From: an uncultured Actinomycetota bacterium | GTDB lineage: Bacteria > Actinomycetota > Thermoleophilia > RBG-16-64-13 | Length of the DNA stretch: 64,000 bases | Reading direction: 5' to 3' | NCBI GenBank assembly: GCA_963843455.1 | Contig: CAWJKE010000009.1 | Location: forward strand, 3,691 to 67,690 | Shown here: one piece after another, positions 1-64,000 of the stretch | How the letters are laid out: each line of letters opens with the position of its first letter | Numbering within the stretch: position 1 is the first letter of the stretch | The notes under the pieces: generated by a model | Database searches by the model: none | Told to the model about the DNA's origin: nothing | What the model saw: only the letters and a program-made list of their open reading frames with translations | Program-made: the position numbers and the translations under genes

Positions 1-1320
1 GGCGACCGCGGGCACGTGGCCGCCCACAACGGGGTGGGCGCGGTCATGGGCTCCAAGAAGACTCAAGTGCATCTCGGCCACCAAAGGCGACGTGAAACCG
101 CGGGTGGTCGACACGGAGCGTCTGCGTGCGCGAAGGCCAAGCAGCTGGCCGCGGTGTCCAAGGAAGTCGACCCGGGTTGGTCAAGCTGTCGGCACCAATG
201 CCGGCATCGCTCCGCTCAGCGCGATGGGAGCGGTCCCCATCAGGAACTACACCACCAACGTCTTCCCCGAGAACAACACGTTTGTCCCCGAGTACCTGCG
301 CAGCCATTTCAAGGCCAAACCCGTCGCCTGCTGGGCCTGCAGTCATCGCCCACTGCCGCATGATGGAAGTGACCGAGGGCCCGTACGCCGGCTTCTACGG
401 GGAGGAGCCCGAGTACGAGGGCAACGCGGAGATGGGTCCGCTGATCGGCATGAACGAACCGGGGTCCACCGTGATGCTCTGCAACCTGGTGGACCGGCTG
501 GGGTTCGACGTCAACGAATCGGGCTACATGATCTCCTGGCTCATGGAGTGCTACGAGAGGGGCCTGCTTCACGCAGCGCCGATCTCGATGGGGTGGAGAT
601 GCACTGGGGCGACGCCGAGGCGGTCGCCGCCATGCTCAAGAAGATCGCCCATCGCGAGGGCTGCGGCGACTTCTTCGCCGACGGGGTCAAGCGGTGCGCC
701 GAGAAGGTGGGCGGAGAGGCCCAGGACTGCGCCGTCTACACGCTCAAGGGCGCTACTCCTCGCGGCCACGACCACCGGGGCCACTGGCTGGAGTTCATCG
801 ACACCTGCCTGTCGAACACCGGCACGGTCGAGACGGCGCGGCCATCTCTTCACGCCCGCCCAATCTGGGGCTGGAGCGGGTGCAGGACCGCTTCGACCCC
901 ATTGCCATGTCGACCATGAACGCCAAACTCAACGGCGGCCGCAGTCTGGAGGACTCGCTCGGCATCTGCCGGCTTTGCACGCCGAATCTCGCCCTCACGC
1001 TCGAGTGCATGAACGCCGTGACCGGCTGGGATTGGGACGTCGAAGCCGCGCAGGAGTTCGGCGTCCGCATCGTCAACCTCATGAGGATGTTCAACTTCCG
1101 CCACGGTCTCACCAAAGAGGTCGAGGCCCCGTCGGTGCGCTACAGCTCCACGCCCGTCAACGGCCCGGCCGAGGGCAAGGGCATCCGCGAGCATTGGGAC
1201 GCCATCCGCGACAACTACTACGAGCAGATGGGCTGGGACGTGGCGACGGGCAGGCCCACCCCGGAGACTCTGCGACGCTATGGGCTGGACTACGTTCTCG
1301 AGGAATCGGCCGGCGAATGA
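1..1320 (+). CDS. aor: Aldehyde:ferredoxin oxidoreductase (W/Mo AOR family), 5'-truncated, broken by about 6 frameshifts
   Basis: AOR motifs spread over several frames: AAHNGVGAVMGSKK, NYTTNVF..C..C, GEEPEYE, CNLVDRLGFDVNE, WGDAEAV..IAHREGCGDFFADG, DSLGIC, YYEQMGWD..GRPT.ETL..YGL stop at 1320. Confidence 0.85.
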
Positions 1321-1368
1321 GGCCTGAGGCCGGGTGCACCCGTCGCGGCGCTCGGGTCGCGCCCGGCA

Positions 1369-1632
1369 TCAGCCCCCCGACATGAAGGGGATGATCTTCA
1401 CGTGGTCGCCGGGCTGCAGCCGGTAGTCCGGCCGCACGTACACGCCGTTCACTATCACCGCTTCGGTGTCGCCGGGTATCTGCAGGCTCTCGGTGAGGTC
1501 TCCGAGGGTCATGCCCTCGCTCAGGGGCACGTCCACCGGCGGAAGGCCGGGCCGCGCCGGGAAGGTCTCCACGGTCACGATGTTGTCGGCGGCGAACTTC
1601 TCAGTCGCGGTGTACTGTTCGTCGGCGCACAT
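1369..1632 (-). CDS. MoaD/ThiS-family sulfur carrier protein
   Basis: 87 aa ubiquitin-like fold, AVIVNG..L.PGD.V.IIPFMSGG with C-terminal GG; lies between two pterin enzymes. Confidence 0.85.
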   Translation of the reverse strand: MCADEQYTATEKFAADNIVTVETFPARPGLPPVDVPLSEGMTLGDLTESLQIPGDTEAVIVNGVYVRPDYRLQPGDHVKIIPFMSGG

Positions 1633-1704
1633 GGCTCAAGTGTAGCCGATGGTGCGACGCGGGCTCACCCGGCGAAGGAGAGCGATCCGGGTGCGCGCCC
1701 GACG

Positions 1705-3987
1705 GTGGCCGAAGTGATCCAAGAGAAGAAGATCGTCTGCTGGGCCTCGCCGGGCTGCGTCCACCAGTGCGGGCTGATCGCGACGGTGGAGGACGGCAAG
1801 CTGGTCGGGCTTAGAGGCAATCCCGACTATCCCACCCCCAACCGCGGCTGCAGCGACCGCATGCCCCACCACATCAAGTGGCTCTACAGCCCGGAGCAAC
1901 TCATGCATCCGCTCAAGCGGATCGGGGAGCGCGGCGAGGACCGGTGGGAGCAGATCCCCTGGGATCAGGCGCTCGACGAGATAGCGGAAAAGCTCGCCGG
2001 CCTGAAGGCAGAGTACGGGGCCGAGACCCTCGCCCTCCACGAGGGCACCTACCGCAGCGACATGTACCCCATGCGCACCCGGTTCCTCAACCTCTTCGGC
2101 AATCCCTCGAACATCGGCTGCGCCGGCACCATCTGCCGCTGCAACACCATCGCCATGAACTACGCGCTGCTGGGCTGCGCCAACTCGCGGGCCAAAGTCC
2201 ACCAAATGGACTGCGTGGTGCTTCACGGCAACAACGTCCGGCATACGTCGCCGCTCGACTGGCAGCGCCTGCGCAAGCGGATGGAGGCCAAAGAGGTCAA
2301 GGTCATCGTCATCGATCCGCGCAAGACCGAAGCCGGCGCACCACGCGGACATGTGGCTCCAGCTCCGTCCCGGCACCGACACCGCCCTTCTGATGGCGTG
2401 GATCAACGTCATCATCGAGGAGGGGCTGTACGACAAGGCCTTCGTCGAGGAGTGGACCGTCGGCTTCGACGAGCTGCGCGCCCGGGCGGCGGAGTACACG
2501 CCCGAGCGGGTGGCCGAGATCACCTGGGTCCCGGCGGGACTCATCCGCGAATCGGCCCGCATGTACGCCACCAGCAAGCCGGCGAGCTTCCATTGGGGGT
2601 CGGCGACCGACATGTTGGGACGCAACTCCATCCGGGTGGAACAGGCTCGGATCTGCCTGAGGGCCATCACCGGCAACCTTGCTGAGGGCGGCGGAGAGAT
2701 GATCGTCGGGCCCGGGCCCATCATCGGCGGCAAGATGGGCATCCGCGACTCCATGCTCGTGTTCCCCGAGATGATCAGTCCCGAGCAGCGGAAGAAGCAG
2801 ATCGGCGCCGACCGGTTCAAGCTCATGGGGTGGCCGGGCTACGAGGCCATGGCGCAAGTATCACGAAGACACCTACGGCGTCCCCTTCCCTACGGCCGCC
2901 CACAACTTCGTGGCGGTGCAGCCTCTCATCTGGAAGGCGATCGTCGATCAGGAGCCCTACCCCGTCACGGCGATGGTCACCTGGGGGAGCAACGTCCTTC
3001 TCAACGGCGGCGACGTCAAGACCATGTACAAGGCGCTCAAGAGCCCCAACCTCAAGCTCCACGTGGTGCTCGAGCATTTCATGACCCCCACCGCGCTTCT
3101 GGCCGACTACGTGCTCCCCATCGCCAGCAAGCTCGAGAAGCCCATGTGCGCCACTCACGAGGATTTCGCGCCCAACATCGCCTGCTCGGAGGCGGCAGTG
3201 GAGCCGCTGGGCGAGCGACACGGTGACTACTTCTTCTGGAAGGGGCTGGCCGAACGTCTGGGCTTCGGCGAGTACTTCCCCTGGGAGACCGAGGAGGAGC
3301 TGGCCGATGAGCGGTTGGCGCCTCTTGGCCTGACCTTCGAGGAGGTAGCCACCGAGAAGTACTTCGTCCGGAGCGATGAGCCCTGGACGTACAAGACGAT
3401 CAACCCGCGCACCGGCAGGCCCACCGGCTTCGCCACGCCCTCGGGCAAGGTCGAGCTCTACTCCGAGGTGCTCGAGCAGCTCGGATACGACCCGCTGCCC
3501 TTCTACGAGGAGCCCCCGGAGAGCCCGGTCAGCACGCCCGAGGTGGCGGTGGAGTACCCGCTACATCCTCATCACCGGCGCAAACTTCCGGCCCATGTTC
3601 CACTCCGAGAACCGGCACTTCGGCATGGGCACCCGCGAGCAGTATCCGGACCCCATCATGGAACTGCACCCCGACGTGGCCGGTCCGCTCGGCATCGAGG
3701 AAGGCGACTGGGTCTGGGTGGAGACCCGCCGGGGGGCGATCAAGCAACGGGCTCACGTTACCGACGAGATCCATCCCCAGGTGGTCAACGTCCAGCGCCA
3801 CTGGTGGTTCCCCGAGCAGCCGGCGGCCGAGCCCTCGCTTCACGGTCTCTGGCAGTCGAACTGCAACGTGCTGACCATGGGCGACGACCCCGACACGTAT
3901 GACCCGGTGACCGGCGGCTGGCCGCTGCGGGCGCTTCTGTGTAAAGTCTACAAGGCCAAAAAAGTACTCGAGGAGGAACAAGCATGA
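1705..3987 (+). CDS. Molybdopterin (bis-MGD) oxidoreductase, acetylene-hydratase-like clade; frameshifts near 2340, 2870-2900 and 3560
   Basis: CWASPGCVHQC..C Fe-S motif, WDQALDEIAEKL, GTICRCNT (Cys ligand), LRPGTD, TPTALLADYVLP, FATPSGKVELYS, molydop-binding C-terminus; reassembled from ORFs 1402, 2351, 2910 and 3376; start (GTG 1705) uncertain. Confidence 0.85.
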
Positions 3988-5339
3988 CCGCGCCGGCACC
4001 CGACCCGATGTTCGACGGCTGGGACAATCTCGACTGGCTGGAACGCCGCGAGCGGCGCTTTGAGCGCTGGCTGAGCGCACCCGGCGTGGACTTCCAGACC
4101 GAGGCGGCCCGGCAGGCATACCGGGAGCGGGTCCAACTGTTCGTCGACGTCATCGGTCTCAAGAAGCCGGCGCGGGTGCCCGTGAACACGCTTTGCGGCT
4201 ACTTCGTCGGCCAACACAGCGGCCTTTCGAAGAAAGAGTTCATGTACGACTACGACAAGGCGGCCGCAGCGGTCAAGAAGTTCCACGACGACTTCCAGCC
4301 CGACTTTCAGACCGGCGCGGTGGCTCCGGCACGGGTCTTCGAGTTGCTGGGACTCAACCTGGTGCAGTGGCCGGGGGGCACTCTTTCCGACGAGACCCCG
4401 TGGCAGTACGTGGAGTCCGAGTACATGGGGGAAGACGAGTACGACGCGCTGATCGCCGATCCCGAGGCGTTCTTCCGGCGCACGCTGCTGCCCCGCTTCG
4501 GGTCGGCGTTCGGGTCGCTGGGGGGCCTGTCGCCCTTCACCGACATGATGGAAGCCACCACCATGCTCTTCAGCATCCTGCCGTTCGCCGACCCGGCTGT
4601 GCTGGAGGGTGTCCAGAGGCTCACGCAGGCGGCTCAGGAGTGCCTCAACTGGCTCATGACCACCGGCGCCGCCGGCGCCGACGCGGCGGGACGGCTGGGC
4701 ATCCCTCGGGCGATGGGCGGCTTCGGCAAGGCGCCGTACGACATCCTGGCCGACACGCTGCGGGGCACCAAGGGCATCATGCTCGACCGCTTCCGCCGGC
4801 CCGAGAAGATCCTTGAGGCGTCGGAGCGCCTGGTGCCGATCCTCACCGAGTGGGGCGTCCGTCAGGCCTCGAGGTCCGACGCACCCCTCATCACCTTCGT
4901 GCTGCACAAGGGTGCGGACAGCTTCATGTCGGACGCGGACTTCAAGCACTTCTACTGGCCAACGCTCAAGGCCGTCATGAAGGGGCTCATCGCCGAGGGC
5001 ATCGTCCCCTTCATGTTCGCGGAGGGCGGGTACAACAAGCGGCTCGAGGTCATCGCCGACGACGACCTGCCCACGGGGAGTGTCGTCTGGCTCTTCGACC
5101 AGACGGACATGTTCGCGGCCAAGCGGGCCTTGGGCGGCCGGGCGGCCATCGCCGGCAACGTTCCCACGGCTCTCCTGGCGCTGGCCACTCCTGCCGAGGT
5201 CGAGAAGTACGTCACCGACGTGCTGGACGGATGCGCCAAGGACGGTGGAGTCCTCCTGCAGAACGGAGCGGTGCTCGACGACGCCAAAGCCGAGAACCTC
5301 AAGGCCATGATCGAGACCGCGCGCAACTGGAAGGGCTGA
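3984..5339 (+). CDS. Uroporphyrinogen decarboxylase/MtaA-CmuA (URO-D-like) family protein
   Basis: 451 aa; PYDILADTLRG..GIM.D.FRRPE, FYWPTLK, AIAGNVP..LL..TP.EV; ATGA overlap with upstream gene. Confidence 0.8.
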   Translation: MTAPAPDPMFDGWDNLDWLERRERRFERWLSAPGVDFQTEAARQAYRERVQLFVDVIGLKKPARVPVNTLCGYFVGQHSGLSKKEFMYDYDKAAAAVKKFHDDFQPDFQTGAVAPARVFELLGLNLVQWPGGTLSDETPWQYVESEYMGEDEYDALIADPEAFFRRTLLPRFGSAFGSLGGLSPFTDMMEATTMLFSILPFADPAVLEGVQRLTQAAQECLNWLMTTGAAGADAAGRLGIPRAMGGFGKAPYDILADTLRGTKGIMLDRFRRPEKILEASERLVPILTEWGVRQASRSDAPLITFVLHKGADSFMSDADFKHFYWPTLKAVMKGLIAEGIVPFMFAEGGYNKRLEVIADDDLPTGSVVWLFDQTDMFAAKRALGGRAAIAGNVPTALLALATPAEVEKYVTDVLDGCAKDGGVLLQNGAVLDDAKAENLKAMIETARNWKG

Positions 5340-5392
5340 GCGCCGGCCGGCGGCGCCCGCTGAGCCCGGCCCCGGCGGCTGGAGGAGTGACC

Positions 5393-7431
5393 ATGTACTC
5401 GTGCAGGTACCCCCATCTGTTCAGCCCCATCCGGCTGGGGGACACGGTCTTTCGTAACCGGTATTTCGCGGCGCCGGTGGGTTACGAATACCTGTCGTCC
5501 AAGAACTACCCCCTCGACGAGACCATCGCTTTCTTCGAGCGCAAGGCGATGGGCGGCGCGGCGACGGTGAACTACGGCTCGGGAGCCCCGGACAGCCGGC
5601 GGGGCGTCATCGGGCTGAGCAACCCCTACCTGGACGACCCCACCGCTCTGCCCGCTCTCTACCGGGTGGCGTCGGCCATCAACCGGCACGGGGCGGTCGC
5701 CGCCATGGAGTTGCTCCACACCGGCGCCAACTCCTACATCTGCGCGGCCCGCGGCAACCAGATCTACGGGGCGGTCGACGGGGTGAACCCCCTGGGCCAG
5801 TTCGTCCCCGCCATGCCGGAGGAGGTCATCGAGGAGACTATCGAGGCCTTCGGCAAGGCGGCCGCCTTCGCCAAGTTCTGCGGCTTCGGGATGGTCACCG
5901 TTCACGCCGGTCACGGCTGGCTGCTCAATCAGTTCCTCGACCCCAACGTGAACGACCGGAAGGACCAGTGGGGCGGGAGCCTGGAGAACCGCTGCCGGTT
6001 CCTCCTGGCCGTCGTCGAGCGCATCAAGCGGAAATGCGGCCGGGGGTTCCCGGTCGACATCCGCATGAGCGGTTCCACCTGCTACGAGGGCGGCTACGGT
6101 ATCGACGAGGGTGTAGCCATCGCCAAGCAACTCGACGGCAAGGTCGACCTCATCCACGTCTCGGTCGGCAGCCACGAAGTGGCGGAGGTCTTCACCGTCA
6201 CCCACCCCAGCATGTTCCTGCCCGACGGGGCCAACGTGCAGTTCGCCGCCGAGATCAAGAAGCACGTCCAAACGCCCGTCGGCACGGTGGGCGCCCTCGG
6301 GGATCCGGAACTTATGGAAGAGATCATCGCCTCCGGCAAGGCCGACGTCGTTCTGGCCGCCCGGGCCATGATGGCCGATCCCGACCTGCCCAAGAAGGCC
6401 CGGGCGGGAAGACGCGACGAGATCAGGCCGTGCATCCGCTGCTTCGAATGCTTCGCCGGCATCACCACCAAGCGCCAGTATCGGTGCGCCGTGAACCCGG
6501 AGATAGGCTTCGAACAGGACGTGCGGCACGCGCTGCCGGCGACCACTCCGAAGACCGTCCTTGTGGTCGGCGGCGGAGTCGCCGGGATGCAGGCGGCCCT
6601 GACCGCGACGGAGCGCGGGCACCACGTGATCCTCTGCGAAAAGACCGGGCGGTTGGGCGGGGCGCTCCGCTGTGAGGAGCGGGTGCCCTTCAAACGGCTC
6701 CTGCGCGAGTACCTGGACTATCAGGCCAGGATGGTGGGCCGGGCTCCCATCGACGTGCGGCTGAGCACTGAAGTGACCCCCGCGCTCGCCTCCGCGGCCG
6801 AAGCGGACGTGATCATCGCCGCCCTCGGCGCTCGTCCCACCGTACCGGATATTCCCGGCGTCGCCGGCCCAAACGTTCTTGGCGCGGAGGAAGCCTATAC
6901 CGATCCGGAAAGGGTCGGGGCCGCGGCGGCGGTTCTGGGCGGCGGACTCTTGGGCATTGAACTGGCCATCTTCCTTTCGGGGCTGGGCCGGACGGTCACC
7001 ATCCTGGAGATGATGGGGACTCTCAGCGACGGGGGGAATCCGGTCCACGGCCTTGCCCTGATCAACGAGATCCGGAGGCACGCGATACAGGTGTCCACCT
7101 CCACGCGGGCCGCTGAGATCACCACGGAAGGGGTCATCGGAGAATACGTGGGAGACGCCTACACCCTTCCCCCGTGCCGCGACGGTGCAGGCCGCGGTGC
7201 TCCACTCAAACAGCTTTGGCAGGGTGGTCAGGGCCGACGCCGAGGTAGGCAGCCGGCTGCTGTTCGAAGCCGGACACGGTGATCTACGCGACCGGCCGGC
7301 AGCCCCTGCAGGCTGAGGCGGACGCCCTCGGTCTCTGCGCGCCGGAGTTCTACCAGATCGGCGACTGCTTCTCCGCGCGAAACGTGCTCGAGGCGACGCG
7401 CATGGGGTTCGCGGTCGCCCGCGATCTGTAG
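5393..7431 (+). CDS. NADH:flavin oxidoreductase (OYE + 4Fe-4S + FAD domain; BaiCD/BaiH/DCR-like), frameshifted near 7180-7250
   Basis: RBS GGAGGAG then ATG 5393; HAGHGWLLNQFL, CIRCFEC..CAVNP, VVGGGVAG, GGGLLG.E; C-terminus IGDC...A..DL stop 7431 in a shifted frame. Confidence 0.85.
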
Positions 7432-7495
7432 CGGGCGCTTCCCGGCCGCCGCCATGACCCGCCCGGTCTTCCCGCCCCGGCCCCGGCGGGGAGTT

Positions 7496-9392
7496 CTAGG
7501 TCGTGGTGGTGGTCGTCGTCGTGGTCGGAGGCTTGGCCGTCGTGGTGGTCGCCTTGACGGTAGTGGTGGTCGTCTTCTTTGTCGTGGTAGTGGTCGGCTT
7601 GGCCTTCCCGACCGCGATCTCCTTGGGGATCATCGGGTAGACGCTGAGGAACGTGTCCTTGTGGATCGTCGAGCCGTCCGACGCGGTCACTACCCGTACT
7701 ACCTTGATCTTTCTACCCTCTTGGCCCTTCTCAAGGATGACGGTACTGCCGGTCGCCAGGTTCTTGCTGTTCAGCGTGTAGACCGTCTGCTCGACGATGT
7801 CATAGAATTCGCCGGTGGTGTAGTCGACCCGGCGTCCGTCACTTGTGCCGTAGATGACGAACTTGGTCTTGACGCCGTCCGATGCCCCGCGGACCAGGAT
7901 GTAGTGTTTGGTGTCGTTCTGGAAACGCAGGTTGGGGTGGCCCGCGCTGACAGTGGCATCTCTGCCCAGGGGATAGTGCTCGATGAAGATGGAGTGGTTC
8001 TTGCGCTCCAGAATCTTGAGCCCCGCGAAGAAGACCGCGTTGTACAAGGTGGTGGACACCTGGCAGATGCCCCCTCCGTAGACGTCCTCGAGTTGACCCG
8101 GTCCGACGATGCCCGGCGCAAGTTTATATCCGCGCCCTGGTGTGCGGGGACCGACCTGCTTGTCGAAGTCATAGACGTCGCCGGGAGCGAGGATCACGTT
8201 GCTGGCGAACTTGGTGGTGATCCGCACGTTCGTCTGCCGGTCGGGGGTCCCTTCCCACTCGGTCTGGAAGTCGGCAAGTTTCTTGTTGATGCCCATCGCG
8301 TTGGCCTCTTCGGTCGTCAGCTCGGGCTCCCTGGGGATGACCGCCACCTTGACGTCGCGATTCTTGGGATCGAGGGCGGCGGCGCTGAGCGCCTCTACCG
8401 TCTTCTCGCGATCGAGTCGCTGCCCCAGGGCGCCCGGTACGACCCAGGCCTTCATACCGTCGCCCCGGAACGTGGCGCTCACCGGCGCTCTCGCCACCGC
8501 GGTCGCCAGTTCATCGAGGAAGGGTCCCATCTTCTTGGCCGAGAGATAGGGCACCAGGATAGAGACTCCGTCCTGGACTTTGGAGGCGAAGTCCGTGTAC
8601 GCGACGATCTGTTCAGTGCTTAGGGTCCAAGAGTGGCCGCCCTCAGCGAGCCGGAGAGGCGCGCTCGTCATGGTCATGGCCTGCTGCAGGGCCCGGTCGT
8701 AGTCATCGGCCTGCACCGTCGGGTCCTTCACCGTCATGGGCACGGGCAACGCGGTCGCGTGTAGGGTAAGCAGCACGCTCGTCAGCTGGGAAGCAAGAAC
8801 GTCTCGGTCGACGACCCGCCCCTTCTGGCCTCTGACGATCTTGATCTTGGGTCCGTCGAACACAAGGCCGGCATCGACGGGAGGGAGGTCCACCGCCTGA
8901 GCCACCTCCCCGATGATCTTGTCCATCTTGGCGCGATCGACCGTGCCCTGGAGAGGGATGTCTTTTGCGCTGAAATACATGAGGAACCCGCGGGCACGGT
9001 CAACGAAGAAGTTGCCTTTTCGCGAGGCTTCCATGGCTGCGCTCACTGTCGCTGCGGTGTTGACCTTTGTCGCCACGTCCTTGGGGGAGACCGTCCACTT
9101 CTTGTCTCCGCTGGTCAGCGTGATCCGGCTCTTCTGGGCCTCCGCGACCCGCAGGTCGAGGGCGGCTTTCGCTTCCTTGGGCGTCAAACCCCCAAGCTGC
9201 ACACCCGATACCGTGATTCCCCTGTGTACCTTGCCGTGGTAGAAGCGTGGAATCAATGAGCAGGGCCATCAGGAGGAGGAATACAACAGTACCGACTGCC
9301 GCGAAGATGGTCGTTCGCCTGCGACGGCGACGGCGTTTTTTTGCCAGACTCTCGTTCTTCAAGGAGTGCGGACTCCAGACTTGCGGCAACAA
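7496..9392 (-). CDS. VanW-family protein with peptidoglycan-binding repeats and Thr-rich C-tail; N-terminal TM in another frame (indel about 9245)
   Basis: GGGICQVSTTLYNAVF, ERKNHS, PLGRDATV, LRFQNDT; N-terminal KKRRRRRRR + TM in ORF 9000..9392. Confidence 0.85.
7499..7600 (-). repeat. Thr-rich low-complexity coding tract (VanW C-terminus)
   Basis: KPTTTTTKKTTTTTVKATTTTAKPPTTTTTTTTT encoded by mixed ACN codons. Confidence 0.9.
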
Positions 9393-9407
9393 CAGGCTTC
9401 AGGATAG

Positions 9408-9443
9408 CCCAAACCCCGCGGTCCGACGACCGCGGGGTTTGGG
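9408..9443 (-). terminator. 16-bp perfect hairpin, probable terminator of the OYE gene
   Basis: CCCAAACCCCGCGGTC-cgac-GACCGCGGGGTTTGGG, about 40 bp downstream of the 9482 stop; U-tract weak. Confidence 0.6.
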
Positions 9444-9481
9444 TAAGCATCCGGATTCGGCCATCCGCGGCCGCATGTTTC

Positions 9482-11560
9482 CTAGATAGCGTTGCCTATC
9501 TTCCAGCCGGCCGAGGTGGCGTCGGGGATGAGGCCCGGCTCGTCGCAGTCGCCGATGGAGTAGACCTCGGGCACCTTGCCCTGCAGAGAGTCCTCCAAAT
9601 CGTGGTTGCCGGCGAAGGGCAGCGCGCATACCACGCTGTCGGCCTCGAGGGTCCGCTCCTCGCCCTCTTTTGTGACGAGAGTGAGGCCTTTGCCGGTGAT
9701 CTCGACGAGCTTGACGCCGGCGAGGCGCTCGACGCGCTTCTTATCGAACCAGTAGAACAGCCGGGTCCTGCGCTCGGGATACATCATCTTACCGAGCTCT
9801 TCATCGGTATCGACGATCGTGACTTTGCGTCCCCGTTTGGTGAGGAATTCGCCCAACTGGCAACCCTGGATGGCGCCGCCGATGATGACCACGGTCTTGC
9901 CCACCGGCATCCACACGGCGGTGAGATCGCGCAGGGTCTTGGGCCCGAGCAGGCGCAGGTAGAACTGCAGAGTGCCGTAGAGGTCGCTGCTCCTGACGAC
10001 GTTCTTGCCGTAGACACCAGGCACGTCCGGCAGCGTGGGCTTGCCCCCCGCGGCGATGATCACCACGTCGGGCTTGGCCGCTTCGATGGCGGCGGCGTCG
10101 ATCTCTTTGCCCAGATGGACGTCCACGCCGTACTGCTTCACCTGCCTGCGCAGGAACCAGATGACCTCACGCACGTCCTCGACCTTGAAGCCCTTGACCA
10201 TCGCCGCCAGCGCCATGGATCCGCCGAGGTACTTGCCCTTCTCCCACAGGCTGACGTCATGACCGCGCATGGCCGCCACCCGGGCGGCCTGCATGCCGGC
10301 CGGACCGCCCCCGATGACCAGGACCTTCTTCTTGGTGTCGAGGGGGGTCAAGTCGTAGGACTCGGTGCCAAAGCACGCGTTGATGCGGCAATGCCGGGGC
10401 ACGTTGTAGGTGCTGCTGCAGTGCCCGCATTTGGTGCAGGGCTGCACTTCGAGGGCCCGGCCGGTGCGCATCTTGTTGGGATACTCGGCGTCGGCGAACA
10501 GGCGGCGGTTGAAGCCGACAAAGTCCGTCTTACCCTCGGCTATGGCCTGGTCGGCGGTGGGCACGTCGAAGCCGCAGACCGTCATGACCGGGATGTTGAC
10601 CACTTTCTTGATCTCCGCCGCCAAGGGCAGGTTGCAGCGCATGCCGTAGTGGGTCCAATCCATTTCCTTGGGGAACTCGCTCAAGGGGATGTGCGGCTCG
10701 GGGTAGAAGAGGGTGTCGCTGAGGTACGAGCCCTGGTGCATGCCCACCCAATGTGAGCGCACGTGCAAGGAATCGGCCCCGCATTGCTCCCAGATCTGGG
10801 CTAGATGTTTGTTCTCCTCCAAGCTCAGGCCCTGGTCGCCCACGCCGAACTCGAGGCCGTTTATGAACACCTGGATGGCAAAGTCCGGTCCGGTCCGCTT
10901 GCGCACGGCCTCGATGACCTCGCGGACGAAGCGGGTGCGGTTCTCCCAGTTCTGCGGCCCGTACTCGTCGTCGCGCCGGTTCCAGAAGCGCGACAGGAAG
11001 GTGTCGAACAGGTGATCGGCGCCGGTGTGGATCTCGACGCCGTCGAAGCCACAGTCGGCCAACCGCCCGGCCGCAGCCGCGTAGTGCTCCACGTACCACT
11101 GGATGTCTTCCTTGCTGAGCTGCTCCGGCGGTTCGTCCTCGTGTACGTCGAAGATGGAGGGGAATGTCACCGGGGAGGCAGCTATGCGCCTGGCGATGGT
11201 GTGATAGATGCCGCCCCAGGGGCCGCGGTGATAGAACTGCATGAAGCAGGGGGTACCGGCGGCGTGGATGGTCTTGGCCAGGTCCTCGATGTCCTTGAGG
11301 TACTTGTCGTCGTCCACCCGCAGGCGGCGGTCGCCCTCATCGGCCAGCGGCCACTCCATGGCCGGGGTCTCGACGATGATCAGGCCGATCCCTCCCTTGG
11401 CCACCGCTCCGTAGAAGGCCTTGGCAATGGGGCCGAAACGGCGCTCGCCCGAATCGAAGAGATAGGTCTGAGCCGCGGTCTTGGCCATGCGGTTCTTGAG
11501 TTGGACCTTGCCGATGCTTATCGGCGAGAATAAGTGGTCGTAGCTTGGCTGCGCCATCAC
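9482..11560 (-). CDS. NADH:flavin oxidoreductase (OYE + 4Fe-4S + FAD domain)
   Basis: LFSPISIGKVQLKNR, HTGADHL, RRDDEYG..WENRTRF, CTKCGHC..CRINA, VIGGGPAGMQAA. Confidence 0.9.
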   Translation of the reverse strand: MMAQPSYDHLFSPISIGKVQLKNRMAKTAAQTYLFDSGERRFGPIAKAFYGAVAKGGIGLIIVETPAMEWPLADEGDRRLRVDDDKYLKDIEDLAKTIHAAGTPCFMQFYHRGPWGGIYHTIARRIAASPVTFPSIFDVHEDEPPEQLSKEDIQWYVEHYAAAAGRLADCGFDGVEIHTGADHLFDTFLSRFWNRRDDEYGPQNWENRTRFVREVIEAVRKRTGPDFAIQVFINGLEFGVGDQGLSLEENKHLAQIWEQCGADSLHVRSHWVGMHQGSYLSDTLFYPEPHIPLSEFPKEMDWTHYGMRCNLPLAAEIKKVVNIPVMTVCGFDVPTADQAIAEGKTDFVGFNRRLFADAEYPNKMRTGRALEVQPCTKCGHCSSTYNVPRHCRINACFGTESYDLTPLDTKKKVLVIGGGPAGMQAARVAAMRGHDVSLWEKGKYLGGSMALAAMVKGFKVEDVREVIWFLRRQVKQYGVDVHLGKEIDAAAIEAAKPDVVIIAAGGKPTLPDVPGVYGKNVVRSSDLYGTLQFYLRLLGPKTLRDLTAVWMPVGKTVVIIGGAIQGCQLGEFLTKRGRKVTIVDTDEELGKMMYPERRTRLFYWFDKKRVERLAGVKLVEITGKGLTLVTKEGEERTLEADSVVCALPFAGNHDLEDSLQGKVPEVYSIGDCDEPGLIPDATSAGWKIGNAI

Positions 11561-11591
11561 TGCCCCCCAGGTCTTGCGTCAGTTACACGGA

Positions 11592-11623
11592 CGCCGCGGG
11601 GCGGCGAAAGCCGCCCCGCGGCG
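11592..11623 (-). terminator. 14-bp GC hairpin between the AthB-like and OYE genes
   Basis: CGCCGCGGGGCGGC-gaaa-GCCGCCCCGCGGCG; no U-tract, so it may be a stabiliser or processing hairpin. Confidence 0.5.
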
Positions 11624-11650
11624 CAAGGATCTGCCCCGCACATGGATATT

Positions 11651-12472
11651 CTACTTCAGCGGGATGTCTCCGAGGTTGATATCGAGCTCGGTGGTGTCCA
11701 GACCGGTGAATGACAGCACCTTGTCGCCGGACTTGAGCTCCAGGTCGTACACGCCGCCGTCGATCCCCTCGAACCAGAAATCGCCGTAGTTGTCGGTCTG
11801 GGTGCTGAGCAGTCTGCCGTCGGCGCTCTTGAGGGTGGCCGCCGCCCCGATGACGACCTCTTCTTCCACCGGCTCGTACAGCGTGCCGGCGATGAACTTC
11901 TTGGGCAGATTGAGGTAGTGCACCCGCGGCTTCACTTCGTCTTTCAACTCCGGCTTCCACACCTCGCTCTTGGCGATGAGTTCCTGGGCCTCGTCCTCAT
12001 CCAGGAACAGAATGGCATTGGTGGGGCAGGCGTCGGCGCAGCGAGGCTCGGCCCAACCATCGTCCAGGAGGTGGGCGCAACCTGTGCACTTCTGCGCCAG
12101 GTTGAGGTCCTCGTTGAAGAAGATCACGTCGTACGGGCAGGCGTCCACACAGAGGCGGCAACCGGTGCACTTCTGCGTGTCGATGATCACCATGCCGTCT
12201 TCACGTTTGTACAGAGCGCCTTCGACCGGGCACGCCTCGATGCAGGGGGCTTGGTCGCAGTGCATGCAGAGGTGAGGCCGGTAGGCGACTTTCACCTTGG
12301 GCACGGTACCGCGCACCCTCTCGGTGAGCTCCAGCCAGAACTGCCCGATGTCGGGCTGCGGCTTGGCGATGGGCGACCAGTCGTTGCCTACGTGCTCGTC
12401 CTTGCAGACGATCTGGCAGTTATGGCAACCGTTGCACCGGGCGATGTCGATGACGAAGACCTTCTTTGCCAT
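11651..12472 (-). CDS. Fe-S small subunit, pyrogallol hydroxytransferase beta (AthB)-like
   Basis: FVIDIARCNGCHNC..CKDEH, four 4-Cys blocks, CAHLLDDGW.EPRC, C-terminal beta domain TDNYGDFWF; similar to my recollection of Pelobacter AthB. Confidence 0.85.
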   Translation of the reverse strand: MAKKVFVIDIARCNGCHNCQIVCKDEHVGNDWSPIAKPQPDIGQFWLELTERVRGTVPKVKVAYRPHLCMHCDQAPCIEACPVEGALYKREDGMVIIDTQKCTGCRLCVDACPYDVIFFNEDLNLAQKCTGCAHLLDDGWAEPRCADACPTNAILFLDEDEAQELIAKSEVWKPELKDEVKPRVHYLNLPKKFIAGTLYEPVEEEVVIGAAATLKSADGRLLSTQTDNYGDFWFEGIDGGVYDLELKSGDKVLSFTGLDTTELDINLGDIPLK

Positions 12473-12474
12473 GA

Positions 12475-15129
12475 CTACCTCCCCTCCGTTATCCAGCTAC
12501 TGAACCGCAGTCCGGAGGCCGGGTCGTAGTCACGGGCGAAGGCTTCGGGATACTTGGCCATCCACTCTTCCATCTGCGCCATGCTGACCTTTTCCACATC
12601 GGCTAGATAGCCGCTCGTGGCCTGGCCACCGGCGTGCTTGGAGGTCAGTCCTTTGGGCGAGATCACGTTGATGGCGCCACCGCGCTCCAGAGTGAAGTTC
12701 TCGTCGATGAAGTCGGCCCGGGCTCCGTGGTCCACGGAGATGACGCCGGGCATGATGCGTTCCCACACAAGGGCGCCGCAGAGAACGCTACCGCGCTCGT
12801 TGAAGACCCGCACGATGTCGCCGTTCTTGATGCCCCGGGCCTCCGCATCGCCGGTGTGCATCCAGCAGGGCTCGTACCAGTAACCGTCCCAGCCTCTGAT
12901 CTTGCCGGTGACCGTCTCTTTGGTCCACGAGATGTCGTCGGCCTGGGCGTGGGTCCTCCAGCGGCCATGGTTCGACATGACCAGCAGCGGGTAGACCCGG
13001 GCGCGCACGCTCGAGATGCGCTCGTCGTGAGTGATGCCCTTCTCGATCCACTTCGGGATCCCCGCCCGTTCTTCGTCGTTGGGGAAGGCTTTCTCCAGGC
13101 TCTCCGACCAGAACTCCAGCTTGCCGGTGGGTGTGGGGATCGGGTTGGCCACCGGGTCTTTCCAGAAGTCATAGAGACCGGCCGGCCATTTCTCCCAGTC
13201 GGGAGCTACGGGGAGGACCGTGTACTGCTTCTCTACGAACTCCTCCCACGGTGTGACCGTGTCGAACTTCATGCCCACATAGGTGCCCTTGACGAGATCC
13301 TCGTCGGAGAAGCCCTCGGTGACCAGCTCCTTCACACCCATCTTCTCGGCCACGGCGACGACCACGTGGTAGTCGGTCCGCGCCTCACCGACCGGATCGA
13401 TGGCCCGGTTCATGAGGATGACGCTCTGGAAGCTGTCGCCCTCGCGGATGCAGGGGGAGATGTCGTCGCACTCGAGCGTCGTGGTCACGGGGAAGATGAT
13501 GTCTGCGGCCAGGACATCGTTCTCGAGCCAGGGATGCTGGGCGACCACGCACTCGATCTTCGGGTTGCGGAAGCCCTCCATGACCTCTCCGCCGCCGCCC
13601 CAGCAGGTGCACCGGCAGGGGGTGTCGGTCCACATCATGTGGATCTCCGTGCCGCCCTTTTCCTTCTCGATGGGGTACTCATAGCGCCGGTACTGGTCGG
13701 AAGTCGGTTCCTCGTGGCCGCCGGTACCCCAGAACTCCACTTTTCCGTCGCGGATGGCCTCCTCGATGAGGACCTTGGGGATCATCTGTTTGCCCCAAGC
13801 GGTCGGAGTGCCGCGGTGGGGTTTGAGCAAGCGCTCGCCGTAGGGCTGGTTGTTCAGGTTGGCGAACGGGCCCATGTGATCCGCGCCGCCGGTGATGACG
13901 TTCTTCGGCATGCCCGTGTAGGCGATCTGCGCCTGATGAACGCCCGGTTTGCCGAGGCCCTGCATGCCGAGCAGGACACACTCGAGGCGGGCGGGCTCGG
14001 TGGAGTACGGGCCGCGGGCCATGCCCCCGCCGAAGTAATGCCCGATGGTGACGATCTGCTTGGCCCAGTCGCGGGCCAGAGCCTTGATGGTCCATACCGG
14101 CACGCCGCACTTGGGCGACGCCCACTGCGGGGTCTTGGCAACGCCGTCTTCTTCACCCAGGACGTAGGCCTTCATCTTGTCGAAGCCCACCGTGTGGGTG
14201 GCGACGTATTCCTTGTCGTACGTGCCCTCGGTGATCCACTGGTACATGATGGCCAACTGGAGGGCGGCGTCGGTGTTGGGGAGGATCGGAATCCACTTGT
14301 CGGCATGGATGGCTGCGGCGTAGTTGAGGTCGGGGTTGATGTAGACCTGCTTGATGCCGATCTCGCTCCAGAAGTAGAGGAGCCGGCTGGCGAACTGTCC
14401 GCGGAAGCCCCAGGTGGTGGTCTCCGGGTCGCCGCCCCAGACCACGACCATGTCGCTGTTCTCGCAGATGTCTTTCACGATGTTGTCGTTGGGGGCCATC
14501 ATCCCGATGAAGCCCTTGCCCCACACGTGCTTGGAGCCCCAGTACCAGCCTTCCCAGCTGTCGGGGTTGCGGATCTGCTGGGTGAAGCCACCCAATTTGT
14601 CGAGGAGGAGGGTGGAGCAGCCGTGGGGCGCGTGCACCATCTTGCACTCGCCGTGTCCGTCGCCCTGCACCAGGATGGCCAGGGGTCCATAGGTGTCGCA
14701 GATGCGCTTGACCTCGTCGGCGACGTACTGCGCCGCCTCATCCCAGGAGATGCGGACGTACTTGCTCGTGCCCCGGTTCTGCGGGTTCCTGTCGCCCTTC
14801 GGGTCCCAGTCCACTCGCTTGAGAGGGTAATTGACCCGGTTAGGCGAGTAGGCCCGCTTCTTGTAGGCGAGGCTCCAGGGGGCCGGCACCGACTTGAAAT
14901 ACGGCTCCAGGGTCTTGCCGTTCTTCTCGATCTTCCAGGAGTTGAACGTCTCCGGATCGTAGGCCGAATCCCAGTGGAGCGGCCGGATGCGGATGATCTT
15001 GCCGTCCTTGACGTCCACGGCACACGGGCTGGCGCCGAAGATGCCACCGCTCAGCCCGAGCGCCTTATGGACCGTCTTGTCGGCCCCGGTCGCCTTAGCT
15101 GTGGGCGGCTTGTATTTCTCTAATGCCAT
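12475..15129 (-). CDS. Molybdopterin enzyme large subunit, pyrogallol hydroxytransferase alpha (AthL)-like
   Basis: VKDGKIIRIRP, NPDSWEGWYWG (Ser Mo ligand), TPTGKLEF, NHGRWRTHAQ; no N-terminal Fe-S motif, no Tat signal. Confidence 0.88.
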   Translation of the reverse strand: MALEKYKPPTAKATGADKTVHKALGLSGGIFGASPCAVDVKDGKIIRIRPLHWDSAYDPETFNSWKIEKNGKTLEPYFKSVPAPWSLAYKKRAYSPNRVNYPLKRVDWDPKGDRNPQNRGTSKYVRISWDEAAQYVADEVKRICDTYGPLAILVQGDGHGECKMVHAPHGCSTLLLDKLGGFTQQIRNPDSWEGWYWGSKHVWGKGFIGMMAPNDNIVKDICENSDMVVVWGGDPETTTWGFRGQFASRLLYFWSEIGIKQVYINPDLNYAAAIHADKWIPILPNTDAALQLAIMYQWITEGTYDKEYVATHTVGFDKMKAYVLGEEDGVAKTPQWASPKCGVPVWTIKALARDWAKQIVTIGHYFGGGMARGPYSTEPARLECVLLGMQGLGKPGVHQAQIAYTGMPKNVITGGADHMGPFANLNNQPYGERLLKPHRGTPTAWGKQMIPKVLIEEAIRDGKVEFWGTGGHEEPTSDQYRRYEYPIEKEKGGTEIHMMWTDTPCRCTCWGGGGEVMEGFRNPKIECVVAQHPWLENDVLAADIIFPVTTTLECDDISPCIREGDSFQSVILMNRAIDPVGEARTDYHVVVAVAEKMGVKELVTEGFSDEDLVKGTYVGMKFDTVTPWEEFVEKQYTVLPVAPDWEKWPAGLYDFWKDPVANPIPTPTGKLEFWSESLEKAFPNDEERAGIPKWIEKGITHDERISSVRARVYPLLVMSNHGRWRTHAQADDISWTKETVTGKIRGWDGYWYEPCWMHTGDAEARGIKNGDIVRVFNERGSVLCGALVWERIMPGVISVDHGARADFIDENFTLERGGAINVISPKGLTSKHAGGQATSGYLADVEKVSMAQMEEWMAKYPEAFARDYDPASGLRFSSWITEGR

Positions 15130-15259
15130 TCGGTTCGCCTCCTCATTCTCATGGACAAGTTCTTACTATACGCCAAGCAGTCTGGCGGCGAGATGCCTTC
15201 CCTCCGTGACTAGCATGTTAATGCAGGCAAAAGCTGCGGGAGCTATTCGGCCCAACATT

Positions 15260-16495
15260 TCATGGTTGGCTTGAAGTATGACCGGACCGCATGGCAGCCG
15301 GACCGCGTTCCCGGAGGAAGAGAGAAGCTACGGCGCCGGCGCCGAAAACAGCCGCGGACAGCGCATAGGACGGTGCCAAAGACGAGAAGATGTCTTCGAG
15401 GGCGCCGCCGACGTACGGCCCCAGCATCTGTCCCATGCCGACAAAGACGGTGACAAACCCGAGGGAGGCCGCGGCTAAACGGGCGCCGAAGTGGTCGCCG
15501 CACGCGGCTCCGAAGAGGGCCGGGACGCTCAGGGCGCAGATGCCGAACACAGCGGATGCAATCGCCAGCGCCGCGAGGTTGTGCCAGAGTGCAAAGACCA
15601 GAGCAACGGCCGCCTGAACGGCGAAGACGGCGGCGAGCGCCCGGCCTCTCCCTACGCTGTCCGAGAGCCGCCCCCACAAGACTCCGGAGACGCACCCTGT
15701 CACGCCGACCACCAGGAAGAGGTTCCCGGCAGTCTCGCTGCTGTACCCCAAGTCGACGGTCAGTCGCTTCTGGAAGAACGTGAAGAAGAGGAGGAAGGCG
15801 AAGCCGTAGAGGAAGTACAGGAGCCCCAGGAGCCAGGCGCGGCGCGAGCGGACGATGCTGCGCATGTCCGACCATTTCAGCTTCGCGATGACCGTGGCCC
15901 GGTCGGCGTAGGGCCGGTCGCGCTGGACGATGAAGGCGACCGCGGCGATCACCAAAGTGACGGCGGCGAAGAAGTACCAGGCGGCCCGCCACCCGTCGTC
16001 GCCCCCCGCTTCGATGATCCTCGGGACTATCGGTCCCACGACGAGAAGGGCGAACGAGGAACCGGCGGGGACTATGCCGGAGGCCGTCCCCAATCTCCTG
16101 GACTCGAACCAGGCGGCCATCAGCGCCAGAGAGGGGGCCAGGACCATCGCGTTCCCCATGCCGGTGACGAAACGCCCGGCCGAAGCCACGGCCAGACCGT
16201 CGGCAACCCCGGTGAGCAACATCCCCGCGGCGGTGATGATCAGCCCCAGGCCGGCGATGAGCCGAGGACCGAACCGGGAGGCCAGGATTCCTCCGATCAG
16301 GGCCATTATCGTGTAGCCGGCCTGGTTCCAGGAGGCCAGCGAACCGGCTTCGGCGCTCGTCAGCCCGAGGGCCTCCTGCATCGACGGCAGCACCGCGCTG
16401 TATCCAAAGCGTCCGAAGCCGATGGCCGCGAAGACCGAGACAAAGGCCATGCCCGCGACCACCCACCGATAACGGGAATCACGGGTCAGCCGCAT
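15260..16495 (-). CDS. MFS transporter (YbfB/YjiJ-like)
   Basis: 12 TM pattern, GFGRFGYSAVLPSM, GRLSDSVGR loop motif. Confidence 0.85.
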   Translation of the reverse strand: MRLTRDSRYRWVVAGMAFVSVFAAIGFGRFGYSAVLPSMQEALGLTSAEAGSLASWNQAGYTIMALIGGILASRFGPRLIAGLGLIITAAGMLLTGVADGLAVASAGRFVTGMGNAMVLAPSLALMAAWFESRRLGTASGIVPAGSSFALLVVGPIVPRIIEAGGDDGWRAAWYFFAAVTLVIAAVAFIVQRDRPYADRATVIAKLKWSDMRSIVRSRRAWLLGLLYFLYGFAFLLFFTFFQKRLTVDLGYSSETAGNLFLVVGVTGCVSGVLWGRLSDSVGRGRALAAVFAVQAAVALVFALWHNLAALAIASAVFGICALSVPALFGAACGDHFGARLAAASLGFVTVFVGMGQMLGPYVGGALEDIFSSLAPSYALSAAVFGAGAVASLFLRERGPAAMRSGHTSSQP

Positions 16496-16511
16496 GGGGT
16501 CGCCCAGGTGG

Positions 16512-17783
16512 TCAGCGCACGCCTCGCCGCTTGGGAAGTTCGGGGAGCGCGACTTCCGAATCTCCGTCGGACTCCGCCGAGCCTCGAGGGAGGAGCAGCG
16601 CGGCGCCGGCGGCTGCCACGAAGACTGCGCCAGAGAAGAAGTACGAGGGCGCCAGCGATGAGAAGGCGTCGTTCATCGCTCCGCCGATCAGCGGGCCGAT
16701 GGCTTGTCCGGCACCCACAAGGATAGTGATGAGCCCCAAAGAGGCGGAAGCGCGCTTGGGCCCGAACCGTTCGGCGCAGGCGACGCCCATGAGGCCTGGG
16801 AACGCAAGCCCCGTCGAACCGAAAAGGACTGCCGAGAGCGCCAGCACGGGTAGGCGGATTCCGGTCCCGAACAGGAAGCCGCCGATACCGGCGAGGAACA
16901 GGGTGAGGGCGAGAGTGCGCTCCCGGCCAAAACGGTCCGATGCCGATCCCCAGATCATCCCGCCGGCCAGGCCGGCGATCCCTACGAGCATGAAGAGGTA
17001 GCCGGCGGTCTGGGTGCTGTATCCCAGGTCTGTCGTAAGGCGCTTCTGGAAGAAGGTGAAGTAGAGCAGGAACGCGACGCCGTAGAGCAGGTAGACGGCG
17101 CCCAAGTGCCAGGCGTATCCGGAACGGATGACGCCTCCCAGGTGAAAGGAGGGTGGGCTGAGCTGGGCCCGGATGGCCGGAGGTGCCCACTTGTCGATGA
17201 CTATCTCGTCGCTCTCGACGATGGGCTTTGCCGGCCGGTCGCGTTGGATGATCGCGCTGAACGCGGCGAGCAAGATCGTGACTCCGGCGAAGAAGAACCA
17301 GGCGAGCCGCCATCCCTCGGCTCCGCCCGCGTGCAGGATGGGCGGCACCGCCAGGCCGACAACGACCAGAGCGAGCGACGAACCGGTCGGTACGACGGCC
17401 GAAGCAAGGCCCAGGCGATGGGTCTTGAACCACGCGGCCATGAGGCTGATGGACGGGACCAGTACCAGCCCGTTCCCCATCCCTGTCAGCAGCCGCGCGG
17501 CGGACGCTCCCGCGAGTGTGTTCGACAGGCCCGTGATGAGCATCCCCGCCGCGGTGACCACTACGCCCAGCGTGATCACTCTACGTGGTCCCCACCGGGA
17601 AGCAAGCACTCCGCCCACGGCCGACATGACGGTGTAGCCGACCAGGTTCCAGGATGCCAACGATCCTGCCGCCGCACTGCTGATGTTCAGGCCTTTCTGC
17701 ATGGAGGGCAGCACGGCGCTATAGCCGAAGCGGCCGAATCCCAGGGCTCCGAAAACACCCATGAACGCCATGCCGAGGACCAC
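16512..17783 (-). CDS. MFS transporter (YbfB/YjiJ-like), paralog of the adjacent gene
   Basis: GFGRFGYSAVLPSMQ, GSASDRFGR; start codon uncertain. Confidence 0.85.
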   Translation of the reverse strand: MVLGMAFMGVFGALGFGRFGYSAVLPSMQKGLNISSAAAGSLASWNLVGYTVMSAVGGVLASRWGPRRVITLGVVVTAAGMLITGLSNTLAGASAARLLTGMGNGLVLVPSISLMAAWFKTHRLGLASAVVPTGSSLALVVVGLAVPPILHAGGAEGWRLAWFFFAGVTILLAAFSAIIQRDRPAKPIVESDEIVIDKWAPPAIRAQLSPPSFHLGGVIRSGYAWHLGAVYLLYGVAFLLYFTFFQKRLTTDLGYSTQTAGYLFMLVGIAGLAGGMIWGSASDRFGRERTLALTLFLAGIGGFLFGTGIRLPVLALSAVLFGSTGLAFPGLMGVACAERFGPKRASASLGLITILVGAGQAIGPLIGGAMNDAFSSLAPSYFFSGAVFVAAAGAALLLPRGSAESDGDSEVALPELPKRRGVR

Positions 17784-17833
17784 CCACCGATAAGCGGGAC
17801 GCTGTGAGCGAGACGGCTGTACCGCGCGGCCTC

Positions 17834-18598
17834 TCAGATGTTCATGCCGCCGTCCGCCATGAAGACGCTCCCGGTAGAGAAACTGCTCGCGTCGGAGGCC
17901 AGGAACAGCACCATCCGGGCCACCTCCGACGCTCGGCCGTGCCTGCCGAGAGGGATGATTCCGTTGAGGAATTCCGTCCCATTCTGGCCGACGATCTCGG
18001 TGAGCCGCTCCTCTATCTGAGTCTGGAACTCGTTCTCAATGGGGCCGGGAGCAAAGACGTTCACCCGTATATTCCGCGGCGCCGCTTCTTTTGCGACTAC
18101 CCGCGCCAGCCCGATGAGCGCGTGCTTCGACGTCGCGTAGGCGCAGACGCCCGGGTCGGCCCTGGTGCCCATGATGCTCGAGGTGATGATGATGCTGCCG
18201 CCGTCGTTCATGAGCGGCAGTCCATACTTGCATGCGAGGAAAGAGCCCCTGATATTCGTCGCGATGACAGCGTCGAACACGTCCTCCGGGTACTCGGTGA
18301 CCGGCTTGATGACGCCGGAGATGCCGGCATGGCTGAAGATGACGTCGATGTTGCCCCAGTTCGCGACCGCCCGGTCGAGATACTTGCGGGTTTCCGCTGC
18401 GTCGGCGACGTCGGCCGAGATGCTATCGAGCACATCTGCCCCGGCGTTCAGTGACGCGGCCGCCCAGGCCAACTTCTCCGAGCTCCGACCAACAAGCAGC
18501 ACCCGCGCCCCCTCTTCCAGGAGCGCCTGCGCGGCCGCCAGGCCGATGCTGCCTCCGCCGCCGGTGACGACACAGACCTTTCCCTTCATGATGCCCAT
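17834..18598 (-). CDS. Short-chain dehydrogenase/reductase
   Basis: TGGGGSIG, YATSK, RVNVFAPG, FLASD; RBS GAAGGAGG before ATG 18598. Confidence 0.9.
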   Translation of the reverse strand: MGIMKGKVCVVTGGGGSIGLAAAQALLEEGARVLLVGRSSEKLAWAAASLNAGADVLDSISADVADAAETRKYLDRAVANWGNIDVIFSHAGISGVIKPVTEYPEDVFDAVIATNIRGSFLACKYGLPLMNDGGSIIITSSIMGTRADPGVCAYATSKHALIGLARVVAKEAAPRNIRVNVFAPGPIENEFQTQIEERLTEIVGQNGTEFLNGIIPLGRHGRASEVARMVLFLASDASSFSTGSVFMADGGMNI

Positions 18599-18726
18599 GC
18601 GTCCTCCTTCAGTTCCCGTACTTGCCCCCGGTCCTTCGCATGCGGCCATGATACAGCCCTTAACTTGCCGGAGACCCCTCAGAGAGCCGGCGCGGCAGCC
18701 GGGTGCGGCTGTGTTACATTCGACTG

Positions 18727-19323
18727 ATGAAGCCAAGACGTTGCGCCTGGGTGGGCACCGACCCCCTCTATGTCGCGTATCACGACGAGGAATGGGGGGT
18801 GCCGGTGCACGACGACCGGCTGCTCTTTGAATTCCTCGTGCTCGAAGGCGCTCAGGCGGGGCTGAGTTGGCTCACTATCCTCCGCAAACGGGAGGGCTAC
18901 CGACGTGCATTCGCGGGTTTCGACCCGGCCGTCGTCGCCGCCTTCGGCCCCGCGGATATCGAGCGTTTGCTCGCCGATGCCGGCATAGTCCGCAATCGTC
19001 TCAAGATAGGGTCGGCCGTCGCCAACGCCCAGGCCTTTCTGCAGGTGCAGGCGGAGTTCGGGAGTTTCGACGCCTACGTTTGGGGATTCGTGGATGGCTC
19101 GACTCTCCACAACGAGTGGCGCACCATGGCCGAGATCCCTGCGAAGACTGCCGAGGCCGAGCGCATGAGCAGTGACCTCAAAAAGCGGGGATTCCGGTTC
19201 GTCGGTCCCACCATCTGCTATGCGCACATGCAAGCCACCGGCATGGTGAACGATCATACCGTCGACTGCTTTCGATACCAGGAATTGAGGCCCGGCCACC
19301 TGCTTCAAGGAGGAGATCGATGA
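18727..19323 (+). CDS. tag: DNA-3-methyladenine glycosylase I
   Basis: [46 protein letters not shown]. Confidence 0.95.
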
Positions 19324-21731
19324 GCACCGCAGCCCCCTTCGACGGGCAAGCTCCGCTCGAAGAGCAAGCCCCACTTGATCCCCTCGAGCTCGAACGCATG
19401 AACGCGTACTGGCGGGCGGCAAACTACCTCTCTGTCGGTCAGATCTATCTCAAGGACAACCCGCTCCTGCGCCGGCCTCTCGGCAGAGAAGATATCAAGG
19501 CGCGGTTGCTTGGCCATTGGGGCACCTGCCCGGGCCTGAACCTCGTCTACGCGCACCTCAATAGGGTCATCAAAGCCCGCGATCTGGACGTGATCTACGT
19601 GTGCGGCCCGGGGCACGGGGGGCCGGCGATGGTGGCGAACGTGTATCTCGAAGGCACCTACAGCGAGTACTACAACCACATCTCGCGGAATGAAGTGGGC
19701 ATCCAACGCTTGTTCAAGCAATTCTCGTTCCCCGGCGGCATTCCCAGCCACGTCGCCCCCGAGACCCCGGGCTCCATCCACGAGGGGGGCGAGCTCGGCT
19801 ATTCGCTTGCGCATGCCTACGGGGCCGCCTTCGACAATCCCGATCTGATCGCCGTGTGCGTGATCGGTGATGGTGAAGCCGAGACCGGCGCTCTCGCGGC
19901 CGGCTGGCAGTCGAACAAGTTCCTCAACCCGGCCACCGATGGGGCGGTGCTGCCCATTCTCCACCTGAACGGGGCCAAGATCGCGGGTCCCACGGTCTTG
20001 TCGCGCATCAGCCGGGAAGAGTTGACCGCCTATCTACAAGGCTGCGGCCACACCCCCTACTTCGTCGAGGGGCAACACCCGGCGTCCGTGCACCAGCTCA
20101 TGGCCGCGACGCTCGACCATGTTCTGGACGAGATCGTGGAGCTCCAGCGGCGGGCGCGGGAAGCGGGGATCGTCGAGCGGCCCCGCTGGCCGATGATCGT
20201 CCTGGTCACCCCCAAAGGCTGGACAGGGCCCAAGACCGTCGACGGCAAGCCGGTGGAGGGCACCTTTCGCTCGCACCAGGTGCCCTTCTCCGACATGACC
20301 CCCGAGCACATCAAGTTGCTCGAAGAGTGGATGCGCAGCTACAAGCCGGAAGAGTTGTTCGACGAAGATGGGGCGCTGCGGCAGGAACTCGCCGCGCTCG
20401 CACCCGAAGGGAAGCGGCGGATGGGCGACAACCCGCACGCCAACGGCGGTCTGCTACTGCACGATCTCGAGCTGCCCGATTTCAGGGAGTTCGCCGTCGA
20501 GGTCGGCGCGCCTGGAACGACCAATGCCGAGTCCACCCGAATCATGGGCCAATTCCTCGCCGAGACGATGCGGCGCAACCTTGCCGCCAAGAACTTCCGC
20601 ATCTTCGGCCCCGACGAGACCGCCTCCAACCGTCTCGACGCGGTGCTCGACGTGACTCCCCGCACCTGGGAGGCGACCATACTGCCGGGCGACGATCGGC
20701 TATCGCCTTCGGGCCGGGTCATGGAGATCCTGAGCGAGCACACCATCGAGGGGTGGATCGAGGGATATCTCCTCACCGGGCGCCACGGTTTCTTCTCGTG
20801 CTACGAGGCGTTCATCCACATCATCTCGTCCATGTTCAACCAGCACGCCAAGTGGCTCGACGTCACCAGGGATATCCCCTGGCGGCGTCCCATCGCCTCG
20901 CTCAACTATCTGCTTACTTCCCACGTCTGGCGGCAGGACCACAATGGTTTCTCCCACCAGGACCCGGGCTTCATCGATCACGTACTGACCAAGAAGGCCG
21001 AGGTCACCCGAGTCTATCTGCCTCCCGACGCCAACACCCTGCTCGTGGTCACCGATACCTGTCTCCGAAGCCGGGGACTCACCAACGTCATCGTGGCCGG
21101 CAAGCAGCCGGAGCTGCAGTGGCTGGACATGACGTCCGCCATCCGGCACTGCGCGGCCGGCATCGGGATCTGGGAGTGGGCCGGCAACGACCAGGGGTGC
21201 GAGCCCGATGTGGTCATGGCCTGCGCGGGGGACGTGCCGACGATGGAGACGCTGGCCGCCGTCGATTTCCTGCGGAAGTACATACCAGGCCTGAGGATCC
21301 GGGTGGTCAACGTCGTGGATCTGATGACCCTGCAGCCTCATGAGGAGCATCCCAACGGGCTCACGAGCGGCGAGTTCGACTCGCTCTTCACTGCCGACAA
21401 GCCCATCATCTTCGCCTACCACGGCTATCCCTGGCTCATCCACCGCCTGACCTACCGGCGGACCGGTCACGACAACCTGCACGTGCGCGGCTACAAGGAG
21501 GAAGGGAGCACCACCACCCCGTTCGACATGACGGTGCGGAACGAGTTGGATAGGTTCAGCCTGGCCCGAGATGTCATCGACAGGGTGCCGGGGCTCGCGG
21601 AACGAGCGGCACACGTCAGGCAGATGCTCAGGGATGCGCACGTGGACCACGCCCAGTACATCCGGGAGACTGGGGACGATATGCCTGTGGTCAAGGAATG
21701 GAAATGGGGCTACTACGTGCAGTTGACATGA
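19320..21731 (+). CDS. xfp: Phosphoketolase (XFP/XPK)
   Basis: [52 protein letters not shown]. Confidence 0.95.
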
Positions 21732-22558
21732 CGCAAGTGATTCTTCTCGGCATCGTCGGCCTGATAGGCGGTACCTTCGGATCCATGGTCGGATTGGGCG
21801 GGGGAGTCTTCATCATCCCGGCGCTCACCCTGTTCATGGGCGTACCGATCCACAGCGCCATATCGGCAAGCCTTGTCGCGGTAGTCGCTACGTCGACCAC
21901 CGCCGCCGCGGCCTACGTGCGCGAGGATCTCTCCAACATGCGTCTGGGGATGACCTTGGAGACGATGACCGTCTCGGGGGCGCTCGTCGGCGGCTTCGTG
22001 GGGGCCAGTCTCAGTAAGGGGGCGCTGTCGGCCGTGTTCGGCGCCGTGATGATCGCGGTGTCGGTCTACATGGTGGCGGGCAAGCGGGCGGTCCGGGCCC
22101 CCGTGGCGCACGACGAGGATCTCGGGCTGCTGGGCCATTCCTACTTCGACCGCAACCTGCAGACGCTCGTCAGCTACAGGGTCCGCAGGCTACCGGTCGG
22201 CATGGGCGTCTCGGGCGTGGCTGGAGCCGTCTCGGGCCTGCTCGGCGTGGGAGGGGGCTTCCTCAAGGTCCCCGTCATGGTGCTTGCCATGGGAATCCCG
22301 GTCAGGGCGGCGGTCTCTACAAGCAGTTTCATGATCGGCGTCACCGCCTGCGCGAGCTCCGTGGTCTTTTTCGCCCGGGGCCTGGTCGACCCGACGGTGG
22401 CGGTACCGGTGGTGTTCGGCGTGACCCTGGGGGCCTACGTCGGGTCGAAGCTCACTCTTCGCGTGAGGAGTTCGGTACTCACCGTGTTGCTCGCCATCGT
22501 GCTGTTCGCCCTTTCGGTCCAGATGATCCTCAGTGCCGTGGGCATCAGCGTACGGTGA
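21728..22558 (+). CDS. Sulfite exporter TauE/SafE family membrane protein
   Basis: [14 protein letters not shown] and [14 protein letters not shown] repeats; ATGA overlap with xfp. Confidence 0.88.
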
Positions 22559-22941
22559 GCCCCTTCGAAGCCACCCCGCACGTCCGCGACGAGCACCGCG
22601 AGGAGATGCGGCTCAACAGTGTCATCTCCAGGGTGCTGGTGGTCGGCCTCCTGGCAGCCATCGCCCTACTCGTCGTCGGCGTGATCCTGACGATCGCCCG
22701 GCCGGGAGTGCCCATCCCTCACTCCACCTCGATCAAAGACATACCGGCGCAACTCGCCGCGCTCGAACCCGGGGGTTTCTACCAGTTGGGTCTTCTCGTG
22801 CTTCTGGCGACGCCGTTCGCCCGCGTGGTGGCGCTGGGCGTCGCTTATACCCAGCGCCGTCAGTGGCTCTTCGCCGGCATCAGCTTCGTCGTGATGGCCA
22901 TGTTGATACTCGGGGCGGTTCTGGGACTCAGCCTGGGCTAG
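22555..22941 (+). CDS. DUF1634-like membrane protein
   Basis: 3 TM, GLLVLLATPFARV; usual partner of TauE genes. Confidence 0.75.
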   Translation: MSPFEATPHVRDEHREEMRLNSVISRVLVVGLLAAIALLVVGVILTIARPGVPIPHSTSIKDIPAQLAALEPGGFYQLGLLVLLATPFARVVALGVAYTQRRQWLFAGISFVVMAMLILGAVLGLSLG

Positions 22942-23000
22942 GCCGGAAACGCTCGCTCGGGTTTGGCGCGCCCTCAACGGTTCAGCTAGAATCGCCGACG

Positions 23001-24008
23001 ATGTCCGTCTTCCTCCTTATAGTCGCCTTCGCGGTCATCCTGGCCGGCTGCGAGCTGTTCGTCAACGGCATCGAGTGGTTTGGGCGAAAGCTCAACCTGG
23101 GTGAGGGGGCGGTCGGCAGCGTGCTGGCGGCGGTCGGCACCGCCCTTCCCGAGACGATCATCCCGCTCATCGCCATCCTGTTCACCGGGGGAGTGGCCGG
23201 CGACGCGATCGGGATCGGGGCCATCCTTGGCGCCCCCTTCATGCTGTCGACGCTGGCCATCTGCGTCTGCGGTATCTCGGTCGTCATCTTCACGTGGAGG
23301 AAGAGGCGCACGATCAAGATCCGCTTCAACCGTGAGATCATGCGCCGGGATCTCGCCTTCTTCCTCGGGGCCTACGCGGCCGCCATCGCCGTCGGCATCA
23401 TCCACGTGAAGGTTCTCCACTATGTGGTCGCAGGGCTGCTACTAGTGGCATACGGCATCTATGTACAGCGGACCATGAGGAGCGAAGGAGACCTGGAAGG
23501 CGAGACCCGTGCGCTGTACTTTCACCGCACCGCGGAATCTCCGGAACTCCACCGGGTGATACTGCAGATAATAGTTGCCCTCGCGGCCATCATCTTTGGA
23601 GCCGATCTGTTCGTGCGCGAACTCACCTCTCTCTCCGTGGCTCTTGGCGTGCCCATGCTGGTCATCTCCCTGCTGATCACGCCTATCGCGACCGAGCTTC
23701 CGGAGAAGTTCAACAGCGTGATGTGGATGAGGCAGAAGAAGGACACCCTGGCGCTCGGGAACATCACCGGCGCGATGGTCTTCCAGAGTACGTTCCCCGT
23801 GGCCATCGGCCTCGTCTTCACCGAGTGGCGCCTGTGGGGAGAGGGCGCATGGTACGCGGCCGTGGCCGCCGGTCTTGCCCTTCTCTCGGGGGCCATACTC
23901 TACGGCAGGCTACGTTTCACCAAGAAAGGGTTCGGTGTGGGCTCACTTCTGTTCGGAGGGTTGCTCTACGCCGCTTTCTTGGGCGTGACGCTCTGGTCGG
24001 TCCTCTAG
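23001..24008 (+). CDS. Cation/Ca2+ (CaCA, YrbG-like) antiporter
   Basis: Alpha repeats GTALPE and ATELPEK, GNITG; ATG 23001. Confidence 0.88.
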   Translation: MSVFLLIVAFAVILAGCELFVNGIEWFGRKLNLGEGAVGSVLAAVGTALPETIIPLIAILFTGGVAGDAIGIGAILGAPFMLSTLAICVCGISVVIFTWRKRRTIKIRFNREIMRRDLAFFLGAYAAAIAVGIIHVKVLHYVVAGLLLVAYGIYVQRTMRSEGDLEGETRALYFHRTAESPELHRVILQIIVALAAIIFGADLFVRELTSLSVALGVPMLVISLLITPIATELPEKFNSVMWMRQKKDTLALGNITGAMVFQSTFPVAIGLVFTEWRLWGEGAWYAAVAAGLALLSGAILYGRLRFTKKGFGVGSLLFGGLLYAAFLGVTLWSVL

Positions 24009-24019
24009 GAGGCGGCCGA

Positions 24020-25639
24020 TCAGTCTCCGTCGGGTCCCGGGCTGCGGACGCTCGCCTGAGCGCCGCGGCGGCCGAGGACCCACTGCTCCAGCGCCTCTGC
24101 CACGCCGTCGCGGAGGTTCGAAGAGGTGATCACGTCGGCCGCCGCCTTGGCGGCAGGACCGGCGTTGCCCATGGCGACGCCCACCCCGGCCCACTGCAGC
24201 AGGACGGCATCGCTGTCGTGGTCTCCGATCGCCATCACCTGCTCGGCCGGGATCTGCATCTGGCGGGCAAATTGCTGTGCCATAGCCGCTTTGGAGGCGT
24301 CGATGGACGTGAAGTCGAGGATCCCGGGAACGTTCTCGTAGATGTTCGCCCTTCCGGAAAACGTTCGCTGCAGGACAAGCCCGGCCGCCGCCCCGTTGTC
24401 GTCGCCTAGGTCGCGGAGGTCGATGAAGACCTTGTCGATGGGTTCTCCCGCCTTGATGACCTCGTCGACGCGGCCTACCTCGTGCGGTTCCGACACCTCG
24501 TAGTTGAGTATCCCGTCCCGCACGAGATCGGCCAGCCGGTCGGTGAACCACTCGTCGTCGCTCTCCACGTTGGCGACGGCACCCAGGTCGCGGCCTGCAG
24601 CCACTATTTCGGAGGCGAGGGCGGCAGAGAGCGAGACGCGCGACGACCCGGCACCGGCCTGGACGTTCCATAGGAGGGCTCCGTCGCAGGCGATCATCGG
24701 GGTCATGAGTCCGAGTTGCTGGTGGAAGGGACGCATGGCTCGGGGCGGCCGGGACGAGACGAGGACCACTTCTACTCCGCCCTCGCGCACGTTGGCGATC
24801 GTCCGCTTGACCCGCTCGGAGATATGCCTGGGTCCCGATACGAGCGTACCGTGCAGGTCGATGAACACCAGCCGCATCATCCGGCCCGTTCCCGCCAGTT
24901 GCGCCAGCCCACGGGCGACGTAGTCCAGATGGTGGCGCATCGCTTGGCGCGCCTTCTGCTCGTCCCCCGCCCTGATGGCTCTCCGGATGGCCTCGTGCTG
25001 CTGATGCAGGGCCACACCTCCGCCGGGCTCCGCGTAGTAGGCGCTGAGGATGGCCTCCATGTGATCGTGGAGCAGAGCCGCGGGCTCCTGGATGACCCGC
25101 TCAAAAAGCGGATTGTGGGTCGCCTGAGCGATCGAGGCGTGAAAAGCAGCGTCGTCGTCGGGGGACAATTGCCTGCCCGGACCGGCGGCGAGGATGGATA
25201 GGCGATGCAGGTCCTCCACGGTGGCCCGGCGGGCGGCCAGGCCGGCGGCCTCGATCTCCACCGCGCTTCGTATCTCCATCAGCTCAGCCATCCGCTCGGC
25301 GCCGGCGCCGAGAAGAGAAGCCAGCGGAGCGGAAAAGCTGGGCGAGGGTATGTTGGCGACGTTGGTACCTTGAGCGCCCCGCCCCACCACGAGAAGCCCT
25401 TGCGCTTTTAGCTCGCGCAGCGCCTCTCGTACCGCCGGACGGCCGACGCCCAGCCGGCTGGCCAGATCGCGCTCGGAGGGTATTCGGCCGCCCGCCCTGT
25501 ACTCGCCCGAGTGGATGAGCTGGCGAAGTTGCTCGGCGACCTGATCGGTGATAGTGCTGGGGACGACCGGTTTCAGCAGCGGTTCCCGCTGCTTGTCGCC
25601 GGCATGCTCGTCCGAGGAAGCGCCCGAAGTCATAGGCAT
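24020..25639 (-). CDS. FadR/GntR transcriptional regulator fused to a Cof-type HAD-IIB domain
   Basis: HTH PSERDLASRLGVGRPAVREAL + FCD domain, then MMRLVFIDLHGTL...AIGDHDSD..GVAMGNA in one frame. Confidence 0.8.
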   Translation of the reverse strand: MPMTSGASSDEHAGDKQREPLLKPVVPSTITDQVAEQLRQLIHSGEYRAGGRIPSERDLASRLGVGRPAVREALRELKAQGLLVVGRGAQGTNVANIPSPSFSAPLASLLGAGAERMAELMEIRSAVEIEAAGLAARRATVEDLHRLSILAAGPGRQLSPDDDAAFHASIAQATHNPLFERVIQEPAALLHDHMEAILSAYYAEPGGGVALHQQHEAIRRAIRAGDEQKARQAMRHHLDYVARGLAQLAGTGRMMRLVFIDLHGTLVSGPRHISERVKRTIANVREGGVEVVLVSSRPPRAMRPFHQQLGLMTPMIACDGALLWNVQAGAGSSRVSLSAALASEIVAAGRDLGAVANVESDDEWFTDRLADLVRDGILNYEVSEPHEVGRVDEVIKAGEPIDKVFIDLRDLGDDNGAAAGLVLQRTFSGRANIYENVPGILDFTSIDASKAAMAQQFARQMQIPAEQVMAIGDHDSDAVLLQWAGVGVAMGNAGPAAKAAADVITSSNLRDGVAEALEQWVLGRRGAQASVRSPGPDGD

Positions 25640-25706
25640 GATGGTAACACCATCATGCTCGAGAGCGCAAACTCACGGAGAGAAAAGGCGACTGACGGGG
25701 AGGCCG

Positions 25707-26510
25707 CTAGCTTCCGGCGCGGTCCGCCTCCGCCAGTGCTGGGTCGGCCTCTGTTGCGGCCAGAACCGCCAGTTCCCGCCGCCGGTCCTTCCGCTTGGCG
25801 GCCAGTCTGGCCAATTGGATGCCGAACTCGTAGAGGACGATCAGCGGACCGAGCATGAGCATCATGCTGACCGGGTCCTGGCTTGGCGTGAGGATCATGG
25901 CGATGACCGCCATCACCAGGACGGCGTACTTGCGCCACTTGCGCATACTGACGTCGCTGATCAATCCGGCCCAGGCGAGAAGCATCATGATAAGCGGCAG
26001 CTCAAAGACGACGCCGAAGGCGAGCAGGAACATGGAGATGAAGCTGAAGTAGCGCTCGGCTTGGAAGAGCTGGTTGAAGAACTGGTCGCCGTAGCCGACC
26101 AAGAACCGAAGGCCGACAGGTAACACGATCAAGTAGCCGAAGCTGATCCCGGCCAAGAAAAGGGCGGTCGTGAAGAGGACATAGGGGACGACACTGCGCT
26201 TTTCGTTCTCGTACAGAGCGGGCATGATGAAGGCCCAGAACTGATAGAGAAGGAAGGGCAGAGCGATGACGAGGCCGGCGTAGATCGAGACCTTGAGTAT
26301 CTGCATGAAGGCCTCGGTCACGCCGAAGGTGGCCAGATTCTCGGTGAAACCGGCCATACGAAGAGGCCGCATGAGCAGGGCAAGCACGTAGTCTTTCGCG
26401 ACGAAGGCCCCGACCACGCACACCAAGACCACGATCGCGCTGTACGTGAGCCGCTTGCGTAGCTCGCCAAGATGCCCCATGAGGGGCATCGTCTTCGGAT
26501 CTTTGCTCAC
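25707..26510 (-). CDS. tatC: Twin-arginine translocase subunit TatC
   Basis: MPLMGHLGELRKRL, FLLYQFWAFIMPALY, FELP, LTPSQDP, LYE. Confidence 0.95.
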   Translation of the reverse strand: MSKDPKTMPLMGHLGELRKRLTYSAIVVLVCVVGAFVAKDYVLALLMRPLRMAGFTENLATFGVTEAFMQILKVSIYAGLVIALPFLLYQFWAFIMPALYENEKRSVVPYVLFTTALFLAGISFGYLIVLPVGLRFLVGYGDQFFNQLFQAERYFSFISMFLLAFGVVFELPLIMMLLAWAGLISDVSMRKWRKYAVLVMAVIAMILTPSQDPVSMMLMLGPLIVLYEFGIQLARLAAKRKDRRRELAVLAATEADPALAEADRAGS

Positions 26511-26680
26511 TGGACCCTCAGCCTACGAAACGGCGCAACTCAAAATCTCTGATCCTCCAGGATCGTTCAGGGGGAGAGTATAGCCCACACCCGGCGCCGC
26601 AACCCGCGCGCGGCGCCTCCTCTGGCAACCGCCGGATGACTTCTGGGAGCGCACTGCCGCACACAATATGCCGCTGGGGT

Positions 26681-26713
26681 TTGCAGGTGCGTCGGCAATT
26701 TGTTATGTTGCCG
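26681..26713 (+). promoter_or_regulatory. Putative sigma70-type nuo promoter with an overlapping inverted repeat
   Basis: TTGCAG-17nt-TATGTT with extended TGn; CGGCAA-N9-TTGCCG spans the -10. Confidence 0.45.
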
Positions 26714-26777
26714 CGTAGCGCGCAGCCGTGCCGGGGGGGCCGGTCCGAAGCTGGCCGGCGCTGAGCAAGGAGTTCGT

Positions 26778-27146
26778 TTGGTCAGTCCGACTATCGACCT
26801 GGTCATCCAGTTCGGTCTCATGTTCGCAATTGGCGCCGCGATGGCGGTCGCGTTTGTGTTCATATCCCACTTGCTTTCTCCCAAAAGCAGGAATCCCAAC
26901 AAGGGCCGAGCTTACGAATGCGGCGTAGAACCCAAAGCCGATGCCCGGGCGCCCCTCAACGTCCATTACTATCTGGTGGCCGTGCTCTTCGTGCTGTTCG
27001 ACCTCGAAGCCGTCTTCATCTACCCCTGGGCGGTGTCGCTGCGCTCTCTCGGGACGGGCGCCCTGGTGGAGATGTTCGTGTTCATAGCCATTCTCCTCGT
27101 CGGCTACTTCTACGCGTGGAAGAAGGGCGTGTTCGAATGGGAATAA
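26778..27146 (+). CDS. nuoA: Complex I subunit A
   Basis: [30 protein letters not shown]; TTG after AAGGAG. Confidence 0.92.
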
Positions 27147-28414
27147 GCGAAGGGCGTCCTTTCCTCACAGTGCGGGACGGCCTTCTGCAGCCGGCGCTCG
27201 AAGAGGTCATACGGCCGGGCGGGCGACTCCTGCTGCCGGGGCAGGAGCCGGCGGACGAGCCGCTCGGCGGCGGTCCCGTCCTGTTCCCGGGCGGCATAGC
27301 CATGCCGGTGCAGGTAGAGCGCGTCCTCGGCTTCGGCCGTAGCTTCTCCTTTTGGCCTCTACTGTTCGGGCTCGCCTGCTGCGCCATCGAGATGATGGCT
27401 CTGGGCGGCTCGCGCTTCGACATGTCTCGGTTCGGGATGGAGGCCATGCGCGCCTCGCCGCGCCAAGCCGATGGCATGATCGTCGCCGGCTGGTGCAGCA
27501 CCAAGATGGCTCCCCGGGTGGTGCGCCTCTACGAGCAGATCCCCGACCCCAAGTGGGTGCTGGCCATGGGATCCTGCGCCATCTCGGGGAACATCTGGGA
27601 CACCTACAGCGTGGTACAGGGGGTCGACAGCCTCATCCCGGTGGACGTCTACGTGCCCGGCTGCCCGCCCCGCCCCGAAGCTCTATGGCAGGGGCTGGAG
27701 ATGATCCGGGAGCGCATCAAGCAAAGCCGGCACGCCTACGACGGGCTGCGGCGCATCCCCGCCCGAGATCTCTTGGCGGCGAGCGCCGGCGAAGGACTCT
27801 GCCCGCCGGACGCCTATTCGGCGCCCACATCGATCGCCGGGCCCGGGCGTGGAGGAGACGGTATGACACCGGGCGAGGACGGACCTCAGGTGCTGTCTGA
27901 GTCCCAGGCGTTGCCTGCATCCCTGTCGGCCGCGGCAGACGCACTGGGCTCGACATTCGGGGAGCGGATCGTCGAGCGTACCGAGTTCCGGGGCGATCTG
28001 ACGCTCGGCGTCGACCCCGCGGCCTGGCTTGACGTGCTCACCTTCTGCCGGGACGATCCCTCCGCGGCCTTCGACCAACTGGACTGCCTGCTGGGCGACC
28101 ATCTGCCCGAACGGGTCGACGCACCCTTCGCCGTCGTGGCCCATCTGCTCTCGCACACCCACGGCCACCGTCTGCGGGTGAAGACCGCGCTCACCGAGGG
28201 ACAGGCGCTGCCGACGGTCACGGGGTTGTGGCCGTCCGCGGACTTCGACGAGCGGGAGACCTGGGAGATGTTCGGTATCGTCTTTGCAGGTCATCCCAAT
28301 CTGCGCCGGCTTCTGACCACCGAAGACTTCGAAGGCTTCCCGTTGCGCAAGGACTTCCCCCTCAAGGGGACCGTGGGCGGGCGCGTCCGCACCGACCTGC
28401 GGGGCAAGATCTGA
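27137..28414 (+). CDS. nuoBC: Complex I subunits B and C in a single ORF (NuoC region begins at ATG 27863)
   Basis: [31 protein letters not shown]; then [26 protein letters not shown]. Confidence 0.9.
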
Positions 28415-29733
28415 TGACCGACCAGTCTCACGACCCCATTCCGGCGCACGACGCCGGCCAGGGCGGCCACGGGGCGCACCCGGAGGCGGTCTCTGTCGCG
28501 GCCGCTCGCCCCACCCAGGAGGATCTGGCGGCGCGCAAGGCCCGGACGCGCCAGCATCGCGAGCACACCGGCGACATCATGACCATCAGCATGGGGCCGC
28601 AGCACCCGTCCATGCACGGGGTGTACCGCGCCGAACTGGACCTCGATGGTGAGGTCATCGTGGCCGTGCGCCCGGAGATCGGCAACCTCCACCGGGGCGT
28701 GGAGAAGCTCTGCGAGGAACGGAACTACCACCAGATCATCCCCCTTACCGACCGCTTGGACTATCTCAGCGCCTTCGCCATGAACCACGGGTTCTGCGAA
28801 GCGGCCGAAAAGCTCATGCAGGTGGAGGTGCCTCCGCGCGCGCAGTACATCAGGACTATCGCCAGCGAGTTGTGCCGGCTGTCCAACCACATCATGTGGC
28901 TGGGCGTCCACATCATGGACCTGGGCACGCAGACCTTCTTCGTCATCTGCTTCCGCGACCGGGAGTACGTGATGGATCTTTTCGAGATGCTCACCGGCGC
29001 CCGGCTCACCCACTCGTTCGCCCGCATCGGCGGGGTGGCGAAAGACCTGCCCGATGGCTTCGAGCACCGCTGCCGCAAGGTCATCGACTTCCTGCCTAAA
29101 CGGGTGGCGGAATACGAACGGATCATCAAGCACAACCGCATCTACTACAAGCGGGCAAAGGGCGTCGGCATCTTCACCGCCGCCGACTGCTACGCCTGGC
29201 GGGTCACCGGGCCGCCATTGCGCTCCGCGGGCGTGGCCCGGGACCTGCGCAAAGACGAGCCCTACGCGGCCTACGCCGAGGTCGACTTCGAAGTCGCGGT
29301 GGAGTACAACGCCGACGTGTACGACCGGTTCCTCGTGCGCATGAAGGAGATCCGGGAGTCGTGCAAGATCATCCGGCAGTGCCTCGACCAGATGCCGGAC
29401 GGCGATTTCATGGCCCGTGACGCACTGCACACGTTGCCGCGCAAACCGGATGTCCTCCGAGGAGCCCCGGCGATGATCCAGGATTTCAACCAGGTCTTCC
29501 GGGGGCCGCAGGCCCCCAAAGGCGAGGTCTACCGGGCTATCGAAGTGCCCAAGGGCGAGATGGGCGTCTACATCCGCTCGGAGGGCGGCCCGCGGCCCGC
29601 GCGCGTCCACTTCGCCACTCCGAGCTTCTACCACGGCCAGGCCGTTCCGCCCCTCGTTGAGGGGGAGATGATCGCCGACATGGTCGCCATCTTCGCGAGC
29701 ATCGATGTGGTGCTGGGGGACTGCGATCGATGA
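28414..29733 (+). CDS. nuoD: Complex I subunit D
   Basis: MGPQHPSMHG, HRGVEK, DRLDY, EVPKGE, SIDVVLGDCDR; no NiFe CxxC motifs. Confidence 0.93.
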   Translation: MTDQSHDPIPAHDAGQGGHGAHPEAVSVAAARPTQEDLAARKARTRQHREHTGDIMTISMGPQHPSMHGVYRAELDLDGEVIVAVRPEIGNLHRGVEKLCEERNYHQIIPLTDRLDYLSAFAMNHGFCEAAEKLMQVEVPPRAQYIRTIASELCRLSNHIMWLGVHIMDLGTQTFFVICFRDREYVMDLFEMLTGARLTHSFARIGGVAKDLPDGFEHRCRKVIDFLPKRVAEYERIIKHNRIYYKRAKGVGIFTAADCYAWRVTGPPLRSAGVARDLRKDEPYAAYAEVDFEVAVEYNADVYDRFLVRMKEIRESCKIIRQCLDQMPDGDFMARDALHTLPRKPDVLRGAPAMIQDFNQVFRGPQAPKGEVYRAIEVPKGEMGVYIRSEGGPRPARVHFATPSFYHGQAVPPLVEGEMIADMVAIFASIDVVLGDCDR

Positions 29734-30755
29734 GCGAGCCGGTCGTCCAGCTGATCTTCCTCCTCATCAAGGCGATCTTGATGTCGGTGCTCATCGTCAC
29801 GATGGTCGCTTTCATCATCTACTTCGAACGCAAGTTCGCCGGGTTCTTCCAGGCGCGTGTGGGTCCCACCTACCTGGGCCCGGCGGGCGCGTTCCAGTCC
29901 TTCGGCGACATCCTGAAGTTGCTCTCCAAGGAGGACCTGATTCCCGCGGGCGCGGACAAGATCGTCTTCCGGATCGCCCCCTACATCATCTTCGTCCCCG
30001 CCTTCCTGGTCATGGCGGTGCTGCCGTTCGGGCCGGTGGGGGGCGAGCCGAACCTCTTCGGCTACCGCTTCGACTACGTCATCGCGAACTTCGACGCGGG
30101 GCTCGTGTTGCTCCTCGCCATGGGGGGCATCGCGGTGTATGGGGTAGTGCTGGCCGGGTGGTCGTCCAACAGCAACTTCTCCCTGCTCGGCGGGCTCCGC
30201 GCGGGCGCTCAGATGATCTCCTACGAACTGGCCATGGGCTTCTCGGCTGTCGGCGTCGTGCTGATGGCCGGCTCGTTGAACCTCACCAAGATCGTCGACG
30301 GGCAGGCCGGCAACTTCTGGGACTGGTACTGGGCTCCGCAGATCGTCGGACTCGTGATCTTCTTTATCGCCACCCTTGCCGAACTCAACCGCACGCCCTT
30401 CGACCTGGCCGAGGCCGAGCAAGAACTGGTCGCCGGGTACCTGACCGAGTACTCGGGTATGCGCTGGGGCGTCTTCATGTTCGCGGAATACGTCAACCTC
30501 GTGGTGCTCTCGGGCATCGTCGCCACCCTCTACTTTGGGGGCTGGCGCTCGCCGCTGGAAGCTCTCGCGTTCATCCCCGGGCCCATCTGGCTCTTCTTGA
30601 AGATCTGCGTGATGGTCTTCATCTACATGTGGGTGCGCTGGACCATCTTCCGCTACCGGTACAACCAACTGATGTCCATAGGCTGGAAGGTGCTACTGCC
30701 TTTGTCGATCGTCAATCTGGCCGTCACGGCCATCGTCATCTCGATAGTGGGCTGA
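29730..30755 (+). CDS. nuoH: Complex I subunit H
   Basis: ERK...FQARVGP, KLLSKED, NRTPFDLAEAEQEL.AGY.TEYSG. Confidence 0.95.
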   Translation: MSEPVVQLIFLLIKAILMSVLIVTMVAFIIYFERKFAGFFQARVGPTYLGPAGAFQSFGDILKLLSKEDLIPAGADKIVFRIAPYIIFVPAFLVMAVLPFGPVGGEPNLFGYRFDYVIANFDAGLVLLLAMGGIAVYGVVLAGWSSNSNFSLLGGLRAGAQMISYELAMGFSAVGVVLMAGSLNLTKIVDGQAGNFWDWYWAPQIVGLVIFFIATLAELNRTPFDLAEAEQELVAGYLTEYSGMRWGVFMFAEYVNLVVLSGIVATLYFGGWRSPLEALAFIPGPIWLFLKICVMVFIYMWVRWTIFRYRYNQLMSIGWKVLLPLSIVNLAVTAIVISIVG

Positions 30756-30756
30756 T

Positions 30757-31239
30757 ATGGGCCTGATAGATCTCGTCAAGAAAGCGGTCTTCGTCGACAT
30801 CCTCCGGGGGATGTCGGTCACCGGCACCTACTTCGTGGTGGACAAGGTCACCGTTGAGTACCCCAAGGAGAAGCTGCAGACCTACCCGCGCTTCCGGGGC
30901 ATCCACGCCCTCCTCACCGATCCGGCCACCGGCGACGCCAAGTGCGTGGCCTGCATGCTGTGCCCCACTATCTGCCCTTCGCAGTGCATCCACGTGGAGG
31001 GTGAAGAGACTCCCGACGGCCGCAGCCACGCCCTCCGCTTCGACCTCGACCTGGCTCGATGTGTCTTCTGCGGCATGTGCGAAGAGGTGTGCCCTGTGGC
31101 GGCGATCGTGATGACCCGGTTCTACGAGGGCAGCACGTTCGACAAGCGCGATTTCCTGCTCACCAAGGAAGCGCTCATGGCCAACGAGGTGTATGCCCAC
31201 AAAGAAGTGTACGTGGTGCCGGCCGGAGAGGGGCGCTGA
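30757..31239 (+). CDS. nuoI: Complex I subunit I
   Basis: YPKE, RFRG.H, CVACMLCPTICP, CVFCGMCEEVCP. Confidence 0.95.
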   Translation: MGLIDLVKKAVFVDILRGMSVTGTYFVVDKVTVEYPKEKLQTYPRFRGIHALLTDPATGDAKCVACMLCPTICPSQCIHVEGEETPDGRSHALRFDLDLARCVFCGMCEEVCPVAAIVMTRFYEGSTFDKRDFLLTKEALMANEVYAHKEVYVVPAGEGR

Positions 31240-31244
31240 GCGGC

Positions 31245-31832
31245 ATGGCCGACAAGATCCTCTTCATAGTGTTCGGGGCCTTCGCGGTGATCGGTGCGCT
31301 GGGCACCATCACCCGGAAGAACGTCATCCACGCCCTGCTGCTGCTGGTGTTCACGTTCCTCAACGTGGCCGGCATCTTCTTCCTCACTCAGGCCTACTTC
31401 GTGGCCATGATCCAGATCCTGGTCTACGCCGGCGCCATCATGGTGCTGTTCGTGTTCGTCATCATGTTCCTCAACCTGCGCACCTTCCAGGAGGAGGAGC
31501 AGACGCATCGGCGGCAGCGCTGGATCGCTCTGGTCCTCGCCGTCCTGGTGCTGGTCGAGTTCGTGGTGGTGCTGGCCGGTATCACCTTCACCTCGGCCAA
31601 GGGCGGCTTCTCCCCCGCGCAGGTCGATGCAGCCGGTGGCAACAGCAAGGCGTTCGGGGAAGCGCTGTTCAACAACATGTTGCTGCCCTTCGAGGTGGCT
31701 TCCGTGATCCTGCTCGTGGCCATGGTCGGCGCGATCATCCTCGTGAAGAAGGAGAGGGCCGGACAGTTGGCCACCCGGGCGTGGGAGCCAGGCGCCGAGA
31801 CGAGCGCCGAGATGATCGAGGAGGAGGTGTAG
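31245..31832 (+). CDS. nuoJ: Complex I subunit J
   Basis: QILVYAGAIMVLFVFVIM, LPFE..S..LLVAMVGAI. Confidence 0.95.
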   Translation: MADKILFIVFGAFAVIGALGTITRKNVIHALLLLVFTFLNVAGIFFLTQAYFVAMIQILVYAGAIMVLFVFVIMFLNLRTFQEEEQTHRRQRWIALVLAVLVLVEFVVVLAGITFTSAKGGFSPAQVDAAGGNSKAFGEALFNNMLLPFEVASVILLVAMVGAIILVKKERAGQLATRAWEPGAETSAEMIEEEV

Positions 31833-31837
31833 CCGGG

Positions 31838-32164
31838 ATGAACACCGTTCCAGGAGGCATCCCCATACCGGTCGACTGGTATCTCTACCTCTCGGCCGCC
31901 CTCTTCATGATCGGCGCGGTCGGGGTGCTCACGCGCCGCAACCTCTTCATCATCCTGTTCTCGGTCGAGTTGATGATGAACGCGGTCAACATCAACCTGG
32001 TGGGCTTCAGCGGCTTCCACCAGAACATGACCGGGCAGAACTTCGTGCTTTTCACCATGGCGGTGGCCGCCGCTGAGGCGGCGGTGGGACTGGCCATAGC
32101 CACCTCGCTTTTCCGCAACCGGCAGACTCTGATGGTCGACCTCTTCGACACCATGAAGGGCTAG
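31838..32164 (+). CDS. nuoK: Complex I subunit K
   Basis: RRNL..ILFSVELMMNA, VAAAEAAVGLA. Confidence 0.95.
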   Translation: MNTVPGGIPIPVDWYLYLSAALFMIGAVGVLTRRNLFIILFSVELMMNAVNINLVGFSGFHQNMTGQNFVLFTMAVAAAEAAVGLAIATSLFRNRQTLMVDLFDTMKG

Positions 32165-32173
32165 GGGAGGCGC

Positions 32174-34081
32174 GTGGAGAGCTATATCTGGCTCATACCG
32201 GTCCTGCCGCTGGCGGCCTTCATCCTTACCCTGATACTGGGCAAGTGGTGGATCAAAGAACAATCCCACTGGCTTGCCATCCTGGCGATGGCCGGGTCGT
32301 TCGGGCTGTCCATCGCCGCGTTCGTCCAGATCCGGGGGGCCGAGGAGCCGGTGGTCGTGGACCTGTGGAAGTGGATCTCGGTGGGGAGCTTCCAGGTGCC
32401 CTTCGGCTTCCAGGTGGATCAACTCACCAGCGTCATGCTGCTCGTGGTGACCGGCGTGGGACTGCTGATCTTCATATACTCCAAGGGGTACATGCACGCC
32501 GACCCCGGGTATTACCGGTTCTTCGCCTACCTGAGCCTGTTCGCGTTCAGCATGCTGATCCTGGTGATGGCGAACAACTATCTGCTTCTCTACTTCGGCT
32601 GGGAAGCGGTGGGGCTCTGCTCCTACTACCTGATCGGCTACTACTATCACAAGCCCGAGGCAGCGGCCGCCGGCAAGAAGGCTTTCATCGTGAACCGGGT
32701 GGGCGACTTCGGCTTCGGCCTGGGCGTGATGTTCATCTTCGTCGTGTTTGGCACGCTCAACTACACGGGCGTGTTCGAGCAGATCGGCGAGGGGGTGGGC
32801 AGCGAGACGGCGCTTATCGTGATCGCCCTGCTCCTGTTCATGGGGGCCATGGGTAAGTCGGCCCAGTTCCCGTTGCACGTCTGGCTACCCGACGCCATGG
32901 AGGGCCCCACCCCGGTGTCGGCCCTCATCCACGCCGCCACCATGGTGACCGCCGGCGTCTACATGGTCGCCCGCAGCTCGGTGCTCTTTGCGAGCGCGCC
33001 GGGGGTGCTGCTCTTTGTCGGCGCGGTCGGCGCCTTCACCGCCATATTCGCCGCGGTCATCGGTATCGCCCAGAAGGACATCAAGAAGGTCCTTGCCTAC
33101 TCCACCGTCTCGCAACTCGGTTACATGTTCATGGCCCTGGGCGTGGGGGCCTGGTCGGCGGCCATATTCCACCTCGTCGCCCACGCGTTCTTCAAGGCCC
33201 TCTTGTTCCTCGGCGCAGGGTCGGTAATCCACTCGATGGGCGGCGAGCAGGATATGGGCTGCATGGGCGGCCTGGCCCGGCGCATCCCGGTGACCTGGCT
33301 CACTTTCATGGCCGGCGGCCTGGCCCTGGCCGGGATATTCCCCTTCGCAGGCTTTTGGTCGAAGGACGAGATCCTGGGTAAGAACTTCCAGGCTGGCGTC
33401 TACGTCATCTGGGCCGTCGGCATCATCGCCGCGGGCATCACGGCCTTCTACACCTTCCGGATGATCTTCGTGACCTTCTGGGGCAAGGAGACCCGGTCCG
33501 ACGCGACAACCTGCGCTCACATCCACGAAAGTCCCCGCTCGATGACCGTGCCGCTCATCCTGCTGGGCGTGGCCTCGACGCTGGGCGGCTTTCTCGGTCT
33601 GCCGGGCGCCTGGGGATCTATCCAGAAGTTCCTGGAGCCGGTCTTCGTCCAGGCCAACGCTATCCTGGGGCTCGAGGAGATGGCGGTAGAGCCGCTCGAT
33701 ATCTATCTGATGCTGGTGTCGTTGGTGGTGGCCTTGCTCGGGGTGGGGCTCGCCTGGTACGTCTATGTCCGCCGAGCGGACGACCTTCCCGCTACCCTGG
33801 GCGCCCGATTCGGCGCTACTTACCGGATCGTCTACAACAAGTTCTACATAGACGAGTTCTACCAGGCCACGTTCGTGCGGCTGGCCGTAGACGGATCGAG
33901 CTGGCTGTGGCACCACTTCGACGAGAAGATCATTGACGGCTCGGTCAATGGCGTGGGTTGGCTGTGGCAGCGCGCGGGCGCACTCGCCCGACCCATCCAG
34001 ACGGGGCGGGTGCAGAACTACATGCTCGCAATCTTCATCGGATTGTTTGTCGCGGTGACCCTGGTGGTGGTGCTCAGATGA
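32174..34081 (+). CDS. nuoL: Complex I subunit L
   Basis: GWEAVGLCSY, GKSAQFPLHVWLPDAMEGPTPVSALIHAATMV, KKVLAYST. Confidence 0.96.
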   Translation: MESYIWLIPVLPLAAFILTLILGKWWIKEQSHWLAILAMAGSFGLSIAAFVQIRGAEEPVVVDLWKWISVGSFQVPFGFQVDQLTSVMLLVVTGVGLLIFIYSKGYMHADPGYYRFFAYLSLFAFSMLILVMANNYLLLYFGWEAVGLCSYYLIGYYYHKPEAAAAGKKAFIVNRVGDFGFGLGVMFIFVVFGTLNYTGVFEQIGEGVGSETALIVIALLLFMGAMGKSAQFPLHVWLPDAMEGPTPVSALIHAATMVTAGVYMVARSSVLFASAPGVLLFVGAVGAFTAIFAAVIGIAQKDIKKVLAYSTVSQLGYMFMALGVGAWSAAIFHLVAHAFFKALLFLGAGSVIHSMGGEQDMGCMGGLARRIPVTWLTFMAGGLALAGIFPFAGFWSKDEILGKNFQAGVYVIWAVGIIAAGITAFYTFRMIFVTFWGKETRSDATTCAHIHESPRSMTVPLILLGVASTLGGFLGLPGAWGSIQKFLEPVFVQANAILGLEEMAVEPLDIYLMLVSLVVALLGVGLAWYVYVRRADDLPATLGARFGATYRIVYNKFYIDEFYQATFVRLAVDGSSWLWHHFDEKIIDGSVNGVGWLWQRAGALARPIQTGRVQNYMLAIFIGLFVAVTLVVVLR

Positions 34082-35607
34082 TGCTCACCATCCTCACCTT
34101 CCTGCCCGTGGCCGGCGCGTTGCTCATGCTCATCTTCATGCGCGGCCGACCGAGCGCGTACAAGCTCACCGCGCTCGTGACCACCGTCATCACGCTGGCT
34201 CTCGCCATCTATCTGGCCGCTCAGTTCCAGAGCGGCACCGCCGACTTCCAGTTCCAGGAGAACGTCGCCTGGATCCCCAGCCTGGGGATCTCCTACCATC
34301 TGGGCGTCGACGGTATCTCGCTTCTGCTGATATTGCTTACCACGCTGCTGTCGGCGGTGGCCATCCTGGGCACGTGGAACTCCATCAAGGACCGCGGGCT
34401 GGGCTTCTTCATCAGTCTGCTGGTGCTCGAGACCGGCATGCTCGGGGTGTTCGTGTCCATGGATCTCTTCCTGTTCTACGTGTTCTGGGAGATCCAGCTC
34501 ATCCCCATGTACTTCATCATCGGTCTGTGGGGCGGCGCGCGCAGGATCTACGCGGCCATCAAGTTCTTCCTGTACACCTTCATCGGCTCGGTGCTGATGC
34601 TGGTTGCCATCCTGGCCATCGTGTGGTGGTACTCGAGCCACGGAGGGACGCTCACCTTCGACATCCTGACCCTGCAGCAGGCAGGATTCTCCGGATCGAT
34701 CGCCGTGTGGTCGTTCGCCGCCTTCTTCATCGCCTTCGCCATCAAGGTGCCGATGTTCCCGGTGCACACCTGGTTGCCCGACGCCCACACCGAGGCGCCC
34801 ACCGCCGGCTCGGTCATCCTGGCCGGCGTGCTTCTCAAGATGGGTGTCTACGGAATGATCCGCTTCTGCGTGGGCTTCTTCCCGGAGGTGGCGGTGCAGG
34901 CGATGGTGCCTGTGGCCATCCTGTCGGTGATCGCAATAGTCTATGGAGCGGCCATGTCGCTGGTGCAGCCCGACATGAAGCGGCTGGTCGCGTACTCGTC
35001 GGTGAGCCACATGGGGTTCGTCACGCTGGGGCTGTTCACCTTCAATATGCAGGGCGTCCAGGGCGCCATCATCCAGATGGTCAGCCACGGCATCCTCACC
35101 GGGGCCCTGTTCATGATGGTGGGCTTCTTCTACGATCGCACCCATACCCGGCTCATCAAGGACTACGGCGGTCTGGCCAGACCGATGCCGGTGGCGGCCG
35201 CGTTCTTCAGCCTCTTCGTGGTTGGAAGCCTGGGCCTGCCCGGCTTGAGCGGATTCGTGGGCGAGTTCCTGATCCTGGTCGGGACCTTCCAGTACGTGAA
35301 GGTGTTCGCCGTGCTTGCTTCGATAGCGATAATCCTCGGCGCGGCCTACCTGCTCTGGATGTACCAGCGGACCATGTTCCAGCAGTCCAACGAGAAGTGG
35401 CTCTCCCTGAAAGACCTGGGGTTGCGTGAGATCGTCACGCTCGTGCCCCTCGTGGGCATGGCGGTCTGGATCGGCTTGTACCCGCACACCTTCCTGAACA
35501 TGATCGACGCCCCCGCCCAAAACATCATCTCGCAGGTGCAGCCCTACCTGGCCGAGCACGGCGGGGGCCTGCTCAAGCTGACGGCCGCCTTGTTCGGGGG
35601 GAACTAG
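34078..35607 (+). CDS. nuoM: Complex I subunit M
   Basis: LGVDGIS, FAIKVPMFPVHTWLPDAHTEAP, LLKMG, DMKRLVAYSS. Confidence 0.96.
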   Translation: MMLTILTFLPVAGALLMLIFMRGRPSAYKLTALVTTVITLALAIYLAAQFQSGTADFQFQENVAWIPSLGISYHLGVDGISLLLILLTTLLSAVAILGTWNSIKDRGLGFFISLLVLETGMLGVFVSMDLFLFYVFWEIQLIPMYFIIGLWGGARRIYAAIKFFLYTFIGSVLMLVAILAIVWWYSSHGGTLTFDILTLQQAGFSGSIAVWSFAAFFIAFAIKVPMFPVHTWLPDAHTEAPTAGSVILAGVLLKMGVYGMIRFCVGFFPEVAVQAMVPVAILSVIAIVYGAAMSLVQPDMKRLVAYSSVSHMGFVTLGLFTFNMQGVQGAIIQMVSHGILTGALFMMVGFFYDRTHTRLIKDYGGLARPMPVAAAFFSLFVVGSLGLPGLSGFVGEFLILVGTFQYVKVFAVLASIAIILGAAYLLWMYQRTMFQQSNEKWLSLKDLGLREIVTLVPLVGMAVWIGLYPHTFLNMIDAPAQNIISQVQPYLAEHGGGLLKLTAALFGGN

Positions 35608-37134
35608 ATGCAGGCTTCCGACATCATCGCCATCCTCCCGGAACTGATCCTCCTGGCGGCGACGCTCGCCATCCTGCTGGTGGAGCCCCTCCTCAAACCG
35701 GCGACGAGCGCCGCGGAGGCCGGCGAATCCGGCGGCCAGACCGAGGCTGCTGCGGGCGGGGCCGCGCCCGATAGGACGCCGATCATAGCCATCGCCTTGA
35801 CCGGGCTGGTGGCGTCGATAGTGGTGTCGCTGGTCCTATCGGGCCAGACGCGCACGGCCTTTGCAGGCATGTTGACCCTCGACAGCTGGGCCATCTTCTT
35901 CAAGGTCCTGTTCGGGATGACGGGTCTGGTCACGGTACTCATGTCGACCGGGTACCTGGAAGCGCACCGGCGCCATCTGGGCGAGTACTACGCTCTGCTC
36001 CTCTTCGCGGTGATAGGCCTGGACCTGATGGTCGCGTCCCGAGATTTCATCCTCTTCTACGTCGCGTTTGAGCTTATGTCCATCAGCAGCTACCTGCTTG
36101 CCGCCCACTTCCGTTACCGGCTCCGTTCCAACGAGGCCTCGCTCAAGTATTTCCTGACCGGGGCGTTCGCCTCGGCGATCATGCTCTACGGCATCTCGCT
36201 CGCCTATGGCGAGACCGGGTCGACCAACTACCATGCCATAGGGCAGGCGCTCGGAGCCGAAGGGGGCAGCGCAGCGGTGCTGTTCGCTGTTCTTCTTATC
36301 GGGATAGGTCTGGCCTTCAAGGTCTCGGCGGCGCCCTTCCACATGTGGACCCCCGACGTCTACCAGGGAGCGCCCACCCCGGTCACCGGCTTTTTCGCGG
36401 CTGGGCCCAAGACCGCGGCCTTCGGGGTCTTCATCGCGGCCTTCGTCCTGGCGTTCCCGGGGGCCGCCCGCGAATGGGGCGTCTTCTTCATCGTGCTCTC
36501 GGTGATCACCATGGTGGTGGGCAACGTGTTCGCCCTGGTGCAGACCAACATCAAGCGTATGCTCGCCTACTCCTCCATCGCTCACGCCGGCTACATTCTC
36601 GGCGGGCTGGGAGCGATGGGCTGGAGCCTCAATACCTACCCGGGGATGGGCGTGCTGATCTATCTGACGGCCTACACGTTCATGAACCTGGGCGCGTTCG
36701 GTGTGCTGGCCTATCTCAAGTCTCAGAACCCTGCCAAGTTCGACTACTCCCTCAAGCAGTTCGCGGGGCTGGGCAGACGCTCTCCCTGGGCCGCGGCGCT
36801 GCTGTCGCTGTTCCTGCTCTCGCTCGCCGGCATACCGGGCACCGCAGGGTTCATCGGCAAGTTCTACGTGTTCGGCGGGATGGTCCGGGCGGATCTCGTC
36901 TGGCTGGCAGTCGTCGGAGTGGTGCTCAGCGCGGTCTCTGCCTACTACTACCTGCGGGTGATCGTCTACATGTTCTTCCGGGAGCCGGAGGAGGACTTGG
37001 CAATGCGCCATCCGATCTCGGGAAGCATGGCGGCCGCTCTCACCATCACCGCGGTGGCGACTCTCGCCATCGGCATTGTGCCGTCTCGCTTGTGGGACGC
37101 TGTGGTGAACGCCTTCGCGGCGCTGTTCAGCTGA
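35608..37134 (+). CDS. nuoN: Complex I subunit N
   Basis: EASLKYF, FKVSAAPFHMWTPDVYQGAP, NIKRMLAYSSIAH, GFIGKF. Confidence 0.96.
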   Translation: MQASDIIAILPELILLAATLAILLVEPLLKPATSAAEAGESGGQTEAAAGGAAPDRTPIIAIALTGLVASIVVSLVLSGQTRTAFAGMLTLDSWAIFFKVLFGMTGLVTVLMSTGYLEAHRRHLGEYYALLLFAVIGLDLMVASRDFILFYVAFELMSISSYLLAAHFRYRLRSNEASLKYFLTGAFASAIMLYGISLAYGETGSTNYHAIGQALGAEGGSAAVLFAVLLIGIGLAFKVSAAPFHMWTPDVYQGAPTPVTGFFAAGPKTAAFGVFIAAFVLAFPGAAREWGVFFIVLSVITMVVGNVFALVQTNIKRMLAYSSIAHAGYILGGLGAMGWSLNTYPGMGVLIYLTAYTFMNLGAFGVLAYLKSQNPAKFDYSLKQFAGLGRRSPWAAALLSLFLLSLAGIPGTAGFIGKFYVFGGMVRADLVWLAVVGVVLSAVSAYYYLRVIVYMFFREPEEDLAMRHPISGSMAAALTITAVATLAIGIVPSRLWDAVVNAFAALFS

Positions 37135-37189
37135 CGCTCAGAGCGGCAGCGCCTGCGGCATCTCGCGCGCGTCCCGCGTAGGAGGTCAC

Positions 37190-38548
37190 GTGCTTCTTCT
37201 CGCCGACTGGGTGGTGCCCATTAGCTCGGCGCCCCTGGCCGAGGCGGGCGTGCGCGTGGTGGGGGGGACGATCGCGGAGGTGGCGCCCGCCGCGGAGCTG
37301 CGGGCCCGGTGGGGGGACGACGAGATCAGGTCGTTCCTGGGATGCGCGCTCCTGCCCGGCTTCGTCAACGCCCATACCCACCTCGAATTGTCGGCCTTTC
37401 GCGGTTTCGCCCGGCCATCGGGCTTCGGCTCCTGGATGCTGCATCTGCTCCTGGCCCGCCGCAAGCTCGATCCGGCCGACTACCAAGCCGCGGCGCTGTG
37501 GGGGGCGTACGAATGCCTGCGTTGCGGCATTACTTCACTTGCCGATACCGCGTACGACGGCGCGACGGTGGCGCGTGCCGTTGGCGTAGCCGGCCTGCGC
37601 GCCCGCGTCTATCAGGAAGTCTTCGGGCTCGACGACGCGGTCCTCCCTGCCACCATGGAGCGATTGGAGTCGGCCGTCGGCTGGTTGCAGGCTGAAGCGG
37701 CCGGAGCGGCGCCCCTCGTCGAGGCCGGGGTCTCGCCGCACGCACCCTACACGGTCTCGGCCCGTCTCTATCGGGAGGCGGCGCGCTTCGCGCGCCGCGC
37801 CGGCCTGCGCCTCGCCACCCATGTCGCCGAATCGCCGGCCGAGGTGGAACTGCTCGCGCGCGGCACCGGCGCGATAGCCCGGGCCTACCGGACCGCGCAG
37901 ATGTGGACCGACGGCGACTGGAGGCCCTCGGGGCTTCGGCCCGTAGCCTACGTCGGGGCTGCCGGGGCTCTGGGCACCGAGACGCTGGCCATCCACGCGG
38001 TCCAGGTGAATGCCGAGGAGGTCGGGGCCATAGCCTCACGCGGGACCGCCGTGGCGCACTGTCCGCGCTCGAATGCTCGGCTGCGCTGCGGGACGGCCCC
38101 CGTGGCCGATCTACTGGGGGCGGGCGTGCTCGTCGGGCTTGGTACCGACAGCCTGGCCTCCAACGACTCCTTTGACATGTTCGCCGAGATGCGTGCGGCG
38201 CTGGAGGCGGGGCAACGGCGGGCGGCCACCGTGGGCTCGCTCCCCGTCACGGCCGCGCAAGTGCTGGGGATGGCCACCCTCGAGGGAGCCCGCGCTCTGG
38301 GATGGGCAGCGCAGACCGGCAGCCTCGAGCCGGGCAAGAGCGCGGACGTGATCGCCGTGCACGTACCGGGCACAGACGGGCCGCCCGCAACCACGGGCCT
38401 CCCGGCTTCGCTCGTGCAGTCGGCCTGCGCTGCGGACGTGCGCATGACGATGGTGGCAGGCACGGTGCTGTACGAGGGGGGAACGACGGCGCCCGCGGTC
38501 GCGTCCGGCATTCGAACAGCGCGCGGCAAACTGGGGTTGACGGGATGA
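37190..38548 (+). CDS. Amidohydrolase, MTA/SAH-deaminase (MtaD)-like
   Basis: PGFVNAHTHL, HAPYT, HVAE, GTDS..SN, GSLEPGKSAD. Confidence 0.85.
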   Translation: MLLLADWVVPISSAPLAEAGVRVVGGTIAEVAPAAELRARWGDDEIRSFLGCALLPGFVNAHTHLELSAFRGFARPSGFGSWMLHLLLARRKLDPADYQAAALWGAYECLRCGITSLADTAYDGATVARAVGVAGLRARVYQEVFGLDDAVLPATMERLESAVGWLQAEAAGAAPLVEAGVSPHAPYTVSARLYREAARFARRAGLRLATHVAESPAEVELLARGTGAIARAYRTAQMWTDGDWRPSGLRPVAYVGAAGALGTETLAIHAVQVNAEEVGAIASRGTAVAHCPRSNARLRCGTAPVADLLGAGVLVGLGTDSLASNDSFDMFAEMRAALEAGQRRAATVGSLPVTAAQVLGMATLEGARALGWAAQTGSLEPGKSADVIAVHVPGTDGPPATTGLPASLVQSACAADVRMTMVAGTVLYEGGTTAPAVASGIRTARGKLGLTG

Positions 38549-38725
38549 GATGGCGGCGGTAGCTGTCACTTCGGCCGCTCCGACCCGCGCCCCCGTCAGA
38601 GGACCTTCGCGAAGTGGTGGCGACTTCCCGATTAAGGCATAATCTGTCGGGCGACATGCGGCCCGGGCTGCGATCCGGTCCTCCTGGGCCGGGACTCGCG
38701 CCCGGACAAGATGAGGTGATCATAG

Positions 38726-39406
38726 TTGCTTCTCGATCGTAGACGAATCAGAAGGTGGGCGAAATGGGTCGCCCTGTTCTTGGCAGTGATCTTCGCGCTT
38801 AGTTTCCTACTCCTGGGGGTGGGCTACGGCGGAGGCGCTGGGCTCAATATCTTCGACCTCTTCGGCAATAAGAACTCCTCCACCAACACCACGCTCGGTG
38901 AGGATCAAAGGATCGCGGCGCTCAATGCCAAGCTGGCGCTGAACCCAAAGGACGTGACCACCCTTCTGGCGCTGGCCACCATCTACCAGCAGAACGATCA
39001 GTTGGGCTCGGCGGCCACTTTTTTGGAGCAGGTCATAGCGGCCGACCCCAGCCAGAAGGCGGTGTACATCCGTCTGGCCGACATATATATGAGCAACAAC
39101 CTGTCCAACTACGCAGCCGCGGTGGCCGTGCTCAACAAGGCCATATCCGTCGATCCCCAGAATCCGGATCTCTTTCTCAAGCTCGGCATCGCTCAGAACA
39201 AACTGGGCAACACCAGCGGCGCCCTGCTCGCCTGGCAGAGATACCTGGCCCTCGCCCCCAACGGTAGCCAAGCGCCCTTGATAAGGGAGCAAGTGGACAA
39301 GTTGAGCAAGCTGGCGACCACCACGACCACCACCGCGGGGTCTACCAGCACGACCACCGGGTCTACCTCCAGTACCGCGTCCACCACGACCACGACGAAG
39401 CCGTAA
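38726..39406 (+). CDS. Membrane-anchored TPR protein with Thr-rich C-tail
   Basis: N-terminal TM, TPR helices, TTTTTTAGSTSTTTGSTSSTASTTTTTKP. Confidence 0.8.
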   Translation: MLLDRRRIRRWAKWVALFLAVIFALSFLLLGVGYGGGAGLNIFDLFGNKNSSTNTTLGEDQRIAALNAKLALNPKDVTTLLALATIYQQNDQLGSAATFLEQVIAADPSQKAVYIRLADIYMSNNLSNYAAAVAVLNKAISVDPQNPDLFLKLGIAQNKLGNTSGALLAWQRYLALAPNGSQAPLIREQVDKLSKLATTTTTTAGSTSTTTGSTSSTASTTTTTKP

Positions 39407-39409
39407 GCC

Positions 39410-39745
39410 GTGAATCTCTCCATCATCACCGAGACTCGGGAAGATTGTTTCGTCATGCACGTCAGCGGAGATCTGGACGTGTACACGGCTCCGCAATTGA
39501 AGGAAGCTCTTGACAACGTGGGCCTGGCCGGCAACGCGATCGTCCTGGATCTGGCTGCGGTCCATTTCATCGATTCGACCGCTCTTGGGGTCCTTGTCGC
39601 CGAACTGCAGCAGAGCCGGGCCCATGGCGGCGAACTCAGCTTGGTCGTGGACGACCCGCATCTTCTCAAGATCTTCCGGATCACCGGGTTTGACAGTCTC
39701 TTTTCGATATTCCCCCAGGTCGCCGACGCTCTCGCCTCAGTCTGA
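39410..39745 (+). CDS. STAS anti-sigma-factor antagonist (RsbV/BldG-like)
   Basis: GDLDVYTAPQLK, FIDSTALG phospho-Ser motif. Confidence 0.9.
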   Translation: MNLSIITETREDCFVMHVSGDLDVYTAPQLKEALDNVGLAGNAIVLDLAAVHFIDSTALGVLVAELQQSRAHGGELSLVVDDPHLLKIFRITGFDSLFSIFPQVADALASV

Positions 39746-39823
39746 CGTGGGCTGCCGACGGGAACCCCGTCAGGCGTGCTATCTTTCGGCTTCGCAAACG
39801 CCGGGCGACGAGGAGCCGCTTTC

Positions 39824-42089
39824 TTGCGACTGATAATCACTGAGAAGAACGACGCCGCGAAGAAGATCGCCGGGATCCTGTCTGCCAACGGGGTCCGGAC
39901 CGAGTCGTACCTCAAGGTCCCGTACTATCTCTTCACCGACGGCGAAGGACAGCAGTCCACGGCGGTGGGCCTCAAAGGCCACGTCGTCCAGGTGGATTTC
40001 CCGCCCGAGTTCTCGGAGTGGCGCAAGGTCGAGCCCAGCGCGCTCATCGACGCCCCCCTGGTCAAGACCGAGACCGCTAAATCGGTGGTGCGGACGGTCA
40101 AGAAGCTCGCCGCGGACGCTTCCTCTCTCATCATCGCCACCGACTTCGATCGCGAAGGCGAACTCATAGGCCTCGAGGCCATGAATCTGGCCGTCGAAGA
40201 GAACGGCAGGCTGGTACGGACGGTGAGGCGCGCTCGTTTTTCGGCGTTGACGCCCGGAGAGATAAAGCGGGCCTTCTCCCATCTCGATCATCTGTCGGAG
40301 CCCCTTGCCCGGGCGGGCGAAGCTCGGCAGGACATAGACCTGATCTGGGGCGCCACCCTTACCCGCTTCGTCTCGCTGGCTACCGGTCGCCTTGGCACCC
40401 AGTTCTTGAGCGTCGGCCGGGTCCAGACACCCACTCTCGTTCTGGTGGCCGAGCGGGAGAAAGAACGGCGGGCGTTCGTCTCGGAGCCTTTCTGGGTGGT
40501 GAAGGTCGATCTCGAGTCAGACGGGCAGCGCTTCAGCGCGACCCACAAGGACGACCGGTTCACCGACGAGGCTCGGGCCAAGGCGGTGTTCGAGAAGCTG
40601 GCTTCTCCCGGCAAGGTCACCGCGGTCAAGCAGACCACGCGCAAAGTCCCGCGGCCGGCGCCCTTCAACACCACGAGCTTCACGATGGCCGCGACCTCTC
40701 TCGGCTACGGCGCTGCGGCGGCGATGCGCGTCGCGGAAGATCTCTACATGGCGGGGCATATCAGCTACCCCCGGACCGACAACACGGTCTATCCCTCCTC
40801 GCTCGATCTGCGGGAGGCGCTGGAGATCCTCGCTCAGGGAGAGTTCGCGAGGGAGGCCGGTGCCTTGCTGGCTCTTCCGGCTCTGCACCCCAGCAGGGGT
40901 GACAAACGCACAACGGACCACCCGCCCATCTACCCCACCGGCAGCCCCAGGAAGGGCGAACTGGGGGACCGCGAGTGGCGGCTGTACGAGCTGGTGGCCA
41001 GGCGCTTCATGGCCACCCTGGCCGACGACGCGGTGATGGAATCGAACCGGGTGGATGTGAACCTGAGCGGGGAGCCGTTCGTAGCCCGGGGTAATCGGGT
41101 GGTCTCGGCCGGTTGGTTCGAGTACTACCCCTACAGCAGGCAGAAGGACCTCGAACTGCCGTTGCTGCACGAGGGCGACCTGGTGCAGCTCGTGGACAAA
41201 CAGTTCGACGCCCGCGAGACCCAACCGCCTGCCAGGTTCGGGCAGGGGACCCTCATCGAACTGATGGAAAAGCACAACCTGGGGACCAAAGCCACCCGTC
41301 ACGCCATCATCCAGAACCTCTACGACCGGGGCTACGTCCACGGGAACCCGGTGGAGCCTACCGAGATGGGCATCAAGATGGCCGAGGCGCTCCAGGAATA
41401 CGCCCCGCGCATCGCTTCTCCGGAGATGACCGCCGAACTGGAGAAGGATATGGACCTCATCTCCGAGCGCGATCTGACCAAGGAGCAGGTGGTCACCATC
41501 TCTCGGGATTTGCTGCGTGAGGCCTATGGACATCTCGAGCAGAACCGGCAGCAGGTCGCTTCAAAGATCTATGAAGGCATCACCGACGACCGGATCCTGG
41601 GAGACTGCCCCAAGTGCGGCACGCATAGGATCAGAGTCATCCGCTCGAAGGCCACCAAAAAGCGCTTTGTGGGTTGCGAGGGATACCCCGATTGCGACCA
41701 GACCTACCCGTTGCCCCAGCGCGGTGACATCATCGGGACCGGGGAGATATGTCCCCAATGTGGGAGCCCGAAGATCAAGGTCCTCGGCGGCCGCCGGCCC
41801 TGGATCCTGTGCCTGGACCCGCACTGTCCCACCAAGGCGGAGTATCAGGAGAAGAGGGCGGCCCGGGCGAGTAAGGCCGAGGCCGCGGGCGACGGAGCCG
41901 CGGCGACCACCGCTAAGAAGGCCGCGACCGCCAAGAAGGCTGCGACCGGCGAAGAAGACCACCGCCAAGAAGCCGACGGTGAGAAAGCCGGCCGCCAAGA
42001 AGGCTGCGCCTGCCAAGAAGCCCGCTGCCAAGAAGACAGCGAAAGTGACCGCGACGTCCACGGCGACGGCCGACGAGGCCCCTCGTTGA
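39824..42089 (+). CDS. topA: DNA topoisomerase IA, archaeal-type, with Zn ribbons and Lys/Ala-rich tail; one extra base near 41948
   Basis: LIITEK, ATDFDREGELIG, SVGRVQTP, ISYPRTD, TDHPPIYP, LGTKATR; true tail PAKKTTAKK..EAPR stop 42089 is in a shifted frame; TTG start after GAGGAG. Confidence 0.9.
41900..42070 (+). repeat. xAKK/PAAKK Lys-Ala coding repeats (TopA tail)
   Basis: TAKKAATAKKAAT-AKKTTAKKPTVRKPAAKKAAPAKKPAAKKTAK. Confidence 0.85.
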
Positions 42090-42185
42090 GCGACGACACG
42101 GAGGGCGTCCACGACGGACGGCCGCTGCGCGCCGACTGCCGGCGACCCGACTCTGCCGCCCGAAGACGCCTCGCTGGACGACTCG

Positions 42186-42836
42186 GTGCTTGCGGGCATG
42201 GGCTGCGGCCTCAAGGGGCTGTTCGTCACGTTCGAGGGACTCGACGGCTGTGGCAAGTCCACCCAGATGGAGTTGCTGGCTCAGGCTCTCGCCGCTCGGG
42301 GTTTTGTGGTGGCGGTGACCCGCGAACCGGGCGGGACTCCACTGGGCGAGGCGATAAGAGAGATGCTCTTGGATCCCCTGCACCGTGGTATGTCCGCGCG
42401 GGCGGAAGCCTTGCTTTACGCAGCCGCCCGCGCCCACTTGGTGGAACAGGTCGTCAGACCGGCTCTGGAGGATGGGCAGATAGTGCTCTGCGATCGCTAC
42501 ATCGACTCTTCCCTGGCCTATCAGGGCTACGGCCGCGGGCTGGGATCCGACTACATCATGCTGGTGAACGACTGGGGCACCGACGGCCTGTACCCCGACC
42601 TGACCCTGTTCCTAGATCTCGACGACTCGGTGCGCTCGACCCGTCTGGCCGCGGTCCCCGACCGCCTCGAAGCCGAGGACGATGAGTTTCATAAGCGCGT
42701 GGCCCAGGGTTACCGTGAGCTGTTGGCGCTGCACCGCCACCGCATCCGCAGGGTGGACGCCACGGGAAGCGAGTCCGAGGTCCAGGAGCGGGTGCGCGCT
42801 ATCATCGAGCAGGAACTCGAACTCTTCAGTCACTAG
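42186..42836 (+). CDS. tmk: Thymidylate kinase
   Basis: FEGLDGCGKSTQ, TREPGGT, CDRYIDSSLAYQG. Confidence 0.96.
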   Translation: MLAGMGCGLKGLFVTFEGLDGCGKSTQMELLAQALAARGFVVAVTREPGGTPLGEAIREMLLDPLHRGMSARAEALLYAAARAHLVEQVVRPALEDGQIVLCDRYIDSSLAYQGYGRGLGSDYIMLVNDWGTDGLYPDLTLFLDLDDSVRSTRLAAVPDRLEAEDDEFHKRVAQGYRELLALHRHRIRRVDATGSESEVQERVRAIIEQELELFSH

Positions 42837-42858
42837 ATTCGAGCCCGAAGGCGGAGTC

Positions 42859-43995
42859 ATGCGGGGACTGTTCGCCGATATCATCGGCCAGGAGATGGCC
42901 GTTTCTCTGCTTGCCCGAGCGTTGGAGCAGGGAGCGTCGCACGCCTATCTCTTCTCCGGTCCGCCCGGAGTGGGCAAGACGGAGGCCGCCCTGGCGTTCG
43001 CCGCCGGCCTCGCCTGTCCCGACGGAGGCTGCGGAGCCTGCGATACGTGCAGGCGGGTGCAGGAAGGGCTCCATCCCGACATCGAGATCGTCGCTCCCGA
43101 GGGGAACTTCATCCGTAAGGAAGAGGTGACCGAGATCAACCTGCACGCCGCGTACCGGCCCTACGAAGCCCGGGCGAAGGTCTACATCTTTCTGGAGGCG
43201 GACAGCTTCAACACTGAAGCCGCCAACGCCTTCCTCAAGACGCTGGAGGAACCACCCGGTCACGTCCACTTCATCCTTGTGACCGATCGCCCCGAGCACC
43301 TTCTGCCCACCATCGCCTCCCGTTGCCAACTGGTGGCCTTTTCGTCGGTGGCGGCGCCGCTCGTGGCGGCGGACCTCTCCGGCCGGTTCGGGCTCCGCCC
43401 GCAAGAGGCGTCGCTGCTTGCCCGGGTGGCGGGCGGAAACCTGAGCTACGCACGGGAACTCGCGGTCTCGGACAACGCTCGCCGCCAGCGGGACGTTCTT
43501 CTTGATCTGGCTCGGGACCTTCCCGCCGCCGGGTTGCTCGATACCGAGATCGCGCTCGACGAAGCGATAGCAAGCGTGGAGTCGCGCGAGGGAGAGGTGG
43601 TCCCCGAGATCAAGGCCGAGCTCAAGCGCGCTCTCGAGTGGGCCGGGGACGCACGTACCCGCAAGTGGCTGGAGAAGCGGAGCGAGGACAAGATCAAGCG
43701 GCAGCAGCGCCGTTTGCGCACGCGGGGCCTGCAGACCCTCACCCGGGTGTTCGCCGGCTGGTACAGGGATCTGGCCCTGGTCTCGGTCGGCGCCGAGGAC
43801 GCGGTGCTCAATCAGGACCGGCTGAGCGAACTCCGGGCCATGGCCCTGCCCGGCGGCTTGACCGCCTATACCCAGGCCGTGGGGGCGGTGCAGAGGGCTG
43901 AGGAGCGGCTCCGGTATAATGTCGATGCCCGATGTGCGGTCGGGGACATGTTTTTTACTATCAAGGAGGCCCTGGCTCAGTGGCCGATGTCGTAG
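42859..43995 (+). CDS. holB: DNA polymerase III delta' subunit
   Basis: HAYLFSGPPGVGK, CGACDTC...HPD, ANAFLKTLEEPP, LLPTIASRCQ. Confidence 0.93.
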   Translation: MRGLFADIIGQEMAVSLLARALEQGASHAYLFSGPPGVGKTEAALAFAAGLACPDGGCGACDTCRRVQEGLHPDIEIVAPEGNFIRKEEVTEINLHAAYRPYEARAKVYIFLEADSFNTEAANAFLKTLEEPPGHVHFILVTDRPEHLLPTIASRCQLVAFSSVAAPLVAADLSGRFGLRPQEASLLARVAGGNLSYARELAVSDNARRQRDVLLDLARDLPAAGLLDTEIALDEAIASVESREGEVVPEIKAELKRALEWAGDARTRKWLEKRSEDKIKRQQRRLRTRGLQTLTRVFAGWYRDLALVSVGAEDAVLNQDRLSELRAMALPGGLTAYTQAVGAVQRAEERLRYNVDARCAVGDMFFTIKEALAQWPMS

Positions 43996-45356
43996 GGGTC
44001 GTCTTCCCCAATGGAACCAAAACGTACCACTTCGATCCCGCCGGTCTCGAACTGGCTCGAGGCGACCGCGTGGTCGTCCAGACTGCCAACGGCCCCGAGA
44101 TAGGCCAAGTGGTCGAGCCCACCCACACCATAGAAGACTCCGAACTGCCGGCGCCTCTGAAGAAAGTCACTCGGTTGGCTACCGGCAAGGATCTGGAGGC
44201 CAACGCCGCTTCGCAGCAGTTGCGCAAGGAGGCGATGGTAACCTGCCGAGAGATGATCGCCGCTCACGGCCTCGACATGAAGCTGGTGGGGGCCGACATT
44301 TCGTTCGGCGGGGAGAAGATCACCTTCAGTTTCTACGCGGACGAGCGGGTGGATTTCCGCTCGCTCGTGGCCGATCTGGCGAAGGTCCTCAAGACCCGTA
44401 TCGAACTCCGCCAGGTCGGGGCGCGGGAAGAGGCGCGGATGGTCGGCGGGCTGGGCCCGTGTGGCCGCGGCTTGTGTTGCACGCTGTTCCCGCCCGGTGA
44501 TGAGCCGGTCTCCATCCGGATGGCGAAAGAACAGAACCTGCCGCTGAACCCGGCGAAGATCTCGGGATTGTGTGGGCGGCTGATGTGCTGCCTCAAATAC
44601 GAGCAGGAGCAGTACGTACGCTTCCGCAAGGAAGCGCCGGCGAAAGGGACCCCGGTCTCGACGCCGGGTGGCGAAGGCGTCGTGGTGGGATACAACGTCC
44701 TGAAGGACGCCATCACCGTCCGTCTGGAGGATGGCCATTCCACAGACATCAAGATCTGCTCGTGCCAGTGCCAGGCCGACGGATGTCTGTTGGTTGTGCC
44801 GGAACTTGAGGAGCCCGCGGAGCTGATGGGGTACCCCGAAAGCCTGGGGGCTATCCGGGCGCTCGTGGCGGCCGACAGCGTGGCTGAGGAGGAACTCACC
44901 GTCGTCGAGGCCGAGGTGGTACTCGGCGAAGACGGCGAGCCGGTGGAGATCATCGTCGCCGAGACGTCGCGACGCTCTCGGTCGCGGCGGGGCCGGGGAC
45001 GCAGAGGTGGCAGGAACCGGGCAAGCATGCCGGGAGAAGGCGCGCCAGACGGAGCTGTGGAGGCCGTGGATGGGGCGGGCACCGCCGCCGGAGCCGAAGC
45101 CGCGCGACGGCACGGCCATCATCCCGCCCGGCACCCCGAACGCCACCGCGGCGGAGGTGCGGGAACTTCTGGCGGAGAGGCCGTCGGCGCGGACGGCGGT
45201 TCGGGCGCCGGCCCGGAGGGACCGGGCGCGAGCGGTTCTGCCGGCAGGTCGCGACGCCGGAGGCGGTCGCGCCGGCCCGCCGGCTCTGAGGGGAGCCCGG
45301 GCGGAGCCCCGAACGGAGGTCCGAGCGGACCTTCCAGCGGAGCGGAAACGCCCTAA
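43980..45356 (+). CDS. PSP1-domain protein (RicT/YaaT) with long low-complexity tail
   Basis: FYADERVDFRSLV.DL, IELRQVG.R.EA, GPCGR.LCC, KISGLCGRLMCCLKYE; GTG 43980 after AAGGAGG. Confidence 0.9.
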   Translation: MADVVGVVFPNGTKTYHFDPAGLELARGDRVVVQTANGPEIGQVVEPTHTIEDSELPAPLKKVTRLATGKDLEANAASQQLRKEAMVTCREMIAAHGLDMKLVGADISFGGEKITFSFYADERVDFRSLVADLAKVLKTRIELRQVGAREEARMVGGLGPCGRGLCCTLFPPGDEPVSIRMAKEQNLPLNPAKISGLCGRLMCCLKYEQEQYVRFRKEAPAKGTPVSTPGGEGVVVGYNVLKDAITVRLEDGHSTDIKICSCQCQADGCLLVVPELEEPAELMGYPESLGAIRALVAADSVAEEELTVVEAEVVLGEDGEPVEIIVAETSRRSRSRRGRGRRGGRNRASMPGEGAPDGAVEAVDGAGTAAGAEAARRHGHHPARHPERHRGGGAGTSGGEAVGADGGSGAGPEGPGASGSAGRSRRRRRSRRPAGSEGSPGGAPNGGPSGPSSGAETP

Positions 45357-45377
45357 GAGTTACGGATGCGCCACGAG

Positions 45378-45405
45378 AAGAGAGCCCGGTCTCCCGGGCT
45401 CTCTT
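45378..45405. terminator. Bidirectional intrinsic terminator between convergent genes
   Basis: AAGAGAGCCCGG-tctc-CCGGGCTCTCTT. Confidence 0.7.
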
Positions 45406-45433
45406 TGCGTCCGCAGATCTCTAGCGGTCCGGG

Positions 45434-45988
45434 CTATGCGGCCCCCTCGTCATCCATTTCGACCTTGTCCAGAGCCGCCAGCTCTTCGGCTTCGACCGCA
45501 CTGATAAGGCCTGTCGCTACCAGGTCCCGCGGCCTGATGAAGCTGCTGGACATGGTGAAGCCGCCGGCGCGCCACAAAGCATCGCGCAGGGGGACGGCCC
45601 AATGATGCTCTATCAGAACCATGCCCACGGCCGAGTCGGGCGGAAGCGTCGCGAGCACGTCCTGCGCGGTCTTGTCGGAGAAGACCTCGATGCCGTCTTC
45701 ACCGGCTATCGCGCCCAATTCGGCTCCGGCGACGAAACCCGCCTCGCCGTAAGCGCCCAGACCGATCAGCGCACCCACTTTGCTGCCGAACTCGACGGAC
45801 TCATCGGTGGTCAAGTTGTCGAAGTGCCCGGCGACCATGTCACCCTCGTCGGTCTTATAGACCACGAGCGCATCGATGATCCTGACCGCGTTGCTTTCTC
45901 TCAGCCGCGCGAGCTCATCCAGGACCTCACCTTTGAAGTCCGGCGATTCGAATCCCAGAATCAGCAGCTGAACAGGTCCGATTGCCAT
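45434..45988 (-). CDS. DUF6325/DUF1269-like protein
   Basis: MAIGPVQLLILGF...F.GEVL.EL..L...VRIIDAL, LIEHHWA.PLRDAL..AGG. Confidence 0.7.
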   Translation of the reverse strand: MAIGPVQLLILGFESPDFKGEVLDELARLRESNAVRIIDALVVYKTDEGDMVAGHFDNLTTDESVEFGSKVGALIGLGAYGEAGFVAGAELGAIAGEDGIEVFSDKTAQDVLATLPPDSAVGMVLIEHHWAVPLRDALWRAGGFTMSSSFIRPRDLVATGLISAVEAEELAALDKVEMDDEGAA

Positions 45989-46050
45989 GATCTCTCCTCT
46001 TTCGGTGATCGCTTCGTTCCGTCGGGGCCAGACGCGAGCAAGGCCGCCCG

Positions 46051-46771
<721 letters not shown>

Positions 46772-46779
<8 letters not shown>

Positions 46780-47920
46780 TCTGGATCACCTCGATCGGGT
46801 CCAGTCGCGCCGTCTTGCGATAGGGGATAATGGCCGAGATGAGTGCTATCGCGATGCCGATAGCGGCCGAAAAGAGTACGAAGCTGAGCTGAGGTTCTAT
46901 CGGGAAGAGCCCCGAGTTGCTGTTGCTCGCGATGGCGCTGAACACCGCTATCAAGCCCAGGCTGAGGGCGATTCCGAGGCCCGTGCCGATGACCCCGAGG
47001 ACTCCTGCCTGCCAGAGAAAGACGAGCCCCGTCCGCCCGTCGGCCATACCCAGCGCTTTGAGAATCCCGATCTGCCTGGTCTTCTGGACCGCGGAGATGG
47101 CGAGGGTGGAGGCGATGCCGAGCATGACTGCGATTATCACGAACACTTGGATCATGTACGACGAGGTGCTCTGACTTTGCAGGGCGGTGAGCAGTTCGGC
47201 GTTCTTGGCCTGCCACTCGGTGACGGTCTGCTGCGGAAACTTCGCCGCCACGTCGGCGGCCACCTGCGGCGACGCGAACACGTCGGCTATCTGCGTCTCC
47301 ACGGCGCTGAGGTCGTCTGTCGAGCGGCCTGCGGCCGCGCTGGCTGCATCCAACCCGGCGAAGACCGATTGTTGGTTGGCGGCCTGGGACCCCAGGTCGA
47401 ACACGCCCTCCAGTTGCGCGTCCACGGTCTTCCGATCGGCAAGGACGAGCTTGACCACGTCACCGGGTTGTAGCCCGTACTGCTCTGCGAACTCCTTGCC
47501 CACGACGATACGGTCGTCCTGCAAAGTGACCGCTCCCGCAATCATCTTGCCGGAAAGCTTGTAGATGGACTCGATATCTTGCAGGTCGCCGCCTTTGACC
47601 ACCACCGGCGCGCTCGAGCCGCCCAGCGGGACGAGGGCGGAGATCACCTGCACCGGAGCGATGGCCGTGATGCGCGCATCCGACGCGAGGTTCGTCCTAT
47701 CTGCAGCGGTGAAGGTGAAAGACGCGCCGCCGGCCTCCGGCTCGATGGTGACGTGCGCGCTCGACCCCACGGTGCTGTCCAGCAGGGACTTCTGAAGGCT
47801 GGTGATGAGCGACCCCACGAAGATTTGCACCGCTATGCCGACGCCGATGCCGAGGATGATGAGGATGGATTGCGCCCTGCTGCGCCAGAGAAAGCGCCAG
47901 GCGATCTTGAGTTCAAGCAT
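46772..47920 (-). CDS. ABC permease (FtsX/LolE/MacB-type)
   Basis: N-terminal TM, large extracytoplasmic domain, RQIGILKALG, 3 C-terminal TMs, LDPIEVI; ATG 47920. Confidence 0.9.
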
Positions 47921-48599
47921 CGCCCGGCCACGCGTGGGACAACGCATCCCCTCTAGCCTGGGTGGCCAATTCGTCCAGCAGGCCGTCAACCGAACCCACC
48001 GCGTACTCCTCCCACCCCGCCGCGTCATAGGCGAAGGCAGGACCCCCCGCGACTATCCGCACGTCGGGCAGTCGCCCGCGCAGCCCGGCGATGACGTTGT
48101 GCAGTGTGCTCCGCTGGAAGTGCGTCGAGGCCGAAAGACAGACCACTTTCACGTCCTCCGCAATGACGCACCTGACCATTTCGTCGAGCGGTGTGCCGGC
48201 GCCGATGTAAATGGTCCGGAAACCACGAAGATCGAAGCGATCGGCCAGCATGCGCAGCCCCACATCGTGCGTCTCCTCGGGCGGGCAGAAGAAGGCCACG
48301 CGGAGCGGGATCGGGGCGACCTGGGCCTTGCGCTCCAAGACCTTCGGGTAGAGTGCTTCGATGGCGGTGCGTACCGCGACGACCACAAGGTGCTCCTCCC
48401 ACACGGCCGTCCGGCCTTCCTGCCACCCGCGCCCGACGGACGCCAAAAAAGGCGAGAGGACATCTGAGTAGAGATCCTCGATCGCCAGCCCGTCCTCGAC
48501 GGCGCCAAGGATGGCGCGAACCGCTCCCTCGCGGTCGTGCGCCTGCAGACAACCCTCGAGACTCTCGGTAAGTTTGACCTCCGCAGCACCATCGCTCAC
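47913..48599 (-). CDS. Stand-alone cobalamin-binding protein (B12-binding_2 + B12-binding), CarH/AerR-type, no DNA-binding domain
   Basis: W-x9-EH (WQEGRTAVWEEH) and ExHxxG (EETHDVG), Rossmann VCLSAS, GG.AF; GTG 48599 after GGAGG. Confidence 0.8.
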   Translation of the reverse strand: MSDGAAEVKLTESLEGCLQAHDREGAVRAILGAVEDGLAIEDLYSDVLSPFLASVGRGWQEGRTAVWEEHLVVVAVRTAIEALYPKVLERKAQVAPIPLRVAFFCPPEETHDVGLRMLADRFDLRGFRTIYIGAGTPLDEMVRCVIAEDVKVVCLSASTHFQRSTLHNVIAGLRGRLPDVRIVAGGPAFAYDAAGWEEYAVGSVDGLLDELATQARGDALSHAWPGDA

Positions 48600-48834
48600 G
48601 AGCCTGGGAACCTCCCCGGTCGCCGGACCCTTCGTCAAACGCCACGAACGGGACGAAGTGATGGTCACAGACTACCTGCAGTTAGCCGCAGATGCCAGGT
48701 TGGGAAGCAGGCGCGGCCGCCGCCGCGTCGGAAGGACGCCCCACCCCGCGGAACTTGTCAGCTTCGGCGCCAGCTTCTAAACTAAGGCGCCCGCGTGAGC
48801 GCCGGCGCCGACAGGCCGCCGGGACTCTTTTCGC

Positions 48835-48907
48835 GCCGACGTAGCTCAGATGGCAGAGCGGCTCACTCGTAATGAGCAGGTCCGGGGTTCGATTCCCCGC
48901 GTCGGCT
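48835..48907 (+). tRNA. tRNA-Thr (anticodon CGT)
   Basis: Acceptor GCCGACG/CGTCGGC, D arm TAGCTCAG.TGG.AGAGC, anticodon stem GCTCA-ctCGTaa-TGAGC, T arm GGTTCGATTCC; CCA not encoded. Confidence 0.97.
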
Positions 48908-48968
48908 TTGGTTGCCAGGGGCGGAAGACCCTGCGACGACGTGAGCAGACGCTTGCGCTCGCTCGCTG

Positions 48969-50108
48969 TTGGCTGCCAGAATGGCTACCATGGAGCCTAA
49001 AGAGCCACTTCAGACACACGCTTGGTCTTCGGCGGCCCGGACGATCTTCATGCTCGCGGTCTTGGTCGGGCTCGCCCTTGGCATCCGGGCCACCAGGGGC
49101 ATAACCGCGCCGATTCTCCTGGGGCTGGTGGTGGTCATCGGGGCCAGTCCCCTCGTCGGCATCCTCACCAGGAGACGGGTGCCACCCGTCCTCGCGTACA
49201 TCATCTCCCTTATCGTCATCGTGGTCGTGATCCTCGCCCTGATGTTTCTCATGTCGTACATGATCTTCCAGACCAGGAATCTTCTGCCCCAACTCCAAGA
49301 CCAGTTGACGGCCTTGCAGCAAGACGTCGCGGACACTTTTGCCGGCTGGGGGATCGACATATCGGGAGTGGTCAAAGACCAGATACTGAAACCCGAGAAC
49401 CTTGTCAGTTGGGCGTCAGCCGCCCTTTCCGCCCTCTACAGCGCTCTCAAGAGCGTAAGCCTCATAGTCTTCATCGTGGCCTACCTGCTCGTGGAGGTGT
49501 CGGGCTTTCGGGGGCGGTTCTACCAGGCTCTGGGAGAGGATCGCCCGGCGCTCAAGAGATGGCAGGCATGGACCCGCGACACCCGCAGTTATCTGGGGAT
49601 CACCACGGTCCTCGCCGCAATCATCGCCGTCTTGAACTTTGGGCTGCTCTGGGTCCTCGGGGTGCCCTACCCTTTCACCTGGGCGTTTCTCTCCTTCGTG
49701 ATGAGCTACATACCGAATTTGGGGTTCATCATCGCCCTGCTGCCACCCGTGACCCTGGCCATCCTCCAAAGAAGTTGGGGCATGCTCATCGGGGTGATTG
49801 TGGGATACCTCGTGATTAACTTCGTCGCCGACAGCGTCTTCAAGCCCAAGATCCTCAAGAAGGGCGTGGACCTACCTGTGGCGGTATCGTTCCTGTCCTT
49901 GTTGGTCTGGGGTTTTGTTCTGGGCCCGATCGGAGCGCTTCTGGCCGTGCCCATGACCATGATGGTGAGGACGGTGCTCCTGGAGGCCTCGCCCGAGACT
50001 GAGCCGATCGCCCTCATGCTGCGCTCCGGTGGCCCGGCGCGAACGAGGAGGGGGATACTGTGGTGGCTGAGGAGAGGTAAGGGCGGGGACCAGATGCCGG
50101 GAGCCTGA
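48969..50108 (+). CDS. AI-2E (PerM) family transporter
   Basis: SYIPNLG, SLLVWG.VLGPIGALLAVP. Confidence 0.88.
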   Translation: MAARMATMEPKEPLQTHAWSSAARTIFMLAVLVGLALGIRATRGITAPILLGLVVVIGASPLVGILTRRRVPPVLAYIISLIVIVVVILALMFLMSYMIFQTRNLLPQLQDQLTALQQDVADTFAGWGIDISGVVKDQILKPENLVSWASAALSALYSALKSVSLIVFIVAYLLVEVSGFRGRFYQALGEDRPALKRWQAWTRDTRSYLGITTVLAAIIAVLNFGLLWVLGVPYPFTWAFLSFVMSYIPNLGFIIALLPPVTLAILQRSWGMLIGVIVGYLVINFVADSVFKPKILKKGVDLPVAVSFLSLLVWGFVLGPIGALLAVPMTMMVRTVLLEASPETEPIALMLRSGGPARTRRGILWWLRRGKGGDQMPGA

Positions 50109-50112
50109 GAAC

Positions 50113-50376
50113 TCAGCGTCCCCCGAGTTTTCCGCGCCCGCGGATCAGCCCCAAGATGATCAGCAGCACGACCGCTCCGCCGACCGCCACGGCGAAACTA
50201 CGCCAGTTCCATCCGGTGACGCCTGCGCTCCCAAACAGGCTCATGATAAATCCGCCCAACAGCGCCCCCACGATGCCCACGATGATGTCGTAGATGATGC
50301 CTCCACGACGACCCGTGAGAAACCCGGCCGCCAAGCCGGCCAGACCACCGAATACGATCCAAGACAGAATCCCCAT
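50113..50376 (-). CDS. GlsB/YeaQ/YmgE stress-response membrane protein
   Basis: MGILSWIVFGGLAG, IIVGIVGALLGG, AVGGAVVLL. Confidence 0.88.
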   Translation of the reverse strand: MGILSWIVFGGLAGLAAGFLTGRRGGIIYDIIVGIVGALLGGFIMSLFGSAGVTGWNWRSFAVAVGGAVVLLIILGLIRGRGKLGGR

Positions 50377-50615
50377 AATCGCCCCCTCCAGAAGATTTGT
50401 CCCGCACTGGCGTGTCCGTGCGCCGCGCGGATTCTGTATGCGGGTACCTGCAATCACCCGTGGCTAAACCTCGCGGGCGATGATTCCAGGCGCGTTGCGT
50501 GTTTGCTCTCCCCCAGGGAAGGGCACCTGCTCCAGGTGGTGAAAGTCTCGAATGCCATCGCTCGCACCGACCGCGCAGCCGGAAAAGCTCTGGACCAACG
50601 ACGGTCGAGGAACGC

Positions 50616-52265
50616 ATGAAAGTCAGCTTTCTAGCCGGAAGGCCGGCCGATCCCTCGCTGCTGGTGGACGTGCCCAGACTGATCACCGCCTACTACGCGG
50701 AAACGCCCGATCCGTCGGTTCCGGCGCAACGGGTCGCGTTCGGCACCTCGGGACATCGCGGCTCAGCGTTCAAAGCGTCTTTCAACGAGTGGCATATCCT
50801 TGCCGTCACTCAGGCGATCTGCCTCCTCCGAAGGTTGAAGAAGATCGACGGGCCGCTGTTCATCGGCATCGATACGCACGCCCTCTCCGTGCCGGCGTTC
50901 ACGAGTGCGCTCGAAGTCCTGGCGGCGAACGAGATGGAGGTGATGATCTCGGAAGGGGATGAGTACACCCCGACGCCGGTGGTTTCCCACGCGATCCTCA
51001 CATACAACCGAGGGCGAAAGTCGGGATTTGCCGACGGCATAGTGATAACTCCCTCGCACAACCCGCCCGGGGAGGGCGGCTTCAAGTACAACCCGCCCAA
51101 CGGCGGTCCGGCGGGACCCGAGGTCACCGATTGGATCGAGAAGAAAGCGAACGAGTTCCTCGACGCTGGCCTCAAAGGGGTGAAGCGGATCCCCTTTGAG
51201 AAGGCTCTTCGCGCCTCCACGACCCACCGGCACGACTATCTCGACGCCTACGTCGGCGACCTGGGCTCTGTCATCGACATGGGTGCGATCCGCGACGCTA
51301 AGATCAGCCTGGGGGTTGATCCCCTCGGCGGCGCGGCGGTCCACTACTGGGCGCCCATCGCGGAGCGATACGGGCTGGACCTGACCGTTGTCAACGATAC
51401 CGTCGATCCGACCTTCCGCTTCATGACGGTGGATTGGGATGGGCAGATCCGTATGGACCCATCCTCACCGTATGCCATGCAAGGGCTGATCGACCTCAAG
51501 GATCGCTTCCAACTCGCGTTCGCCTGCGATACCGACGCGGATCGGCACGGGATCGTGACCCGGAGTGCTGGGTTGCTTTCGCCCAATCACTACCTTGCGG
51601 TTGCGGTCTACTACCTCTTCCAACACCGGCCAAAGTGGCCCGCGGGGCTCGCCGTGGGCAAGACGGCGGTGAGCAGCCGCATGATCGATCTCGTCACCCA
51701 GAAGCTGGGACGCAGGCTCTACGAGGTCCCGGTGGGATTCAAGTGGTTCGTAGACGGGTTGCTCAACGGCTCGCTTGGCTTCGGAGGAGAGGAGAGTGCG
51801 GGCGCATCTTTCGTGCGCCTGGACGGCGGCGCTTGGACCACAGACAAAGACGGCATCGTCCCGGCGCTGCTTGCTGCCGAGATACTCGCGCGCACGGACC
51901 GAGACCCCGGCGACATCTATGAGGAGCTGACGCGCGAGTTCGGCGAGCCGGTCTACGATCGCGTGGAGGCGCCGGCGACTCCGGAACAAAAGGGCATGCT
52001 CGAGAGGCTCTCGCCGCGACAGGTCCGGAGCGGAGAACTGGCCGGGGAGCAGATCCGGACCATTCTTACGCATGCGCCGGGCAACGGCGCGCCTATCGGT
52101 GGGATCAAGGTAGTGGCCGATAGTGGTTGGTTCGCGGCACGTCCGTCAGGGACCGAGGACATCTACAAGATATATGCCGAGAGCTTCCGCGGAACCGATC
52201 ATCTGCGAAGGGTCCTCGAGGAAGCGCAGACAATAGTGAACGACGCGTTAGCCGTGACCCCCTAG
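50616..52265 (+). CDS. pgm: Phosphoglucomutase (alpha-D-glucose-phosphate specific)
   Basis: FGTSGHRG, TPSHNPP..GG.KYN, CDTDADR, FGGEESAG, FAARPSGTE. Confidence 0.95.
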   Translation: MKVSFLAGRPADPSLLVDVPRLITAYYAETPDPSVPAQRVAFGTSGHRGSAFKASFNEWHILAVTQAICLLRRLKKIDGPLFIGIDTHALSVPAFTSALEVLAANEMEVMISEGDEYTPTPVVSHAILTYNRGRKSGFADGIVITPSHNPPGEGGFKYNPPNGGPAGPEVTDWIEKKANEFLDAGLKGVKRIPFEKALRASTTHRHDYLDAYVGDLGSVIDMGAIRDAKISLGVDPLGGAAVHYWAPIAERYGLDLTVVNDTVDPTFRFMTVDWDGQIRMDPSSPYAMQGLIDLKDRFQLAFACDTDADRHGIVTRSAGLLSPNHYLAVAVYYLFQHRPKWPAGLAVGKTAVSSRMIDLVTQKLGRRLYEVPVGFKWFVDGLLNGSLGFGGEESAGASFVRLDGGAWTTDKDGIVPALLAAEILARTDRDPGDIYEELTREFGEPVYDRVEAPATPEQKGMLERLSPRQVRSGELAGEQIRTILTHAPGNGAPIGGIKVVADSGWFAARPSGTEDIYKIYAESFRGTDHLRRVLEEAQTIVNDALAVTP

Positions 52266-52406
52266 AACGTTCGCACCGGCCGTCGATTCTCCCGGCGGCT
52301 TGCTCTTGTTAGTCAGCCCCACTAGACACAGCCACCCTTTTGTCCCATTCTGAGGGTGGTTCCCGGGGCGCAGATAGCAGGCGCGGACCCAGGAGGTCCA
52401 TGGGCG

Positions 52407-53312
52407 ATGTCAAGGATGGCTCACTCGCCGTCGTCTAGGTCCTTTCGCTCACTCCAGGTGTGGCTGGTGGTGCTCACTGCTGGGCTGGTACTTTTGATCA
52501 CACTCGGCAGCGGAAGATCGTTCGCGCGGATCTCCCCGGCCCGTCGCCTCCTGGATGTCGGCCCGGCTGTCGGAGATCTCTTTGTCCTCCTTACGGCCGT
52601 CCTCGTCGTCGAGCTCGGCCTGCTTGTCTACGTTCTCTTTTCGCGGCTTAGGCGGCGCTCCCCGGAAGACGCCGATGCAGGGAAGGAACCGAGCACCGCC
52701 TGGCAGCGACTCGTGGCCCCGCTGATACCGTTCGTGCTGATAGCGGTGCTCGTCGCCATCGTCGCCCGCAGGGGGGACGGCACGCTCACCACTCCGATGT
52801 CCCTGGCGCCGCCGGGCACTCTGTTTCCTGGTGACGGAGTGCCGGGAACAGGGGCGCCTGTGGTGGTCCACTGGTGGATCCTCGGGGGGCTGGCGCTGCT
52901 CGCGGTGGCCGTATTGCTCGTCTTCGAGGTTGCGCGACGATGGCAGCGTCGGAGAGAGGCAGAACCACGGGGCGCGTCATCTGACCGGGAGGAGCTCTTG
53001 GTGGCGATCGATGGCTCGCTGCGGGAGCTGGAGAACGATCCAGACCCGCGGCGGGCGGTCATCAATGCCTATGCTGCCATGGAGCGGGTGCTGTCAGAGC
53101 ATGGTCTGCCGCGGATGCCGTCCGAGACGCCCCTCGAGTATCTGGCCCGTTGGGCCGGTGCGCTCCATGTGGGGCGGGCGGCCGCGGAAGCCCTCGCCGT
53201 GCTCTACGAGCGCGCCCGGTTCAGCGCCCACCTCATCGACGAGGAGATGAAACAGGAAGCCAGAAGGGCGCTCGGCGCCCTTCGCCATGACCTCGGGGCG
53301 GAACCGGCATGA
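52407..53312 (+). CDS. DUF4129-domain membrane protein
   Basis: Several TMs; C-terminal AYAAME..L..HG.PR.PSETP.EY...LYERARFS. Confidence 0.75.
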   Translation: MSRMAHSPSSRSFRSLQVWLVVLTAGLVLLITLGSGRSFARISPARRLLDVGPAVGDLFVLLTAVLVVELGLLVYVLFSRLRRRSPEDADAGKEPSTAWQRLVAPLIPFVLIAVLVAIVARRGDGTLTTPMSLAPPGTLFPGDGVPGTGAPVVVHWWILGGLALLAVAVLLVFEVARRWQRRREAEPRGASSDREELLVAIDGSLRELENDPDPRRAVINAYAAMERVLSEHGLPRMPSETPLEYLARWAGALHVGRAAAEALAVLYERARFSAHLIDEEMKQEARRALGALRHDLGAEPA

Positions 53313-53815
53313 GGCTTTGGAAGGCTTCTCTGCTCACGCTGGCCGCCGCGGTAGCGGTGGTCATCGGCATCGTGCTCGCGGGCGTGGGCAGCGGCGTGGC
53401 CTTGCTCGCCTACGTTCTGTTCATCGCAGCGCTGCTGTTCGCCTGGCTCCTCGGTCGGCTTGGCAACGTACTACCCCCAGCTCGGGACTTCCAGCGCCTG
53501 CTGGGCAGAGCCGACCGGCCGGAGATGCCGGTGGAGCAATTCGAGACGATAAGACGGTTGGTCCTTCTTGCGGGGTCCAGCCGGTCGGATCTGCTGCGGC
53601 TGCGGCCCCTGGTCCGCGACATCGTCGGGGCTCGTCTGTCGAGGCGGTACGGCGTCGATCTGGAACGGGAGCCGGAGCGAGCCGGATCACTGTTGGGGGG
53701 GGGCCGCGTCTGGGAGCTCGTCCGGCCGGACTATACGACACCGGGCGACCGCGACGCCCCCGGGTGGTCGCCCGGTGAACTGGCACAACTGGTCGACGAA
53801 TTGGAGAGTCTCTGA
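53309..53815 (+). CDS. Conserved hypothetical membrane protein of the MoxR operon
   Basis: 2 N-terminal TMs; ATGA-coupled to upstream gene. Confidence 0.6.
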   Translation: MRLWKASLLTLAAAVAVVIGIVLAGVGSGVALLAYVLFIAALLFAWLLGRLGNVLPPARDFQRLLGRADRPEMPVEQFETIRRLVLLAGSSRSDLLRLRPLVRDIVGARLSRRYGVDLEREPERAGSLLGGGRVWELVRPDYTTPGDRDAPGWSPGELAQLVDELESL

Positions 53816-54810
53816 TGGAAGACCGACCGACTCACGATCTCACGTTCGAGCAGGTCGCCTCGCTGGGAGCGGCGGTCTTGCAGGAGGTCGAGCGAGCCGT
53901 GGTGGGCAAGCGGGACGTTCTCGAACTGGTCCTTGTCGGGCTCCTCGCCGATGGGCACGTGTTGATCGAGGACCTCCCGGGTCTGGCCAAGACGCTTATC
54001 GCCCGCTCCTTCGCGCAGGCGACCTCCCTGACCTTTCGCCGCATCCAGTTCACCCCCGACCTCATGCCTTCGGACGTGACCGGCGCTTCCATCTACAGCC
54101 AGAAGCGGGGCGAATTCGAGTTTCATCCGGGCCCCGTGTTTGCCAACCTGCTCCTCGCCGACGAGATCAACCGCGCACCGGCCAAGACGCAGGCGGCCCT
54201 CCTCGAGGCGATGCAGGAGCGGCAGGTGACAGCAGAGGGCATCACCCGCCGCTTAGAGCAACCCTTCCTCGTGCTTGCCACTCAGAACCCAATCGAATAC
54301 GAGGGCACTTACCCGTTGCCGGAAGCGCAGTTGGATCGTTTCTTGCTGCGCATCTCGGTCGGCTATCCGGGCCGCGATGATGAGGCCCTCGTGCTCGCAA
54401 GGCGCGGCGAGCGTCAGCAAGAAAGCATGGATCTCCGGCCCGTGGTGGATGTAGACACCATGCTTGCGATGCAGCGCGCCGTCGAGCGCGTGCACGTGTC
54501 GGAGAGCATCCGCCTGTACATGGTCGATATCGTGCGGGCGACGCGGGAGAACGGGCGCGTTCAGGTGGGATCGAGCCCTCGCGGGTCGCTTGCCCTGTAC
54601 ACGTTGGCCCGAGCTCGCGCCGTGCTGGGGGGGCGCGATTTCGTCACGCCGGAAGACGTCAAGGACATCGCACCGCCGGCCCTGGTTCACCGACTCACCC
54701 TGCGGCCCGAGATCTGGGTGCAGAGGGTGCCGACTGAGGACATCATCAGAGAAGTCCTGAGCACCGTTCCCACCCCGCCGGTGAGGGACGCCGAACCTGG
54801 ACGAGCGTGA
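53815..54810 (+). CDS. moxR: MoxR-family AAA+ ATPase
   Basis: HVLIEDLPGLAKT, RIQFTPDLMPSD, LADEINRAP.KTQ.ALLEAM, ATQNPIEYEGTYPLPEAQLDRF. Confidence 0.95.
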   Translation: MEDRPTHDLTFEQVASLGAAVLQEVERAVVGKRDVLELVLVGLLADGHVLIEDLPGLAKTLIARSFAQATSLTFRRIQFTPDLMPSDVTGASIYSQKRGEFEFHPGPVFANLLLADEINRAPAKTQAALLEAMQERQVTAEGITRRLEQPFLVLATQNPIEYEGTYPLPEAQLDRFLLRISVGYPGRDDEALVLARRGERQQESMDLRPVVDVDTMLAMQRAVERVHVSESIRLYMVDIVRATRENGRVQVGSSPRGSLALYTLARARAVLGGRDFVTPEDVKDIAPPALVHRLTLRPEIWVQRVPTEDIIREVLSTVPTPPVRDAEPGRA

Positions 54811-56093
54811 GGCGCTCGCCGAAACTCGTTCTCTACGCGGCCCTTGCCGCGACGTTCTTTCTCCTGGCGCTGGTGCTCGGCCGGCCGGAACTGGTTGCTC
54901 TCGGCGCACCGTTCGCGCTCGTCCTGATCGTAGGTCTGTCGCTGCCGCGGCCGGGAGTTGTAGAAGTATCGCTCGAGGTCGTGGCCGAGCGGGTCCTCGA
55001 GGGCGACGAGATTGAGGCGGAGTTGTCGGTCCGTCCGATCGAGCCCGCAGGAGCGACAGCACACGTCCCGGTCCTCTACTTGGGTCTCTCGCTTCCCCAG
55101 GGCTTGAGGACCGCCGTCGGAGAAACCACCCTTGTGCTGGCTCTCCAGGCGGGAGAAGAGCGCCGGATCCCCCTCCGGTTTGTGGCCGACCGCTGGGGAG
55201 GCTACCGGTTGGGCGACGTGGTCTGGCGGACGAGTGACGTCGCCGGCCTGGTCTCCAGGGACGGATCTTCCCGGGGCACCTCGCCGCTCCAGGTCTATCC
55301 CCGGACCGAGCGCCTTCGCGCTCTTCTGGCCCCCCTGGAGGCCCAGCCATTCGCCGGCAATCGGGTGGCCCGCGCCAGGGGAGAAGGGATCGAGTTCGCC
55401 GAGACGCGGCCCTACGTCCCTGGTGACCGTCCTCGCCGGGTCAACTGGCGGGCCACCTCGGTACGCCAGACTCTGTTCGTGAACGAGCAGCATCCGGAGC
55501 GGAACAGCGACGTGGTCATCTTCGTGGACACCTCTGCCGAAGCGAGGCGCGGGGACGAGGGCTCGCTCGACCTCGCCGTGCGCGCTGCCGCCACTCTTGC
55601 CGAACACTACCTCTCCACCCGCGACCGCGTGGGGTTCGTGAGCTTTGGCGCCATGGTACGGTGGCTCACTCCCGGCTCGGGTGACGTCCAGCGCTACCGC
55701 ATCATCGAGACGCTGCTCGCCTCCGAGATAGCCTTCTCCTTCGCCTGGAGGGACATCGACACTCTGCCCGCTCGCAGCCTGACCCCTCACGCGCTGATCA
55801 TCGCCATCACTCCACTGCTTGACGAGCGAGGTGTAGCCGCGCTGCTCGACCTCCGTCGCAGGGGGTTCGATCTGGTTGTCGTCGAGATCTCTCCTCTGGC
55901 CTTCGCCCCGGACGGTCGGAACTCGCTGGATGCGGTTGCCGCAAGGCTATGGCGTCTTTGGAGAGGCACCGTCCGCTTCCGGTTCGAAGAGTTGGGCGTT
56001 GCCGTGGTCGAGTGGGATGGGCAGGTTCCGCTGGCTGCCGCGCTAGAGGAGGTGAGATCATTCCGCCGGTCCGCGCGCCACGCCTTCGGATAG
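54807..56093 (+). CDS. DUF58 (VWA-like) protein
   Basis: EF.ETRPY.PGD..R.VNWRAT, degenerate MIDAS FVDTS, DRVG. Confidence 0.88.
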   Translation: MRRSPKLVLYAALAATFFLLALVLGRPELVALGAPFALVLIVGLSLPRPGVVEVSLEVVAERVLEGDEIEAELSVRPIEPAGATAHVPVLYLGLSLPQGLRTAVGETTLVLALQAGEERRIPLRFVADRWGGYRLGDVVWRTSDVAGLVSRDGSSRGTSPLQVYPRTERLRALLAPLEAQPFAGNRVARARGEGIEFAETRPYVPGDRPRRVNWRATSVRQTLFVNEQHPERNSDVVIFVDTSAEARRGDEGSLDLAVRAAATLAEHYLSTRDRVGFVSFGAMVRWLTPGSGDVQRYRIIETLLASEIAFSFAWRDIDTLPARSLTPHALIIAITPLLDERGVAALLDLRRRGFDLVVVEISPLAFAPDGRNSLDAVAARLWRLWRGTVRFRFEELGVAVVEWDGQVPLAAALEEVRSFRRSARHAFG

Positions 56094-56614
56094 GGCTGGG
56101 GACAGGTGCTGCGGTCCTCGCCGCCGCCCTGGCCGGTTACCCCCTCGCCTATGCCGGTGAGCTGACTCCGCCCGTGGCGCTGCTCGCCGGACTCGGGCTA
56201 CTCTTCGTGATACCGGCAGTGGTCTTTCGGTCTCGGTCCGCAACTGCTGCCGGTCTGTTCTTGCTGGCGGCCGAGTACGTGCTGGTAGAGGTGACCGATC
56301 GAGTCGCGATCCTGTCGATAGCCGGCTACGCCGCCGGCCTGGTGATCCTTGCCGAACTTCTGCTCTGGTCGGCAAGCCTTCCATCCCCGAGCCGGGTGGA
56401 CCTATCGGTGATCACCCGATGGTTATGGGGTGTGACACTGATAGCCGTGGCCGCCGCGGCGCTCGCGATCATGGTCTTGGCCGTCGCCGACCTCCGCATC
56501 CCCGGGGGCCCCACCGGCACCATCGCCGGTGCGACCGCAGCGGCGATGGTGCTCGCCCTTCCCTGGCTCCTGCTCAGACGAAGGCTTGCCCGAAGCGCTC
56601 CCAGGAATAACTGA
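55949..56614 (+). CDS. Hypothetical multi-TM membrane protein (start uncertain)
   Basis: About 5-6 hydrophobic segments; last gene of the MoxR operon. Confidence 0.55.
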   Translation: MASLERHRPLPVRRVGRCRGRVGWAGSAGCRARGGEIIPPVRAPRLRIGLGTGAAVLAAALAGYPLAYAGELTPPVALLAGLGLLFVIPAVVFRSRSATAAGLFLLAAEYVLVEVTDRVAILSIAGYAAGLVILAELLLWSASLPSPSRVDLSVITRWLWGVTLIAVAAAALAIMVLAVADLRIPGGPTGTIAGATAAAMVLALPWLLLRRRLARSAPRNN

Positions 56615-56637
56615 AAGCGTCTGCTATTCCGTCGTCT

Positions 56638-57763
56638 CTAGAAGGGCGTTACCTGCGCCGTCGTGACGATGCCCACGTAGAAGTACTGGGTGACGTTGCC
56701 GGCTGAGTCGGCGTACGCGAGCGCCAGTTGCGTGCTCACGTTGGCTCTGAGGACATCAAACGTCCAGGTGTAGATGCCCGGGGCTCCCGTCTTTGGCCCG
56801 GCCACCGGCGTAAAGACCGGGTCGCCGCTCCTGGGCCTGAGAACGGCGGTATCGATCTTCTTGATAGTCCAGTTGTACGGCGTCGAGGAGTCTCCGCCCA
56901 GCGTCAGCACTACCTGCGCACCTGCTGTCGCGTAGACCACGCTCCCATTGTTGCGCTCGTCCAAATAGGTGTTGCTAGGCACCTGCGTCGTTGGTGGGCG
57001 AGGGATGTACGACGTACTTGTGGTGGGCGGGAGGGTCGGCTTGGTCGTGGTCGTTGTGGGAGGTTGCGTCGTCGTCGTGGTGGGACGCTGCAGTGGTGGT
57101 CGTTGGCTTGGCGGTAGTCGTGGTTGCCGCGGCCGTGGTTGTGGTGGTGGGCGCCGCGGTAGTCGTGGTTGTCGGTGCTGCCGTGGTTGTGGTAGGCGCC
57201 GCCGTGGTCGTGGTGGTCGCCTCGGTCGTGGTCGTGGTAGTCGCTTCGGTGGAAGTGGTCGTCTCCGCCTCTGTGGTCGTAGTCGAAGAAGTAGGCGTGC
57301 TCGAGACCACCTGGATAGTCACCTTGAACGACTTCTCCGATTTCCCCTGCGGGCTCACGTATTCTGCCGATACAGCCGTCTCTCCCAGAGCGAGGGCGAT
57401 GCCTGCGAAGGTGTACACGCCGGGGGTGTCGCCCTCATCCGGAGTGATTTGAGGGCCGGGAAGACCCTTGACCACCTCCGGATCCGGCGGAAACACGTCC
57501 CACTGGTAGCCCTGGCTTGGGTACCCGGGCAGTTCCAGGATGAGCAGATATCCGGGAGAAACGACGACGGTCTTTCCGTTCGACGTCTCGGTAAGTCTGA
57601 CCACTTCGGTCCCGGGCGGGATCTGCCCTATGGAGGTGGTCGTGGTGGCCGTCTCCTCGCCCTGGCACGAAGCCAGGTATATGACGACTATCACCAGGAT
57701 GACGACGACCGCTATGAGGGCAATCGCGATCCAGTTGATCTTGCGACCCTTGGTTGCTGCCAC
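56638..57763 (-). CDS. Putative lipoprotein with two chagasin/I42-like domains and a Thr-rich linker; frameshifted near 57086
   Basis: Lipobox LASC; LELPGYPSQGYQW; after the shift PSNTYLDERNNG..LGGDSSTPYNW..GAPG.Y.W.F; joins ORFs 56975..57763 and 56638..56982. Confidence 0.75.
57020..57300 (-). repeat. Mucin-like (A/P)TTTT coding linker, gene 1
   Basis: Repeated AAPTTTT(T) units with synonymous codon variation. Confidence 0.9.
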
Positions 57764-57835
57764 GGTGGCCTCCCCGTCTTTCGCCCAGGTTCACTTCACG
57801 TGCGATTGAAATCCATTATAGAGATAAACATGGAG

Positions 57836-57878
57836 ACAAAGAAAAGCGGCGGGGGCTCGGATCACGAGCCCCCGCCGC
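57836..57878 (-). terminator. Intrinsic terminator of the upstream I42 paralog
   Basis: Minus strand GCGGCGGGGGCTCG-tgatc-CGAGCCCCCGCCGC-TTTTCTTTG. Confidence 0.85.
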
Positions 57879-57906
57879 GCAGGCGTCGGCTATGCCGTCA
57901 CCGCTA

Positions 57907-59043
57907 CTACGGGGTGATGGGTGCGGTGCTTGTGACTATGCCCACGTAGAAGTACTGGTCGATGTTGCCGGCAGCGTCGACATACGCGAGGGCCAGCGAA
58001 GTACTGACGTCGGCCTGCAGCACGTCGAAGGTCCAGACATAGACACCCGGTGCCCCTGTCTTTGCTCCTGTAGTCGGGGTAAACACGGGATCGCCGGCCG
58101 ACCTGAGGACTGCTGTGTCGATCTTCTTAATCTGCCAGAGGAAACCGCTCGACTGGTCGCCACCCAGGCTGAGCACTATCTTGCCGCCCGCTGTAGCGTC
58201 GACCACATCGCCGTTGTTTCGCTCATCCAGGTAGGTGTTCCCGGGCACGGGCTCTACCGGAGGCCTTTCGATGAAGGACGTGCTGGTTGTCGGCGGCAGC
58301 GTCACCGTGGTCGTGGTGGGCTTCTGGGTCGTCGTGGTGGTCGGAGGCTTCGTCGTCGTGGTCGTCGGCGCCGCCGTTGTCGTGGTCGCGGCTCCCGTTG
58401 TGGTGGTCGCCGCAGCCGTCGTGGTAGTTGTGGGTGCCGCGGTGGTGGTTGTGGGTGCCGCGGTGGTCGTGGTCGTCGCCGCGGTGGTGGTTGTCGTGGT
58501 CGCCGCAGTCGTGGTGGTCGTCACCTCGATCGTGGTAGTAGTCTCCTCGCCGGTCGTCGTAGACGATGTCGGACTACTCGAGACCACCTCGAATGTGCAT
58601 GTGAACGACCTCTCGACTTGTCCCCTGCGGTCTACGTAATCCGCCGAGAACGCGGTCGTGCCCACCCTGAGGGCCAGGGCGGTGAAGGTGTAGGTTCCCT
58701 GCAGGTTCGCCTGGTCGAAGACCACCCGGGGGCCGGGCAGCGCCCGTACGATCATCGGGTCCGGCGGGAGCACGTCCCAGTGATTCTGCAGGCTTGGCCG
58801 CCCGCTGAGTTCGAGTTGGATCAGGAACCCGGGCGAAACGAGCACCACTTTCCCATTCGACAGTTCGTTTATCTTCACCACCTGCAGGTTTTGCCCGAGT
58901 TGCCTCTCGGTGGTGGTCGTTGTTCCCTTGCTGCCGCTGCAGCCCGCCGCAAAGATGGTGACGCCTGCCACGGCGGCTATGGCGAGTGTCAAGACCGCCA
59001 TCCGGCCCCGTCCGTATCTCCGTCGTCCTCGCTTATCAGACAC
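57907..59043 (-). CDS. Putative lipoprotein with two chagasin/I42-like domains and a Thr-rich linker (intact paralog)
   Basis: Lipobox FAAGC; LELSGRPSLQNHW; NTYLDERNNG..LGGDQSSGFLW..GAPG.Y.W.F; GTG 59043 after GGAGG. Confidence 0.8.
   Translation of the reverse strand: MSDKRGRRRYGRGRMAVLTLAIAAVAGVTIFAAGCSGSKGTTTTTERQLGQNLQVVKINELSNGKVVLVSPGFLIQLELSGRPSLQNHWDVLPPDPMIVRALPGPRVVFDQANLQGTYTFTALALRVGTTAFSADYVDRRGQVERSFTCTFEVVSSSPTSSTTTGEETTTTIEVTTTTTAATTTTTTAATTTTTAAPTTTTAAPTTTTTAAATTTTGAATTTTAAPTTTTTKPPTTTTTQKPTTTTVTLPPTTSTSFIERPPVEPVPGNTYLDERNNGDVVDATAGGKIVLSLGGDQSSGFLWQIKKIDTAVLRSAGDPVFTPTTGAKTGAPGVYVWTFDVLQADVSTSLALAYVDAAGNIDQYFYVGIVTSTAPITP
58280..58570 (-). repeat. Mucin-like (A/P)TTTT coding linker, gene 2
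   Basis: TTTTAATTTTTTAATTTTTAAPTTTTAAPTTTTT...KPPTTTTTQKPTTTT. Confidence 0.9.
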
Positions 59044-59157
59044 GATGCCCTCCTCCATGAATTTCGCGCCCATATACATCACATCGGTGGAAACTGACTT
59101 ATGGAATAGAGTCTTCTGGCTGGTTCGCTTCAATCCTGCGCGCGCCGGTGGTCCAAG

Positions 59158-59299
59158 AGGGGAGCCGCGGCGGTTGGCGTCGGCGTCTCATCAGCACTTG
59201 ACTCCCCCGATGGAGTGGGGGAACATGGCCGAAATACCGGTCGGACCAGGGGTCTCTGCCGCTGTACACACTGGTTGCTCGGGGTCCCGTGGCTCCTCT
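59158..59299 (+). ncRNA. Candidate structured RNA or leader of unknown class
   Basis: 13-bp closing helix 59158-59170/59287-59299 with two G-U pairs (favours + strand) enclosing several hairpins; ends about 35 nt before the GTPase start. Confidence 0.4.
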
Positions 59300-59333
59300 G
59301 CCCCCGTTGATCTACGTTCCCGGAGGGCACTCG

Positions 59334-59960
59334 ATGCGCCTACTCTTGTTCGCCGGCTTTCTCGGTTCGGGGAAGACTACTCTCATACTTGCGCTTGCCA
59401 AGCGTGCCGCGCTGGAGCGCTTACGCGTCTGCGTGTTGGTCAACGAGGTCGGAGAGGTGGGGATAGATGGCGAGGTGTTGCGCCTGGGTGACATGGAGGT
59501 CGTCGAGATAACCGGTGGCTGCATATGCTGCCAGATAGGCGTGGACCTCGTGCGGGCGTTGCGCGATCTGGAGCGGGACTTCGAGCCCGACCTGGTGATA
59601 GTCGAGGCCAGCGGCATCGCCACGCCGCAGGGAGTACTCGATTCGATCGGCCGCTATCCTCCCGCGACGTTGACCTCCGTCCAGACGGTCACCGTGGTCG
59701 ACCCCGTACGCTTTGAGGCTCTCCACGAGGTGCTCACGCCGCTGATCGAAGGCCAGATAGCCGGCGCCGACTACCTGGTGATCACCAAAGCGGACGAGGC
59801 GGCAGCCGGCGAAGTCGAGGCCGCCGTGCGCGTCGCCGGCGGACTCGCGCCGGCGGTGCCCGTGTTTGTCACGGACGCCAGGCGTGAAGAGACGCTTGAC
59901 GGATTCCTGGCCTCGCTTGGCCTGCCCGCAAAAGCGGCGGGCGCGGAGGCGGGGCAGTGA
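59334..59960 (+). CDS. CobW/HypB/UreG (G3E) GTPase, GTPase domain only
   Basis: GFLGSGKTT, NEVGEVGIDG, GGCICC, EASG, TKAD; no CobW_C domain. Confidence 0.88.
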   Translation: MRLLLFAGFLGSGKTTLILALAKRAALERLRVCVLVNEVGEVGIDGEVLRLGDMEVVEITGGCICCQIGVDLVRALRDLERDFEPDLVIVEASGIATPQGVLDSIGRYPPATLTSVQTVTVVDPVRFEALHEVLTPLIEGQIAGADYLVITKADEAAAGEVEAAVRVAGGLAPAVPVFVTDARREETLDGFLASLGLPAKAAGAEAGQ

Positions 59961-60464
59961 GTGGGGGCCGGCCGAGCGTCCCGGCTGACGGTTTCGGCGG
60001 CGACATCCCGTGCTCGGCCTCCGGCCTTCTGGAGCCGTACGGCACCCGGATCACGATCCAGCCCACTTCGCAGAACCTCGATCCGGAGCAGTTCCTCGTC
60101 ACGCTTCTGGAGGATCTCGCGGCTGGGTGCCTTGCCTCCGGGGCCTCCGTGATCGGTCATCTCAAGTGCCTGTTCCACATGCCTGGCAGCGTGCTGGTCT
60201 GCAATCTGACGTCGATGCGGTCCGGGGCGACATGTACCGGCCAAATGCAGAGCTCGGGAGGCACGCTCGCCGCTGGTTCCGGGCGAAGGCGCGTGCCTGG
60301 CTCTGACCGTTCTGGTGTACGGCCTGCCGGCCGCAAGGATCGACACGCTGCTCCGCGAAAGTCTCGGCCGGCTGTTGGACCCGCGAGGCGTGACTTGGTC
60401 GCTTCGCCCCGCTCTGCGAACCGCAGGCCAAAACTCCATAGGCGCCGGACGACGCGTGGCTTGA
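59957..60464 (+). CDS. Cys/His-containing hypothetical partner of the G3E GTPase; probable frameshift about 60240-60295
   Basis: GC..SGA.VIGHLKC..CNLTS, then LALTVLVYGLP..IDTLLRE..stop 60464 in another frame; GTGA overlap with the GTPase. Confidence 0.55.
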
Positions 60465-60520
60465 CCGCTCCGCTACTGCGCCGGTGCGGTCGGCCAAAGA
60501 TCATGGCGCGGGCGGTCGTT

Positions 60521-60559
60521 TTGGCAAAAGCAGCACAGGGGCGATAGAGTGGTGAACCA
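60521..60559 (+). promoter_or_regulatory. Putative promoter with FadR-type operator upstream of the SBP gene
   Basis: TTGGCA-18nt-TAGAGT followed by TGGTGAACCA just before the RBS. Confidence 0.4.
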
Positions 60560-60572
60560 GGAGGAGGCAGTA

Positions 60573-61928
60573 ATGAAGAGAGGGTATTGGATAGCCCTGG
60601 GACTGATCCTGGTGCTCGGCCTCGGTCTGTTCGCCGCTGGGTGCGCCGGGATGGGGGAGATCACCACGACAACGGGGCCGACCACCACCGCAGGGCCCCC
60701 CGGGCCTTCCACGGACACGCCCGCCGCGCCGTCGACCGAGACGACGACGGCAGACACTACTCCGCTCAGATTCGGCATCGCGATCTCGCTCACCGGCGAA
60801 AGCGCCGCTCCGTGCGCGCAGATCAAGCAGGCCCTCGATACCGAGGCCAGGTACATCAATACCAATGGCGGGATCAACGGCCGCCAGGTCGAGATGACCT
60901 ACGTCGACGACCAGTCCAAGATGGACACGGCAGTAGCCGCCGTCCAATCTCTGGCCGACCAGAAGATGGACGTCATCATCGGCCCGTTCCCGCAATCGAC
61001 CCAGGCTCCCACCCGGCCGATCACGGAGCAGGCAGGCATTCTTCACCTGACCTTTGGCCCGCCGACCCTGGCCGAACTGAATGAGGATCACACCAAGTAC
61101 GTGTACACCTTCGCACCGGGCACCGGCCCCGACGGTTGCTCGGACGCCTTCCTCAAAGAAATGGTAGCGGATGGCAAGAAGAACGTTCTGGGCATCGGCG
61201 ATCAGATGGTCATCAGCCAGGAGACCCTGAAGGTGCTCAAAAAGAGTCTGGCCACCACGGGTGTGAAATTCACCCTCATGACCGACAGTTGGAGCCTCGG
61301 TGAGACCGACGTCACCCCGACCGCCAACAAGATCGCCGCCAAAGCCAAAGAACTGAAGGCCGACGCGATCATCCTCGCCAGCAACGCGGAGCACGTAAAT
61401 CAGATGACCAAGATCCTCAGGAGTCTCGGGGTCAAGGCGCCCGTCTACAACCAGGCGTCCGGTGCTTACCCGCTGGTCCTGCTGGCTCCTGCCGACAACG
61501 ACCCGGCCAACGTCGCCGGCGATTTCGCCTTCGGCCCGGCCATCGTCAATCCTGCCGTTATCACCGATACTTACCCCGCCAAAGCCGACCTGGTCGCTTT
61601 TGTAGAGCGGTGGAAGGCCGACAACCCGAAAGAACCGTTCGCCAGCCTCTTCTTGGGCTTCGGTTACGACACGATCCACCTGGCCGAGCAGGCCATCAAG
61701 AGTGCCGAGACGCAGGATCAGGCCGGTTGGGCCGCTGCCATGGAGAAGGTCGATTGGTGGGGTGCCCAGGGACACTACGTGTTCTCGGACGCCGACCATG
61801 TGGGCAACCACGGTGGCTTCATGCAGTGGCAGTACACAGTGGACCAGGGCTTCAAGTTCGTTCGCGACCTGAACTCGATAGCTCCCCTCGACCCAGCGAC
61901 GACCGCCGCTGTGGCGTCCCTCAAGTAA
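60573..61928 (+). CDS. ABC substrate-binding lipoprotein (LivJ-like, type 1 PBP)
   Basis: Lipobox FAAGC, Thr/Pro linker, INTNGGINGRQVE..YVDDQS, LGYDT..L..AI. Confidence 0.88.
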   Translation: MKRGYWIALGLILVLGLGLFAAGCAGMGEITTTTGPTTTAGPPGPSTDTPAAPSTETTTADTTPLRFGIAISLTGESAAPCAQIKQALDTEARYINTNGGINGRQVEMTYVDDQSKMDTAVAAVQSLADQKMDVIIGPFPQSTQAPTRPITEQAGILHLTFGPPTLAELNEDHTKYVYTFAPGTGPDGCSDAFLKEMVADGKKNVLGIGDQMVISQETLKVLKKSLATTGVKFTLMTDSWSLGETDVTPTANKIAAKAKELKADAIILASNAEHVNQMTKILRSLGVKAPVYNQASGAYPLVLLAPADNDPANVAGDFAFGPAIVNPAVITDTYPAKADLVAFVERWKADNPKEPFASLFLGFGYDTIHLAEQAIKSAETQDQAGWAAAMEKVDWWGAQGHYVFSDADHVGNHGGFMQWQYTVDQGFKFVRDLNSIAPLDPATTAAVASLK

Positions 61929-61943
61929 ACGAGGAGGGGCGAT

Positions 61944-62801
61944 ATGCTCAAGTTCATGCTCGCGGCGAGGCGCAGGCCCGATACGCCCCAGCAGCGCTAT
62001 TTCTACGAGTGGGGCATCATCCACGTCTCGTTGATGCTGCAGACGCCATCGGTCATGGACAGCTTTCGCCGCTACGTGCAGCACTACTCCATCAGCGGGA
62101 TCGACGACGACATGCTCATCTACCCGCTATCCCCAATGGCCTGGGACAACATGGCCGACCACGTGGTCGACGACTACGAGGCCATCGGCCTTCCTTTCAA
62201 GGACCAGGACTACCCGAACCGCATGCAGCCACACAAGTTCGGCGACGACGCTTTCGCCGTGGAACTGCTCGACTGGGAGACGCTCTTCGAGGAGGACGGC
62301 TTCTACGCCGGCGGGGTCAAGCTCATCCACTGGCTGCGCAAACGCCCTGAGTTGTCATACGACGAATTCAACGCCGCCTGGCGGGCGCACGGCCAGAAGA
62401 TGGTCCGCGAAGCACCGCCCGGTCTGATCCGCAAGCTGGTCATCGACAAGCACGTGCCCATGGACCCGTCGGTCTTCAAAGGGACGCTGTTCGAGTTCGG
62501 CAACGTGGGCCACTACGCCGGGGTGGAGGAGATCTGGTTCCGGGATGTGGACGATCTGGCGTTCCTCCGCCGGGACCCCGCCTTGTACCGGACGTTGCGC
62601 GACAGCTACGACACGTTCGTGGACCGCGTCGACACCTTCGCCATGGTCACCACCGAGCGTGTGATCTACGACTTCATCACTCCGGGGCATGTCTCGCCGA
62701 GGGCGTCAGTGCTCATCCCCGGCACGCTGGAGGCCGAGGTCGATAAGCAGGGATACCAAGGGTGGAACGTCCCGGGCTGGGACAACGACCTGTACAAATA
62801 G
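61944..62801 (+). CDS. EthD-like protein with two alpha/beta-barrel repeats
   Basis: RRRPD..F..W..H..YVQHY and LRKRPELSYDEF..W..H..YAGVEEIWF. Confidence 0.65.
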   Translation: MLKFMLAARRRPDTPQQRYFYEWGIIHVSLMLQTPSVMDSFRRYVQHYSISGIDDDMLIYPLSPMAWDNMADHVVDDYEAIGLPFKDQDYPNRMQPHKFGDDAFAVELLDWETLFEEDGFYAGGVKLIHWLRKRPELSYDEFNAAWRAHGQKMVREAPPGLIRKLVIDKHVPMDPSVFKGTLFEFGNVGHYAGVEEIWFRDVDDLAFLRRDPALYRTLRDSYDTFVDRVDTFAMVTTERVIYDFITPGHVSPRASVLIPGTLEAEVDKQGYQGWNVPGWDNDLYK

Positions 62802-62850
62802 GAGAGCAGGTTCGCGCCCAGGGTCGCGCCCCGGGCGCAGGCCGGCCGGG

Positions 62851-63621
62851 CTAGTAGCGCTCTGAGCGTTCTATGCCGGCGACGGCGAGGGCCCTGTCTA
62901 CCAGCTCCTCGACCAGGATGATGTGACCGGCCATCCGGACACGAGCTGCCTCGGCATCCCGATTGCGGATCGCTTCGATGATCAATTGGTGGCTCTCGTG
63001 CACTTCGTGCGGCCTGTTCTCGAGACGGTCGAGGGCTATCGGCACGAAGAGGTCTCCCCGGGCCGACATCATGGCCCGCTCGAGCCGGGGGCTGCGGGCG
63101 GCGCGGGCGATCGCCCTGTGAATGTCGATGTCGGTGCGGAAAAGGGACGACCAGTCCTGCGGCTGGCGCTCTGTCGCCACCGCCCTTTCCATAGCCCGCA
63201 GGTCTTCTTCGGAGCGACGCTCCGCCGCTAGGGCAGCCAACTTCGATTCAATGGTCGCGCGGAACTCGAATATGTCGTCGAGCTCGCCCGCGTGCTCCTT
63301 CATCCATTGGTTCCAGCACCGCGATAGCGAGCCTGCGTCGGCCACTCGGGAACCGCCCCGCGAACCGCGCGTAGTGACTATGTAGCCGGTGCTTTCCAGC
63401 GCCTTCAGAGCCAAGCGGAGGGTCATGCGGGATATGCCCAAGCGCGCGCCCAGGTCTCTCTCGGGCGGGAGCTTGTCGTCGGGCCCCAGTTCGCCGGAGA
63501 AGATCAGCGCCCGCAAGAAACGGACGGCGCTGTCGCTGGCCGTCTCGGTCTCGAGAGCGATATCAGGGGCCGTCTGGGATGCGCTTTCCACATGAACCCC
63601 GCTGTTCGCAGCCTTTGGCAT
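62851..63621 (-). CDS. FadR/GntR transcriptional regulator
   Basis: LPPERDLGARLGISRMTLRLAL, FEFR..IE..AA.AA.RR, D..HRAIA.AA.S. Confidence 0.92.
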   Translation of the reverse strand: MPKAANSGVHVESASQTAPDIALETETASDSAVRFLRALIFSGELGPDDKLPPERDLGARLGISRMTLRLALKALESTGYIVTTRGSRGGSRVADAGSLSRCWNQWMKEHAGELDDIFEFRATIESKLAALAAERRSEEDLRAMERAVATERQPQDWSSLFRTDIDIHRAIARAARSPRLERAMMSARGDLFVPIALDRLENRPHEVHESHQLIIEAIRNRDAEAARVRMAGHIILVEELVDRALAVAGIERSERY

Positions 63622-63690
63622 ATAGTGATACCACTATACCAAAGCCCTTGAGCTTGACAAGAAGGTTCAAACATCTACTATATAGACCAA
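63621..63690. promoter_or_regulatory. Divergent promoter region with palindromic operator
   Basis: TATAGTG-atac-CACTATA (63621-63638) abutting the FadR start; TTGACA (63654) - 16 nt - TACTAT on + strand. Confidence 0.6.
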
Positions 63691-63813
63691 TAATCAAACG
63701 GTCGCGAAGGCGCCGCGCTGATACCCGCTTCACGCTCGGCGTCGCTTGGGCTTGAAGCCAAAGGTTTAAAGAGCTACCATTAGACATATCCGATATGCGA
63801 TGTGGGAGACGCT

Positions 63814-64000
63814 GTGGCCATAGACATTATCCAAGCCGCTCTGGCCGCCGGGAAGTCGGCACTGGACGAATGGGAGTCAAAGAGGCTCTTCGCTGCGTAC
63901 GGCATCCCGGTACCGGCCGGGGCGCTGGTGGCAAGCGAAGCCCAAGCCGTTGAGGCCGCCGGCAGGATCGGCGGCAAAGTGGTCATGAAGGGTGTCGCCT
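63814..64000 (+). CDS. ADP-forming acyl/acetate-CoA ligase, ATP-grasp (beta) domain, 3'-truncated
   Basis: My translation: VAIDIIQAALAAGKSALDEWESKRLFAAYGIPVP...AVEAAGRIGGKVVMK. Confidence 0.8.
   Translation, partial: MAIDIIQAALAAGKSALDEWESKRLFAAYGIPVPAGALVASEAQAVEAAGRIGGKVVMKGVA

What the first reader, a model, noticed from the sequence alone, without database searches (positions are those of the whole stretch)
1..18598. Three Mo/W-pterin enzyme families plus flavin reductases and importers within 18 kb
AOR, an acetylene-hydratase-like enzyme and an AthL/AthB-like pair sit with a MoaD carrier, a UroD-like protein, two OYE-FAD enzymes, an SDR and two MFS importers. None of the fully visible enzymes has a Tat signal or membrane anchor (the AOR N-terminus is off-window), so they are probably cytoplasmic. 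Inference: an undescribed anaerobic pathway for (poly)phenolic or heterocyclic substrates using dehydroxylation, C=C reduction and aldehyde oxidation.
Basis: inference. Interest (0 to 1): 0.62.

Follow-up and report, generated by a model that had tools for sequence, protein, structure and literature searches.

The report
Modular molybdenum/tungsten aromatic-breakdown gene island
An uncultured soil actinobacterium (Gaiellales-like) carries two neighbouring but separable sets of cytoplasmic molybdenum/tungsten and flavin enzyme genes that probably reshape plant-derived phenolic compounds without oxygen; the enzyme families are known, the sub-branches are uncharacterised, and the set is not shown to be one pathway.

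Summary
The description still needs three corrections.

1. **Broken frames.** In this assembly the AOR gene has about 11 frameshifts and the acetylene-hydratase-like gene has 3. Corrected reading gives 87-88% identity to intact orthologues, no stop codons, and dN/dS of 0.11-0.12, like the intact neighbours. I read the breaks as consensus errors near a contig junction.
2. **Missed gene and extent.** A VanW cell-wall gene sits in the middle, and the cluster continues upstream of the window.
3. **Two modules, not one unit.**
   - Module A is [OYE/FAD-AOR'-SDR-SDR-]AOR-MoaD-AH-like-UroD-fold-OYE/FAD.
   - Module B, convergent, is SDR-MFS-MFS-AthL-AthB-OYE/FAD.
   - They are adjacent in three genomes of two genera and apart in a fourth.
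   - Three near-complete genomes of the same genus keep module B but have no AH-like orthologue.

Beyond this family, only the AthL-AthB pair travels together.

Membership tests:
- **AthL/AthB** is not a Pelobacter-type transhydroxylase: Arg153 is Pro, Tyr404 is Met, and the β subunit has four clusters.
- **The AH-like enzyme** lacks Asp13.
- **The UroD-fold protein** resembles corrinoid methyltransferase MTI.

Anaerobic phenolic metabolism is plausible. A single undescribed pathway is not shown.

The parts
1..1320 (+). Aldehyde:ferredoxin oxidoreductase (AOR, W-pterin family), C-terminal ~440 codons. The gene starts ~520 bases upstream of the window. It is broken by ~11 indels in this assembly, 7 of them in the window.
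   Evidence: AFOR_C matches are split over three frames. The frameshift-aware alignment gives 83-88% identity to the G006 orthologue and no stop inside the gene. dN/dS is 0.108. The orthologue's best PDB match is P. furiosus AOR 1aor, E 2.8e-73.
1369..1632 (-). ThiS/MoaD-type small sulfur-carrier protein (87 aa, C-terminal Gly-Gly), on the opposite strand between AOR and the AH-like gene.
   Evidence: PF02597 ThiS, E 1.9e-12. The sequence ends ...FMSGG. It holds the same position in G006, G009, G017 and L103-L106. MoaD-like genes sit in the AOR operon of A. aromaticum (PMC6365974).
1705..3987 (+). Acetylene-hydratase-like cytoplasmic Mo/W bis-PGD enzyme with an N-terminal [4Fe-4S] motif. Three single-base insertions (2338, 2855, 3561) break the frame in this assembly.
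   Evidence: Pfam domains are split over frames. The indels are mapped, with 85% identity to G006 and no stops. dN/dS is 0.118. The intact orthologue matches acetylene hydratase 2e7z at E 1.4e-135; the Cys141 ligand is kept and Asp13 is replaced by Ile (Val here).
3984..5339 (+). UroD-fold protein (451 aa) of the corrinoid-methyltransferase MTI-like branch. Its start overlaps the AH-like stop (ATGA).
   Evidence: PF01208 matches the C-terminal half only. The best PDB match is CdmB 9rui, E 1.8e-22 (PMC13222342). Paralogues at 30-41% identity lie directly downstream of corrinoid proteins. Orthologues are found in G006, G009, G003 and G004.
5393..7282 (+). OYE1: FadH/BaiCD/NCR-type Fe-S flavoenzyme (OYE/FMN domain, Cys cluster motif, FAD/NAD(P) domain), 629 aa.
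   Evidence: Pfam hits; NCBIfam hits are below every curated cut-off. Cys347/350/353/365 form the motif.
7496..9392 (-). VanW/PG_binding_4/G5 cell-wall-associated protein. Its N-terminal basic stretch and membrane helix lie in another frame (one more indel near 9256). Probably not part of the catabolic function.
   Evidence: Pfam hits; the three translated frames are. It is present between the two halves in G006, G003 and G004 but not in G009.
9482..11560 (-). OYE2: FadH/NCR-type Fe-S flavoenzyme, 692 aa, last enzyme gene of the right-hand module.
   Evidence: Pfam hits. The best PDB match is 2-naphthoyl-CoA reductase 6qkg, E 1.9e-64, over the full length. The motif uses Cys375/378/381/391. 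Orthologues follow AthB in G003, G004, G006, G009 and L010.
11651..12472 (-). AthB-like β subunit with four complete [4Fe-4S] Cys motifs plus a C-terminal β-barrel-like domain.
   Evidence: The best PDB match is the pyrogallol hydroxytransferase small subunit 4v4c_B, E 6e-56. That chain lacks the Cys of motif 3, which are present here. All 16 Cys are found in 64 of 89 homologues.
12475..15129 (-). AthL-like large subunit (RhL/PgtL family of Ser-ligated MopB enzymes), 884 aa, no Tat signal.
   Evidence: PF21423, PF00384 and PF01568. PDB 4v4c_A matches at E 2.5e-123. His144, Asp174 and Ser175 are kept; Arg153 is Pro, Tyr404 is Met, and Trp354 and Tyr560 fall in deletions. The pocket signature covaries with the four-cluster β subunit.
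15260..16495 (-). MFS transporter 1 (MFS_1/MFS_4; weak likeness to oxalate/formate, lactate and aromatic-acid carriers).
   Evidence: Pfam hits; NCBIfam hits are all below cut-off; at least 10 hydrophobic segments.
16512..17783 (-). MFS transporter 2, a paralogue of MFS1.
   Evidence: Pfam hits; both copies are kept in G003, G004, G006 and G009.
17834..18598 (-). Classical SDR (254 aa from the ATG at 18598), first gene of the right-hand module.
   Evidence: Pfam hits. PDB and NCBIfam give generic SDR hits only, with no specific match. Orthologues at 84-94% in G003, G004, G006, G007 and L009.

Best explanation
The stretch is most of a chromosomal catabolic island, over 20 kb long, in an uncultured Thermoleophilia (Gaiellales-like) bacterium. 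It is built from two convergent gene modules that can occur apart.

**Module A (+ strand, starting upstream of the window)**
- Order: OYE/FAD, AOR', SDR, SDR, AOR, MoaD-like (opposite strand), AH-like Mo/W enzyme, MTI-like UroD-fold protein, OYE/FAD.
- My inference for its function:
  - AOR (with the MoaD-like protein serving W-cofactor maturation) interconverts aromatic aldehydes and acids.
  - The UroD-fold protein acts as a methyl-ether methyltransferase (O-demethylase MTI), or as a substrate-binding partner.
  - The AH-like enzyme has the Cys ligand but no Asp13, so it does redox chemistry on the ring, such as catechol dehydroxylation.
  - The flavoenzymes reduce activated C=C bonds.

**Module B (- strand)**
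- Order: SDR, two MFS carriers, AthL/AthB, OYE/FAD.
- My inference for its function:
  - The carriers take up an aromatic acid.
  - The AthL/AthB enzyme has a full four-cluster wire and an altered pocket. It hydroxylates or dehydroxylates a phenolic ring with real electron transfer, rather than doing redox-neutral transhydroxylation.
  - The FadH/NCR-like flavoenzyme and the SDR act as ring or enone reductase, or as the NAD(P)H link.

**What is shown**: gene content, cytoplasmic location, subfamily signatures, synteny and separability.

**What is inferred**: all substrates and reactions.

The frameshifts in AOR, the AH-like gene and VanW are most likely assembly errors, not gene decay.
For: - **Family assignments**.
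- **Cytoplasmic**.
- **Frameshifts as artefact**:
  - The breaks are indels only, with no stops.
  - Corrected identity is 87-88%.
  - dN/dS is 0.108 (AOR) and 0.118 (AH-like), against 0.056-0.224 for the intact neighbours.
  - The indels thin out with distance from a 2.2-kb stretch that duplicates contig C1 at 98.6%.
  - Relative G006 has its own scattered frameshifts.
- **Modules conserved**:
  - Module A is in G006, G009, G017 and L103-L107.
  - Module B is complete in G003, G004, G006 and G009 and partly visible in G007, L009, L010 and L012, where contig ends or gene swaps leave it incomplete.
- **Modules separable**.
- **AthL subfamily**: the pocket signature H-P-DSW-M/L always pairs with a 16-Cys β subunit. 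The TH-like signature H-R-DSW-Y pairs with the three-cluster β subunit.
- **MTI likeness of the UroD-fold protein**: best PDB match is CdmB. Paralogues lie next to corrinoid proteins and DUF1638.
- **Recurring links between UroD-like and Mo enzyme genes**: G003 and G004, own contig C6 at about 152-163 kb, and L103.
- **Literature**:
  - Catechol dehydroxylases are the closest relatives of acetylene hydratase, and soluble forms without a Tat signal lie beside MFS genes (PMC7028382).
  - AthLS, AH-like and AOR genes have already been read as plant-phenolic metabolism in Chloroflexi MAGs (PMC3971608).
Against: - No substrate, expression or activity data exist for any gene here.
- None of the proteins reaches an NCBIfam equivalog cut-off.
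- The SDR is generic.
- No corrinoid protein, MTII or activator is adjacent to the UroD-fold gene. The nearest corrinoid protein is about 43 kb away.
- No small ferredoxin-type partner is adjacent to the AH-like gene.
- The artefact reading of the frameshifts could not be checked against reads.
- Synteny among members of one family may be inherited rather than selected.
Confidence: 0.55

Rival explanations
1. One integrated, undescribed pathway. All the genes from AOR to the SDR act on one substrate family, and the two convergent operons form a single regulon.
For: - The two halves are adjacent in G000, G006 and G009, which span two genera.
- In relatives an AthL paralogue sits inside module A: AH-like-UroD-AthL'-OYE1 in G006, and similar orders in L103, L104, L106 and L107.
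- All five families falling in one window is rare by chance, 12 of 5000 trials.
Against: - G017 carries module A far from any close AthL.
- G003, G004 and G007 keep AthL orthologues at 90-92% identity, and G003 and G004 the whole of module B, yet none has an AH-like orthologue.
- In G003 and G004 the Mo enzyme upstream of the UroD-like gene is a different AthL/AthB pair.
- Across phyla, AthL orthologues share only AthB as a neighbour.
- An unrelated VanW gene separates the halves.
Confidence: 0.2
2. Module A is decaying. AOR and the AH-like gene are true pseudogenes in this strain, and only module B plus UroD and OYE1 still function.
For: - There are 11 and 3 frame-breaking indels.
- Close relatives G003 and G004 have lost AOR and the AH-like gene altogether, and G003 keeps only a fragment of OYE1, so loss of these genes does happen in this genus.
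Against: - There are no in-frame stops, and dN/dS is as low as in intact neighbours. Eleven independent indels without a matching load of substitutions is not what neutral decay gives.
- The indels form a gradient next to an assembly junction.
- A housekeeping-type VanW gene is also hit.
- G006 shows scattered indels in other genes.
Confidence: 0.1
3. The island acts on non-aromatic substrates. Candidates are alicyclic or terpenoid/steroid-like enones, or aliphatic aldehydes and acids. BaiCD/FadH-like ene-reductases, SDRs, MFS carriers and AORs would do the work, with the Mo enzymes hydroxylating or hydrating aliphatic carbon.
For: - The best NCBIfam likeness of OYE1 is BaiCD, and of OYE2 the mycofactocin-type FadH/OYE and bilirubin reductase.
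- The AOR orthologue is closest to the broad-specificity P. furiosus AOR.
- The nearest solved relative of the AH-like enzyme acts on acetylene, not on an aromatic.
- The 70% paralogue of the UroD-fold gene lies among thiolase, DUF35 and enoyl-CoA hydratase genes.
Against: - Both characterised members of the AthL family (PgtL, RhL) act on phenols (PMC10100899).
- The characterised relatives of acetylene hydratase other than AH itself are catechol dehydroxylases (PMC7028382).
- The closest solved relative of OYE2 is an aryl-CoA reductase.
- The characterised relatives of the MTI family that CdmB's describers name (MtvB, OdmB, VdmB) are O-demethylases of methoxylated aromatics, beside CdmB's own chloromethane.
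Confidence: 0.15

Closest known systems
RhL/PgtL family: pyrogallol-phloroglucinol transhydroxylase AthL/BthL (PgtL) of Pelobacter acidigallici (PDB 4v4c) and resorcinol hydroxylase RhLS
   Same: - Two-subunit cytoplasmic Ser-ligated MopB enzyme without a Tat signal.
- Full-length match at E 2.5e-123 (α) and 6e-56 (β).
- His144, Asp174 and Ser175 are kept.
- The β subunit has the C-terminal barrel-like domain.
   Different: - Arg153 is Pro and Tyr404 is Met; Trp354 and Tyr560 lie in deletions.
- The β subunit keeps all four Fe-S motifs, where the Pelobacter enzyme has three.
- The signature defines a separate, widespread subfamily.
- TH-like paralogues (H-R-DSW-Y with a three-cluster β subunit) exist elsewhere in the same genome.
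- RhL could not be compared because no sequence or structure was on hand.
Acetylene hydratase (PDB 2e7z) and the catechol dehydroxylases of Eggerthella/Gordonibacter (Dadh, Cldh, Dodh)
   Same: - Full-length similarity to acetylene hydratase (E 1.4e-135).
- The Cys141 metal ligand and an N-terminal [4Fe-4S] site are present.
- No Tat signal, like acetylene hydratase and the soluble Gordonibacter-type dehydroxylases.
   Different: - The catalytic Asp13 is Val or Ile here, and His in more distant clade members.
- The first Cys spacing is widened (C-W-A-S-P-G-C).
- No adjacent small 4Fe-4S protein.
- The gene is translationally coupled to a UroD-fold gene.
- No direct comparison with dehydroxylase sequences was possible.
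Tungsten aldehyde:ferredoxin oxidoreductases (P. furiosus AOR 1aor; A. aromaticum AorABC with MoaD-like AorD/E)
   Same: - AFOR_N and AFOR_C domains; the best PDB match is 1aor.
- A MoaD-like gene lies beside it, as in the A. aromaticum operon.
   Different: - No AorA- or AorC-type subunit genes are adjacent.
- A second AOR paralogue and two SDRs lie upstream.
- The frame is broken in this assembly.
Corrinoid-dependent methyltransferase I of the UroD superfamily (CdmB, OdmB, MtvB, VdmB)
   Same: - The best solved relative is CdmB, of similar length (451 vs 429 aa).
- Genome paralogues at 30-41% identity follow corrinoid proteins and share the PLHKGADxFM motif.
   Different: - No corrinoid protein, MTII or activator is adjacent.
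- This sub-branch (with its 70% paralogue) is linked to Mo enzyme genes instead.
- Methyl transfer is not shown.
FadH / 2-naphthoyl-CoA reductase / BaiCD / enoate-reductase Fe-S flavoenzymes
   Same: OYE (FMN) domain, four-Cys cluster motif and FAD/NAD(P) domain. OYE2 matches NCR 6qkg over its full length.
   Different: Both proteins fall below every NCBIfam equivalog cut-off, and their substrates are unknown.

Membership tests
Pyrogallol-phloroglucinol transhydroxylase (AthL/BthL, P. acidigallici type) | MopB fold with AthL-type first domain, Ser175 Mo ligand, His144 and Asp174 | tested here: met
   PF21423, PF00384 and PF01568. The alignment to 4v4c_A shows H, D and S conserved in ...GHG... 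and NPDSWEGW.
Pyrogallol-phloroglucinol transhydroxylase (AthL/BthL, P. acidigallici type) | Substrate and co-substrate pocket residues Arg153, Tyr404, Trp354, Tyr560. Their roles are recalled from Messerschmidt et al. 2004, which was not held in the library. | tested here: not met
   Arg153 is Pro and Tyr404 is Met; Trp354 and Tyr560 fall in gaps of the query. The signature H-P-DSW-M is shared by the whole subfamily.
Pyrogallol-phloroglucinol transhydroxylase (AthL/BthL, P. acidigallici type) | β subunit with three [4Fe-4S] clusters (motif 3 lost) and a C-terminal β-barrel domain | tested here: not met
   All 16 Cys of four motifs are present, whereas 4v4c_B lacks those of motif 3. The C-terminal domain is aligned. 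Four clusters covary with the altered pocket.
Pyrogallol-phloroglucinol transhydroxylase (AthL/BthL, P. acidigallici type) | Redox-neutral hydroxyl transfer between pyrogallol and tetrahydroxybenzene | not testable with these tools
   This needs an enzyme assay.
Acetylene hydratase | Full-length fold similarity, Cys141 W ligand, N-terminal [4Fe-4S] | tested here: met
   2e7z matches at E 1.4e-135 over residues 26-764. Cys is aligned in ...TICRCNT. Four N-terminal Cys are present, with wider spacing.
Acetylene hydratase | Catalytic Asp13 next to the second cluster Cys | tested here: not met
   Ile in the G017 orthologue and Val in the window. The position is V, I or H, never D, in 41 clade members.
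Catechol dehydroxylase (soluble Gordonibacter type) | AH-related MopB enzyme without a Tat signal | tested here: met
   the features are as described in PMC7028382.
Catechol dehydroxylase (soluble Gordonibacter type) | Adjacent small 4Fe-4S partner and MFS gene; clade membership by phylogeny with Cldh, Dodh and Dadh | tested here: inconclusive
   No Fe-S partner or MFS gene lies in module A; the MFS genes are in module B. More distant clade members (37-43% identity) do have an AthB-like neighbour. No dehydroxylase sequences were available for a tree.
Aldehyde:ferredoxin oxidoreductase (AOR sensu stricto) | AFOR_N and AFOR_C domains, closest to characterised AORs rather than BamB | tested here: met
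   1aor at 2.8e-73, against BamB 4z3w at 3e-43 over the N-terminal part only.
Aldehyde:ferredoxin oxidoreductase (AOR sensu stricto) | Intact reading frame | tested here: not met
   About 11 indels in this assembly. These are judged to be artefacts from dN/dS of 0.108 and the absence of stops. Reads could not be consulted.
Corrinoid-dependent methyltransferase I (UroD superfamily, CdmB/OdmB clade) | UroD-type TIM barrel with best similarity to a characterised MTI | tested here: met
   PF01208 matches the C-terminal half. CdmB 9rui matches at E 1.8e-22, against true UroD 3cyv at 5e-4.
Corrinoid-dependent methyltransferase I (UroD superfamily, CdmB/OdmB clade) | Encoded with a corrinoid protein, MTII and activator | tested here: not met
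   None is adjacent. The lone corrinoid protein is at window 47913-48671. Paralogues elsewhere are adjacent to corrinoid proteins.
FadH/NCR/BaiCD Fe-S flavoenzymes | OYE domain, four-Cys [4Fe-4S] motif and FAD/NAD(P)-binding domain | tested here: met

The most novel reading that the evidence does not exclude
Two unstudied enzyme systems may be hiding in this island.

1. **A soluble, electron-coupled ring hydroxylase or dehydroxylase.** It would consist of the H-P-DSW-M subfamily of AthL, its four-cluster AthB, and a FadH/NCR-like flavoenzyme as the NAD(P)H link. This is distinct from the redox-neutral Pelobacter transhydroxylase and is widespread in Thermoleophilia, Dehalococcoidia and Desulfobacterota.

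2. **A two-component unit for ether and catechol processing.** It would consist of an MTI-like UroD-fold protein translationally coupled to an Asp13-less acetylene-hydratase-like Mo/W enzyme. It would O-demethylate and then dehydroxylate methoxyphenols, or cleave the ether with no dedicated corrinoid protein.

Together they would let soil actinobacteria funnel lignin-derived methoxy- and hydroxy-aromatics in anoxic soil.
Probability: 0.15. Interest if true: 0.75.

Novelty: new variant of a known kind. Interest (0 to 1): 0.4.

Why it matters
How polyphenols and lignin fragments are turned over in anoxic soils and peat (the 'enzyme latch' question) depends on enzymes that are still mostly unknown. 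AthL-like genes are routinely annotated as 'pyrogallol transhydroxylase' in MAG studies.

This analysis shows that the copy here belongs to a large subfamily whose pocket and Fe-S wiring differ from the one characterised transhydroxylase, so that annotation is probably wrong for most environmental homologues.

It also gives concrete, testable enzyme sets:
- AthL/AthB with the FadH-like flavoenzyme
- the AH-like enzyme with the MTI-like protein

As a cluster-level claim, the finding itself is moderate. The families and the general idea are already in the literature, and the 18-kb set is a plastic mosaic rather than a fixed pathway.

Tried and rejected
- **Real pseudogenes for AOR and the AH-like gene.** Rejected as the main reading because of low dN/dS, no stops, and the indel gradient beside an assembly junction.
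- **SDR as phloroglucinol reductase.** PDB and NCBIfam give only generic SDR matches, so there is no support.
- **AOR as a BamB-type benzoyl-CoA reductase.** Rejected, since the closest match is P. furiosus AOR.
- **AthL/AthB as a true transhydroxylase.** Pocket residues and β-subunit clusters fail the test.
- **AH-like as a true acetylene hydratase.** Asp13 is absent.
- **The 'LHKGAD' motif as a sign that the UroD-fold protein lost methyltransferase function.** Rejected, because corrinoid-linked paralogues share the motif.
- **A conserved third partner of AthL-AthB across phyla.** None was found.
- **UroD-like orthologues at 64-68% identity.** They sit in unrelated contexts.
- **Promoter and terminator scan.** Uninformative in this high-GC DNA.
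- **Primary papers.** Messerschmidt 2004 (PMC511022) and Darley 2007 (PMC1913315) were not held.
- **A query error of my own.** An early synteny run used a wrong frame for OYE1. It was corrected.

Full report
**Gene map**

The window is contig C9:3691-67690 of a 3.08-Mb, 16-contig, about 65% G+C genome. Pfam, NCBIfam and PDB searches give the following order.

| Gene | Window coordinates | Strand |
|---|---|---|
| AOR | 1-1320 | + |
| ThiS/MoaD-type protein ending in Gly-Gly | 1369-1632 | - |
| Acetylene-hydratase-like (AH-like) MopB enzyme | 1705-3987 | + |
| UroD-fold protein (start overlaps the AH-like stop, ATGA) | 3984-5339 | + |
| OYE+FAD flavoenzyme OYE1 | 5393-7282 | + |
| VanW/PG_binding_4/G5 protein | 7496-9256 | - |
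| OYE2 | 9482-11560 | - |
| AthB-like | 11651-12472 | - |
| AthL-like | 12475-15129 | - |
| MFS transporter 1 | 15260-16495 | - |
| MFS transporter 2 | 16512-17783 | - |
| SDR | 17834-18598 | - |

Beyond the SDR lie a methyladenine glycosylase, phosphoketolase, TauE, complex I, topoisomerase I and other housekeeping genes. The cluster is therefore chromosomal.

**Broken frames**

The AFOR_C and molybdopterin domains are spread over different frames. Relatives G006, G009 and G017 carry intact orthologues. Aligning these to the DNA with a frameshift-aware dynamic programme gave:
- about 11 one- or two-base indels in AOR, seven of them in the window;
- exactly three single-base insertions in the AH-like gene, at 2338, 2855 and 3561.

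The membrane anchor of VanW is also in another frame. After correction there are no in-frame stops and identity to G006 is 88% and 87%. dN/dS is 0.108 for AOR and 0.118 for the AH-like gene. The ten intact neighbours range from 0.056 to 0.224.

The indels thin out with distance from C9:1-2189, which duplicates C1:52847-55034 at 98.6%. G006 has its own scattered frameshifts in other genes. I read the breaks as consensus errors of a long-read-type assembly near a junction, not as decay.

**True extent**

In G009, G017 and G006 the AOR gene is preceded on the same strand by OYE/FAD, a second AOR paralogue and two SDRs. In the window's own genome these lie on C9:1-3100 and the end of C1. Module A is thus a nine-gene array, of which the window shows the last five.

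**What the proteins are**

*AthL and AthB*
- AthL matches the Pelobacter acidigallici transhydroxylase large subunit over its whole length (E 2.5e-123). It keeps His144, Asp174 and the Ser175 Mo ligand.
- Arg153 is Pro and Tyr404 is Met, and Trp354 and Tyr560 fall in deletions. The roles of these residues are recalled from Messerschmidt et al. 2004.
- AthB matches the small subunit (E 6e-56) but keeps all four Cys motifs, whereas the Pelobacter protein lacks motif 3.
- I compared 114 AthL homologues from 78 related loci and the window's own genome.
  - The pocket signature H-P-DSW-M/L pairs only with 16-Cys (or near-complete) β subunits, never with the three-cluster form.
  - The Pelobacter-like H-R-DSW-Y signature is present in five other loci of this same genome. 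It pairs with the three-cluster β subunit.
- The window's enzyme therefore belongs to a distinct, widespread, uncharacterised subfamily of the RhL/PgtL family (family defined in PMC10100899). Its full electron wire argues for redox chemistry.

*AH-like enzyme*
- The intact orthologue matches acetylene hydratase at E 1.4e-135, with the Cys141 ligand kept. Asp13 is Ile (Val in the window) and the first cluster motif is widened.
- Across 41 clade members this position is V, I or H, never D.
- According to PMC7028382, catechol dehydroxylases are the closest relatives of acetylene hydratase. That paper also reports soluble forms without a Tat signal that lie beside MFS genes.

*AOR and the MoaD-like gene*
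- The AOR orthologue is closest to P. furiosus AOR, not to BamB.
- A MoaD-like neighbour is normal for AOR operons (PMC6365974).

*UroD-fold protein*
- Its best solved relative is CdmB, a corrinoid-dependent methyltransferase I in the clade of aromatic O-demethylases (PMC13222342).
- The genome has 17 URO-D loci and about eight small corrinoid proteins.
- Paralogues at 30-41% identity lie immediately downstream of corrinoid proteins and upstream of DUF1638. They share the PLHKGADxFM motif.
- The window's copy and its 70% paralogue form their own branch. They are linked to Mo enzyme genes rather than to a corrinoid protein.

*Flavoenzymes, SDR and transporters*
- OYE1 and OYE2 are FadH/NCR/BaiCD-type Fe-S flavoenzymes with the four-Cys motif.
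- The SDR is generic.
- The MFS proteins weakly resemble carboxylate carriers.
- No enzyme has a Tat motif or a hydrophobic anchor.

**Chance and paralogy**

The genome holds about 11-12 AOR loci, about 28 MopB loci (about 16 AthL-AthB pairs), 17 URO-D loci and 12 OYE loci. Three or four of these families in one 18.6-kb window would be common by chance. All five occurred in only 12 of 5000 random placements. Smaller mixed groups recur elsewhere in the genome:
- C5: AthL-AthB-OYE
- C6: AthL-AthL-AthB...UroD-like
- C8: AOR-AOR-UroD-like-AthL-AthB
- C16: AOR-AthB-AH-like

- The closest AthL relatives are Gaiellales and 'uncultured Actinomycetes' MAGs.
- G006 (same genus) and G009 (another genus) carry both modules side by side in the same convergent layout, with extra AthL copies.
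- Metagenome contigs L103-L107 and L129 keep AOR-MoaD-AH-like-UroD, with or without a following AthL'.
- The halves separate, however.
  - G017 has module A without the UroD-fold gene, and its closest AthL (63%) is about 300 kb away.
  - AthL orthologues at 90-92% occur in six same-genus genomes. AH-like orthologues at 80% or more occur only in G006, G009 and G017.
  - G003 is the nearest relative overall (UroD 95%, SDR 94%). There module B and VanW are followed by the UroD-like orthologue and a fragment of OYE1. Upstream of these lies a different AthL/AthB pair in place of AOR and the AH-like gene. G004 is similar.
- Across phyla, AthL orthologues at 69-78% identity share only AthB as a neighbour.
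- UroD-like proteins at 64-68% identity sit in unrelated contexts.

The island is therefore a mosaic of exchangeable modules. The stable units are:
- AthL-AthB;
- the right-hand operon, within the genus;
- AOR-MoaD-AH-like, within the family;
- a recurrent 'Mo enzyme followed by UroD-like' link.

**Most likely working**

All of this paragraph is inference from family chemistry.
- Module B imports an aromatic acid through the MFS pair. AthL/AthB edits a ring hydroxyl with electron transfer through the four clusters. The FadH/NCR-like flavoenzyme and the SDR then reduce the product, or supply or remove electrons through NAD(P)H.
- Module A interconverts aldehydes and acids (the AORs and SDRs). 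It removes methyl ethers or prepares catechols (MTI-like protein, with a corrinoid protein supplied in trans). It dehydroxylates or otherwise transforms the ring (AH-like enzyme) and reduces C=C bonds (the OYE/FAD enzymes).
- This is the same repertoire of reaction types that gut Eggerthellaceae use on lignans and catechols (PMC7028382). Chloroflexi MAG studies inferred the same from AthLS, AH-like and AOR genes (PMC3971608; PMC4959651).

**Verdict**

- The most useful new points are:
  - the covarying pocket and Fe-S signature, which separates this AthL subfamily from the characterised transhydroxylase;
  - the MTI-like identity of the UroD-fold protein and its recurring link to Mo enzymes;
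  - the demonstration that the apparent pseudogenes are probably assembly artefacts.

Noticed in passing
upstream of window: contig C9:1-2189 and C1:52847-55034: A 2.2-kb stretch (the 3' part of a second AOR paralogue plus an SDR) is present on both contigs at 98.6% identity. After it the two contigs diverge. It is probably an unresolved assembly join or a strain bubble. The frameshift-rich zone begins right after it.
   Followed up: partly
window 9238-9392 (-): The basic stretch and membrane helix of the VanW-like protein (…KKRRRRRRRTTIFAAVGTVVFLLLMALL…) are read in a different frame from the rest of the gene. This is one more isolated indel.
   Followed up: partly
window 47913-48671 (-): A lone corrinoid protein (B12-binding plus B12-binding_2, 252 aa) sits next to ABC/FtsX transporter genes, with no methyltransferase beside it. 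It is a possible in-trans partner for orphan MTI-like proteins.
   Followed up: no
own genome: C16:362775, C16:365488, C7:265852, C6:72419, C5:1570: Five AthL paralogues carry the Pelobacter-like pocket signature (Arg153, Tyr404). Where a β gene is adjacent, it has the three-cluster form. These are better candidates for true transhydroxylases than the copy in the window.
   Followed up: partly
G003:C16 and G004:C79 (loci L161-L165): In the closest same-genus genomes, the orthologue of the UroD-fold gene (95% and 86%) follows a distant AthL/AthB pair instead of the AH-like gene. G003 keeps only a C-terminal fragment of OYE1. The Mo enzyme has been swapped while the UroD-like gene stayed.
   Followed up: partly
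own genome C7:24325-25593, C8:264594-265760, C6:280973-281236: A formate-dehydrogenase-like MopB gene and two AOR loci each carry one in-frame TGA. These could be selenocysteine codons or further assembly errors.
   Followed up: no
window 26765-37134 (+): A complex I (nuo) operon has NuoB- and NuoC-type domains in one open frame, followed by the D, H, I, J, L, M and N types. No NuoE, F or G types were seen in this stretch.
   Followed up: no
own genome C6:159200-163535: The 70% paralogue of the UroD-fold gene lies between a DUF35/thiolase pair and an enoyl-CoA-hydratase-like gene, downstream of AthL-AthL-AthB. This is another mixed Mo-enzyme and UroD-like module.
   Followed up: partly

What the first reader, a model, noticed from the sequence alone, without database searches (positions are those of the whole stretch)
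11651..15129. Transhydroxylase-like pair with a changed pocket and a fourth Fe-S cluster
The large subunit keeps NPDSW (Asp/Ser ligand/Trp) and apparently His144, but the substrate-binding Tyr152/Arg153 region reads HAPH (alignment from memory of Pelobacter AthL). The small subunit has 16 Cys in four complete blocks, whereas Pelobacter AthB binds only three clusters. An intact electron wire implies net redox chemistry, such as a hydroxylase or dehydroxylase, rather than hydroxyl transfer.
Basis: partly seen in the sequence, partly recalled or inferred. Interest (0 to 1): 0.65.

Follow-up and report, generated by a model that had tools for sequence, protein, structure and literature searches.

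The report
Redox-wired relative of pyrogallol transhydroxylase
This gene pair encodes a molybdenum enzyme related to pyrogallol transhydroxylase that has lost that enzyme's signature pocket residues but kept a full four-cluster electron wire, and it belongs to a large, uncharacterised clade of wetland and sediment bacteria that is routinely mislabelled as transhydroxylase.

Summary
The two minus-strand genes 12475-15129 (alpha, 884 aa) and 11651-12472 (beta, 273 aa) match Pelobacter transhydroxylase end to end (E 2.5e-123 and 6e-56). Alpha is about 36% identical.

Alpha keeps His159, Asp190, Ser191 and Trp192 (AthL His144, Asp174, Ser175, Trp176). It lacks residues that are invariant in 14 true transhydroxylase-type sequences: His145, Trp147, Tyr152 and Tyr404 (Tyr560 is kept in 13 of 14).

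Beta has exactly 16 Cys in four blocks. BthL lacks the four Cys of the distal cluster.

This holds for the whole clade. In 85 related loci, this alpha type pairs with a 16-Cys beta in 48 of 51 pairs. The AthL type pairs with a 12-Cys beta in 10 of 10.

The fourth cluster is therefore an ancestral feature that was retained, not one that was gained.

More than 591 related stretches were found among the reference genomes; all 78 loci examined are from uncultured MAGs. No characterised member was found.

Best reading: a cytoplasmic, redox-coupled aryl (de)hydroxylase acting on a phenolic acid, probably in the reductive direction. Substrate and direction are inferred, not shown. I could not place the resorcinol and 3,5-dihydroxybenzoate hydroxylases. 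Interest is moderate.

The parts
12475..15129 (-). Alpha subunit (884 aa): a bis-MGD molybdoenzyme of the transhydroxylase superfamily, called 'clade B' here. It has no Tat signal and no N-terminal Fe4S4 domain, so it is predicted to be cytoplasmic.
   Evidence: It is 36% identical to AthL and 51-92% identical to the 88 other clade-B sequences in related loci.
11651..12472 (-). Beta subunit (273 aa): a four-block, 16-Cys ferredoxin domain followed by a C-terminal beta-barrel domain, as in BthL.
   Evidence: It starts 2 nt after the alpha stop codon.
14554..14568 (-). NPDSW (residues 188-192): Asp190, the predicted Mo ligand Ser191, and Trp192. These correspond to AthL Asp174, Ser175 and Trp176.
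   Evidence: Invariant in the 15-sequence clade-B alignment.
14641..14661 (-). DGHGECK (residues 157-163), the clade-B signature loop. His159 corresponds to AthL His144. AthL His145 and Trp147 are replaced by Gly160 and Cys162.
   Evidence: An HGExK version is shared with exported relatives.
14623..14634 (-). HAPH (residues 166-169). Ala167 and Pro168 stand where AthL has Tyr152 and Arg153.
   Evidence: Across clade B the motif reads (H/N)(A/T/S)PH.
14008..14040 (-). HYFGGGMARGP (residues 364-374). This replaces AthL's LGGWGGACRAS, so Trp354 is lost while Arg372 (AthL Arg359) is kept.
12946..12975 (-). SNHGRWRTHA (residues 719-728), a clade-B signature. AthL types have SPHPRFS(M/F)HT here.
12404..12436 (-). 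Beta Cys block I, CNGCHNCQIVC.
12230..12268 (-). Beta Cys block II, CMHCDQAPCIEAC. The 4th Cys (Cys81) is absent from BthL.
12137..12169 (-). Beta Cys block III, CTGCRLCVDAC. The first three Cys are absent from BthL. Together with Cys81 they would bind the distal cluster (FS4 in NarH numbering).
   Evidence: The assignment to FS4 is by analogy with NarH and rests on established knowledge.
12026..12088 (-). Beta Cys block IV, CTGCAHLLDDGWAEPRCADAC.
11654..11905 (-). Beta C-terminal beta-barrel domain (CarboxypepD_reg-like). It aligns with the third domain of BthL.
9482..11560 (-). OYE-type Fe-S flavoenzyme (692 aa) 90 nt downstream of beta. It carries FMN and FAD/NAD(P)H domains and a CxxCxxC(x9)C motif. 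It is a candidate pathway partner, either as a ring or ene reductase or as an electron feeder.
   Evidence: (best solved relative is 2-naphthoyl-CoA reductase 6qkg, E 1.9e-64). A 71% orthologue lies beside an 82% alpha in L004.
15260..17783 (-). Two tandem MFS transporters of the organic-anion type, upstream on the same strand.
   Evidence: An MFS (72%) lies in the same place in Gaiellales locus L007.
17834..18736 (-). Short-chain dehydrogenase/reductase at the head of the same-strand gene run.
   Evidence: An 86% orthologue is in the same position in L007. An SDR occurs in 14 of 85 related loci.
3984..7282 (+). A URO-D family protein (3984-5339) and a second OYE-type Fe-S flavoenzyme (5336-7282). 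They are possibly part of the same catabolic island.
   Evidence: The same set of families flanks the 82% alpha in L004/L005.

Best explanation
The pair encodes a soluble, cytoplasmic alpha-beta molybdoenzyme (bis-MGD, Ser-ligated Mo). It belongs to a distinct, widespread clade of the transhydroxylase superfamily.

Alpha keeps the Mo-proximal machinery of transhydroxylase: Ser191 as the Mo ligand and His159 and Asp190 as the proton relay. A phenolic hydroxyl therefore probably still binds to Mo, and an oxygen atom is added to or removed from an aromatic carbon.

The residues invariant in true transhydroxylases, which from memory of the structure paper line the phenol-binding sites, are replaced or deleted. 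These are His145, Trp147, Tyr152, Tyr404 and Tyr560. Hydroxyl exchange between two phenols is therefore unlikely.

Instead, the two electrons of each turnover would pass along four [4Fe-4S] clusters in beta (FS1 to FS4) to or from an external partner.

I favour the reductive direction: dehydroxylation of a polyhydroxylated aromatic acid taken up by the adjacent anion-type MFS transporters. Electrons would come from ferredoxin or from the neighbouring NAD(P)H Fe-S flavoenzyme. The SDR and OYE reductases would then act on the product.

Shown: homology, the residue pattern, the Cys pattern, clade-wide conservation and gene context. Inferred: Mo and cluster content, net redox chemistry, direction, substrate class and electron partner.
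For: - Full-length homology of both subunits to 4v4c, including the AhtL N-terminal domain and beta's third domain.
- His159, Asp190, Ser191, Trp192 and Arg372 are conserved and invariant in the clade-B alignment.
- AthL-type invariants H145, W147, Y152 and Y404 (14/14) and Y560 (13/14) are absent.
- All 16 Cys are present. Clade-B alphas pair with 16-Cys betas in 48 of 51 pairs (the other three have 15). AthL-type alphas pair with 12-Cys betas in 10 of 10.
- Cluster decay goes further in proteobacterial AthL-type betas. Clusters are thus lost where they are not needed and kept in this clade.
- There is no Tat motif and no membrane-anchor gene.
- Exported relatives with the HGExK motif have 16-Cys betas, a 4-TM protein and an FMN_bind protein. 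That is a respiratory-reductase-like layout.
- Neighbours are anion-type MFS, TRAP DctPQM (13 loci), IclR, SDR (14 loci), OYE Fe-S flavoenzymes, and Chalcone_N and URO-D in L004 and L071.
- Related sequence occurs in wetland, sediment and soil metagenomes.
- Thermodynamics, my own estimate from formation energies recalled from memory: the phenol/benzene couple lies near -90 mV. NAD(P)H or ferredoxin can therefore drive dehydroxylation, but hydroxylation could not reduce them.
Against: - No biochemical data exist for any member of the clade.
- The direction of electron flow is not encoded in the sequence.
- The known TH-like net hydroxylases (RhLS, DbhLS) run oxidatively, and I could not obtain their sequences to place them.
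- The gene neighbourhood is poorly conserved beyond the alpha-beta pair. The OYE partner is adjacent in only 3 or 4 of 85 loci.
- One close relative (L004, 82%) has no beta gene next to alpha.
- The window's organism has a Nuo complex, so a quinone-linked oxidative role is possible.
- The residue roles in AthL are recalled, not re-read.
- The AlphaFold model failed (pLDDT 49), so pocket geometry was not examined.
Confidence: 0.45

Rival explanations
1. It is an anaerobic aromatic hydroxylase working oxidatively, like resorcinol hydroxylase (RhLS) or 3,5-dihydroxybenzoate hydroxylase (DbhLS). Water-derived oxygen is inserted into a phenolic ring at Mo. The electrons leave through FS1 to FS4 to an acceptor that ends in the respiratory chain.
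For: It has the same family and the same intact wire. From established knowledge, the only characterised TH relatives with net redox chemistry are hydroxylases (cited). The window encodes a Nuo complex, so a quinone pool exists. A clade-A pair sits beside a clade-B pair in about a dozen loci. A hydroxylase could therefore make the tetrahydroxybenzene cosubstrate that transhydroxylase needs.
Against: There is no membrane anchor, cytochrome or other high-potential acceptor gene nearby. Most hosts are strict anaerobes such as Dehalococcoidia, Desulfobacterota and Clostridia. The neighbours are NAD(P)H-type reductases. By my estimate, hydroxylation cannot reduce NAD+ or ferredoxin.
Confidence: 0.25
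2. It is a true transhydroxylase for a different phenol pair, for example one step of the sequential hydroxyhydroquinone-to-phloroglucinol transhydroxylations. The four clusters would serve only to poise or re-activate the Mo centre.
For: It lies side by side with AthL-type pairs in Desulfospira and other loci, and tandem paralogues are common. This fits isoenzymes of one pathway. His, Asp and Ser are retained. Metagenome papers annotate such genes as transhydroxylase.
Against: All AthL-type invariants other than the Mo-proximal ones are lost. The 9-residue loop carrying Tyr560 is deleted. The distal cluster is under strong conservation, although the AthL lineage lost it and some of its members lost more.
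Confidence: 0.12
3. It is a reductase for a non-phenolic oxygen-atom donor, such as an S-oxide, N-oxide or oxyanion. This would resemble the DorA/TorA/BisC enzymes, which are its next-nearest relatives.
For: The best NCBIfam hits are bisC_fam, DmsA and TorA, all far below their cut-offs. Sources name relatives 'TMAO reductase' or 'S/N-oxide reductase-like'.
Against: Those names are automatic. The score against AthL is much higher (416 bits against 254 for DMSO reductase). The DorA Tyr114 and Trp116 positions read His and Cys. The TH-specific N-terminal domain and the beta third domain are present. The context is organic-acid transport and aromatic-type catabolism.
Confidence: 0.08

Closest known systems
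Pyrogallol-phloroglucinol transhydroxylase AthL/BthL of Pelobacter acidigallici (PDB 4v4c, EC 1.97.1.2)
   Same: The two-subunit architecture is the same, and both subunits are collinear over their full length. Shared features are the AhtL-like N-terminal domain, the NPDSW motif with the Ser ligand, His144 and Asp174 equivalents, Arg359, beta's third beta-barrel domain, a cytoplasmic location and the absence of FS0.
   Different: Alpha is only about 36% identical. His145, Trp147, Tyr152, Trp354, Tyr404 and Tyr560 are replaced or deleted. Beta has 16 Cys, not 12, and so has the distal fourth cluster. In a rough NJ tree the two fall in separate lineages.
Resorcinol hydroxylase RhLS (RehLS) of Aromatoleum anaerobium and 3,5-dihydroxybenzoate hydroxylase DbhLS of Thauera aromatica AR-1
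   Same: These are TH-like alpha-beta molybdoenzymes that carry out net two-electron chemistry on a phenol (literature cited). They are the functional analogy for a redox-coupled TH relative, and DbhLS acts on a phenolic acid.
   Different: Their sequences and the papers that describe them were not obtainable here. Clade membership, pocket residues and cluster count could therefore not be compared. They come from nitrate-reducing Betaproteobacteria and are membrane-associated. None of the 78 nearest genome loci is betaproteobacterial.
Four-cluster ferredoxin subunits of complex iron-sulfur molybdoenzymes (PsrB/NrfC 2vpw_B, ArrB 6cz7_B, DmsB, TtrB)
   Same: All have 16 Cys in four CxxCxxCxxxC-type blocks. 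These are beta's next-best solved and NCBIfam matches.
   Different: They lack the TH-type C-terminal beta-barrel domain. They work in Tat-exported, membrane-anchored complexes whose alpha subunit carries FS0.
Gut actinobacterial catechol dehydroxylases (Dadh, Cldh, Hcdh and others)
   Same: These are bis-MGD enzymes that reductively remove an aromatic hydroxyl group from polyphenols. They are the mechanistic analogy for the favoured reductive direction.
   Different: They belong to a different lineage, related to acetylene hydratase. From memory, they are Tat-exported, carry an FS0 domain and have membrane partners. The window alpha has no Fe4S4 domain and matches acetylene hydratase only weakly (E 4.5e-15).

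Membership tests
DMSO reductase (Mo/W-bisPGD, MopB) superfamily | Molybdopterin and Molydop_binding domains | tested here: met
   PF00384 at 90.7 bits and PF01568 at 63.1 bits, both above their cut-offs.
DMSO reductase superfamily, Ser-ligand branch | A Ser at the Mo-ligand position | tested here: met
   Ser191 aligns with AthL Ser175 in NPDSW. It is invariant in the clade.
Transhydroxylase superfamily (AthL/RhL-like) | AhtL-like N-terminal domain and end-to-end similarity of alpha to AthL | tested here: met
   PF21423 at 36.1 bits against a cut-off of 27. 4v4c_A gives E 2.5e-123 over residues 34-848.
Transhydroxylase superfamily (AthL/RhL-like) | A beta subunit made of a ferredoxin part plus a C-terminal beta-barrel domain | tested here: met
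   4v4c_B aligns over residues 5-267, and there is a CarboxypepD_reg-like hit at residues 194-246.
Pyrogallol-phloroglucinol transhydroxylase sensu stricto (AthL type, 'clade A') | Catalytic His144, Asp174 and Tyr404 | tested here: not met
   His159 and Asp190 are present. Tyr404, which is 14/14 in AthL types, has no counterpart.
Pyrogallol-phloroglucinol transhydroxylase sensu stricto (AthL type, 'clade A') | The other clade-A invariants: His145, Trp147, Tyr152 and Tyr560 | tested here: not met
   They read Gly160, Cys162 and Ala167, and the Tyr560 loop is deleted.
Pyrogallol-phloroglucinol transhydroxylase sensu stricto (AthL type, 'clade A') | A three-cluster beta with 12 Cys and no distal cluster | tested here: not met
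   The window beta has 16 Cys. AthL-type alphas pair with 12-Cys betas in 10 of 10 pairs.
Pyrogallol-phloroglucinol transhydroxylase sensu stricto (AthL type, 'clade A') | Pyrogallol-to-phloroglucinol conversion without external electrons | not testable with these tools
   This needs an enzyme assay.
RhLS/DbhLS anaerobic phenol hydroxylases | Sequence relatedness closer than to AthL, with shared pocket residues | not testable with these tools
   No sequence or paper was obtainable.
RhLS/DbhLS anaerobic phenol hydroxylases | An electron path from Mo to an external partner | tested here: inconclusive
   All ligands for four clusters are present and conserved. No partner was identified.
Four-cluster ferredoxin subunits (DmsB/PsrB/NrfC type) | Four complete Cys blocks | tested here: met
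   Cys at 13, 16, 19, 23 / 69, 72, 77, 81 / 102, 105, 108, 112 / 129, 132, 145, 149.
Catechol dehydroxylases (acetylene-hydratase-related) | An N-terminal Fe4S4 (FS0) domain with a Tat signal, and closest similarity to acetylene hydratase | tested here: not met
   There is no Molybdop_Fe4S4 hit and no RR motif. 2e7z gives only E 4.5e-15 over 66 residues.

The most novel reading that the evidence does not exclude
The clade-B alpha-beta pairs form a widespread, unrecognised class of cytoplasmic aryl dehydroxylases driven by ferredoxin or NAD(P)H. Alternatively, they are the missing enzymes that make or recycle the tetrahydroxybenzene cosubstrate of the transhydroxylases next to them. Either way, they would funnel polyhydroxylated phenolic acids into reducible resorcinol- or phloroglucinol-type rings in anoxic wetlands and sediments. 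Genome surveys have been counting them wrongly as pyrogallol transhydroxylases.
Probability: 0.3. Interest if true: 0.7.

Novelty: new variant of a known kind. Interest (0 to 1): 0.5.

Why it matters
Polyphenol turnover without oxygen is central to carbon storage in peat and wetlands (the 'enzyme latch' debate). Few of the enzymes involved are known.

It occurs in Thermoleophilia, Dehalococcoidia, Desulfobacterota, Clostridia and Acidobacteriota. Some genomes carry tandem arrays of paralogues.

Metagenome studies read such genes as evidence for pyrogallol fermentation. The residue and cluster patterns found here argue that this annotation is wrong for this clade, and that a different, redox-coupled reaction is at work.

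The contrast between a lineage that keeps four clusters and lineages that lose one or two also gives a natural experiment on what the Fe-S clusters of transhydroxylase are for. That question has been open since the structure was solved.

Tried and rejected
- **Structure prediction.** AlphaFold2 of alpha with a 15-sequence alignment gave pLDDT 49. The model was unusable, so no fold search was run and pocket geometry was not analysed.
- **Transhydroxylase structure paper.** PMC511022 was not held.
- **RhLS and DbhLS.** The papers PMC1913315 and PMC4579451 were not held. Text searches for the gene names gave only noise. The supplement of the MopB review has no sequences. Cluster look-ups of ten family representatives gave no informative names.
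- **SDR as phloroglucinol reductase.** Rejected as untestable. Only generic SDR matches were found, and no phloroglucinol-pathway genes were seen in the window.
- **Promoters and terminators.** The scan was uninformative.
- **Expression.** One sediment metatranscriptome has a few short contigs at mostly under 90% identity over conserved parts of alpha and beta. This is too weak to claim that this locus is expressed.
- **Plasmid search.** It found only AthL-type and TorA-type relatives at 34% identity or less.
No supporting context was found.
- **Second molybdoenzyme in the window.** The ORFs at 1402-3902 are not a paralogue of alpha. They are DmsA/PhsA-like and carry an FS0 domain.

Full report
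**What is there**

The finding covers two tightly coupled minus-strand genes. One runs from 12475 to 15129 (alpha, 884 aa). The other runs from 11651 to 12472 (beta, 273 aa) and starts 2 nt after the alpha stop codon.

Alpha carries the Pfam domains AhtL-like_1st, Molybdopterin and Molydop_binding. Beta carries a Fer4_11 four-cluster ferredoxin domain and a weak CarboxypepD_reg-like C-terminal domain.

No NCBIfam model reaches its cut-off. The best hits are bisC, DmsA and TorA for alpha, and TtrB, ArrB and DmsB for beta.

Against all solved structures, both subunits hit Pelobacter acidigallici pyrogallol hydroxytransferase first and over their full length. Alpha matches 4v4c_A at E 2.5e-123 (416 bits, against 254 bits for DMSO reductase). 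Beta matches 4v4c_B at E 6e-56.

Alpha has no twin-arginine motif and no N-terminal Fe4S4 domain. The enzyme is therefore predicted to be cytoplasmic, like transhydroxylase.

**Checking the observation**

The chain numbering in the HMMER alignment equals the published AthL numbering. On that basis:
- His144 corresponds to His159.
- Tyr152 and Arg153 correspond to Ala167 and Pro168, which lie within HAPH (residues 166-169).
- Asp174, Ser175 and Trp176 correspond to Asp190, Ser191 and Trp192, which lie within NPDSW.

Three MAFFT alignments with different sequence sets agree. They add that Trp354 is lost, Arg359 is kept as Arg372, and Tyr404 and Tyr560 lie in a rebuilt segment and a 9-residue deletion.

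Beta has exactly 16 Cys, in four blocks. BthL lacks the fourth Cys of block II and the first three Cys of block III. By analogy with NarH, whose cluster ligation is established, those four Cys bind FS4, the cluster farthest from Mo.

I could not re-read the structure paper, so the catalytic roles of the AthL residues rest on memory.

**This is a clade, not an oddity**

The protein search found more than 6,400 relatives. The best 120 are 62-91% identical and come from Thermoleophilia, Clostridia, Deltaproteobacteria and Chloroflexota MAGs. Their names are generic or automatic.

All 78 distinct loci kept are from MAGs:
- The nearest are Gaiellales, at 92%. Locus L007 is syntenic with the window through SDR, MFS, adenine glycosylase and phosphoketolase.
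- Next come uncultured Actinomycetes, Dehalococcoidia, Desulfobacterota, Clostridia and Korobacteraceae.

Related sequence occurs in wetland, sediment and soil metagenomes.

In 85 loci I found two sharply separated alpha types.

- **Clade A** contains AthL, relatives about 50-60% identical to it, and Ensifer and Burkholderia megaplasmid genes. In 14 sequences, His144, His145, Trp147, Tyr152, Asp174, Ser175, Trp176, Arg359 and Tyr404 are invariant. Tyr560 is kept in 13 of 14. Arg153 is not conserved (K, Y, R or W).
- **Clade B** contains the window protein and 88 others, 51-92% identical to it and 34-42% identical to AthL. Its own signatures are DGHGECK, (H/N)(A/T/S)PHG, HYF(G/A)G, SNH(G/P)RWRxH and DHGARxD.

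The beta type follows the alpha type without exception. Clade-B alphas have a 16-Cys beta in 48 of 51 detected pairs. The other three have 15 Cys; in two of these the missing residue is the second Cys of block III, the pattern of a [3Fe-4S] cluster. Clade-A alphas have a 12-Cys beta in 10 of 10 pairs.

**Direction of evolution**

Beta's nearest non-TH relatives (PsrB/NrfC, ArrB, DmsB, TtrB) are all four-cluster proteins. Exported bacterial relatives of clade B also have 16 Cys.

The AthL lineage lost the distal cluster. Proteobacterial clade-A betas have additionally lost Cys I-4, IV-1 and IV-2, which leaves at most two clusters and a broken chain. An archaeal exported lineage lost the distal cluster independently.

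The fourth cluster of the window protein is therefore retained, not acquired. Its retention across phyla, against this background of repeated loss, argues that it is used.

**Wider family**

At 50% clustering the library holds 632 representatives with E no higher than 1e-30.

Full-length representatives at 40-48% identity mostly carry Tat signals with long Thr-rich linkers and share an HGExK version of the clade-B loop. One such locus adds a 4-TM protein and an FMN_bind protein downstream. Another adds a NarJ/TorD-type chaperone. These are respiratory-reductase-like layouts.

A rough NJ tree rooted on TorA-like sequences puts clade B inside this HGExK group and puts clade A on a separate branch.

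**Context**

In the window, the same-strand run reads as follows:
- SDR (17834-18736)
- two organic-anion-type MFS transporters (15260-17783)
- alpha, then beta
- an OYE-type Fe-S flavoenzyme (9482-11560), 90 nt downstream of beta

The flavoenzyme's best solved relative is the dearomatising 2-naphthoyl-CoA reductase (E 1.9e-64). It has the CxxCxxC...C cluster motif and FAD/NAD(P)H domains. A second such flavoenzyme and a URO-D family gene lie upstream on the other strand.

The same families surround an 82% alpha in L004/L005: two OYE flavoenzymes (one 71% identical to the window's), URO-D and an SDR, together with a bacterial chalcone-isomerase-like gene. No beta gene is adjacent there.

Across all 85 loci only alpha-beta is constant. 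Recurrent neighbours are:
- TRAP DctPQM transporters (13 loci)
- SDRs (14 loci)
- IclR regulators (11 loci)
- MFS transporters, Fe-ADH, thiolase, and FAD/CCG oxidoreductases
- a clade-A pair (about a dozen loci)
- tandem clade-B paralogues

TRAP and anion-type MFS transporters point to carboxylated substrates. The rest points to phenolic-acid or polyphenol catabolism.

**How it most likely works**

The Mo-proximal residues shared with transhydroxylase are intact. These are the Ser ligand and the His and Asp positions. The basic chemistry is therefore probably the same as a transhydroxylase half-reaction: a phenol bound to Mo through oxygen, with an oxygen atom transferred to or from a ring carbon.

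The residues that distinguish true transhydroxylases are gone. From memory of the structure paper, they form the substrate and cosubstrate sites. The electron chain that transhydroxylase has let decay is complete. I therefore read the enzyme as running one half-reaction, with the two electrons exchanged through FS1 to FS4.

For direction I favour reduction (dehydroxylation), for four reasons:
- The enzyme is soluble and cytoplasmic, with no anchor or high-potential partner nearby.
- Most hosts are strict anaerobes.
- The neighbours are NAD(P)H-type reductases.
- From formation energies recalled from memory, I estimate the aryl-OH/aryl-H couple at about -90 mV. NAD(P)H or ferredoxin could drive dehydroxylation, while hydroxylation could not reduce them.

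This is inference. The oxidative reading remains a serious rival, especially because the window encodes a Nuo complex and the only characterised net-redox relatives, RhLS and DbhLS, are hydroxylases. A transhydroxylase for another phenol pair and a non-phenolic O-atom reductase are less likely.

**Comparison with the known, and novelty**

The pair belongs to the transhydroxylase superfamily. It fails three tested defining features of transhydroxylase proper: Tyr404, the other clade-A invariants, and the three-cluster beta.

TH-like enzymes with net redox chemistry are already known in principle (RhLS, DbhLS). I could not obtain their sequences or papers, so whether they belong to this clade is open.

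I found no paper that characterises a clade-B member. Papers that mention such genes call them transhydroxylases.

I rate the finding a new variant of a known kind. It is of moderate interest as a single locus. It is of more interest as a clade, because the clade is abundant in anoxic carbon-rich habitats and appears to be systematically mis-annotated.

Noticed in passing
window 1402-2685 (+) and 2910-3902 (+); also 694-1320 (+): Two ORFs in different frames together look like one DmsA/PhsA-like molybdoenzyme of about 830 aa with an N-terminal Fe4S4 domain. This is either a frameshifted pseudogene or an assembly indel. Just upstream, an ORF holds only the C-terminal third of an aldehyde:ferredoxin oxidoreductase.
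   Followed up: partly
window 24020-25639 (-): A single 539-aa ORF fuses a GntR DNA-binding domain, an FCD ligand domain and a Cof-type HAD hydrolase.
   Followed up: no
L085 7563-11428 (Ensifer canadensis pT173c); L086 7563-11424 (Burkholderia stagnalis plasmid): AthL-type alpha subunits of about 995 aa carry an N-terminal extension of about 140 aa. Their beta subunits have lost seven of the 16 Cys, so only two clusters are possible and the chain is broken. They are flanked by VOC dioxygenases, a fumarylacetoacetate hydrolase and an acyl-CoA synthetase in aerobes.
   Followed up: partly
L004 5712-16711 (and the near-identical L005): A clade-B alpha (82% identical) has no beta gene beside it. 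It sits in a cluster with two OYE Fe-S flavoenzymes, a bacterial chalcone-isomerase-like gene, FMN_red, URO-D and an SDR, which looks like flavonoid catabolism.
   Followed up: partly
L002 (= L010) 4861-22643; L064: Desulfospira MAGs carry three or four TH-like pairs (one AthL-type and two clade-B subtypes) within about 22 kb, interleaved with TRAP transporters and an AsnC-type regulator.
   Followed up: partly
L090 1387-5004 (archaeal contig with a TFIIB gene); L088 2871-7920: These are Tat-exported relatives of clade B. The archaeal one has a beta that independently lost the distal cluster. The bacterial one has a 16-Cys beta followed by a 4-TM protein and an FMN_bind protein.
   Followed up: partly
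window 26918-37134 (+): A complex I (Nuo) gene run and a TatC gene (25707-26510) lie about 10 kb from the locus. The organism therefore has a respiratory chain and Tat export, even though this enzyme is not exported.
   Followed up: no
window 12096-15018, run X22: A sediment metatranscriptome holds a few short contigs over conserved parts of alpha and beta, all but one under 90% identical. This hints that relatives are transcribed in situ but is too weak to count as evidence.
   Followed up: partly

What the first reader, a model, noticed from the sequence alone, without database searches (positions are those of the whole stretch)
24020..25639. FadR regulator fused to a degenerate HAD phosphatase: possible sugar-phosphate-sensing one-component system
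One ORF joins HTH + FCD to a full Cof/HAD-IIB domain. The HAD deviates at several catalytic positions: DxD is DLH (His codon at 24851-24853), TGR is SSR, and GDxxND is GDHDSD. Several independent losses fit a ligand-binding pseudo-enzyme rather than a sequencing slip. Phosphoketolase lies nearby, so phosphosugar sensing is plausible. Caveat: the junction has ATGA, so one indel could fake the fusion.
Basis: partly seen in the sequence, partly recalled or inferred. Interest (0 to 1): 0.7.

Follow-up and report, generated by a model that had tools for sequence, protein, structure and literature searches.

The report
Repressor fused to a decaying phosphatase
This is a real gene, conserved in one group of uncultured soil actinobacteria, that joins a PdhR/FadR-type DNA-binding repressor to a sugar-phosphatase-like domain whose catalytic residues have been lost again and again while the rest of the domain stays under strong selection, so it looks like an enzyme caught turning into a sensor.

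Summary
One ORF (24020-25633/25639, minus strand) encodes GntR wHTH + FCD + a complete Cof-type HAD-IIB domain, with motif I reading D-L-H. The fusion is not an artefact. At least 120 protein clusters and 31 species-level genomes, all Thermoleophilia/Gaiellales MAGs, carry it full-length. Independent assemblies cross the junction without indels.

- Only Asp+2→His is a catalytic loss in this protein. SSR and GDHDSD are family-wide and keep the essential Ser and both Asps.
- The stronger evidence is at family level. Only 59/120 members keep DxD, with about 23 switches on the tree, against 53/53 in stand-alone Cof relatives.
- Despite this, the HAD core stays under the same purifying selection (dN/dS about 0.12) whether or not DxD is intact. 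The Ser/Lys/Asp/Asp phosphate- and Mg-binding residues persist.
- The FCD metal tetrad is intact.
- An invariant PdhR-box-like palindrome (ATGGTGTTACCATC) overlaps the gene's own putative promoter in all 32 genomes.

Best reading: an autoregulated FadR-type repressor whose HAD domain serves as a non-catalytic phospho-ligand-binding module, analogous to NrtR.

The ligand and the regulon are unknown. No evidence links the gene to the nearby phosphoketolase.

The parts
24020..25633 (-). Coding sequence of the three-domain regulator (537 aa plus stop). An in-frame ATG six bases upstream at 25639 gives the 539-aa ORF used for the residue numbering here.
   Evidence: ORF list. A 100% identical 537-aa database protein, P0001. 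The conserved ATG position in 32 aligned upstream regions.
25376..25549 (-). GntR-type winged helix-turn-helix DNA-binding domain (residues 31-88).
   Evidence: PF00392, 70 bits against a cutoff of 27. It is the least variable part of the protein (mean column entropy 0.54).
24923..25285 (-). FCD effector/oligomerisation domain (residues 119-239), with the D163/H167/H215/H237 tetrad intact.
   Evidence: PF07729, 77 bits. Best PDB match is PdhR 9jpj, E 2e-20. The tetrad is invariant in the family and present in 52-57 of 57 stand-alone FadR-type relatives.
24872..24922 (-). Short conserved linker (residues 240-256, YVARGLAQLAGTGRMMR).
   Evidence: G244, L245, A246, G250 and R256 are invariant in 47 sequences. 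No indels in independent contigs.
24089..24868 (-). Cof-type HAD-IIB domain (residues 258-517). The core is 258-336 plus 442-517, and the C2B cap is about 337-441 (24317-24631).
   Evidence: PF08282, 152 bits, full-length; TIGR00099, 137.3 against 137. YidA 1rkq, E 4e-23, aligned over residues 255-527.
24851..24859 (-). HAD motif I, D261-L262-H263. The nucleophile Asp is kept and the Asp+2 general acid/base is replaced by His.
   Evidence: The His codon is unchanged in contigs of four runs. Both positions are Asp in 53/53 stand-alone Cof relatives.
24755..24757 (-). HAD motif II, Ser295 (phosphate-binding Ser/Thr), within VLVSSRP.
   Evidence: Invariant in 120/120 family members. Stand-alone relatives have T in 33 and S in 22.
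24290..24292 (-). HAD motif III, Lys450.
   Evidence: Invariant in 120/120 and 55/55.
24209..24223 (-). HAD motif IV, D473-H-D-S-D477 (GDHDSD). Both Mg-site Asps are kept. The Asn of the Cof consensus GDxxND is Ser family-wide.
   Evidence: D473 in 115/120 and D477 in 118/120; S in 100/120 against N in 54/55 stand-alone relatives.
25638..25656 (.). Perfect 19-bp palindrome ATGATGGT-AAC-ACCATCAT. The core invariant across genomes is 25640-25653 (ATGGTGTTACCATC in gene orientation). Putative autoregulatory operator of PdhR-box type (GGTnnnACC).
   Evidence: It is the only TGGTnnnACCA in 64 kb. It sits in the same place in 31/31 related loci, with one mismatch each in L005, L023 and L026. PdhR box AATTGGTnnnACCAATT from PMC7660256.
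25641..25670 (-). Putative promoter of the regulator. The -35-like TTGC is at 25667-25670, followed by an 18-nt spacer and the -10-like TACCAT at 25641-25646 inside the operator. The conserved ATG lies 8 nt downstream (leaderless-like).
   Evidence: Position-specific conservation in 32 genomes. This is an inference only, because the strict sigma-70 consensus scan found no promoter and no RNA data exist.
25707..26510 (-). tatC, the conserved upstream neighbour on the same strand (context, probably not functionally part of the system).
   Evidence: PF00902, 227 bits. Present upstream in 28/31 loci.

Best explanation
The gene encodes a lineage-restricted (Thermoleophilia/Gaiellales) one-component transcription factor. 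It is built from a PdhR/LldR-like FadR-subfamily repressor (wHTH + FCD) with a Cof-type HAD-IIB phosphatase domain attached to its C-terminus.

As a dimer it most likely binds the invariant palindrome ATGGT-GTT-ACCAT. That site overlaps the -10 region of its own promoter, so the protein would repress its own synthesis. Further targets lie elsewhere in the genome.

The HAD domain descends from an active phosphatase: the deepest family member still has DxD and GDxxND. In this family, however, it is kept for something other than turnover. Most probably it binds a phosphorylated metabolite plus Mg2+ in the old active site and passes that occupancy through the short rigid linker to the FCD/HTH module. 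That would give a second input alongside the FCD's own carboxylate/metal pocket.

In the window's copy the nucleophile Asp261, the motif II Ser, the motif III Lys and both motif IV Asps remain, but Asp+2 is His. I therefore predict that it binds ligand and hydrolyses it very slowly or not at all.

Shown: the architecture, its conservation, the recurrent loss of catalytic residues under maintained purifying selection, and the conserved operator-like site.
Inferred: DNA binding to that site, repression, ligand binding by the HAD domain, and allosteric coupling.
Unknown: the identity of either ligand, and the regulon.
For: - Architecture and homology.
- The fusion is conserved in 120 clusters and 31 species genomes, and it is the only such architecture among the top hits of a 1.84-billion-protein library. 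Other two-stretch hits are FadR-FadR or Cof-Cof proteins.
- Motif I states in the family: DxD 59, NxD 18, DxG 14, DxN 10, DxE 5, GxD 4, ExD 3, DxH 2, GxG 2, DxA/GxE/TxD 1 each.
- On an NJ tree there are 9 changes at the nucleophile, 21 at Asp+2 (78th percentile of HAD columns) and about 23 switches between DxD and non-DxD. One NxD clade holds 15 clusters, so that loss is old and stable.
- Control: 53/53 much more divergent stand-alone Cof relatives keep both Asps.
- There is no decay after loss. The identity ratio of HAD core to HTH+FCD is about 1.0 in every motif I class, and Ser/Lys/Asp/Asp are conserved in all of them.
- dN/dS for the HAD core is 0.127 (DxD pairs), 0.123 (non-DxD pairs) and 0.082 (NxD clade), against about 0.11 for HTH+FCD.
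- The Asp+2 backbone carbonyl, not its side chain, chelates Mg2+, so metal and phosphate binding can survive the substitution (PMC10541634).
- The operator is invariant in 32 genomes, is of PdhR-box type and overlaps the -10-like hexamer.
- Precedent: the NrtR family has a Nudix-derived effector domain with mixed intact and degenerate signatures, and binds ADPR without hydrolysing it (PMC2330246).
Against: - Half of the family still has a complete catalytic set, so phosphatase activity may matter in those members.
- No ligand is identified, and there is no experimental or transcript evidence.
- No target other than the gene's own promoter was found in 672 kb of related sequence.
- The promoter does not reach E. 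coli-type consensus thresholds.
- Seven family members have Gly at the nucleophile position. That removes a Mg ligand and would weaken phospho-ligand binding.
- The cap, which normally holds the leaving group, evolves about twice as fast as the core (dN/dS 0.22-0.28).
- The full-length AF2 model was too poor (pLDDT 62) to test domain coupling.
Confidence: 0.58

Rival explanations
1. Bifunctional 'trigger enzyme'. The phosphatase activity is the point: the HAD domain makes (or destroys) the FCD effector in cis, for example by releasing a hydroxy- or sugar-acid from its phosphate ester, so that the repressor reports on a phosphorylated precursor. The many degenerate alleles would then be mildly deleterious or locally redundant variants.
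For: DxD is still the commonest state (59/120), and every replacement is one nucleotide step from Asp. The deepest member, P0121, has fully canonical motifs. The FCD pocket is intact and closest to the hydroxy-/oxo-acid sensors LldR, NanR, PdhR and GlcC. Some NrtR members with intact signatures are thought to do both jobs.
Against: A clade of 15 clusters has lived with NxD long enough for synonymous sites to saturate, at dN/dS 0.08 in the HAD core. Non-DxD members show no compensating change or relaxation in FCD or HTH. In the window's own subclade only 7 of 25 clusters keep DxD. That fraction is too low for a function under selection.
Confidence: 0.2
2. Structural module only. The HAD domain is kept as an oligomerisation or scaffold domain (for example to build tetramers or to contact a partner protein), and its old active site is irrelevant.
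For: Conservation of the domain does not depend on the catalytic residues. An extra conserved TACCTA element next to the palindrome might reflect contacts by more than one dimer. A tetrameric GntR regulator has been described (title of PMC7797058, listed; the paper was not read).
Against: A pure scaffold gives no reason to keep motif II Ser (120/120), motif III Lys (120/120), both motif IV Asps (115 and 118 of 120) and the GTL of motif I nearly invariant. These residues form the phosphate/Mg site.
Confidence: 0.12
3. Receiver-like phospho-switch. In the window's subclade the nucleophile Asp is phosphorylated, for example by acetyl phosphate, which needs no general acid. Loss of Asp+2 stabilises the aspartyl phosphate, so the HAD domain would act like a response-regulator receiver domain.
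For: In clusters P0001-P0025 the nucleophile is Asp in 25/25, while Asp+2 is Asp in only 7/25. The Mg site is retained. A phosphoketolase, which makes acetyl phosphate, lies nearby, and acetate-kinase-like ORFs sit next to it in related loci. That HAD and CheY-like folds share aspartyl-phosphate chemistry, and that P-type ATPases carry Thr at +2, is general knowledge and was not tested here.
Against: Across the family, 29/120 lack the nucleophile (N, G, E, T) without any sign of relaxed selection. Retention of Asp0 is equally well explained by its role as a Mg ligand. There is no regulatory link to phosphoketolase.
Confidence: 0.07
4. Artefact. Two adjacent genes (FadR-type regulator and Cof phosphatase) are joined by a sequencing or assembly indel at the ATGA junction.
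For: ATGATG is present at the junction. Frame changes are seen in 6/31 related loci.
Against: The single frame is conserved in 120 clusters from many sources. There are no indels in four independent assemblies. The linker is conserved at the protein level. The frame changes in related loci fall at scattered positions, and the MAGs concerned mostly have complex I genes that are broken in the same way. The only apparent stand-alone HAD (P0123) starts inside the last FCD helix and is a truncated gene call.
Confidence: 0.01

Closest known systems
PdhR / LldR / GlcC / NanR (FadR subfamily of GntR regulators, FCD domain)
   Same: The N-terminal wHTH plus all-helical FCD aligns over residues 22-248. 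The D/H/H/H tetrad is intact. The operator has the GGTnnnACC core and 3-nt spacing of the PdhR box. It sits at the gene's own promoter, as in pdhR.
   Different: It is not an orthologue of any of them (101-128 bits against equivalog cutoffs of 301-330). It carries an extra 280-residue HAD domain that none of them has. The ligand is unknown. No pdh, lld, glc or nan genes lie next to it.
Cof-type HAD-IIB phosphatases (E. coli YidA sugar phosphatase, PDB 1rkq; YbhA, Cof, YigL)
   Same: Full-length match to the core plus C2B cap. Motifs II, III and IV and the GTL of motif I are conserved.
   Different: It is fused to a transcription factor. Asp+2 is His here, and motif I is degenerate in half of the family, against 0/53 in stand-alone relatives. 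The Asn of GDxxND is Ser. It scores below every equivalog cutoff (YidA model, 114 against 273).
NrtR (Nudix-related transcriptional regulators)
   Same: It works alike. A hydrolase domain fused to a wHTH serves as the effector-binding domain. The family mixes members with intact and perturbed catalytic signatures. The proposed history is an active fusion followed by loss of hydrolysis (PMC2330246).
   Different: The fold (Nudix against HAD), the domain order and the DNA-binding domain are unrelated. NrtR has one sensor domain, whereas this protein keeps a complete FCD sensor as well.
MocR/GabR subfamily of GntR regulators
   Same: A GntR wHTH is fused to an enzyme-derived domain (aminotransferase fold) that binds a cofactor or ligand instead of performing normal catalysis. 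This is general knowledge; only weak HTH-level hits were seen here.
   Different: In MocR the enzyme-like domain replaces the effector domain. Here it is added after a full FadR-type effector domain. The enzyme superfamily is different.

Membership tests
GntR family, FadR subfamily (FCD type) | N-terminal GntR-type winged helix-turn-helix | tested here: met
   PF00392, 70 bits against a cutoff of 27, residues 31-88.
GntR family, FadR subfamily (FCD type) | All-helical FCD effector domain following the HTH | tested here: met
   PF07729, 77.2 bits against a cutoff of 24.3, residues 119-239. Aligned to PdhR 9jpj, NanR 6on4 and LldR-type 2di3.
GntR family, FadR subfamily (FCD type) | Conserved Asp/His/His/His metal-ligand tetrad of FCD domains | tested here: met
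   D163, H167, H215 and H237 are invariant in the family and present in 52, 57, 56 and 56 of 57 stand-alone relatives. That these residues bind metal is general knowledge of FCD structures.
GntR family, FadR subfamily (FCD type) | Palindromic operator of the GT-n-AC type, bound by a dimer | tested here: inconclusive
   A conserved ATGGTGTTACCAT at the gene's own promoter fits the PdhR core GGTnnnACC. Binding itself cannot be tested here.
PdhR / LldR / GlcC / NanR orthologue | Score above the NCBIfam equivalog or subfamily cutoff | tested here: not met
   LldR 128.1 against 311, NanR 114.9 against 260, PdhR 101.2 against 330, GlcC 100.4 against 301.
HAD superfamily, subfamily IIB, Cof type | Rossmannoid core with a C2B cap; match to the Hydrolase_3, TIGR01484 and TIGR00099 models | tested here: met
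   PF08282, 152 bits, positions 1-255 of 255. TIGR01484, 65.3 against 41.8. TIGR00099, 137.3 against 137, which is marginal.
HAD superfamily, subfamily IIB, Cof type | Motif I DxD (nucleophile Asp and Asp+2 general acid/base) | tested here: not met
   The window protein has D261-L-H263. Only 59/120 of the family have DxD, against 53/53 stand-alone relatives.
HAD superfamily, subfamily IIB, Cof type | Motif II Ser/Thr, motif III Lys, motif IV acidic pair (GDxxxD) | tested here: met
   S295 in 120/120, K450 in 120/120, D473 in 115/120, D477 in 118/120. The Asn of GDxxND is replaced by Ser.
HAD superfamily, subfamily IIB, Cof type | Mg-dependent phosphomonoesterase activity | not testable with these tools
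   Needs an enzyme assay. I predict it is strongly impaired in this copy because Asp+2 is missing.
YidA-type sugar phosphatase (equivalog) | Score above the NF007806 cutoff | tested here: not met
   114.4 bits against a cutoff of 273.
Enzyme-derived one-component regulators (NrtR-like logic; functional analogy, not homology) | The catalytic signature is dispensable while the domain remains under purifying selection | tested here: met
   About 23 switches of motif I state. HAD-core dN/dS is 0.12 with or without DxD. The other active-site residues are conserved.
Enzyme-derived one-component regulators (NrtR-like logic; functional analogy, not homology) | Substrate-like ligand modulates DNA binding | not testable with these tools
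   Needs EMSA or ITC with candidate ligands.

The most novel reading that the evidence does not exclude
In the window's subclade the HAD domain has become a receiver-like aspartyl-phosphate switch. Asp261 (kept in 25/25 clusters) would be phosphorylated by a small high-energy donor such as the acetyl phosphate made by the neighbouring phosphoketolase. Loss of the Asp+2 general acid/base (18/25 clusters) would lock in the phospho-form. If so, a HAD domain, rather than a CheY-like receiver, would couple phosphoryl-donor levels to a GntR repressor. A softer version is that the family is a natural time-series of an enzyme becoming a sensor, with active, trapped and dead states all extant.
Probability: 0.08. 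Interest if true: 0.85.

Novelty: new variant of a known kind. Interest (0 to 1): 0.6.

Why it matters
Transcription factors that recruit an enzyme fold as a sensor (NrtR, MocR, BirA-like proteins) are a recurring route to new regulation. In most of them the transition is long finished. Here the same family holds catalytically complete, general-acid-less and nucleophile-less versions side by side, with more than 20 independent losses and no relaxation of selection on the domain.

That makes it a tractable natural series for asking what is selected when an enzyme becomes a sensor. It is also a case where a FadR-type regulator carries two potential ligand-binding domains.

In practical terms, these proteins are currently annotated either as 'Cof-type HAD-IIB hydrolase' or as 'PdhR repressor'. 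Both labels are misleading.

The limits are real. The organisms are uncultured, and the ligand and the regulon are unknown.

Tried and rejected
(1) Frameshift or fusion artefact: rejected.

(2) Frame changes in 6/31 related loci as evidence of pseudogenisation: rejected. The nuoD/H/L/M genes are broken in the same way in four of those six MAGs and in several others.

(3) Independent GntR-FCD-HAD fusions elsewhere: the more distant two-stretch hits of 450-714 aa that I scanned are tandem FadR-FadR or Cof-Cof proteins.

(4) A second operator, ATGGTCTCACCAT, found in 5 loci: it lies inside the Tag glycosylase coding sequence and is absent from the window's own copy, so I rejected it.

(5) An operator in the tatC-nuoA divergent region (idea: PdhR-like control of respiration): none in 29 regions.

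(6) Relaxed operator searches in the window and in 672 kb of loci: only the self-sites exceed chance.

(7) Phosphoketolase as a target: there is no site, and the gene is convergent and three genes away.

(8) Full-length AlphaFold model from 47 family sequences: mean pLDDT 62, with the C-terminal 70 residues below 50. I did not use it for fold search.

(9) RNA-seq evidence for the transcription start: no runs available.

(10) Strict sigma-70 promoter scan: no hit. The promoter call therefore rests on conservation only.

(11) Literature search for this architecture: nothing found. That is not proof of absence.
Full report
**1. Observation**

The 539-aa ORF at 24020-25639 on the minus strand is real.
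- Pfam places a GntR wHTH at residues 31-88, an FCD domain at 119-239 and a complete Hydrolase_3 (Cof/HAD-IIB) domain at 258-517.
- NCBIfam agrees. Cof TIGR00099 scores 137.3 bits against a cutoff of 137, and HAD-SF-IIB scores 65.3 against 41.8. The best matches to the regulator half are LldR, NanR, PdhR and GlcC, all far below their equivalog cutoffs.
- The best solved relatives are E. coli YidA (1rkq, E 4e-23, residues 255-527) and PdhR (9jpj, E 2e-20, residues 29-244).
Motif II is VLVSSRP, motif III is K450 and motif IV is GDHDSD.

**2. The fusion is genuine**

- A search of 5.8 billion proteins returned at least 120 clusters of about 540 aa at 65-89% identity. All have the same three domains. 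They come from soil, wetland and sediment metagenomes and from MAGs labelled Thermoleophilia.
- Thirty-one GTDB species genomes carry the gene. All are uncultured Actinomycetota, Thermoleophilia or Gaiellales.
- In a 1.84-billion-protein representative library the family collapses to two full-length representatives, P0100 (68%) and P0121 (51%). The more distant two-stretch hits I scanned are tandem FadR-FadR or Cof-Cof proteins. The fusion therefore looks like a single-origin, lineage-restricted event.
- Contigs from four independent runs cross the FCD-HAD junction with no indel and with the His codon unchanged. Of the 40 variant sites listed, 38 are third-codon positions of the single frame, on both sides of the junction.
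- The only apparent stand-alone HAD (P0123) starts inside the last FCD helix, so it is a truncated gene call.
- Frame changes in six related loci fall at scattered positions. In four of those six MAGs complex I genes are broken in the same way, so these are assembly indels.

**3. What is and is not degenerate in this copy**

- Among 55 stand-alone Cof relatives, motif II is Thr in 33 and Ser in 22. The Ser of 'SSR' is therefore normal.
- Both Asps of motif IV and the motif III Lys are present.
- SSR and GD[H/D]DSD are family-wide: S295 in 120/120, D473 in 115/120, D477 in 118/120.
- The one family-wide departure from the Cof consensus is Ser for the Asn of GDxxND (S in 100/120, against N in 54/55).
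- The only loss of a catalytic side chain in this protein is Asp+2→His.
[quoted passage not shown] The Asp+2 side chain points at the substrate phosphate. The His replacement should therefore spare metal binding but remove the general acid/base. That last role is general knowledge of HAD phosphatases.

**4. The family-level pattern is the main result**

- Only 59 of 120 clusters have DxD. The others are NxD 18, DxG 14, DxN 10, DxE 5, GxD 4, ExD 3, DxH 2, GxG 2, and DxA, GxE and TxD one each. Apart from the single Thr, every replacement is one nucleotide step from Asp.
- On an NJ tree of 117 full-length sequences the nucleophile changes at least 9 times and Asp+2 at least 21 times (78th percentile of HAD columns). 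There are about 23 switches between DxD and non-DxD.
- DxN arose about 7 times, DxG 6 and DxE 4. One NxD clade holds 15 clusters, so that loss is old and stable.
- In the window's own subclade (P0001-P0025) the nucleophile is Asp in 25/25, but Asp+2 is Asp in only 7/25.
- Control: in 53/53 aligned stand-alone Cof representatives, which are far more divergent (about 35% identity to the query), both Asps are invariant.
- The deepest fusion member, P0121 (49% identity), has DLD, a motif II Ser and the canonical GDHDND. The ancestor was therefore catalytically competent.

**5. Loss of the catalytic residues is not followed by decay**

- The identity ratio of HAD core to HTH+FCD is 0.99-1.04 in the DxD, NxD, Dx[GNEHA] and [GET]x groups. 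Ser, Lys, Asp and Asp stay conserved in all of them.
- Nei-Gojobori dN/dS for the HAD core is 0.127 for DxD pairs, 0.123 for non-DxD pairs and 0.082 within the NxD clade. HTH+FCD is about 0.11 and the cap 0.22-0.28.
- The linker (residues 240-256) is short and conserved, with G244, L245, A246, G250 and R256 invariant.
- The domain is therefore selected for something that needs the phosphate/Mg site but not turnover.

**6. The regulator half looks fully functional**

- The HTH is the least variable region.
- The FCD tetrad D163/H167/H215/H237 is invariant in the family and present in 52-57 of 57 stand-alone relatives.
- Directly upstream of the gene lies a perfect 19-bp palindrome, ATGATGGT-AAC-ACCATCAT (25638-25656). 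It holds the only TGGTnnnACCA in the 64-kb window.
- In gene orientation the 14-mer ATGGTGTTACCATC occupies the same place in all 31 related loci. L005, L023 and L026 each have a single mismatch.
- It has the GGTnnnACC core and spacing of the PdhR box, AATTGGTnnnACCAATT (PMC7660256).
- It contains a TAnnnT-type hexamer (TACCAT). A conserved TTGC sits 18 nt upstream, and in about two thirds of the genomes the start ATG follows 8 nt downstream. That fits a leaderless, autorepressed transcript.
- This promoter reading is an inference. A strict sigma-70 scan finds nothing and no RNA data are available.
- The aligned ATG is at 25633, so the true protein is probably 537 aa.

**7. Context and regulon**

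- Synteny is strong. tatC lies upstream on the same strand (28/31). The nuo operon diverges beyond it (29-31/31). Downstream and convergent are TauE (28), DUF1634 (24), a Na/Ca exchanger (16) and phosphoketolase (22). All of these genomes belong to one lineage, so the synteny says little about function.
- No operator-like site occurs in the tatC-nuoA region, near the phosphoketolase gene, or anywhere else above chance in 672 kb. There are 32 self-sites plus 8 others, against 8.8 expected by chance.
- A second palindrome in five loci lies inside the Tag coding sequence, and I rejected it.
- The regulon beyond autoregulation is unknown, and the proposed phosphoketolase/sugar-phosphate link has no support beyond proximity.

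**8. Interpretation**

- Best explanation (about 0.58): an autoregulated FadR-type repressor whose Cof-derived domain now serves as a non-catalytic phospho-ligand/Mg-binding input. It adds to the FCD pocket rather than replacing it.
- The closest functional precedent is NrtR. There a Nudix domain with a mixed intact/degenerate signature binds ADP-ribose without hydrolysing it, and an 'active fusion, later loss of hydrolysis' history was proposed (PMC2330246).
- Rivals:
  - A true trigger enzyme whose activity feeds or removes the FCD effector (0.2). The old NxD clade and the 28% DxD in the window's subclade argue against it.
  - A purely structural or oligomerisation module (0.12). The invariant phosphate/Mg residues argue against it.
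  - A receiver-like aspartyl-phosphate switch (0.07). The pattern 'nucleophile 25/25, Asp+2 7/25' in the window's subclade favours it. The 29/120 family members without a nucleophile argue against it.
  - An artefact (about 0.01).

**9. Novelty**

I found no paper describing a GntR-FCD-HAD regulator. Databases label these proteins either 'Cof-type HAD-IIB hydrolase' or 'PdhR repressor'. The logic of an enzyme fold recruited as a sensor is known, so I rate this a new variant of a known kind. What is unusual is the addition of a second sensor-like domain to an already complete FadR-type regulator, and the many recent, independent catalytic losses under maintained selection.

Noticed in passing
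window 25631-25638 (minus strand TGCCTATG); L001-L031 just downstream of the operator: A second conserved element, TACCTA, follows the palindrome by one base in nearly all genomes. It is conserved even in genomes where no ATG follows it. It resembles a third 'TTACC' half-site in direct repeat with the right arm. It could be a contact for an extra subunit or the transcription-start region.
   Followed up: partly
window 26918-28414 (+): One ORF carries both the NuoB (Oxidored_q6) and NuoC (Complex1_30kDa) domains, i.e. an apparent NuoB-NuoC fusion at the head of the complex I operon. It is conserved in 31/31 related loci by tblastn.
   Followed up: no
window 18664-21728 (+); L007, L011, L015, L016, L030 at about 15-20 kb: The phosphoketolase gene (XFP_N/XFP/XFP_C) directly follows, and overlaps in stop-to-stop ORF terms, a 3-methyladenine glycosylase (Tag) gene. 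In several related loci, ORFs that I take to be acetate-kinase-like from their N-terminal sequence alone (…TQTIMCINSGSSSLKF…; no family search run) sit between the two genes. That would suggest a phosphoketolase/acetate kinase pair.
   Followed up: partly
L007:19494, L011:19888, L015:16827, L016:21102, L030:16679: A full ATGGT-nnn-ACCAT palindrome recurs inside the Tag glycosylase coding sequence of five genomes but not in the window. It is probably a coding coincidence, but it is the only recurrent non-self match to the operator.
   Followed up: yes
window 15263-18035 (-): Two tandem MFS transporters of the YbfB/MFS_4 type. They are present in only 8 of the 31 related loci.
   Followed up: no
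L004, L010, L011, L025, L027, L029, L031 (MAGs named MFD…): Many frame changes occur in essential complex I genes as well as in the regulator. These assemblies carry frequent indel errors, so apparent pseudogenes in them should not be trusted.
   Followed up: yes
window 21698-22941 (+): A TauE/SafE-family permease is followed by a DUF1634 protein, with overlapping stop and start. The pair is conserved downstream of the regulator in 24-28 of 31 loci, in convergent orientation.
   Followed up: no
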